A DNA stretch of 63,868 bases, filler included, from Octopus bimaculoides (taxonomy: Eukaryota): NCBI RefSeq assembly GCF_001194135.2. It is 6 parts of 5 records of this genome, joined end to end, with 100 filler letters (N's around TTAATTAATTAA, not from the genome) between each part and the next. Parts side by side here need not be neighbours in the genome. Positions count along the whole stretch, not along the records: positions 1 to 10,311 come from NC_068982.1; positions 10,412 to 21,975 come from NC_068982.1; positions 22,076 to 28,388 come from NC_068998.1; positions 28,489 to 42,776 come from NC_069006.1; positions 42,877 to 62,659 come from NC_068987.1; positions 62,760 to 63,868 come from NC_068995.1. One strand, given 5' to 3'. Positions 1-63,868 of this stretch are shown in pieces. The notes under the pieces are model-generated. The model was not told the DNA's origin, did not search any database, and saw only the letters and a program-made list of their open reading frames with translations. The position numbers and the translations under genes are program-made. Positions within the stretch are counted from its first letter, which is position 1. The number at the start of each line of letters is the position of its first letter.

Positions 1-34
<34 letters not shown>

Positions 35-160
35 ATATATGTGTGTGTGTGTGTGTGTGTGCGTGCGTGTGTGTGTGTGTGTATGTGTGTGTGTGCGTGT
101 GCGTGCGTTTGTCCGTGCGTATGTGTGTGTGTGTGCCAATGTATGCATGCGCGTGTGTAT
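1..160. repeat. Compound microsatellite (ATCT)n-(AT)n-(GT)n
   Basis: Read directly; accounts for the first ORF-track entries. Confidence 0.95.
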
Positions 161-169
161 ATCTTTGCG

Positions 170-495
170 TCTGTGTTTATCCCACCAACATGGTTTGACA
201 ACCACTGTCAGTGTGTTAACATCTACGAAACTTATCGGTTCTGCAAAAAGACCCGATCAAATAAATTTAAGAGAATAAGTACGACTAAGACTCAAGAGGT
301 GGTGCCCCAGCTTAACTGTAATCTATTGACTGAAACAATAAAATGCTTGTCGGTATTTCGTCTCTCTTTACGTTCTGAATTCAAATACCGCCGAGGTCGC
401 CTTCGTCTCTCATCCTTTCAGGGTTTACTTACTGGAGTCGATGTAATCGACTGGTCCGTTCCCCAAAATTTCGGGCCTTGCTACTAGGGTAGAAA
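170..495 (+). mobile_element. Degenerate SINE pieces (3' half of family C followed by family B)
   Basis: Similar to copies at 22515-22897 and 23897-24530 (ttctgagttcaaattccgccgaggtcg / ggtcgat..aatcgact motifs). Confidence 0.7.
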
Positions 496-545
496 AGAAA
501 AAATATATATGAATGTGCAATCGCAGGCACGTGTGTGTGTGTGTG

Positions 546-1016
546 AATTTAGTACTACAGCCAGCCCGATGTGACTTAAGTGTAAACATAAATTACGAGG
601 GCTTGGCAATGACAAGGTGTGAAACAACAGTATTTCAAACTAGTAATTCTTCTGCAATCTCTCTCAACATCTACGACACTATTAAAAAAAAAAAAAATCT
701 TCTAAAATTGTCTGTAAAATCAGTTAGATCTAGTTTCACATTTAAACAACAGTGAAAAATTGATAACAATGAACGAGCAGTTGGAAGGGAGCTATATAAA
801 AAAAATGTTAATTTATTATGAAAGAGGAATGACTTGTAGCACGCCTTAAGAGATCTCGGACAATTACAGAGAAATCTATCTCCGCTGAAAGCATATAAGT
901 TTTAATCCGGCTTTTGTGAATACGCTTCTTATACCAAAATTGGAGGTGTCACTCACGAAGGTTTCTGCGCTAAGTTGCAAGGCTGCTGCTCTGGCAGTCT
1001 ACAAAAGCCAATTAAT
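546..1016 (+). pseudogene. Decayed coding-like segment, unknown family
   Basis: One frame with only 4 stops in about 157 codons (HALRDLGQLQRNLSPLKAYKF*SGFCEYASYTKIGGVTHEGFCAKLQGCCSG). No family recognised. Confidence 0.3.
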
Positions 1017-1123
1017 ACACACACGTGCACGCATATACGGGTGTACAGACACACATGTAAGGGCGCAGGCGTTTCCACATACACATTCGTGTGCTAGTAT
1101 GTGTGTAAATTTTTGTATATAAG

Positions 1124-1426
1124 ATGGAATGAATTCGCGTTATTCTAAATCGCTACAATTGTTTCTGCGCATCAGTATCAGCGGGTAATTGCTGAAGTTT
1201 ACACATACACATCATTTCATTAATATAGTTCAACAATAGTTGTGCGCTCACACGTCTTCAGGTGAAGAGCGTCGAGATTCTCCTGAAGACGTGAAAGTGG
1301 ATGTGTAGTGTTGGGTCATATTAATGCAATAATGTGTATAATATGTGTAAAACACAGCAATTACCAGCTAATACTGATGCGCAGAAAAAAATTATAGCAA
1401 TTTGGAATAAGGCCTGTTCATTCCAT
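1124..1426. repeat. Diverged fold-back element (about 140 bp arms, 19 nt spacer)
   Basis: 1124-1262 is the reverse complement of 1282-1426 with scattered mismatches; the inner 12 bp (cacgtcttcagg/cctgaagacgtg) are perfect. Confidence 0.85.
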
Positions 1427-1835
1427 TTGTTTATATAATAATTTTGTTTTGCATAAAGTATACGATATTAACGGATTTCCAAGTGTTTATGTATTAAACG
1501 AAGTCCTTCTGTACGATAGCATCTGGTAGCCGATACCCGTAGAAGAGAGAACGGCATAATGTTATTACCCACGTAGTATTAGTTTATAAAAATGTATGTA
1601 TATAAACATATATGTATGTATATGAATATTTATGAACGTAAGTATACATATATATATACATGTGTGTGTAAGTATATATATACGTATATGTACACATATA
1701 TATGTGTGTGTACATACATACATAAATGCACGCACGCTCATCCGCATGCGTGCGCGCACACACACACACACACACATGCAGGCGCGCGCGCACACACACA
1801 CACACTATGTTGTATTACATGCTCATCTGTTGCAG

Positions 1836-2719
1836 GAAGTTATCTAGAACCTGCTTATGCGTTGCGAACGGATCGTAGAAAACATCTGAAATTCTGTCCA
1901 GTGGTTTTGAAGTCCTTCGCTATCGTTGCCTATAGATTTTGGAACACAGGAGGGGTAAAAGGTAGATAGTGAGGGAAAACACATGTTTACCTATATAAAT
2001 ATATTGGTTGCAGTCATTATATATCTTTCGACATGCTCAACCACCACGCATTTACATTGTCGTGCGGAAAGAATTCCTTTAAGGTAGATTAAGATTGAAG
2101 AATTTCTGTCTAAAATTTCAGATAGTTGTTGGTTTTTTTCACAGAATCAAGCTTTGTGCTTATTTGCCCACAGACCCGCAGTTTTGACAGTAGGGGTATG
2201 AACCATCAGAAGACGAATTTACTTGTGCTTCAGGAAGGCAACGCTAATATTACAGAATGTTGCAGAATTTCAAACTTTTAAGAAATCTCGTTTTATTTTT
2301 GTAAACTTTTGTAACAATCTAAGTAAAATATTTATTCATCGAACACCCATTTCATGCATTAACCACCATGTATATTTATTATGGCAAACTAAGTATGATA
2401 ACCGTTGGGGCGATATGGGTAAAATACTGCTTCAGATTCTGGCAGAGAAGAATGTCAATTGCTTAACACTCGGCGTAATTCGGAACAAAAACTTACAACA
2501 AGCATACAATACAACTGCTCATTTTACCTGTACCAAAACATCAGAAGCTATAGCATGTATTGCAATCACTTCCTAACCGGACTTTAAAATCACAACATAG
2601 GATGAATTTATTGGCTTTTTGTGCGAAATAAATAGCATTCCTAAGGTTTTGATTGAAAACAGGCTTGAGTTTCTTCCGTTTCAATTCCAATTTCAAACAA
2701 TATGTTATGAAAATATATG
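1836..2719 (+). pseudogene. Coding-like segment, either a decayed ORF or a compact spliced gene; unknown family
   Basis: 2043-2719 has 4 internal stops in about 225 codons. Possible exons 1836-1961, 2122-2195, 2256-2474 and 2601-2719 are phase-compatible with GT-AG ends. Confidence 0.4.
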
Positions 2720-2978
2720 ATAAGCTAATTTGTTTTCAATTAATTGTAAATGGAACTATAACTACAAAATTTCTCTTAGACAAAATATGCGTATGCCATC
2801 TTATAATTTTCATGTAACACGCTTTCAGGTTGCTAATTACGTTCTCATTTTAAACAAGCAACGTTATGAAAATATTAAGCTCATCCTTTATTACTTTTAA
2901 CCCTAACCCTTCCATTTCTCTCCCATTTATTTTACCTTTCCTTTCGATAAATCATTAAATGAATTGTAAACGAAACTA

Positions 2979-3113
2979 CAGGGTGTCCACAGAGTCTGTG
3001 TACATACAGACTAACATACTTTCTTAAATAATTTCTTAAACATACTTTAAGAAATTATTTCTTTTATTTAATTGTTTAAGTTATGATTTTATTTACTCCA
3101 TGTAGACACCCTA
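2979..3113. mobile_element. Tc1/mariner-type MITE
   Basis: TIRs cagggtgtccaca / tgtagacacccta flanked by TA on both sides. Confidence 0.75.
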
Positions 3114-3290
3114 TATAACAATTATGTTTCTCATAGACAAATTGTGCTTATGGAATTGTATATCTGGATCACTTTATTGTGAAAACAGGTTTACACCTCG
3201 ATGTTCGTATTCCAATTAAGAAAATAGCCAATTTTTCGATGTACATACATACATGCATACATACATACACATAGACGTATATATATATAT

Positions 3291-3333
<43 letters not shown>

Positions 3334-3560
3334 NNNNNNNNNNNNNNNNNNNNNNNNNNNNNNNNNNNNNNNNNNNNNNNNNNNNNNNNNNNNNNNNNNN
3401 NNNNNNNNNNNNNNNNNNNNNNNNNNNNNNNNNNNNNNNNNNNNNNNNNNNNNNNNNNNNNNNNNNNNNNNNNNNNNNNNNNNNNNNNNNNNNNNNNNNN
3501 NNNNNNNNNNNNNNNNNNNNNNNNNNNNNNNNNNNNNNNNNNNNNNNNNNNNNNNNNNNN

Positions 3561-3592
<32 letters not shown>

Positions 3593-3966
3593 TACGTATA
3601 TTTATATGTATAAATGTCTGAATCTATATGTTTTATGTTACGTGTATGCATGCAAACGCCTATGTGTATATGAGAATGAAGTTGCGTACACATTTATATA
3701 TATATACATGTGTGAGACTGTGAGCGGATATGTGTGTATGTATGAGTACGTACATACAGATATATGTTTGTATATGTATGTACATGTACGTGTAGATGTT
3801 TATGAGAGTATGTACGTATGTAGACGTTATGAACGCAAGAGGCTTATGTCTATGTATTGTGAAAATATGGTTGCGTGTATGTTTTATCTTTTGTCTTTTT
3901 TATTTTCTACCTATTAGAGTAACTTCCCTTTTATTCAACGGTTTTTCATAGCGTCTATGGGTATTG

Positions 3967-4025
3967 ATAGCCGATGAGAATGCACCGTTGCTCTTTGCTC
4001 CGACATCCGAAACTCCGAGTATTAT
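3967..4025 (+). ncRNA. Minimal type I hammerhead ribozyme remnant (core U4C)
   Basis: atag-CCGATGA-gaatg..catcc-GAAA-ctc c gag-TA-ttat: stems I-III pair, GUA triplet, one core mutation. Confidence 0.6.
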
Positions 4026-5042
4026 AATGAAAATTTAATGTTTGTTCTAAATTATAACATATATAACTAATCCTCTATTTATCTAATATCGAGGTCTCAT
4101 CCTTTTGTTGTCACTGTTTATTATACATATATGCATAATATTATCTACATGTGTATATTTATGTACATATATACATCTATATATATGCTATTTGTGTGTA
4201 TGAATGTTCACTTGCGTGTTTAATTGCTAGTTGTGCTTTGCAGCTACTTATAAATCTCTTGGATTTTCATGATTTTCTGCATGACTGTCATATGTTTCTA
4301 TTCTTTACTTTGCTTAATAATTTCGGTCATCGGTAACATTTTAACCTCTTTTCTGTACATTTCTTTCCCTTTCTCGGTATCTTGTAGCTCACAACACTGG
4401 TCATAGTTTGCTCTCCTTTTGTAGCCCCAAATATTCAAAGCTGCCATAATGCGTAATGTTCTGAACTTCACTTTGTATGCAAAACTTTAAAAACACTTAA
4501 TCTTTGGCATTATTCATCTTAGTCTCTAGATTTATTCAAATGTTTTTCTCTTGCATGCGTGTCTCAAGTGGTCTCAACATAGTAATACTTTTAAATATCT
4601 TGCATTTTGGCGAAATTATTTATTGAAGAATTTTCAGATTTTTTTCGAATGAAAAATTTGAGACTTGTTTTCAAATCATTAATTTTGGAATTAACCATTG
4701 TTTAATTCAGATTAACTGATCTTCATCAATTATTCTATTGGTTCATCTGTGAATTTTTCTATTCTCTAGATTTCACTTGGTTCAACGTTTTCTCTGATTC
4801 TTAGACCACTGTCTCTACGAGATATAATTCCTAATTTCTGAAATAAGTCTCCTCCCTAGGAATCTAACTTCCGTTTTACCTGGTCAATAGATGTCCCTAA
4901 ATGCATGTTATAGAAAGTCTTCCTGAGTCTCAAGAGTGAATGTGTGTGCGTTTATAAAATAGTCCTGCCCATCTATATACGCATAGATGCGTACATATAT
5001 TTAAGGAATACGCATATATATATATATATATATATATATAAA

Positions 5043-5945
5043 GAGATAGTACTAGTTAGCTTTGACGTAGCTAGTCTCTACAAAAATACCCATTATATAT
5101 ATGGACGAGAAGCAGTAGAATTCTGGATAAACAAACAACCACAAAGAAATCAGGAGAGATTATCAAAAGAATGTATACTTGAAAGTTTACAGGTAGAAGT
5201 AGAAAACAAACACATTTTCTTTAATAATCAATACTATCTACAAATACAAGGCACTGCGATAGGGACGAAAGTAGTACCAACATTGACACACTAGTAATGG
5301 GATACCATGAAGAAAAAAAAATCTACACCTTATTCAGGGCTATTTTTGACCACCACTTTCAAACCTACTTTATCGGAAACTGGAAAACATTCTTAGATGA
5401 CTGCTTTATACTTTGGAACCGAAATAAGGAGGACCTTACAAAATTTCTTAAATTAATGAATAACATTCATGTATCAATCTAATTAACTATGAAAATGAAT
5501 GAAAAGAACTCCCCTTTTTGGATATTCTGACAGTTGAAGAAAATGAGACAGTTACTACTGACTTCTACTACACTAACAGAGACACACACCAATATTTAGA
5601 TTTTAGATCTTACCACCCTTCCTACACAAAAAGGAACATACCATTTAATATGGCAAGGCGCATATGCTCAATAGTCACTGTTAGAAGAGGAAAACGACTG
5701 GCAGAACTTAACATGTTCCTTCAGAAACAAAAATATCTCAACATGCCATGAAAAATCAAAGGAAATCTCAATCTATACCTTGCAGAGAAACACTCAGCCT
5801 AGGTGTGAAAATAAAGATACAACTACAAATATTACGTTTGTAGTTAGCCTAAATACTAGAAACCACAACATATACTATGAACGGGAACGTGAAACTCAGA
5901 GTAACGATTTTTTTGTTATATTTCTGCTGCTTTTAAATAAAGTAT
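5043..5945 (+). mobile_element. Penelope-like retroelement remnant (RT region plus 3' repeat piece)
   Basis: Frameshifted RT motifs VSFDVASLY, YLQIQGTAIGT, FLDDCFILW, DTHQYLDFRSYHP..KRNIPFNMARRI, typical of PLE RT/thumb; hammerhead remnant directly downstream. Confidence 0.9.
5875..5911 (+). ncRNA. Hammerhead remnant at PLE 3' end (core G deleted)
   Basis: CTATGA-acg ggaa cgt-GAAA-ctc a gag-TA-acgatttt; same family as the motif at 23054-23099. Confidence 0.65.
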
Positions 5946-6244
5946 ATATATATATATATATATATATNNNNNNNNNNNNNNNNNNNNNNNNNNNNNNNNN
6001 NNNNNNNNNNNNNNNNNNNNNNNNNNNNNNNNNNNNNNNNNNNNNNNNNNNNNNNNNNNNNNNNNNNNNNNNNNNNNNNNNNNNNNNNNNNNNNNNNNNN
6101 NNNNNNNNNNNNNNNNNNNNNNNNNNNNNNNNNNNNNNNNNNNNNNNNNNNNNNNNNNNNNNNNNNNNNNNNNNNNNNNNNNNNNNNNNNNNNNNNNNNN
6201 NNNNNNNNNNNNNNNNNNNNNNNNNNNNNNNNNNNNNNNNNNNN

Positions 6245-6440
6245 AGGATATGGCAAAAAATGAAATGACTGAAGACAGTGTCACATAAGACTAGTGCACT
6301 TTAAAGCACAAAAAATTCATTTTCATAACCAGAAAGCGAAATTAATCAAAATACGAATAAGCCTGTAAACTATCATCGTCCCAATTGTGAATTTGCTGCC
6401 AGGCCAAATGCTGGCATAACTAACCGTCTCCGCGTGCAAC
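6245..6440 (+). mobile_element. Probable RTE-type LINE 3' end fragment
   Basis: Decayed translation ending PNCEFAARPNAGITNRLR resembles the C-terminal C2H2-like motif of RTE ORFs. Confidence 0.4.
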
Positions 6441-6841
6441 TTGTAATCGGCATTATAAAACACCTTGAGAACTGAAATAACATATGCACAGCCATAAACA
6501 TAAATAAATGTCTTTCTACATATTAAAATGTAAATAATGTAAACAAATTAACAATATTGTAGGATTTTTCATCTGTGGATAGTGTTTTAGTGTGTGTATC
6601 GTTCGTGAGTTTGCATCTTGCCATTTTCCAGAGCAACAGCTCATTTACCTGAATGTTGCTATCTTTTTATTACTTCAGGTTCTCGTGACTTACTTGTGTT
6701 CTTACACAGTACTCATACATTGTTTTAGGCGGTAAATCTAATTATATGTATTTTCAATACCTGGACAAAACGTACACTGCCAATAATTAGTTTTAAATAA
6801 ATTAATCCAACACATACTGAATCCGTTTCTTGCTTTTTAGG

Positions 6842-8440
6842 TATGTGTTCATACATATGAAATTGCTGTTTCATTCACTGCCTTTACGATTTAGGATACA
6901 TTAAGCATGTCAATGGTCTCAATTGGAATATCATTTACTAAAATTAAAGTATGTATAACTGGCAAAACAAGTATTATTCGAACAAATTGAACGCAGATGT
7001 GTATCTATCTATTAATTGCCATTAACGTGGTCTAAGAGACGACCAAAATATGCCATTAGTAATCAAATCAAAGTATCATAAGTGTGGAAGCTAGATCACG
7101 TTGTCAAAAGTTTCCCGTCATTAACTACCTGCAATATCAACGAAGTTTTATATGTAGATATAAATATCTACACACTCAATGCCAATTACTTATACCTGGA
7201 TAACATTAACGATATCTTCACAAAGCTGAATGATACCACAATTGGAATAAAAGTAAATCATGGCACATCTATTTCAGCTATTCAGGATTTCCTTTATTGA
7301 TAATATACTTTTAATACTAAGTTATCAGTGATATACTTTAACAACTTTGTCGGTTGAGCATTGAAGGAAAAGGGAGCTACAATTGATCACGTTTCATACA
7401 ATAATGCTATGAAGCAAGGATTTATGAACGTAGATTCTCCATATGGCTTCGAATTAATTGGAAGGAACATTTAGAGCATGGAATGGTCTGCTTTAACATT
7501 AACTCTTATTAAATTTTATGTAACTAGCCACACATGTAAAAATCCTGAGAATAATATGTTTCTTGTACAACATCTTTTCATTTTGAAGCAGAACGGAAAG
7601 ATTTCTGAAACCCTGGAAATCTTGGTGTAATACTACCATGGTACGCTTCGTCCGTGAGGTGGCTCAAAGAAGGATGGTTAATTTAGAATGTATGAAATTA
7701 CGAATTTCACCTAAAAGCATACACGCAATCATTTCCATCAATCGATTGTAGCTTCTGAAAACAAGGGAGGAAAAGTTCGTGCCTACAATATTCCTAAAAT
7801 GTTCATGTCAGTAAATTCGAATGTCCGAAGGAGCAAACCATTATGTTATATTACATCTGATGGTATATACCCTGTACATTATTTGCAGACGGCTCTTAAA
7901 AATTCTACTGACATAGTCAAATATAGCTTGGAGAATATTTTGAAAGGCAATGAAGATATTTGAAAGCTTTGATATTTTTATTATTTGTGAAGTCGGAAAA
8001 AGAATGAATATGCCAGAAAGTGTCGTTCTTTCATAAATTTGGTGCTTACAATTCTCTGTAAACAAAACAAAACAAAAATCATTATGTTAGTCATCCGTTC
8101 ATTTTCTGAATGAACGCATCAGCAAGAAGTATTGCACCATGGATATTATTATTGCAGAAAGTAAATTCGCTGAAAAAGATAACAAAACAAAAAAAGTAAA
8201 CGTGCAATGAAGTCGAGAACATACTATTCATTGGAGTTTTTTGGCGATTTATCACAAGTACTTGAAGCAATATCAGAACATTTGCAAAATGTATTATCAA
8301 CAAAAAGTATTCCTCTTTGTACTGAAAATGATATGAACTATCATAAAATGAAGCCGTTTATCGTAAGACCATTCAGTGTGAATATTTCCAGAGAAAATAC
8401 ACAATTCTTACTCGGACATTTAGTGAAGAAAGCATGGTGA
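6842..8440 (+). pseudogene. Long decayed single-frame ORF (about 530 codons), unknown family
   Basis: One frame, which contains track ORFs 7082-7300 and 8207-8440, has about 19 internal stops over 533 codons and protein-like text; no SINEs or microsatellites inside. Confidence 0.5.
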
Positions 8441-10055
8441 TATATGTGGTGGCTTGGCATATTATATTCAGGCGGGATGTTAAAAATGTTGATTGTCAAC
8501 TACGCTAAATATCATATACACTATGGAAATATACACACACTCTCATGTCAATACACGTGATTGTTTGCCAATACAAACACGCATATGTATGTATTTATGT
8601 ATATATGTATATATGCATAGATGAGTGAGCACATACTTACACACAAGCACACACAAGTATATGCAGCATATTTAAGCATATCAGAGTTTGTGTAAGTGAT
8701 GAACTTCTAGGTCTGGACCTCTCTTTGTACATAAGCTCATATATAAAATACGGTTGTATATGTACATACATATATACTTTTATACACTTGTATTAATGGC
8801 CACACACAAATCTATACATATTGGCGAAATATATGCGTACATCGGTGAATATGTATGTACACGCAAAGACGCACATATACTCATACATTAAAAATATCGT
8901 ACTCTAGCGATCTAGAATTATTACTAGGCTATAGTATTAGTCTGACAACAAATATGTTCTAATACTGGCATGCAGCAAATCGAAGAAAAGACTTTAATAT
9001 AGATTTTAGTTCAGGCTGATTTATTATTGGTATCCAATGAGAAGAATAATGTAGTATGGAATTGCATTAGTATTTGTTACATGTCCTGTTCTGAATACAT
9101 AGTCCTTATAGCAAATGTCGTTGTTAATCATGATGACTAGCAAGATATTTGAGTAAATGACATATACTGCAGTGTTGTATATTTACGGACAATAAAACAG
9201 CGAGCTGTCAGAATGGTTAGAAAGTCGGAAAATGCCTAGCATATTTGTTTTGATTCATTAAAACTTTCATCCTTTCGATGGATTTCAGTATCAGTCAAAG
9301 AGACTGGGGCGATGGTATCCATACTTTAAAAATCTCTGGCCGTGGTGCTTAAATGAGAAACCATATACTTACGGACAATTAGTTTAAAATTTAGAGTTGA
9401 AAGATTCTTCAATCCTTGCGCTTATGTTTGAAACCTGGAATTGGTAGTTTCTCTAGAACCATGGACAAAATGACTTGTATATGTTCCGACTGTTTACATT
9501 CTGAATCAAAATCCTGTCAAGGTCAACGTCGACTTTTATCCAACCACGATCAAGAAAAATAACATTAAGTACAGGTATTAATAAAATATCCTGTTCCTTC
9601 CTCCAAATTTGAGATCTTGTGTCTAAGAGAAAGAAATCAATATTTACCCTTCAATCGGATCTCTTCTATTCCCGATCATTATTGTGTCATACGCCAGGAT
9701 GTATACATCATGCACTGTAATATATAATGCACTGTTATACATATGCACTGTTATTTCTAAATTAGTGGTTGTGATGCAGTCTGACACAGAACATTATAAT
9801 TATTGGTTTGCTGGATAAAAGCTGTCTTTCGTAAGAACAACAACAAAAACAACGATATTTATGGTTATTGATGTACATCGAATATAGATATATGACGTTG
9901 CCAGAATTATTTCTTTGTAGCCTGGTGATTGTGCATAAGCTCAATCAAACCTAAAACGAGGAACAAAGGACATTTGTTTCCAAGTATTACCGTTTACACA
10001 ACTACATAGCGGTGCTGTCATTGGCTTTAATATCGATTTCTAAGACGATCGCACA

Positions 10056-10085
10056 ATGATTCAGATTTTAGGAGAACTGCTTCTG
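10056..10085 (+). CDS. Possible first coding exon of the + strand gene (MIQILGELLL)
   Basis: ATG with A at -3, in-frame stop 15 nt upstream, donor CTG|GTATCA in phase 0 matching one reading of exon 11611. Short and speculative. Confidence 0.25.
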
Positions 10086-10125
10086 GTATCATTTCTCCAG
10101 AAACAGCAGCAATCTGAACTCGGAA

Positions 10126-10201
<76 letters not shown>

Positions 10202-10224
10202 CATCTATCTATCTATCTATCTCT
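10126..10224. repeat. (ATCT)n microsatellite
   Basis: Read directly. Confidence 0.95.
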
Positions 10225-10355
10225 ACTGACGGACGTGCTGTCACATCGGCTGCAGAAGTAAACGTTTTTTTTTTACCTTATATTGCTCACATTTATTAAA
10301 ACGTTTTTCATNNNNNNNNNNNNNNNNNNNNNNNNNNNNNNNNNNNNNNNNNNNN

Positions 10356-10367
10356 TTAATTAATTAA
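10356..10367. other. Assembly linker TTAATTAATTAA inside an N gap (also 22020, 28433, 42821, 62704)
   Basis: Identical 12-mer centred in N runs five times; it gives stops in all six frames. Confidence 0.95.
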
Positions 10368-10411
10368 NNNNNNNNNNNNNNNNNNNNNNNNNNNNNNNNN
10401 NNNNNNNNNNN

Positions 10412-10696
10412 AGGACCAGTGAAACTGGAGAATATTTGGGCCTCAACATAACCAACGAAGAGGTTCCCGTAGTTGGGGCCCATTCTCGTCCCCATGGCCA
10501 CTCCCGATTTTTGCTGGTAGATATCTCCCGCGAACGAGAAGCAGTTGAGAGATAGGACAAGTTCGGCCAGACGAATGAGTGTGGAGGTGTCGGGTTGTGG
10601 GTTGGGGCGTTGGTCTAGAAAAAACTTCAGGGCACGCAGCCCCTCGTCGTGGGGGATCACTGTATAGAGGCTCTGGATGTCTAGAGTGAAGAGAAG
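10412..10696 (-). mobile_element. Penelope-like RT fragment with uninterrupted frame
   Basis: LLFTLDIQSLYTVIPHDEGLRALKFFL..LIRLAELVLSLNCFSF..YQQKSGVAMGTRMGPNYGNLFVGYVE; cut by a gap; more GC-rich than flanks. Confidence 0.92.
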
Positions 10697-10699
10697 CTT

Positions 10700-10945
10700 A
10701 TATATATATACGTGCGTGTGTGTGTTTCATTGTGTATGTGTTTGTCTCCGACCTCCAGCTTGACAATCGCTGTTGATATGGTTGCGTCACCGTAACTTAG
10801 CGGTTCAGCAAAAGTGACCGGTAGAATAAGTACCATGCTTAAAACGTAAGTTCTGAGGCCGATCCATTCGGCTAAAGCTCTTTAAGACGGTACCCCAGCA
10901 TGGCCGCGGTCTAATGACTGAAACAAATAAAAGATAAAAGACAAA
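10700..10945 (+). mobile_element. SINE family C, 3' half
   Basis: cgtaacttagcggttcagcaaaag..gaataagtac..ccagcatggccgc..actgaaaca as in the full copies. Confidence 0.75.
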
Positions 10946-11360
10946 AAGAAATTAAAGATAATTCCCTGCATCTTTTCTATGAGGGTTTCATTAACTGCTA
11001 GAAATATCAGCTAAATTCCATTACTTACACCCTAGCATCCTCAAAAAGACAGGACACGTTGAACAACGTAATCCTAGATATGCAATGCCTGAGGGAAAAA
11101 AATAGAACTGACATCGTGCGAACGCCTATGCTCACATTTATAAAAATATATATGAATATATACATCTACTTATTCCATAATGTTTTAACCTTGTTTACTA
11201 TAATACTCTTTTCCAATATTTTTAGATTCTAACTCTTAATAATTATATTAATACCGTTAATGTAGGGATTAGTTTGCAGATTTCGTCTCTTTATATATAT
11301 TTTTATTTCTCATGTTTATGTTTATTCCTTGAATGATTTTAGGTATTTTCTGAGGGATTT

Positions 11361-11475
11361 GACCTGAAGAGTGACTGATTTTGGGAGTAAAACCATTTCC
11401 CCGTTCTAATAAACTCGGATAGAATTTGCTTATGATTTCATATAGTCCTATTTCAGCCATGAAACGCGCGTAGTC
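11361..11475 (+). ncRNA. Minimal hammerhead ribozyme with long stem II
   Basis: gac-CTGAAGA-gtgactga...tcagccat-GAAA-CGCGCG-TA-gtc: intact core, palindromic stem III ACGCGCGT, GUA triplet. Confidence 0.7.
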
Positions 11476-11610
11476 TATGTACTAGCACTAACTTTTACAT
11501 TTATACTTACTTCCATACTATATATTATCGTATTAATTTTTACTGTCCAATTTATAAATTTGACTTAAAATTTTTTGTTTAATTAATATTTCTATGATTT
11601 ATTTATACAG

Positions 11611-11683
11611 CTACATTTAAGGCGGAAGAACCTAGACAAAGAGCAGTGTCCTTGGCTTTTGCAGATCATCCTACATCCGTGAG
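11611..11683 (+). CDS. Internal exon of predicted gene (3' end 11678 or 11683; frame ambiguous)
   Basis: Acceptor tttatttatacag; donors CC|GTGAGG or AG|GT. Reads TFKAEEPRQRAVSLAFADHPTSVR or LHLRRKNLDKEQCPWLLQIILHP; both join the next exon in frame. Confidence 0.55.
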
Positions 11684-11798
11684 GTNNNNNNNNNNNNNNN
11701 NNNNNNNNNNNNNNNNNNNNNNNNNNNNNNNNNNNNNNNNNNNNNNNNNNNNNNNNNNNNNNNNNNNNNNNNNNNNNNNNNNNNNNNNNNNNNNNNNN

Positions 11799-11841
<43 letters not shown>

Positions 11842-11979
11842 TGAATACTTACAAAATGTGAGGGTCAACCGATATATCAATTCGGAATGCAAAAAAAAAA
11901 AGCCCCAAAGTCCTGTGGATATCTACTAGTGCCTTCCATCAAAATAGTGCGATAAATATAATAAAGAAGTTTTTTAAAG

Positions 11980-12076
11980 AACTGAAATTTCAAAGGATCT
12001 GCATTTTTTTGTCGAGACCCGAAATGAATTCGCTTACAAGTTCCACCTTGCAAAATTTTTCTTGGAGGTCCTGTGT
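11980..12076 (+). CDS. Internal exon (TEISKDLHFFVETRNEFAYKFHLAKFFLEVLC)
   Basis: Strong donor TGT|GTGAGT in phase 0 and open frame; acceptor is a weak AAG (11980 or 11996). Confidence 0.6.
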
Positions 12077-12894
12077 GTGAGTAATAGACAGAGAGAGGTA
12101 GTATATGTGGAGTAGATATTTAGATAAAATATAGGTGAAATAGAAAGAGTGCTTTGTATAAATAATTAATGCAAACAAACGTTGTCTGTATTAGTTATAC
12201 TACTAAAACATTTTTATAGATACATTTGTATATGTTGATATGCAGGTCGTTCTCGTCCTAATGAGTTAATTCACTTCTAATTATCACTCGTTATTCGAGA
12301 ACTCATAAAGCGACTGGTATTTTCTCATAGTAGTATAATAATCGTGACTTTGGTTCCAATCAAAAATTTTCAGCCAATTTCTTTTTTGAAAACGAACAAA
12401 AGAAACACAAACGAATTATTATGATTAGCAGCTAATTAAAAATCTACTCACATTTAAGCAAAAAAGGAAGAAAGAAATGAAAAATTTGAAAATAAAATGA
12501 GAACTATTTTTTTTCACTAAAACTTTAATTAACGTTCATAGTCCATTTTGTATTCGATTTTCAACACATGGGGTGATTACTATTATTATTATCATCATTA
12601 TTATTATTATTATTATTANNNNNNNNNNNNNNNNNNNNNNNNNNNNNNNNNNNNNNNNNNNNNNNNNNNNNNNNNNNNNNNNNNNNNNNNNNNNNNNNNN
12701 NNNNNNNNNNNNNNNNNNNNNNNNNNNNNNNNNNNNNNNNNNNNNNNNNNNNNNNNNNNNNNNNNNNNNNNNNNNNNNNNNNNNNNNNNNNNNNNNNNNN
12801 NNNNNNNNNNNNNNNNNNNNNNNNNNNNNNNNNNNNNNNNNNNNNNNNNNNNNNNNNNNNNNNNNNNNNNNNNNNNNNNNNNNNNNNNNNNNNN

Positions 12895-12934
<40 letters not shown>

Positions 12935-12945
12935 ACTTGTTTCAG

Positions 12946-13016
12946 GAACGCTTAGAGAGTTCTCTGCTTGCAACATTGTTTTCTTCGCTTCATGAATTTG
13001 CTGATGACAAGCGAAG
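12946..13016 (+). CDS. Internal exon (ERLESSLLATLFSSLHEFADDKR)
   Basis: Acceptor ttacttgtttcag, donor AAG|GTAACC, open, phase 0 to 2. Confidence 0.7.
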
Positions 13017-14460
13017 GTAACCTTTCTATTTCGTTCATCATTTGGGTTTTGTGACTCTAAATTTTTATTGACATTTTCTCTGTTCAAAAGCCTCTTGAAG
13101 TCCCATGGATATAAAGTTACGAAATAAAAGGCCCTCTTCTTCCTTTTGTTTTTCATTATCATTTTCGCAAGTTATCGAATAATTCCCTCTTTAGTTAAGC
13201 TCATTGTTGTGCGTTTCGCGTTGATCCACTACAAAAACTTAAACATGTCAGCTTTTTGAATGACTTTTCTTTTGTTTTTGTATTTTTCTTTAATGCTTTA
13301 TGATATCTTCAGATTTCTTTCAAATTCTTCAAATTTGCAATTACGTTGGGACAATGATTTTGCCATACACCTTTCACGGCCTTCCTCTAAATACTGTTCC
13401 ATACAAAACAAATGAGTTGAGATAAGTGGATTCTTTCTGGGTGTCCTGGAATGAATTAACGAAAGATATTCTATACTCATTACCGATATTTTCTTTTTTG
13501 CAATCGTTATGTAATTACACAACTGCGATATGTTTGGAGAAATATAAAAGCTTGCATTATGGGTGAAAGTTTGTTAACATCGAAAATCGCTTGTCCAGTA
13601 CGTATTGTTGTCTGCCACCTTATGCGTAAATGGAGGATATTAAAGAGTTCAAGGCTTGCACGAAAGTAGTTAGTGTGTGTGTGTGGGGGGGGTATGTAAA
13701 CTAAATCTTGGCGAAATCGCAATTGTAGCAACCGAAAGAGAGTGATTAAAGATGATAAGCACGAAGCTGTCTGAAGTTAACAGGAGCTGACCTTTGCTTA
13801 AAGGTATTGTGAGTATATATTTTAAAACCGAACTTAGGTTACTGAAATTATATTCGACTTGTCTATATTCGGCTCTGATTTATCTAGTATAATGATGAAT
13901 TTTTGACAGGTTAAACAAATGGATTTTTAGCGCAAAATCCGAGAACAATGGAAACGAACGTGAACACTCATATTTCGGTCCTTAATCACAAATTTCTTCT
14001 TTATCGTTCACTCACGCATACTTCATTACATTGATTATATCTAAAACACTCAAGCTCTTCCAAATCTGTGCAAGAGTTTCAACCTTCTTTCTTATTCTTG
14101 GCTTTATGACGAGTATAAAATGTTTCTCGTAAAAAGCAGGTCTTAACAGATTAAATAAACCCCTGATCCATAGGTTGAAGAAGTGAGATTGATTTTACCG
14201 GTAAAAAAAAGAAAAAGTAATTTTAACATTTGTATGATGATTTTGCTGAGATACTGGTCGTTCGGTTGCATTAACGAAAATTAAAAGCACGTAGCAAGAA
14301 TTTTTTTTCATTTATAATATTGTTTTATCTCAAGAATGAAAGGATGAGAAAACCAATCCCCAAAAAGTGAGAACTATTATCCAAACCTTTTTTTTTTCCT
14401 TATGATTATGAGAATACTTTTCATGGCAATTTTTTGAGCCTCTGGATTTTCTGATCTATA

Positions 14461-14676
14461 CGAGGAGGTGCTGAAAAGTTCTTGGTTTCAGGGTATCGCG
14501 AAGGGCTTGGTTGGAAGCCCAATCTTCCGAATTCTTTTACAGGGCTTAGAAAAACTGAAGGACCGCTGTAATAAGTGTGTGAATCTGAGAGGGGGAATAT
14601 GTTGAATAAAATCATGATTAACTGATCCTTCTGTATTTTCTTTTACCCAAAAGCTAGGAACTTTTTAGCACCCCCT
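14461..14676 (+). mobile_element. Mariner-derived non-autonomous element
   Basis: TIRs cgaggaggtgctgaaaagttc / ggaactttttagcaccccc; retains transposase C-terminus GLEKLKDRCNKCVNLRG.YVE*. Confidence 0.85.
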
Positions 14677-15549
14677 AACACAAAAAAGACAGTTAACTTC
14701 ATCTTAGACATTTATTGTTTGTAACATGGCGTCACCGACCAGGTTGCAGTTTCGGGTGACGAAAATTTTGACACTCTTTTACGAACAATAAATGTTTTAA
14801 AGAAATTTAACGTTCTTTATGTGTTTCTGAATAGCTAACTTGCGAATTCCACGCTGCAATCGTTTTAGTTTCAATACACGATCTTACGTAATCAAAATAC
14901 TTGTCTTACAAGTACATCTCTGTGATGTTTTACCGTTTTCTTTTTAATTATAATTATAGTTTTGGCCACTGCACACCATTCATTTGTTGTTAAAACATTT
15001 GTCAACTTGTAAAACGTAGAAAGTTTTCTGTCGCACCCCGTATAATTTTCCTCATCAGTAATTAAATGAGTAAAATATTTTACCATGCTATGATCTGCGC
15101 TGCTGCTTCACTTTCTAAATTTATGACATGCCAGCCTGCTCTCTTCTTACAGCGTTTAAAACATTCACTGCCTGCGGCAAGTTTCTTTGTTATCTTCCCT
15201 TTCATCATTTAGCATTGCAAAAATGGACCAGGTTTTTCTACAACTGGCAGCGCAGATAACAAGAACGTTTAATCTTTGTGTTTGATCACTAATCCATACT
15301 GTTAAAATCTCTATTTGAGGAACGATGCTATCTTCTTTATTTTGAAGCCAAGTACATTACATGGAATGCGCATTCTTAACGCGAATCAAATATTTCTCTT
15401 TCTCGTTGAAAACTGTACAAACGATGAAAAGCTCAAAGAATATCTATCAGTGATGTTTTTACGGTATTTCCGGTATAATGTTGTCTTGTAATTTTCATAC
15501 TTTTGTTCAAAAGTTCTGGTTCTCCTTCTTCCTTTATTTGATGCTTTAG

Positions 15550-15646
15550 TCAGTTTATCGTTGTTTCTTTTGAGAATGTTGGAAAAAATATGGGTGCCAA
15601 AATATCTGAAGAAAAGATGAAGAAGCGAAAAGCAAAGGAAAGCATT
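15550..15646 (+). CDS. Internal exon (SQFIVVSFENVGKNMGAKISEEKMKKRKAKESI)
   Basis: Pyrimidine-rich acceptor ..gatgctttag, donor ATT|GTAAGA, phase 2 to 0, joins 13016 in frame. Confidence 0.7.
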
Positions 15647-16523
15647 GTAAGATGCATCGATGGCGTCCGCTTGCTGGTAACACTATGTAACACGACTCTT
15701 GTCCTTGGGTACAAGCTGTTATTTCCTATTTGCTTACCCTAGAAAGTATGAAAAATGACTAATATTACCTTCAAACTTTGCTTTTGTTACATTTATTAAA
15801 GCCCTAAAAAATTCCTCTTAACACATGGTTATGGTGCTTGCCCACGACTCCTACACATGATCAGAGAGGCTTTAATTGTCAACCATAAGGAAGATGCTCA
15901 ATTGGTCAAGGTCAAGCAACTGACAAGCAAATCTGTGATATTGAGCAGAATATTTGCTATAACGATATTTCTGCTTCTGTAACTCAGCGCTAAATCTGTC
16001 TGAAATGTAATGGAACATAGGTCAGTTTCATAACATGGATGCCCAGCTCACAAAAGCAAAGTTTGAAGAGAACAGTAATCATTTCCTTTGATTTCTAGAT
16101 AGAAGCAAATAGGAAATAACACTTACTGACCAAAGACCAAAAAAGTAATAATAATAATAATTTTGTTACACAGTGTAATTGAACTTCGCGTTAAATTAAA
16201 GTAAATAAAATAGTGACAATCGAGAAAGGCCAGGGATTACCAACGTTTGCCAGCGTAACTTGACGTTCAGCTCAATTGCCTACAGTATTCATCCGCCCGG
16301 ATGCCATTTTGGAGCAACACACATTGAGGTATTCGTAAATTTCAAACGAAATTACATGAATAAGGTTTTGTCTTTTAATTTTTGCCACCGAAAATTCTTT
16401 TAAAAATATAAACTCGTTAACTGGAAGTCCGGAAAACCTGAACTACTTGTAATAAAGTTAGTCACTCGTAGTCCTAGAAAGACAGTTCTGCAATTTTTTG
16501 CTGAACAAACTGCAGAAATGATT

Positions 16524-16937
16524 TAGGGCCGGCTTAAAACACATCGAGGCCCTAAGCACTTAAAAGATTTTGGTGGCCACCATAAAAGATTATGTAATTC
16601 AAAATATAAACAAATAACAAACCATAAAATAAATTTTATTTTTCAAAACGAAACAAAACAGTAAGAGGGAAAATGTTTATTTTTGTATACTTCCACTTTA
16701 TTTATATTTGAAAAGTTTTCTCCAACTTTTTTGAATTGCAAAGTTATTGATCAGATCCTAAAAATTAATCTTAGGTAACACATCTGCTTCTATACTTAGT
16801 AAAGATAAAGGCATCCCGAATATTATTTTAGTAAGGTTAAAGTGAATTATTTTGTGCCGTAAACCATTTATCATTTCTGTGGTTCCCTTGATGCCCTAAG
16901 CACGTGCTTATTTTGCTTAAAGGTTAATCCAGCGCTG
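16524..16937. mobile_element. hAT-like non-autonomous DNA element
   Basis: Ends tagggccggcttaa / ttaatccagcgctg with subterminal gccctaagcac at both ends; interior recurs at 52395-52580. No TSD seen. Confidence 0.6.
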
Positions 16938-16939
16938 TT

Positions 16940-17110
16940 TATAGTGATCGAATGTATGTACTGTACATTAGCTCACACGCTCCATCAAATCGATGTTTGC
17001 CTGAACAGGTGCAAAGTGTACCATGCAGCAGGCGTTGAAGTGACTGCAAAGCAACGTCAAATAAAGTGTTTTGCTCAAGTACACAACGCACCACCCGGTC
17101 TAAGAATTGA
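16940..17110 (-). mobile_element. tRNA-derived SINE (family E) fragment
   Basis: Reverse complement contains B-box-like ggtttcaattc and ttgagcaaaacactttattt as at 62806. Confidence 0.65.
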
Positions 17111-17589
17111 AACCAGATCATGTATACCTAGGTACATAACAAAGTATACACATTATATATATGCGCTTTTGTGCATATGAGTGTATGTGTGCGTCTGTTT
17201 ACCCGCATGTATATGTATGTATGTATTCATGTATACATGTGTGATAAAGAGAGAGAGAGATTTAAAATCTGCTACTGCCACTTATTCACTCTCTATTTAT
17301 GACTTTATAGACTTTTACGGCGTTATACAAAATATGAAAACATTCGAAATTATATCAGACTCATATAACTATGTTAGTGGCTATGGATATGGACTTTTTA
17401 GGGTTTATCCTCGCACAGAGAATTGGTTTCGCTCGAATACACAAACAAACTGTTTGTGTTATCATGCAAAAATAAACTTATCATACACTGAGGCTAAAGT
17501 TCCTTTCTCTGATGCATCTGGGTTCGTCCTTTCATTCTGTTATAGACTCTTTCTGAAACTGGGTAATCTATTTCTTATTTATTCAATGT

Positions 17590-17985
17590 TATAATATTGG
17601 TTTCACATCTGGGCACAAAGCCAGCAACTTTGAGGGAGGGGGTAAGTCGATAAGATCGACCCCAGTTTTCAACTGGTACTTATTTTATCGACGCCGAAAA
17701 GATGAAAAGCAAAGTCGACCTTAGCGGAATTTGAACTCAGCGTGTGAGAATAGAGGAAATGACGCAAAGCATTTTAGCTGGCATGCTAATGATTCTTTTC
17801 TACTAAAGGCACAAGGCCTGAAATTTTGCGGGAGGGGATTAGCCGATTCACTGGTACTTAATTTATCGACCCCAAAAGGATGAAAGGCAAAGTCGACCTC
17901 GGTGGATTTTGGACTCAGCGCTTGAGAATGGACGAAATTACCCGGTATGCTAACGATTCCGCCAGCTCGCTGCCTTTGTCAATGC
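17590..17985 (-). mobile_element. Two tandem SINE family B copies
   Basis: gatgaaaggcaaagtcgacct..gaatttgaactcag motif twice. Confidence 0.85.
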
Positions 17986-18169
17986 TATAATATTCCAATT
18001 GGATACGAGTCATAATATCTTAGAGTTTGACTGTGCAATTTGGAAAATTATATTTTTGTAATTATGAAAATTATATTTTTGTAATTATGAAGGTGAGATA
18101 AATTGAGGGTAGTATTCAGGTCAAAATGATGTTTTTGTATTTGAAGTGGTTGTATGGTTTAAAAGCTTG

Positions 18170-18710
18170 CTTTCTCGGTTTCAGGTACATTGCATGGTAC
18201 CTTGGATAAGTATCATCTATTATAGCCCTGGACCAACCAAAGCCTTGTGAATGGATTTGACAGACGGAAACTGAAAGAAGCCCGTCAGGTACATAAGTGT
18301 ATATAACTATACGTTATATGTCTTTGTGTTTGTATTGCGTTTGTTCTCTGCCACGAGTGTTTGACAACCGTGATGGTTTGTTTGTGCCCCCGTAATGTAG
18401 CGGTGGAAATCAGCTGAGAGTAGAAGTGATTAATATCGGTTTCCAATTTTGGTACAAGACCAGCAGTTTCGAGGGGCTAGTCAATTAGATTAACCCCAGT
18501 GCCCAACTGGTACAAATTTTACATGCGCACACGCCCCCCCCCCCACACACATATATATATACTACGGGCTTCTTTCAGTTTCCATCTACCAAATCCACTA
18601 ACAAGGTTTTGGTCGGCCCGAGACTGTAGCAGAAGACACTTGGCCAAGGTATCATGTTGTGGGACTAAACACTGGAACCATACCTTATGCTGGAAAAATA
18701 TAGTCATTAA
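18170..18710. mobile_element. Two SINE family C copies in opposite orientation with a family B piece between
   Basis: aaagccttgtgaatggattt..cggaaactgaaagaagccc on + and its reverse complement at 18560-18700. Confidence 0.75.
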
Positions 18711-19491
18711 GGACTGTTTCATCCTCCCTCCTCTGTAATTTATTAAATGAATATTTTTTTAGAAAATAAAAATGTTCATGCCTATAGAATACCTAACAGC
18801 CATGCCAAAAAATTAATCTCTGATCCTTGCTTTATTTTTTATTTATTTATTTATTTATTCTTATCAAGTTACTCCGGTGTCTCTGGAAAAATTCCATTTT
18901 ATTAAAACGATATTCATTTAAGAAATTCCAGAATGGAAAATATAAATTAGTTCCCAAAAGTAATTTTTTTTTCAGCATAATTCTAATTAACATCATCAAA
19001 GCTATGAGGAAACAAAGTCGAGATGCATGAAATATCAGCACCCTCCTCCCACATTATTTGTCTGTTTTTTTACACATTAAATTCCGTTATAATCAGGAAA
19101 TACACCATCTGAAAGTTATCTGTAGAAAATTTCACTAAGAAAATTACCATTTCACTGAAAGATACGCGGAAACAAATTCGTGGCGTGAGAATTACCCGAA
19201 ACTATTCTCACTTAACTCAAAAACAATTTTCAGAACAAATTCCGATATAATCGTAATCTATATCATCTGAGACATACTTATAGAAAATTCCATTATAAGA
19301 ATATTCATTTTCCTGAAAGTTATGAGGAAACAAAATCGGTGTGGAAAGCACGGTCGTGTAGTTATACCTCTTTACGTGTGTGTGTGTGTGTGTGTGTTAT
19401 TAATAAGAGTAGAAATTACAGAGTGACTGAAGGGCCGAGAGTTTCGTGCATTGGCTCTTATTCCTAATCAAACACCTTGGCCTTTGAGTGA

Positions 19492-19748
19492 TTCTTTTAC
19501 TCTTTTACTTGTTTCAGTCATTTGACTGCAGCCATGCTGGAGCACCGTCTTTAAGGGTTTCAGTCGAAGAAACCAACTCCAGGACTTGTTCTTTGTAAGC
19601 CTAGTACTTATTCTATCAGTCTCTTATGCCGAACCACTAATTTACGGGAACATAAACGCACCAACATCGGTTGTCAAGCGATGTTGTAGGGACAAACAAC
19701 GACACAAAAACACCCACATAAATACGCACACACACACTCAGAAGCGCG

Positions 19749-19787
<39 letters not shown>
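19492..19787 (-). mobile_element. SINE family C, 3' half, ending in (CA)n and a gap
   Basis: Reverse complement of the tail of 22515-22897. Confidence 0.85.
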
Positions 19788-19788
<1 letters not shown>

Positions 19789-20178
19789 NNNNNNNNNNNN
19801 NNNNNNNNNNNNNNNNNNNNNNNNNNNNNNNNNNNNNNNNNNNNNNNNNNNNNNNNNNNNNNNNNNNNNNNNNNNNNNNNNNNNNNNNNNNNNNNNNNNN
19901 NNNNNNNNNNNNNNNNNNNNNNNNNNNNNNNNNNNNNNNNNNNNNNNNNNNNNNNNNNNNNNNNNNNNNNNNNNNNNNNNNNNNNNNNNNNNNNNNNNNN
20001 NNNNNNNNNNNNNNNNNNNNNNNNNNNNNNNNNNNNNNNNNNNNNNNNNNNNNNNNNNNNNNNNNNNNNNNNNNNNNNNNNNNNNNNNNNNNNNNNNNNN
20101 NNNNNNNNNNNNNNNNNNNNNNNNNNNNNNNNNNNNNNNNNNNNNNNNNNNNNNNNNNNNNNNNNNNNNNNNNNNNNN

Positions 20179-20223
<45 letters not shown>

Positions 20224-20383
20224 AACACACACACACATATTAATCAAAGTGTACAGTATTATATATCCATTACGGGCTATCTTGTTAAGCAGTTTCGTAA
20301 TGGAGGTTCGACGGGGTGTTAGCTAGCAGCTCGATTATATAAAACTACACTCTTCAGAGTTAGCTGCTTTTCTTCCATGTCAG

Positions 20384-20450
20384 TCAACAGGGACACATAA
20401 TCGGGTTGTTATTAAACATTCTGTTGACCCACCTTGGACGAAACTGAAGG
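20384..20450 (+). CDS. Internal exon ([22 protein letters not shown])
   Basis: Acceptor gcttttcttccatgtcag, donor AGG|GTATGA, phase 0 to 1, fits both neighbours. Confidence 0.55.
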
Positions 20451-20553
20451 GTATGATCGGCCGTAATGGATATATATTTCGATTAATTACCCACTGTATT
20501 GACAAATATTTGAGTGCATATTTTGTCTATATATATATAGATACATACATACA

Positions 20554-20641
<88 letters not shown>

Positions 20642-20703
20642 CATAAATAGATATTTATATACATACTACACACACACATACACATACACACATACATATA
20701 TAT

Positions 20704-21030
20704 GAGTGGCTGCGAGGTAAGAAGATTACTTCCCTACTACATGGTTCCGGGTTAAGTCCCATTGCATGGCACTTTAGGCAAGTGTCTTCTACTATAGCCA
20801 CGGGTCGACCAAAGCCTTGTGAGTGGATTTGGTAAACGGAAACTGAAAAAAGCCCATCGTACATATACATGTATATATATCTGTGTGTGTGGGTCTGTGT
20901 TTGTCTCACTACCCCCATCACTTGTGTTGGTGTGTTTACGTCCTTGTAACCTAACGGTTCGGCAAGAGAAACTGATAGAACAGGTACCGAGCTTAAAACG
21001 TAAGTACTGAGGTCGATTCCTTCGGGTAAA
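20704..21030 (+). mobile_element. SINE family C
   Basis: Head gagtggctgcg..aagtgtcttctactatagcc, internal (TA)(TG) tract, tail segment. Confidence 0.85.
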
Positions 21031-21365
21031 ATTTCAAGTCGGTGCGCGTAGGAAGTTTGGAAGCTTTAAGCAATAGGCGGCTAGTATTGAGAACCTAAGG
21101 TTTACTATATACGATAAGATACAATAACAACTTATTGGCGTCTAGAGTTACACACTTTTTCCCATATCGAAGCTGCAAAGAAATTCCATAAGCCGATAGT
21201 TTCTATGCAGCTCACTTTTAACACCTACTGCTGCTAAAAATGTGAATAACATTCCAAATTCAGAGAGTAGAAAGGGTAAAATGTAAGCTACATATGTTAC
21301 GTAATTAGTTGTAGTTCATTATCCCAGTTACTCAATAAACTCTTCTCAGCGTAACTAATCATCAG

Positions 21366-21430
21366 GCTGCGGTTACCTCAATGAAGTTTACAATGCCGCA
21401 CAGAATTCCAAAGTCAGCCGCAACACAATG
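21366..21430 (+). CDS. Internal exon (GCGYLNEVYNAAQNSKVSRNTM)
   Basis: Strong donor ATG|GTGAGT; acceptor aactaatcatcag; phase 1 to 0. Confidence 0.55.
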
Positions 21431-21681
21431 GTGAGTCCAATTGAATAGAAAAGTCAATAACTAAAGACAAAAGTATTAGAAAATAAAAGGCATAAAAATA
21501 AATATAGAAAGAAGGTAACTTTAAAAACCCAGTGAGCGTTTAGCACAAGACGAGATCCGAAATGTGCATAGAATGAGTGTGAAAGAATAAAGGAGTCATC
21601 TGGATATCTCTTCCAGTTATTTTCTATGTATAGGGAGAATGGGTTACGGTAAAGATTGTTTCTAGGTGCCTCATGACTAGG

Positions 21682-21719
<38 letters not shown>

Positions 21720-21721
<2 letters not shown>

Positions 21722-21975
21722 TAGCAGAGGCACCCGGCGTTGCTCGGGAATTAAATTGTTGCTTATATACTTGAAGAAAAAAAAAGTAAAATATGCTGCA
21801 TAGAAATTTGAGGACATTCTGTAGATGGACTCTCAGATGACTGATGGCTGGGCGCCTCTCATGAATGGGGAAAATTGAAGATGTGCCAAAAAGCCTCATT
21901 GGTACTTGGAAACTTTTACGAAAATTAAAATGGGGATTAAATGAAAAAAATTATTTACGTGAATATCCTCAGAAG
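21720..21975. mobile_element. Possible Helentron/DINE-like non-autonomous element end
   Basis: actagcagaggcacccggcgttgctcggg: subterminal hairpin next to (TA)n, resembling such elements; other end lost in a gap. Confidence 0.4.
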
Positions 21976-22075
21976 NNNNNNNNNNNNNNNNNNNNNNNNN
22001 NNNNNNNNNNNNNNNNNNNTTAATTAATTAANNNNNNNNNNNNNNNNNNNNNNNNNNNNNNNNNNNNNNNNNNNN

Positions 22076-22125
<50 letters not shown>

Positions 22126-22200
22126 CATTACCTCATTACCTTCACTGCTACCACCACCACAATAACCATCATCATCCTCATCATAATCTTCATAATCTTC

Positions 22201-22460
22201 ATCATCAGTTTTGTTCACCTGTAGGCCAGAGACAGTCACAAGCATAATCTTATTCTTTTTCACCTGGTCTCATGCCAAATCCACCACCTGCCCTATCATT
22301 ATTGCATGTTTTTCATTTCCAAACAGAATTCTGAATACAATGAAGATAAACATTGTCTGTCATCTTGATCTTCTCTCATCACACATCTGCCAATGTGTGC
22401 TGCATGCGTCTGTACAGCTTCATCATATGGCAGTCTTAATATCTGTCCTAAATACTTGAG
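22201..22460 (-). mobile_element. RTE-like LINE 3' fragment with (GAT)n tail
   Basis: Decayed HWQMCDERRSR..DQVKKNKIML resembles the RTE C-terminal region. Confidence 0.45.
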
Positions 22461-22514
22461 TTAATGATAGATGAGTTTTTTTGTTTTTTTTTGGAGGAAC
22501 AAATTAAATTGTAT

Positions 22515-22897
22515 GAGTGGCTGTGTGGTAAGTAGCTTGCTTACCAACCACATGGTTCCGAGTTCAGTCCCATTGCGTGGCACATTGAGCAAGTGTCTTC
22601 TACTATAGCCTCGGGGCGACCAAAGCCTTGTGAGTGAATTTGGTAGACGGAAATTGAAAGAAGCCCGTCGTATATATGTATATATATATATATGTGTGTG
22701 TGTCTGTGTTTGTCCCCCCAACATCGCTTGAGAACCAATGTTGGTGTGCTTACGTCCTCATAACTTAGCGGTTCGGCAAAAGAGTTCCGATAGAATAAGT
22801 ACTAGGCTTACAAAGAATAAGTCCTGGGGTCGATTTGCTCAACTAAATGCGGTGCTCCAGCATGGCCGCAGTCAAATGACTGAAACAAGTAAAAGAG
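22515..22897 (+). mobile_element. Full-length SINE family C with internal microsatellite
   Basis: tRNA-like head (tggctgtgtgg..ggttccgagttcagtccc), (TA)(TG) core, conserved tail ..actgaaacaagtaaaagag. Confidence 0.9.
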
Positions 22898-22919
22898 TAG
22901 AGAGAGTATGTATATATGC

Positions 22920-22956
<37 letters not shown>

Positions 22957-23053
22957 AGAGTAAGCACATAAATGTGAAACAAGGTGGAAAAATAGTAATC
23001 AAATACCAGAGGTAGGGTAATATGCTTTATTAAAAAGCAGCAAAAATATCACA

Positions 23054-23099
23054 AAAACTGTTAATCAGAGTTTCACGTTCCCATTCGTCAGACAGTTTT
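23054..23099 (-). ncRNA. Minimal hammerhead ribozyme, intact core
   Basis: aaaactgt-CTGACGA-atg ggaa cgt-GAAA-ctctgat-TA-acagtttt: 8 bp stem I, GNRA-capped stem II, stem III degenerate. Confidence 0.8.
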
Positions 23100-23114
23100 G
23101 TTTAGAGTCTAAAC

Positions 23115-23160
23115 AAAGCTGTCGAACGAATGGGAATGTGAAATTCTGATTAACAGTTTT
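23115..23160 (+). ncRNA. Mirror-copy hammerhead with mutated core
   Basis: aaagctgt-CGAACGA-atgggaatgt-GAAA-ttctgat-TA-acagtttt. Confidence 0.7.
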
Positions 23161-23194
23161 TGTGATATTTTTGCTGCTTTTTAATAAAGTATGT

Positions 23195-23410
23195 CTGTTG
23201 CCAGTACTGCCTGACTGGCCTTCGTGCGGGTGACACGTAAAAGCACCCACTACACTCTCTGAGTGGTTGGCATTAGGAAGGGCATCCAGATGTAGAAACT
23301 CTGCCAAATCAGATTGGAGCCTGGTGTAGCCATCCGGTTTCACCAGTCCTCAGTCAAATCGTCCAAACCATGCTAGCATGGAAAGCGGACGTTAAACAAT
23401 GATGATGATG
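23195..23410 (+). mobile_element. Family D retroposon with (GAT)n tail
   Basis: gtaaaagcacccactacactctc..ttaggaagggcatccag..catgctagcatggaaagcggacgttaaac(gat)n; copies at 24608-24890(-), 48485-48913, 49452-49738, 53990-54215(-), 54600-54790, 58490-58668. Confidence 0.9.
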
Positions 23411-23539
23411 TATGTATATAAGGCTAAATAGTCAGCTTCAGAAAAGCTGTCATGAGAACCTTAGTGAAGGCATAAAAAGCTGCAAGTGTGTTAAACTAAA
23501 CAACCTATGTTAAGATGTTAAAGTAAACTAACCTGGAAA

Positions 23540-23890
23540 TTGGAACACAGTTTATACAGTTGATGCGAAGCATTCTTCTTAACCACAACATTTCAAAAGA
23601 ATCTATATGGGGCCTATCCTCATGAACCACCAAACAGGATTCCAATAAAGTAAATACTCAAAGAATAATTGTTTTGGGAAGAATCACAGAAGAGTTCAAA
23701 GACAAACAACTTCCAATAGATATTATGTTTTATTGACTTCAAGAAAAGCATTCGTTTTATAAATAATGATGAAAGGCTTGTAGTGTAATGATACTATGGA
23801 ATTCTTTAGATCATACTTAATGCTATTAAAACTGTCTGCCATAATTTATTAATTGCTGTAGTAATAAATGATAAAATATCTTGAAATCCT
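23540..23890 (+). mobile_element. RTE-type LINE RT fragment, N-terminal part
   Basis: Decayed NHQTGFQ..RITEEFKDKQLP..FIDF.KAF..YGI..LNAIK..AVVINDKIS. Confidence 0.8.
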
Positions 23891-23896
23891 TTAAGG

Positions 23897-24530
23897 GGGT
23901 GAGCTGGCAGAATTGTTATTGTGTTAAGGCAGCAATCTGGCAGAAACGTTAGCATGCTGGGCAAAATGCTTAGTGGTATTTCATCTGCCGTTACGTTCTG
24001 AGTTCAAATTCCGCCGAGGTCGACTTTGCCTTTCATTCTTTCGGGGTCGATAAATTAAGTGCCAGTTGCGCATTGGGGATTGATCTAATCAACTTAATCC
24101 CTTTGTCTGTCCTTGTATGTCCCCTCTATGTTTAGCCACTTGTGGGCAATAAAGAAATAAGAAATGTTAGCAAGCCGGGCGAAATGCTTAGTGGTATTTC
24201 ATCTGCCGTTATGTTCTGAGTTCAAATTCCGCCGAGGTCGACTTTGCCTTTCATCCTTTCGGGGTCGATAAATTAAGTACCAGTTGTGTACTGGGGTTGA
24301 TCTAATCGACTGCCACTCCCACCCTGCTCCATCCTCAAATATTTCAGGCCTTATGCCTAGAGTAGAAAAGAATCGTTATTGTGTTAGACAAAATGCTGCT
24401 GAGATCGACTTTGCTTTTCATCCCTTCAGGGTCAATAAAATAAGTACCAGTTGAGCCCTGGGTGTCAGTGTAATCAACTTAGCCCATCCCCGGAAATTGC
24501 TGCCCTTGTATTAAAATTTGAATACAATAT
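23897..24530 (+). mobile_element. Cluster of 3-4 SINE family B copies
   Basis: Repeated gaaatgcttagtggtatttcatctgccgtta.gttctgagttcaaattccgccgaggtcgactttgcctttca. Confidence 0.92.
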
Positions 24531-24929
24531 CTTGAAGGAACTTCAACAGCACTACCAGTGTCCTTCATCATCATCATCATTTTTGTTCACCTATAGGCCA
24601 GAGACAGTCACATCATCATCATAGTTTAACGTCCGCTTTCCATGCTAGCATGGGTTGGACGATTTGACTGAGGACTGGTGAACCAGATGGCTACACCAGG
24701 CTCCAATCTGTTTTGGCAGAGTTTCTACAGCTGGATGCCCTTCGTAACACCAACCACTCTGAGAGTGTAGTGGGTGCTTTTACGTGCCACCAGCACGTAA
24801 GCCTGTTAGGCGGTACTGGCAATGGCCACACTTGAAATGGTGTATTTTACGTGCCACCTGCACAGGAGCCAGTCCAGCAGCACTGGCAACAATATAATAA
24901 CCCTTTTGCTCCATTTCTCTTCCTCGTAA

Positions 24930-25485
24930 CCATTGACTAACTCTTGGAGCAAACAGTGGGAAATTCAGACTTTGACTTTATCATCCCATCCTAGGCTGTC
25001 ACAAAAACATCCAGAAATACACCCAGACGATACCAAGTTTAACCATGGCATCAGTCTTCTAGAGTCAACAGGAGAATGTGTTCGTTCGTTCGTTAGCAAG
25101 AACTACTTCCACAGTAAAAGACCTTGGCCTTATTATTGTTAATGGTGTCAAGACTGAGAACATTTCCATCAACTGTAAATCCAATATTTTCCTGGGAATT
25201 TATTAGCAAAAAAATAGAAAAGATCAATGAATTCAAATATTTGGGATCTCGACTGTCAATTAGTGGAAGTGTGAGCCTGGCGCACATTCTGGGAACTGGG
25301 ACAAATTTGATAAATTTTCTTCATAATCAATATAATGTTTAAGATATTCAATAGTATGAGACTAATAATTCTTCCTTGGGTTGGATGGGAGTGTGGTATG
25401 GGTGTGTTGAAAAAATATGGAGAATGATAGAGACTCATTGAGAACATGGTATTGAAGAATAATGTTTGGTATATCAGATACAAAT
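24930..25485 (+). mobile_element. RTE-type LINE RT fragment, continuation after the SINE cluster
   Basis: PRLSQKHPE..KDLGL..NGVKTE..KIEKINEFKYLGSRL..FKIFNSM..GWECG..RIMFGIS. Confidence 0.8.
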
Positions 25486-25737
25486 ATAAATTTGCTTGAA
25501 TATGACTCTGTATCTGTCTATGTATATATATATGTGTGTGTGTGTGTAGATAGATAGATAGATACATACATACATACATACATGCATATATATATATATA
25601 TAGACAGATAGATAGATAAATAGATAGATAGAACTAGATTTAACTTGTATATAAGTGTGAACATTTGTATATGCACTGTGGATACATTGTGTTTGTACGG
25701 TATGTATAAAGGTTTATAACTATGTACTTTCAGTTAT

Positions 25738-25795
25738 GTCATACTGAGGACGGTAAAGTGGGATTACATCCCTAAACCAGAAATCGATCTATGGC
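25738..25795 (+). ncRNA. Minimal hammerhead ribozyme, intact core
   Basis: gtcata-CTGAGGA-cggt..gggat tac atccc..acca-GAAA-TCGA-TC-tatggc: 6 bp stem I, palindrome ATCGAT, AUC triplet. Confidence 0.8.
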
Positions 25796-26031
25796 TAAAC
25801 TTTCTAAAAAATCTTTTTTGTTCATTCCCTTGCTTTCAGCCCGTGTCTCTGTGATTGATGAGCTAGTTTTAGAGCCATTTGGCATCTTCTTCTAACATGT
25901 GGCATTACTCACTAGTTGCCGCCCTTATTTTAATTTTGTAATTATATTTATAAAATTAAATACTTGGTATTAATTTTTACGTGCTAGCTACTTGATAAAA
26001 TCGTATATAGATTTTATCCTTGATTATAATG

Positions 26032-26064
<33 letters not shown>

Positions 26065-26065
26065 T

Positions 26066-26226
26066 AGGCACAAGAGTGGCTGTGTGGTAAGTAGCTTGTT
26101 TATCAACCACATGGTTCTGGGTTTAGTCCCACTGTGTGGCACCTTGGGCAAGTGTCTTCTACTATAGCCTCGAGCCAACCAAATCCTTGTGAGTGGATTT
26201 GGTAGATGGAAACTGAAAGAAGCCTG

Positions 26227-26286
<60 letters not shown>

Positions 26287-26498
26287 TTGTTTGTGTCTGT
26301 GTTTGTTCCTCCACCATTGCTTGACAACCAATGCTGGTGTGTTTATGTCCCCGTAACTTAGCGGTTTGGCAAAAGAGACCAATAGAATAAGTACTAGGCT
26401 TACAAAGAATAAGTCCTGGGGTCGATTGGTTCAACTAAATGCGGTGCTCCAGCATGGCCGCAGTCAAATGATTGAAACAAGTAAAAGAATAAAAGAAT
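26066..26498 (+). mobile_element. Full-length SINE family C
   Basis: Collinear with 22515-22897. Confidence 0.9.
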
Positions 26499-27413
26499 AT
26501 TTACACATTTAACTGTGTATGTGTATACAGCACTATCCCAGACCTGTAAGCAGTACTGTAAAGATCTCTTCTACTATAGGCACAAGGCCAGCAATTGTGG
26601 CAGGACGGGAATAGTCAATTACATCAACACCAGTATTTGACTGGTACTTATTTTATTGACCCTGAAGGAAAATATTTCACTATGGCAGAATTTGAACTCA
26701 GAACATAAAGATTGATGAAATACTGTTAAGCATTTTGTTCAGTCAGTTTGTCACCTCAAGCAATACTGTAATGGTGATGTCTACAGACAAACATTAGCAG
26801 TTAAGGTTGAAGAGGATCCTTTATCTTTGAGATATTATTATTATTATTATTATTTTTGTTATGTCGTGAGGAAACAGCAAGAAATCATTGGAAATTGTGA
26901 AACCTAATATTTGGAGTTACAAAGTTCTCTTTTCCTTTGAATGATTTTGACATTGACAAAAGGGGTGTTGCAGTGCCACCTTCTGTGCCTCCAAGGCTGG
27001 TAGAAAAAAAGAGAGGAAGATATCTCCAAAACAGAAACAAGTTCTGAATGCTCACAATGCAGTGGGCGCCACTAAGGAGCACCCAAGGGTCAATGGTTGG
27101 GGTGTGGCAGTACAGGATTAAATTTGGCGATGGATTAAGTCCATCACTCAACAACAACATCAGTTTCATCCCAACAAGATTCCAAACGTTTTCCTTCTAC
27201 CAAATTCCAAACACAAAATTGGGCCGATGCAGAGCTATTGTGGAAACCGCCGGCCCAAGGTACCACGCAGTGATACTGAACCCAAAACCACATAATTCCA
27301 AAGTTGTTGCGTTATACGACAAGTCTGTTTCTATGCTACTTTGTTATCTATTGTACCTGTTTCTGATTGGAGGATATTTAAAAAATTGAAATTGATTTAA
27401 TTTATTAAGTCAG

Positions 27414-27528
27414 ATAACAAAGAGAATTACATCACATCTATGTCACTGCGATGACGTTAAGGAAATAATAAGATGGACATCGTTATTGTCAAGGTCACCG
27501 TATAAAGAAGTGGGATGGGGAGTTGACG
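27414..27528 (+). CDS. Candidate internal exon (ITKRITSHLCHCDDVKEIIRWTSLLSRSPYKEVGWGVD)
   Basis: Open phase-0 frame after ttattaagtcag; donor at 27529 (GTATAG) or 27510 (GTGGGA). Confidence 0.4.
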
Positions 27529-28137
27529 GTATAGGGTGTCAACTGTGATTGCTGGGATTAATTAACCTTGTGTAATTAAAACACGAAGGTTATAATGACA
27601 CTGGGAGTCTTGTTGATTGCTCATAATATGCTGATGGAGACAGGATCACTTATCTTCTCTCAATTTTACATAATTAATGACAAAAACTATAGTATGCCGA
27701 GGAAGTTAATGAAGGATAACGAGATGTTTAGTGTAATAATTTACTTAAATGAAAGTCAAATGTTTATTTGTTGGAATTTCATATTGTCTTTCATGTATTA
27801 ATGAGATTCCAGTCTAAGATTTGAATTTAGATTTGAACAATATTTTAATAAAATTGGTTTCAGTCAGGTTAGTTTTGAAAGGGTTAATTTATTAAAAGTT
27901 AATTTAACATTAATATAATCAGCTTCAAAATGGGAAAGAAATAAAAATTTAGAGCTGTAGTAATCCCATCAAAGTCTTCTCTCTTTCTCTGTTACACAAA
28001 CACACACACATATACATATATATATATATATACATATGTATGTATGTATGTATAGACACATACACATGCACACACATACACACACACTTGTCTGATAGTT
28101 GAGAGACCCTGTTTGTTTTGTTTTATTTTTTGGGATA

Positions 28138-28183
<46 letters not shown>

Positions 28184-28685
28184 TTAGGGACAAAATCCAA
28201 AATTACAGGTAAAAAACTCAATTAAAATCAATTTATAAAAAATTAAAATTAAATTGAGCCTTATAGATAAAGTATATATAAAATATATATAGTTTTAGGG
28301 AAAATAACCAATTTTCAAGAACTCATCGATGAAAATCCACTATCACATATAGAAAAATTAATAATTAAAAGCACAATAAATGAGTATANNNNNNNNNNNN
28401 NNNNNNNNNNNNNNNNNNNNNNNNNNNNNNNNTTAATTAATTAANNNNNNNNNNNNNNNNNNNNNNNNNNNNNNNNNNNNNNNNNNNNCCCGACTCCCTT
28501 CCAGCCACCAACCCACCTGGCTGTGACGTCAAAAGCAAGAGATTTGTCTATATTAATCCATTCTGGTTGGAATATTGCGAAAAGGAGTTTCACTGTTAAC
28601 CAAGGAACAACATCTCATTCAAGCCGTTCGTTTTAATTCACGAAAGAAAAATCCCACCATGGGGCGACACACTAAGACTAAACAG

Positions 28686-28734
28686 GAAGACTCCCGGGTT
28701 TCTTGCGCTATGTTCGCTTGCAATATTGTGACAG
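28686..28734 (+). CDS. Candidate internal exon (..EDSRVSCAMFACNIVT), 5' boundary uncertain
   Basis: Very strong donor CAG|GTAAGA in phase 1 matching exon 34596; possible acceptors at 28585, 28624 or 28686 are all weak. Confidence 0.35.
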
Positions 28735-29431
28735 GTAAGAAATATGTATGTATATGTATGACGTGTATGTGTGTGTATATATATATATATATGTGCGTGT
28801 GTATGTGTGTGTTTATGCGTATATGCAGATATGTATGCATGTATACGTAAATGTGTGTATGTGTAACTATGTGTGTGTCCATATGTATGCATGCACGCAC
28901 GCATGTTTTGTACTTGTTTCTCTGTGTATATGTATGTATGTATATACCCATATTTATACATAGTCATCCACACACATATATATGCACAATGATAAACTCA
29001 CGCGCAAACACGAACACACACACACACACACACACCTGTTTCGCTACACTTTTTATGTTCCTCTGTTTTGTTTTCTTTGAAATTTGATCGGAAAATATTG
29101 CTATTTTACATTCTGATAGAACGGAATATATTCTTGCAAACGTCTTCAAGGCGCAGATGAAATCTTAGAATATTGGGCAAAAATAGTCAAACTGATTCCA
29201 CCTCCGCCACCACCACCACAATACGCATACACCACTGACAGGTGTTTATGAGGACTATGTATATTGATGTGTGTATGTGTGTGTGTATATATATATAATT
29301 ATTGTTATGGTTTCTATAATCGTAGTGTATAGCAGTTTTCTCGTCTCCAGATATTTATATTCTGATGTAAGAATTGCCGAAATTAAGAATTTGGTATTTC
29401 GTTTGTTTTTAGAGAGAGAGAGAGAGAGAGA

Positions 29432-29467
<36 letters not shown>

Positions 29468-30439
29468 NNNNNNNNNNNNNNNNNNNNNNNNNNNNNNNNN
29501 NNNNNNNNNNNNNNNNNNNNNNNNNNNNNNNNNNNNNNNNNNNNNNNNNNNNNNNNNNNNNNNNNNNNNNNNNNNNNNNNNNNNNNNNNNNNNNNNNNNN
29601 NNNNNNNNNNNNNNNNNNNNNNNNNNNNNNNNNNNNNNNNNNNNNNNNNNNNNNNNNNNNNNNNNNNNNNNNNNNNNNNNNNNNNNNNNNNNNNNNNNNN
29701 NNNNNNNGAGTTATCATTAATGCTGATCTTTTCATTTCATTGCCGAAACTAATGTAAATGAATAAAAATTTGTTTTGACTCGCTACACAAAATTGTTTCG
29801 CCGCTACTTCACTATGTGCCCTTTTTGCAGAAGGCGTCCCTTCCTATGTGTCTAGACAAACATTTACGAAGTTACATATAGTTATACTGTTCCACGTTTT
29901 TAAAGACGTTCTTAAAGATTTGCTATTTGAGGGCCTTGAGTTTGCTATTTCTAGCCGATTGAATGGTGGCTGTGTTGTGACTCCATCGCATTCAAATCAC
30001 AATTGACAAACCACTTGAGAGAGTTGTGCCTGTTTCAACTGTTCTTTGATTTATTTTTAAAGGAATTTTCCACTCCCGTTTGTTTACTGATTTGTTTCTT
30101 TTCCAATATTCTCATCGTTGTTATTTTCATTGATATCGTCTTTATAATGCCCTCCCCGCCAATTCTATATTTCTTACTGAAACATCATGGTTTATCTCTC
30201 CTAAAGTGTTTCCTTTTAAATCTTCATATGTCTACACAAACAAATTCTTTTTACTCTCATATTACGCAATAACAACGTCTATGTTTTATTTACAATGGAC
30301 TGATATGTGTCCTCCCCTTCTTTGGTTGGCACAGTAAGGACTAAGGAAGATGCGAGATGCCTTAGGTTACGCAATGCAGCTTGATATCTAATAAGCCTAT
30401 ATCAGAAAAAACAACAACAATAATAATAATGATACTAAT

Positions 30440-30616
30440 AAGATCAGTGCAAGTGTGAAGATAGAACACCTACAAAAATCAGCATTGCTTGGAACTGCAA
30501 GAATTCTTCGCAGGCTTCTTGAAGCATGACCAGTAAACAAGTGTCTCCTTAGTCTGCTGGCTGTGGACAGCTGACACATTCCATCATACCCAGCAAAATA
30601 AGCTGTGAGTTTTCAT
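30440..30616 (+). mobile_element. 5'-truncated R4/Dong-like non-LTR element (ORF end plus 3' UTR)
   Basis: KISASVKIEHLQKSALLGTARILRRLLEA* is the typical C-terminus of RLE-clade elements; (TAA)n on both sides. Confidence 0.8.
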
Positions 30617-30632
30617 ATAATAATAATAATAA

Positions 30633-30792
30633 TCCTTCTGCTAAAGGCCTGAGATTTTGGGGGAGAGAATTGATTGCATTGACCCCAGTGCTCAACTGGT
30701 ACTTAATTTATCGACCTCGAAAGGATAAAAGGAAAAGTCGACCTCGGCGGAATTTCACCCGGCATGTTAACGAATCCGCCAGCACGCCGCCA
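30633..30792 (-). mobile_element. SINE family B
   Basis: aaagtcgacctcggcggaattt..gcacgccgcc end. Confidence 0.8.
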
Positions 30793-31586
30793 TAATAATA
30801 ATGTTTTCTAAAAGAGCTATATGGGCAAAAATTGAGAAAGTTTTTTTATGAATCTAAGGTGCCATTTGGTCTCCAAGAAGCTCTCGTTTCTTATTTTTAA
30901 AATTTAATCCTTGATACATGCAAACATATTCCAATGATCGATGTTCTGAAGGAACATAGATGCTCCGAATGCTGCTCGTCACAGATCAATGCTCGATTTT
31001 AATGAACCTTCCGATATTAGTCACGTGGAAATAATTACGCCATGCTGCACTTCTACTTTGTGCAGTGAATAACACACCAAACGAACGGTGAAAACAAGAA
31101 ACAATACATTTTTCAGTTTAGTTTTCTCGTAGTTTCATTGAAGTCTGCCAAAACAAGAACGTGCCTCTTAGTAATCTCTACGTTGTCTTCCACATTAATG
31201 TTCGTTTATTCGGCAGTTTTAACACTCACTTAACTAACGCTTTTTTTTCTTTCTTTCTTTTTTTTTTTTTTTTTTTTTTTTTTTNNNNNNNNNNNNNNNN
31301 NNNNNNNNNNNNNNNNNNNNNNNNNNNNNNNNNNNNNNNNNNNNNNNNNNNNNNNNNNNNNNNNNNNNNNNNNNNNNNNNNNNNNNNNNNNNNNNNNNNN
31401 NNNNNNNNNNNNNNNNNNNNNNNNNNNNNNNNNNNNNNNNNNNNNNNNNNNNNNNNNNNNNNNNNNNNNNNNNNNCCCCCCCCCTACCCACCCAAGACCT
31501 CCAAACGTTTTTAAACACACAATTATATTGTTTCATGTTTGGAGTAATATTTAAAATGAAATTTAATGATATGATCGGTAAATGTG

Positions 31587-32045
31587 AAAGAGCGTGGCCT
31601 AATGGTTAGGGAGTTGCACTCACGATCGCTAAATCGCGAGTTCGATTCTCAGACCAGGCAGCAACGTTATGTTCTTGATCAAAACACATTTCACATTGCT
31701 CTGTGGCTGGGAAAGTGGAAGAATCGTTGTTGCGTCGGTAGAGATGCGGTACAATAGATATTCCGGCTCTCTACATATTCTCACAAGGCTTTGGTTGACC
31801 CGCGGCTATAGTAGAAGACATTTGCCCTACGGTACAATGCAGTGGGACTGAACCCTGAACAGTGTGGTTGGAAAGCAAACATCCTACCATACAGTCATGC
31901 AAAATGGATTAAACTCGATTCGACCCCAAATGGATGAAAGGCAAAGTCGACCTCAGCGGAATTTGAACTCAGAACGTAACGGTAGACGAAATACCGCTTA
32001 ACATTTCGCCCGGCGCGCTAACGCTTCTACCAGCTCGGTGCCTTG
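31587..32045. mobile_element. Mosaic of SINE pieces (family E head +, family C head -, family B -)
   Basis: tggcctaatggttagg..gagttcgattc head, then reverse-complement C and B motifs. Confidence 0.75.
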
Positions 32046-32837
32046 TTTTATAGATTCCTGCAACGAAGTTACTTTGGAAAAGATTTCCTCCCTCCCTCAC
32101 AGGAATGGCACGGATGAACAATCAAAAGGGATTTGCTGTTTCATCTTGTGGTTTTTGATATCCAGTTAATTCGTTAAAAAAAATATCTCTACAAAGACGA
32201 CATGGATTTAGAAAAGCTCCTAATGAATTTGGTTCATGAAATCAATCAGTTTTAGTCTTGACACGAGGTCAGAGATGATGAGAGAGGGTCTCAAGTCGAT
32301 TTAATCAACGTCAACCCTTGACGGATATTATGTTTTATTGGCTCTGAAATGTTGAAAGTCAATCACAGATGGAAAATATCATCTGTAAATTATTTCATAA
32401 AACAGAAACAACCAACAGAAAATTAAAAATACGAATTATAGCGTCCGTTTCCAAAACCCTTTTTTATTCCGTTTCCATTGTCTTCGCTTCTACTTAGGTT
32501 TTATTTATTCATTTTTTGGTCTTATCACACTTTTGCTATACGTGTTTTACCTCTATTTGTTTTTTTTAAATTCATCTCTTTCCACATTGAGTTTGTTGTA
32601 AGAACTACCGTTTTCATTTCTTTTATTATTTTTTTGTTAAATTCTATATTTTATAGATTTATGAATTTATATTTTTTTCATATGTTGTGTGTGTGTGGAC
32701 AGGAAACGAGATAGAGAGACAGGTAGGTACTACATAGGTACTACATATATCATACTTTGACACTGTATGGACTGAGATCCCATCGACAGGCCACTCATAT
32801 TTAGAAATAAAGTGGCCTCTCTCTAGCAAGAGAGTTT

Positions 32838-32899
32838 TAGGGTCTGAAGAAACGCCGTAAAGCTAAGCGCTTTATGGACATGAAACCCAGGTAACCCTA
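32838..32899 (+). ncRNA. Minimal hammerhead ribozyme, intact core
   Basis: tagggt-CTGAAGA-aacg ccgtaaagc taagc gctttatgg acat-GAAA-cccagg-TA-acccta: 6 bp stem I, 9 bp upper stem II, GUA triplet. Confidence 0.88.
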
Positions 32900-33789
32900 T
32901 CAACCGGCCATATCTATCTTTATCTAAATAGCCTACTGCTCTATAACTTCGTTAGAGAGAGTACAGTCTTACAGTGGTATCGAAGTCAGAACCACACTCT
33001 TATGAACATAACTCGTTGCCTCCTCGCCCATTCCTGTTCTGTGCTTTGGACGTTCCTGAATGAATCACAAAATAATTCTTTTGTCCGTTCTGTTTTTTTT
33101 TTGTTTTTTTTTGCAGGCCTCCTCTCCTCCCACAAAATGTTCGCCCAGAAACAATTAGTTGGATTGATGTTTATGTGTGTCTGTCTCTCATTGATTACTC
33201 ATGCTTACCCATGCGGAACGAATCCGCTCCAAGTCGTTCAAAAAATAGCCGATGCCAAAGGTAAGCAGTACTTTTCTCATTCACTCATAAACATTGTCGA
33301 TCTTTTTTTTGTTTTGTTTTTTATTGATCTGCTTCTGAAGCTGTTAATCGTTAATAGTTCCGTCTTTAAAGAATACATTTACATATAATGAATATTATGT
33401 AGAGATGAGGCAGCCAGCTGGTAGAGTCATTGGCACGCCGGGCAAAATGCTTAACGGCATTTTGTCGGTCTGAGTTCAAATTCCGCTGAGGTCGACTGTG
33501 TCTTTCAGCCTTTCGGTAAAAGTAGAAGTAATTAATGTCTTACAGCTGCTTCTGGGACATCCCAGGTGATGGGTCAACATCTCATGACCCGAGATACTCG
33601 TCCTGCCTTGGTTTTTGTTGTCCTTATTCCTCTAATATATACCTGCTAACTTGGAAGCCTACAACAGATCCTAGCTCCAGCCTCAGCTGTGAACTTGGAA
33701 CCTAATGGATGACCAATTATAGAATCTATGCCATGTACTTATTGGTTTAGATCAACAGTGAGCTAAGCCCTTCATATTCTTCATACAAA

Positions 33790-34250
33790 CTTTTAAGGCT
33801 TATGCATTTACAATCCAAGAACAGGAGATTGCTACAAAATACCTAGAAAAACATAAGAGCTCCAAGATGCAACCGAAAATGTAGATTATGTCATATTTTG
33901 TGACAGACATTACACATACGATTAGCAGCCGCCCCAAAATGCCATCAAGGTACCACTTCCATTTGCAACGTGACGCTAAAACAATATACAATGTCATTCG
34001 GAAAAAAGACCGTCCTGGAATAAATATAGAGAATCTCCCTGTCAGTGAATACATTAAAAAATATGAACACAAGGAGTACTGGTGGAATATTCCCATCAGA
34101 AACACCTATCAAATGTAAACATAATAGGCTGGAAAGACGAGTAAAACTAGAGACCAGCTGCCCTGTGAATGTCTGTTTGAAAATCAAAGCGAAATAAAAA
34201 AGATAATTTTGAACGACTGTTTCGAAACCTCCAGCGGATATGCGCCTTCG
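33790..34250 (+). mobile_element. R2/R4-type RLE non-LTR fragment (zinc knuckle and endonuclease region)
   Basis: CRLCHI..DITHTISS.PKM.SRY..AKTIYNVIRKKD..EYWWNIPIR.P.KCKHNR, with frameshifts. Confidence 0.8.
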
Positions 34251-34257
34251 GTCATTT

Positions 34258-34297
34258 AAGTCTGATGAATCGCCTAATGCGAAACCAATGGTCACTT
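34258..34297 (+). ncRNA. Minimal hammerhead ribozyme, intact core, weak stem II
   Basis: aagt-CTGATGA-atcgcctaatgc-GAAA-cca a tgg-TC-actt: canonical GUC triplet. Confidence 0.72.
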
Positions 34298-34595
34298 TGA
34301 CCAGCCATAACATTTAACTTCCTAATGGATAACCAAATGAGATAGATGAGTTAAAGAAAGCAGATACGTATATATTTGACAGTCCAAATGTCGTTATCAT
34401 ACACACGCCAGGACCGTTAAAATAAAGTCCCTATCAAATAGCGTGGCCAGTGGTATCGATTAACCCCACACCCTTCAAACTTTTGGCCTTGTGCCTAAAT
34501 CGAAAATCATTTCCAAAGCAGCAGTTTGTTTCTAGTACCGAACAATTACAATTCAGAAATACTGATTGTTGTGTGTGTGTGTTGTCTTCTTTTAG

Positions 34596-34791
34596 GTGTG
34601 ACCTACAAACAATTACTGTCCAACTTAGAATTCCGAAGACAAGTAAACTATCTGTATAAGAAATATGCCAGATGTGTTGGAATTGTTGAAACAGGTACTT
34701 ACAAGCGTTCAATGGAGCCCCAGTTGTTGCAAAGCAGTGAGAGTTCGATGATGGATCCAAGTAATTTCCAAGATCACGGAGACATATACCG
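34596..34791 (+). CDS. Penultimate exon (GVTYKQLLSNLEFRRQVNYLYKKY..FQDHGDIYR)
   Basis: Acceptor gttgtcttcttttag, 65 open codons, donor CCG|GTAGGT in phase 2; the frame stops immediately past the donor. Confidence 0.7.
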
Positions 34792-34876
34792 GTAGGTGTA
34801 GTCGTTGCTGTTATTAATGTTATTGAACACCATCAAGGGGGGAAAGTAAATGAAACAAGCCAAAATCAATTAAATA

Positions 34877-35170
34877 TTGTTGTTGTTTGTTCCTTCTCGA
34901 GCCATGCCTGGCTCATAAGGGCCGGCTTCCCGGTTCCATTAGCGTATAGGTTCCCCACCTGGACGGGACGCCCGTCTGTAGCAGGTGAGCTGTTAGATGC
35001 AGGAGGAAAGAGTGAGAGAAAGTTGTGGTGAAGGAGTCAGCAGAAGTTCCCCATTACCTTCTGAAAGAACCGCGTGGAGCTTAAGTTTGTCGCTCATAAA
35101 CACACACATCGCCCGGTCTGAGATTCGAACCCACAAGTCCGCTACTCTAACCACTAGGCCATGTGCCTCC
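34877..35170 (-). mobile_element. tRNA-derived SINE, family A variant
   Basis: Shares head and ccacaactttctctcactc core with 36780-37169 but has a different 3' part; (AAC)n tail. Confidence 0.85.
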
Positions 35171-35887
35171 AAATATCGTTATACAGTCAATAAAGCCCCA
35201 AATCCAGCCATTTTCACTTGTCGTCCTTATATGAATGAGGTTTCCACAAGTCAATACTGAATCGGTCTAGCTTTAAAGATTTCCGACTTGTGCCTACAAA
35301 TGTTTATCGACGAACTCAACGTTGTAAAAGTTGTGTTACTACATCGAACGTGATACAGTGGAAAGGAACGACCTAAGAATAAGTGTCTGGTTTCTTTGCA
35401 TGGCAAGATGTCTGCAAGACATAAAATGGACCGTTCAAATATCGATGGAAGTCAACGTATTCTGCAACTGGTTTCGTCTGTTTAGTCATAGTTGAAATCC
35501 TAATATTTCTCTCAATTTGGAAGGCAGCTTATTACAGGGAAGGATGGCTTCCACGTTTTTCAATAAAGTGGGAAAAGAAATGAAAGCCGCCTAAAAAAAA
35601 AAACCGAATCACTACCTCCCAGTCCTCTGATCAAACTGTCGGGCCAAGTAATGTTAATGAATTCTTTAACCAACAAGAATCATTTGTAGTCATTAAATCT
35701 AAACTAATTGGCGATTAGCTTTTTACTTATAGTCGTACCAAATTCGATCAGAGGGAACGTAGCCTTTTACATCTTTATTTTTCTATTCTAGAAAATAGAA
35801 ATAAGATAAAGACAACCAGTTGGGGGTTAGATATCAGAAAACAATTTTTCCAAGACGTTTACGTTTATTTCCATCTTATTTTTGCAG

Positions 35888-35978
35888 ACGATCTGACAGT
35901 TTTTACAAGAGAGCTTCATTACTGAAACGTCCTCAAGACACAAACAATCCGGGACAACCTTTCTACTTCTACAAATGA
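35888..35978 (+). CDS. Terminal coding exon (RSDSFYKRASLLKRPQDTNNPGQPFYFYK*)
   Basis: Very strong acceptor tttatttccatcttatttttgcag, phase 2 joins 34791, TGA at 35976-35978. Confidence 0.7.
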
Positions 35979-36230
35979 ACAAGTCGTACTTTTGCCTTAA
36001 ATCTAACTAGTTTCCAAGGTAACAAGCCGGATGATGATGTTACTTTCGGAGGAAGTTCATTAATCATCTTCCTGTCCAACAACCATTCTTCGTTTAACAA
36101 GAAACTTTAAAATCGATTTACAAAACAACTGTAGGACTTCTTTTGTCAGAAATTTCACTGAAAAATAAAAACCAAGTTGGAAAGTTATTGTCTTTATTTC
36201 TATTTTATTGTTTCTTGTATTTATTAAAAC

Positions 36231-36236
36231 AATAAA
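36231..36236 (+). terminator. Candidate polyadenylation signal AATAAA
   Basis: About 250 nt after the stop and followed by a T-rich tract; a second AATAAA lies at 36164. Confidence 0.4.
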
Positions 36237-62220: not shown

Positions 62221-62623
62221 ACCCACACCAAAGAAAGGAAGAAAGGAAGAGAGGAAGAAGGAGAAAGAGAAACCATCTTAGAAATGAAACAAACAAACAA
62301 ATAAAATCAAAGGATATAGACATAAATAAACAAACAAACAAACAAATGAACGAATAAAAAAAGGTTGAAGGGACTGCGCTGTTGTTTACATGCAAGGGTG
62401 TAGGAACACAAAGCAACAACAACAGCAACAACAACAACGAGAACAAAACTAAGATAACAATCTAATTTAAAAGTACATCTCAACTTCTCAAATTCCACAT
62501 TGGAAGGACAGGAGAACAGGGAAAGGGGAAAAAAGAGAGAGAAAAAGGAAAACAATCAGCTACCCTAATACCTTTAATATACATATATATGTGTATGTGT
62601 TTGTGTGTGAGTATATGTGTGTA

Positions 62624-62659
<36 letters not shown>

Positions 62660-62805
62660 NNNNNNNNNNNNNNNNNNNNNNNNNNNNNNNNNNNNNNNNN
62701 NNNTTAATTAATTAANNNNNNNNNNNNNNNNNNNNNNNNNNNNNNNNNNNNNNNNNNNNTATATATATACACACATATATATGTATATATGTATATATAT
62801 ATATT

Positions 62806-63135
62806 TAGTGAAGACGCAAGGGTCAGTGGTTAGAGCGTCGAGCTTACGACTGTGAGGTTGTGAGTTCGAATCTCGGATCGGGTTGAGTGTTGTGTTCTTG
62901 AGCAAGACACTTTATTTCACATTGCTCCAGTTCACTCAGCTATAGAAACGAATTGCAACATCACTGGTGCCAAGCTGTATTGGCCTTTGCCTTTCCCTTG
63001 GATAACTCTGAGAGGGGAGGCCGGTATGCATGGGCGACTGCTGGTCTTCCATAAATGACCTTGCCCGGACTTGTACCTGGAGGGTAACTTTCTAGGTGCA
63101 ATCTTATGGTCAATCATGACCAAAAGGCGTCTTAG
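62806..63135 (+). mobile_element. Full-length tRNA-derived SINE (family E)
   Basis: gggtcagtggttagagcg..gagttcgaatc head, ttgagcaagacactttatttcac core, unique tail. Confidence 0.85.
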
Positions 63136-63147
63136 CTCAGCATATAT

Positions 63148-63232
<85 letters not shown>

Positions 63233-63338
63233 AATACACACACAGGTAGATAGATATATATGTATAAACACACACACACAGAAACACATATTTTTTCCCC
63301 TCCGTCATCCTTTTCTATTGGACTTTCCCCTGTCTCCT

Positions 63339-63373
63339 GTTTCTGAAGAAGAACTTTGCTCGAAACGTAAAAC
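63339..63373 (+). ncRNA. Minimal hammerhead ribozyme, intact core
   Basis: gttt-CTGAAGA-a-gaac ttt gctc-GAAA-CG-TA-aaac: palindrome ACGT, GUA triplet, one mismatch in stem II. Confidence 0.72.
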
Positions 63374-63868
63374 CACCTTTCTTTCCTTCCCTAAGCATCT
63401 GCTAGCACTTTATATGTATCACGTCCTCACCTTGCTGTTTCTTTTTGTGTTTGTTCGTTCTTCGTTTTGGTATATATATATATATATATATATATATCTA
63501 CAAGCCATATATATTATATGCTGAAATGCTGTATGTCGTATAAAGCTTTGAACACCTTGCCTCTTTTCTGCTTATTTCACCTGTGTGTGTGTGTCTGATA
63601 ACTACTAATATCCCTAATTCTTCCTCTCTGAAGACGCCATAGTTGACTCTTATAAGGAAATCTTTGTTCGTTGAGATTTGCAATCTATGTACAGCTATTC
63701 TAGAAACAGCTTTAAGAGACTTTGTACACAAGTTCTTACTTTCTTATGTATGTAATATATGTTACAACTCCATTTCAACAGTTCTACAATTATATTTGTA
63801 TAATAAATTCCATGCTCTAAAGTGATGCCTTATATTTTGCTCCCCCATTCTTTATTTCTAATATATAT

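Follow-up and report, generated by a model that had tools for sequence, protein, structure and literature searches.

Does a 63,868-nt stretch of the Octopus bimaculoides genome (the whole of the DNA analysed here, hereafter the window) carry a population of hammerhead ribozymes, and from what kind of element would they derive? The original prediction listed ten minimal motifs. All ten were confirmed at their coordinates, and a descriptor search added one more on the plus strand at 59960-60022, giving eleven:

3967-4025 (+): hammerhead-like motif in which C replaces U4; stem I has 4 bp, domain II spans 31 nt and helix III is palindromic
5875-5942 (+): hammerhead remnant with a shortened core, its stem I lacking the 5′ arm
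11361-11475 (+): full-core hammerhead whose domain II reaches 90 nt; stem I has 3 bp, and the 8 nt of helix III form a perfect palindrome
23054-23099 (−): full-core hammerhead; stem I has 8 bp, a GGAA loop closes the 3-bp stem II, and helix III has lost its outer pair
23115-23160 (+): inverted copy of 23054(−) with two core changes
25738-25795 (+): full-core hammerhead whose stem I has 6 bp and whose 29-nt domain II is in two parts; the palindrome is perfect
32835-32950 (+): multi-copy unit of ~115 nt holding the full-core hammerhead 32838-32899, which has a 6-bp stem I, a 9-bp hairpin in domain II and a central mismatch in helix III
34250-34302 (+): full-core hammerhead (34258); the 4-bp stem I gains a further 5 bp beyond a bulge, and stem II is weak
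46721-46761 (−): full-core hammerhead; stem I has only 2 bp, and wobble pairs occur in helix III and where stem II begins
59960-60022 (+): full-core hammerhead, absent from the original prediction; stem I has 5 bp, domain II spans 33 nt and helix III is palindromic
63339-63373 (+): the hammerhead that best resembles the published consensus; stem I has 4 bp, an unpaired A precedes a G-C pair, and helix III reads ACGT

Seven of the ten predicted motifs (11361, 23054(−), 25738, 32838, 34258, 46721(−) and 63339) have the full core of CTGAnGA, GAAA and UH, the same count as had been claimed. In the complete set the core (CUGANGA, GAAA and UH, in type I order) is intact in 8/11 motifs and altered in three (3967, 5875 and 23115), corresponding to one full-core motif per 7.4 kb (8 in the 58,826 called bases of the window). 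No U3-A8 core variant was found within the window at strict settings. A helix I of at least 3 bp closes the core in nine of the eleven; it is absent at 5875 and reduced to 2 bp at 46721(−). Stem I pairs held across families in 33 of 36 cases, against 16 when permuted, in a comparison that is partly circular. Helix III, expected to be palindromic or nearly so, is fully self-complementary in eight motifs when wobbles are allowed and the centre is left free; in 23054, 23115 and 32838 a single pair of it is disrupted. The unpaired base after A9 and the G10.1-C11.1 pair are intact only at 63339, with a wobble at 46721(−) and other junctions elsewhere. The motifs can be called minimal in the sense of the minimal hammerhead ribozyme (min-HHR) class of Penelope-like elements (PLEs), but the word does not fit 11361, with its 90-nt domain II. 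Similarly, the variants had been said to share no sequence outside the core, whereas 5875, 23054(−) and 23115 form one family; the others stay apart, making about nine families.

The three-membered family, and thus 3 of the 11 motifs, is joined to one of two PLE reverse transcriptase (RT) remnants in the window:

4962-5875 (+): decayed PLE RT remnant with RT core, thumb and the start of the linker, and an internal (TA)n run
10412-10702 (−): second PLE RT remnant, of a different family, with no hammerhead joined

The proteins nearest to the 4962-5875 remnant have a CX4CX2C linker plus a GIY-YIG domain at the C-terminus, of the Neptune/Nematis type. The remnant runs straight into the 5875 motif, which is followed by a 39-nt tail, an end at AATAAAG and then (TA)n. 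All three copies share this AATAAAG 3′ end and show 82-84% similarity over ~67 nt; the differences among them are unpaired decay. Because the 5875 copy has neither endonuclease nor 3′ UTR, and its family is the only one tied to an RT in the window, the fusion could be a chimera. No endonuclease remnant was found anywhere in the window, and a profile drawn only from Neptune/Nematis-type proteins found no PLE ORF upstream of the other eight motifs.

Related PLE loci elsewhere gave a second line of evidence. Among 12 such loci with a complete C-terminus, six carry a sense-strand motif 69-197 nt past the ORF and none an antisense one (shuffle mean 0.008, 1000 shuffles); one of the six without a strict motif has a form with a 3-nt domain II. 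The non-consensus stem II junctions T.T, C.A and G.T are common to the PLE-linked loci (L001-L013 in this comparison) and to 59960, 25738 and 11361.

PLE hallmarks include inverted 5′-truncated copies and tails (PMC8557442), and two palindromes in the window contain hammerheads:

23022-23192 (both strands): head-to-head palindrome of two 85-nt arms, 93% complementary
46661-46824 (both strands): palindrome with one hammerhead as spacer; right arm from 46762

The excess over shuffled sequence described below, the RT fusion, these palindromes and the motifs at 6/12 related loci uphold the prediction of PLE-type minimal hammerheads. It is very probable that the eleven motifs are fossil 3′ ends of about nine PLE families, each with a minimal type I hammerhead, and that most copies are cleavage-incompetent; for families other than that of 5875, the PLE link is one that we infer. 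The prediction of a diverse, multi-copy population mostly detached from any RT also held, given the multi-copy contigs and the lack of any endonuclease remnant in the window. Multi-copy status comes from contigs for three units, and from the three copies within the window for a fourth, the 5875 family.

Reverse transcription has been reported to start internally, at the PLE tail (PMC11167929). In the window families it would begin within the tail, ~40-90 nt past the cleavage site, and even a strongly 5′-truncated insertion would then retain the hammerhead and lose the ORF, which would account for the many solitary motifs. According to the literature, the palindromic helix III brings two motifs of a tandem PLE transcript together, and the resulting cleavage is weak and perhaps aided by protein. 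The solitary window copies have no same-family partner on their own strand, and the palindromic copies would fold into long hairpins instead of pairing as dimers. Judged from sequence, cleavage from the window loci is unlikely, since most motifs show decay. In the published work (PMC11167929), insertion in vitro was unaffected by catalytic mutations, and none of the RNA reads had an end at the cleavage site.

The insertion edges lie close to the ribozyme. The centre of the 23022-23192 palindrome is 16 nt upstream of each core, and the arm start at 46762 is the third base past the predicted cleavage site; stem I of 46721(−) has only 2 bp because the inversion joint passes through it. The 46661-46850 stretch is present in contigs from runs of six organisms. 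Known edges fall within ~16 nt of the core in five copies (5875, 23054/23115, 32835, 34250 and 46762). This leads us to speculate, though we think it rather unlikely, that insertion 5′ ends and inversion joints were set by the ribozyme itself. If that were true, the genome would be a many-copy fossil record of how PLE hammerheads cut or stalled reverse transcription in vivo, including families with domain II grown to a 90-nt branched structure. We found no printed precedent for a 90-nt domain II (11361) or for copies with 5′ ends within ~16 nt of the core, and in these features the window goes beyond previous descriptions.

Some units (for example 32835-32950, 25738, 59960 and 11361) might instead be self-standing non-autonomous ribozyme retroposons mobilized by PLE proteins in trans, as monomeric relatives of non-LTR retrozymes that are still transcribed; taken together, we consider this improbable. 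The 32835-32950 unit is short, multi-copy and without an ORF, further copies occur in contigs of run X20 (RNA only by guess), and PLE-derived monomeric retrozyme derivatives have been described (bioRxiv 10.64898/2026.07.22.740005). However, the 5′ edge of the unit is known from the window copy only, so that other copies may continue into PLE sequence, and the canonical helix I with internal loop is absent, with 34250 as a possible exception. Moreover, head-to-tail arrays of 150-450 nt units overlap none of the motifs in the window. As tandem arrays include none of the motifs and Rfam gave no canonical type I match, retrozyme identity was rejected; of the two settings named in the original prediction, PLE terminal repeats and retrozymes, the former is the likely one.

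The neighbourhood of 32838 and 34258 requires separate consideration. Contigs from four runs contain units 32835-32950 and 34250-34320 in multiple copies: in run X1, single-copy bins had a summed contig depth, which is not a copy number, of 11-20, compared with 5148 for the bin 32835-32889 and 573 for 34265-34319. Depth in this run went from 1229 (34155-34209) to 137 (34210-34264) and then to 573 over the 34258 motif, and run X3 was alike; the value of 137 is about what the last 15 bases of that bin, which are motif bases, account for. The 34258 motif adjoins a non-PLE remnant (33720-34256), presumably of Dong/R4 type from its motifs, which counts against a PLE origin for 34258; the motif's unit is separate from the remnant and of lower copy. 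Assignment of 34258 as the 3′ module of this non-LTR element was rejected because of the depth drop between RLE-coding sequence and motif, and 33720-34256 was rejected as a PLE endonuclease remnant, as it matches RT, zinc-finger and restriction-like proteins.

Putative host exons (33117-37424) lie on the same strand as 32838 and 34258, which are 1.4 kb apart; searches with the putative exon 36520-36654 gave no match. It is highly improbable that the two motifs were co-opted and, paired with each other as a mixed dimer, cut the host pre-mRNA. The helix III duplex between them is predicted at −4.0 kcal/mol and one cross stem I pairs at 5/5 positions, but the other pairs at only 2/5, 34258 gives no folded stem II, both motifs are ordinary repeat copies, and published dimers cleave weakly even when cognate.

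In the shuffle check proposed with the original prediction, a strict full-core descriptor with domain II ≤40 nt gave 5 matches against a mean of 0.02 (maximum 1), and none of 100 local dinucleotide shuffles reached the real count. With domain II ≤130 nt, 5 matches compared with a mean of 0.28 (maximum 3, 200 shuffles), and the complemented control gave none. At a loose setting, which allowed one core mismatch but required a perfect palindrome, the excess lacked significance (3 matches against a mean of 0.98, with 17/200 shuffles reaching that count). An 11361-type match arose in 1/300 shuffles, with criteria fitted to 11361 itself. The descriptors were composed after the candidates were known, and no one setting catches all eleven motifs: the first was too strict (1 match), and those limited to a 40-nt domain II miss 11361. 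Candidates at 4623, 6269 and 42305, each with one core mismatch, were discarded as likely chance, with ~1.3 expected at that setting. Single-strand folding stability exceeded that of shuffles in only one of eight folded motifs (32838, z −3.0). That repeat-rich DNA produced the motifs by chance is scarcely credible: the tuned descriptors, the non-significant loose setting and the seven folded motifs no stabler than shuffles speak for it, but strict settings gave 4-5 matches against means of 0.02-0.28, reached in 0/100 and 0/200 shuffles, and the same descriptor picks out PLE 3′ flanks, so that chance is refuted for the whole set and could account for no more than a weak motif or two, for instance 3967.

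Standard annotation had been expected to miss the motifs, and Rfam indeed returned no hammerhead family match in the window, only low-complexity matches below gathering scores. Family patterns found no matches in the viral contigs and prokaryote genomes searched. The class has been known since 2014 and the window motifs are mostly ordinary members of it; the main value of the fossil PLE 3′ ends is for annotation, with about nine new families in this Octopus bimaculoides window, all missed by Rfam. In so motif-dense a genome, the positions of insertion ends relative to the cleavage site could test in vivo PLE hammerhead cutting without bench work.

Among known systems, non-LTR retrozymes (PMC7229834; bioRxiv 10.64898/2026.07.22.740005) are likewise short, non-coding repeats of animals that bear type I hammerheads, but form 150-450 nt tandem arrays with canonical motifs, whereas the window copies are all solitary or inverted. 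Neptune/Nematis-clade PLEs (PMC8557442) are similar in the CX2-5CxxC linker RT and C-terminal GIY-YIG of the nearest proteins, and in their inverted 5′-truncated copies, tails and (TA)n neighbourhood. Unlike them, the window holds no full-length element, and the clade likeness comes from nearest proteins rather than a tree. The PLE variants of Lunse, Weinberg and Breaker (PMC5785218), as represented by the paper's title and a sentence in PMC6765202, share the short palindromic stem III, are thought to act as dimers and may already cover some window motifs.

The closest counterpart is the report of Cervera and de la Pena (2014, PMC4209133), in which solitary, variable, multi-family min-HHRs and opposite-strand pairs were already described. 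The alignment rows compared here include the molluscs Lottia and Crassostrea and, unlike the window, no cephalopod; domain II in these rows is a simple hairpin, whereas in five window motifs it is longer, at 29-90 nt. In that alignment, the unpaired base with the G10.1-C11.1 pair is a >80% consensus and not universal: Hydra has a U.U junction, and some forms lack the extra base. Most window motifs lack this consensus. The metazoan PLE pLTR min-HHRs agree with the window motifs in type I layout, a 3-6 bp helix I and a palindromic helix III, and the elements carrying them likewise comprise many unrelated families per genome, mostly as solitary truncated copies, with near opposite-strand pairs.

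The original prediction listed ten hammerhead motifs, seven with a full core, and our analysis confirmed both counts: all ten are present (starting at 3967, 5875, 11361, 23054 on the minus strand, 23115, 25738, 32838, 34258, 46721 on the minus strand and 63339), and 7/10 carry the full core. Position 4 of the core is C at 3967, the 5875 core is shortened and lacks the stem I 5' arm, and 23115 has two changes in its core. A descriptor search of the window identified an additional full-core motif at 59960-60022, enlarging the observation by one. Domain II, the segment between the core halves CTGAnGA and GAAA, is 90 nt long in 11361. It should be noted that the window is AT-rich and microsatellite-laden, includes 5,042 N bases and is filled by several high-copy SINE-like families (22512-22912, 26052-26503, 54238-54596, 58667-58891, 59677-59924, 61466-61798 and others). 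The DNA is of animal type and its host likely an octopus: SINEs and microsatellites are arranged much as in octopus genomes, and of eight protein relatives checked for a retroelement remnant in the window, two are assigned by their sources to Octopus vulgaris and O. bimaculoides.

Shuffled controls had been proposed as a check, and the window counts exceed those in dinucleotide shuffles. A strict descriptor (full core, stem I of at least 4 bp, near-palindromic helix III, domain II ≤40 nt) gave 5 matches, against a mean of 0.02 and a maximum of 1 in 100 local dinucleotide shuffles; permitting one core mismatch at the same domain II limit gave 10 against 1.31. With domain II ≤130 nt, 5 matches were found, whereas 200 shuffles averaged 0.28 and a complemented control had none; one of five such settings was not significant (3 versus 0.98; 17/200 shuffles). 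The descriptors were composed after the candidates were known, and no single setting finds all eleven motifs: 34258 is recovered only by a descriptor that permits three unpaired bases ahead of stem II, and the frequency of 11361-type matches, 1/300 shuffles, was obtained with criteria fitted to 11361 itself. Only one of eight folded motifs was more stable than shuffles, as expected from an unstable helix III. No hammerhead family was among the matches of an Rfam search of the window.

The motifs had been interpreted as ribozymes of the kind found in Penelope-like elements (PLEs), mostly detached from any reverse transcriptase (RT). Two RT remnants bear on this reading:

4962-5875, decayed RT, running straight into the 5875 motif
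10412-10702, minus strand, second RT remnant, with no motif attached

The 5875 motif is 82-84% alike to 23054(-) and 23115, and all three have a common 3' end, AATAAAG, 37-39 nt beyond the cleavage site. Searching metagenome contigs with the RT remnants' protein relatives yielded 20 related PLE loci, of which 12 were counted (match reaching the C-terminus, 3' flank of at least 200 nt) and eight, which stop short of the C-terminus, were omitted. A strict sense-strand motif lies 69-197 nt 3' of the ORF in 6/12 loci, compared with 0/12 on the antisense strand, and 1000 shuffles averaged 0.008; together with the RT fusion, this supports the interpretation. One further locus has a hammerhead-like motif with core halves 3 nt apart, ~230 nt behind the PLE ORF (L010:1862-1893). 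The stem II base junctions T.T, C.A and G.T are common to PLE-linked motifs and to 59960, 25738 and 11361, so these odd junctions are likely to be family traits rather than damage. A profile search, with a profile from Neptune/Nematis-type proteins only, detected no endonuclease remnant in the window, and the PLE origin of eight motifs is therefore one that we infer.

Behind a Neptune/Nematis-type ORF, L004:1793-1838 has the U3-A8 core variant known from Schistosoma and Saccoglossus (PMC4209133). A third PLE RT has left a very short remnant around the catalytic DD motif at 21514-21654(-) (E 1.4e-4). Back to back with the 4962-5875 remnant is a purine-rich, coding-like stretch, 4300-4950(-), which matched none of the PLE proteins used in the analysis and could be the inverted 5' part of an element.

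Two palindromes include motifs:

23022-23192, palindrome of two copies head to head, each core 16 nt downstream of the centre
46661-46824, palindrome with one motif as spacer, right arm beginning at the third base past the predicted cleavage site (46762)

The position of this right arm means that the joint substitutes for the stem I 5' arm. Between 32837 and 32890 one contig of sequencing run X3 switches strand, marking an inverted copy with its joint immediately 5' of stem I. Tails and inverted, 5'-truncated copies are characteristic of PLEs (PMC8557442). Five copies end close to the ribozyme core, a closeness that is biased because only motif-keeping copies are visible. A 338-nt palindrome at 1107-1444 (arms 75% alike) is centred ~11 nt upstream of one CTGAAGA at 1261(-) and another at 1283(+). 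GAAA is in place for neither, and the palindrome may be a far older pair of inverted PLE hammerheads.

Some of the motifs lie in multi-copy repeats. Contigs of four runs were aligned to 32780-34420, where summed contig depth is no copy number. By this measure 32835-32950 is a high-copy unit (depth, not copy number, of 5148 in run X1 versus 10.8 in single-copy bins), with one variant common to 72 contigs, and 34250-34320 a lower-copy unit (again depth, not copy number; 573 versus 19.7). Two X1 contigs show 0-1 differences from the window, so this run may be where the window itself comes from. Parts of 46661-46850 were matched in 22/24 of the runs listed; these span 12 studies and six coded organisms. 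One other element adjoins a motif:

33777-34242, plus strand, decayed C-terminus of a non-LTR element (RT/zinc-finger/restriction-like endonuclease), adjoining the 34258 motif, lacking internal segments that other copies have

We take this remnant to be, likely, of Dong/R4 type. That the 34258 motif is part of it is ruled out, since contig depth falls between the two, marking separate repeats. A putative host gene at 33117-37424(+) was read by eye as five exons (33117-33260, 34597-34694, 35888-36019, 36520-36654, 37332-37424) with a signal-peptide-like stretch at its start; a contig from a presumably RNA-derived run spans the first putative exon and shows no differences from it, and a search with one putative exon returned no homologue.

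Minimal type I hammerheads (min-HHRs) of PLEs did not cleave singly when assayed, and dimers and trimers cleaved weakly (PMC4209133). In the anole PLE, reverse transcription begins at internal positions, which set the tail, and the hammerhead cut only in the presence of protein, was dispensable for insertion in vitro and left no read ends in RNA-seq (PMC11167929). Because reverse transcription probably begins just downstream of the hammerhead, this would be the element's most often copied part, and truncated insertions would give rise to solitary motifs. No window motif is matched by a partner of its family on the strand it occupies, palindromic copies would fold into long hairpins and, in several motifs, CG sites within the stems have changed from C to T; judged from these sequence features, most copies are likely dead.

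Identity with non-LTR retrozymes, which require tandem arrays, was rejected because a tandem-repeat search of the window found none overlapping a motif. Among the matches listed for octopus or cephalopod hammerheads, we found no published report of PLE hammerheads in octopus; two cephalopod repeat papers never use 'ribozyme' or 'hammerhead', and the giant squid paper gives 235 Rfam hammerhead hits. The 90-nt domain II and the copy ends near the ribozyme core are worth following: the literature matches listed held nothing specific on long domain II or inversion joints at the ribozyme, and both may be covered in Lunse et al. (PMC5785218), in Repbase entries or in supplementary file S1 of PMC8557442. 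Cervera and de la Pena (PMC4209133) describe genomes with min-HHRs in the thousands, Xenopus tropicalis having roughly 9,000, in several unrelated families per genome, mostly as single copies, with pairs on opposite strands 100-700 bp apart; their alignment includes molluscs, with cephalopods absent among the rows examined. The PLE interpretation is supported, and the window motifs likely represent new families of a known kind, the PLE min-HHR.
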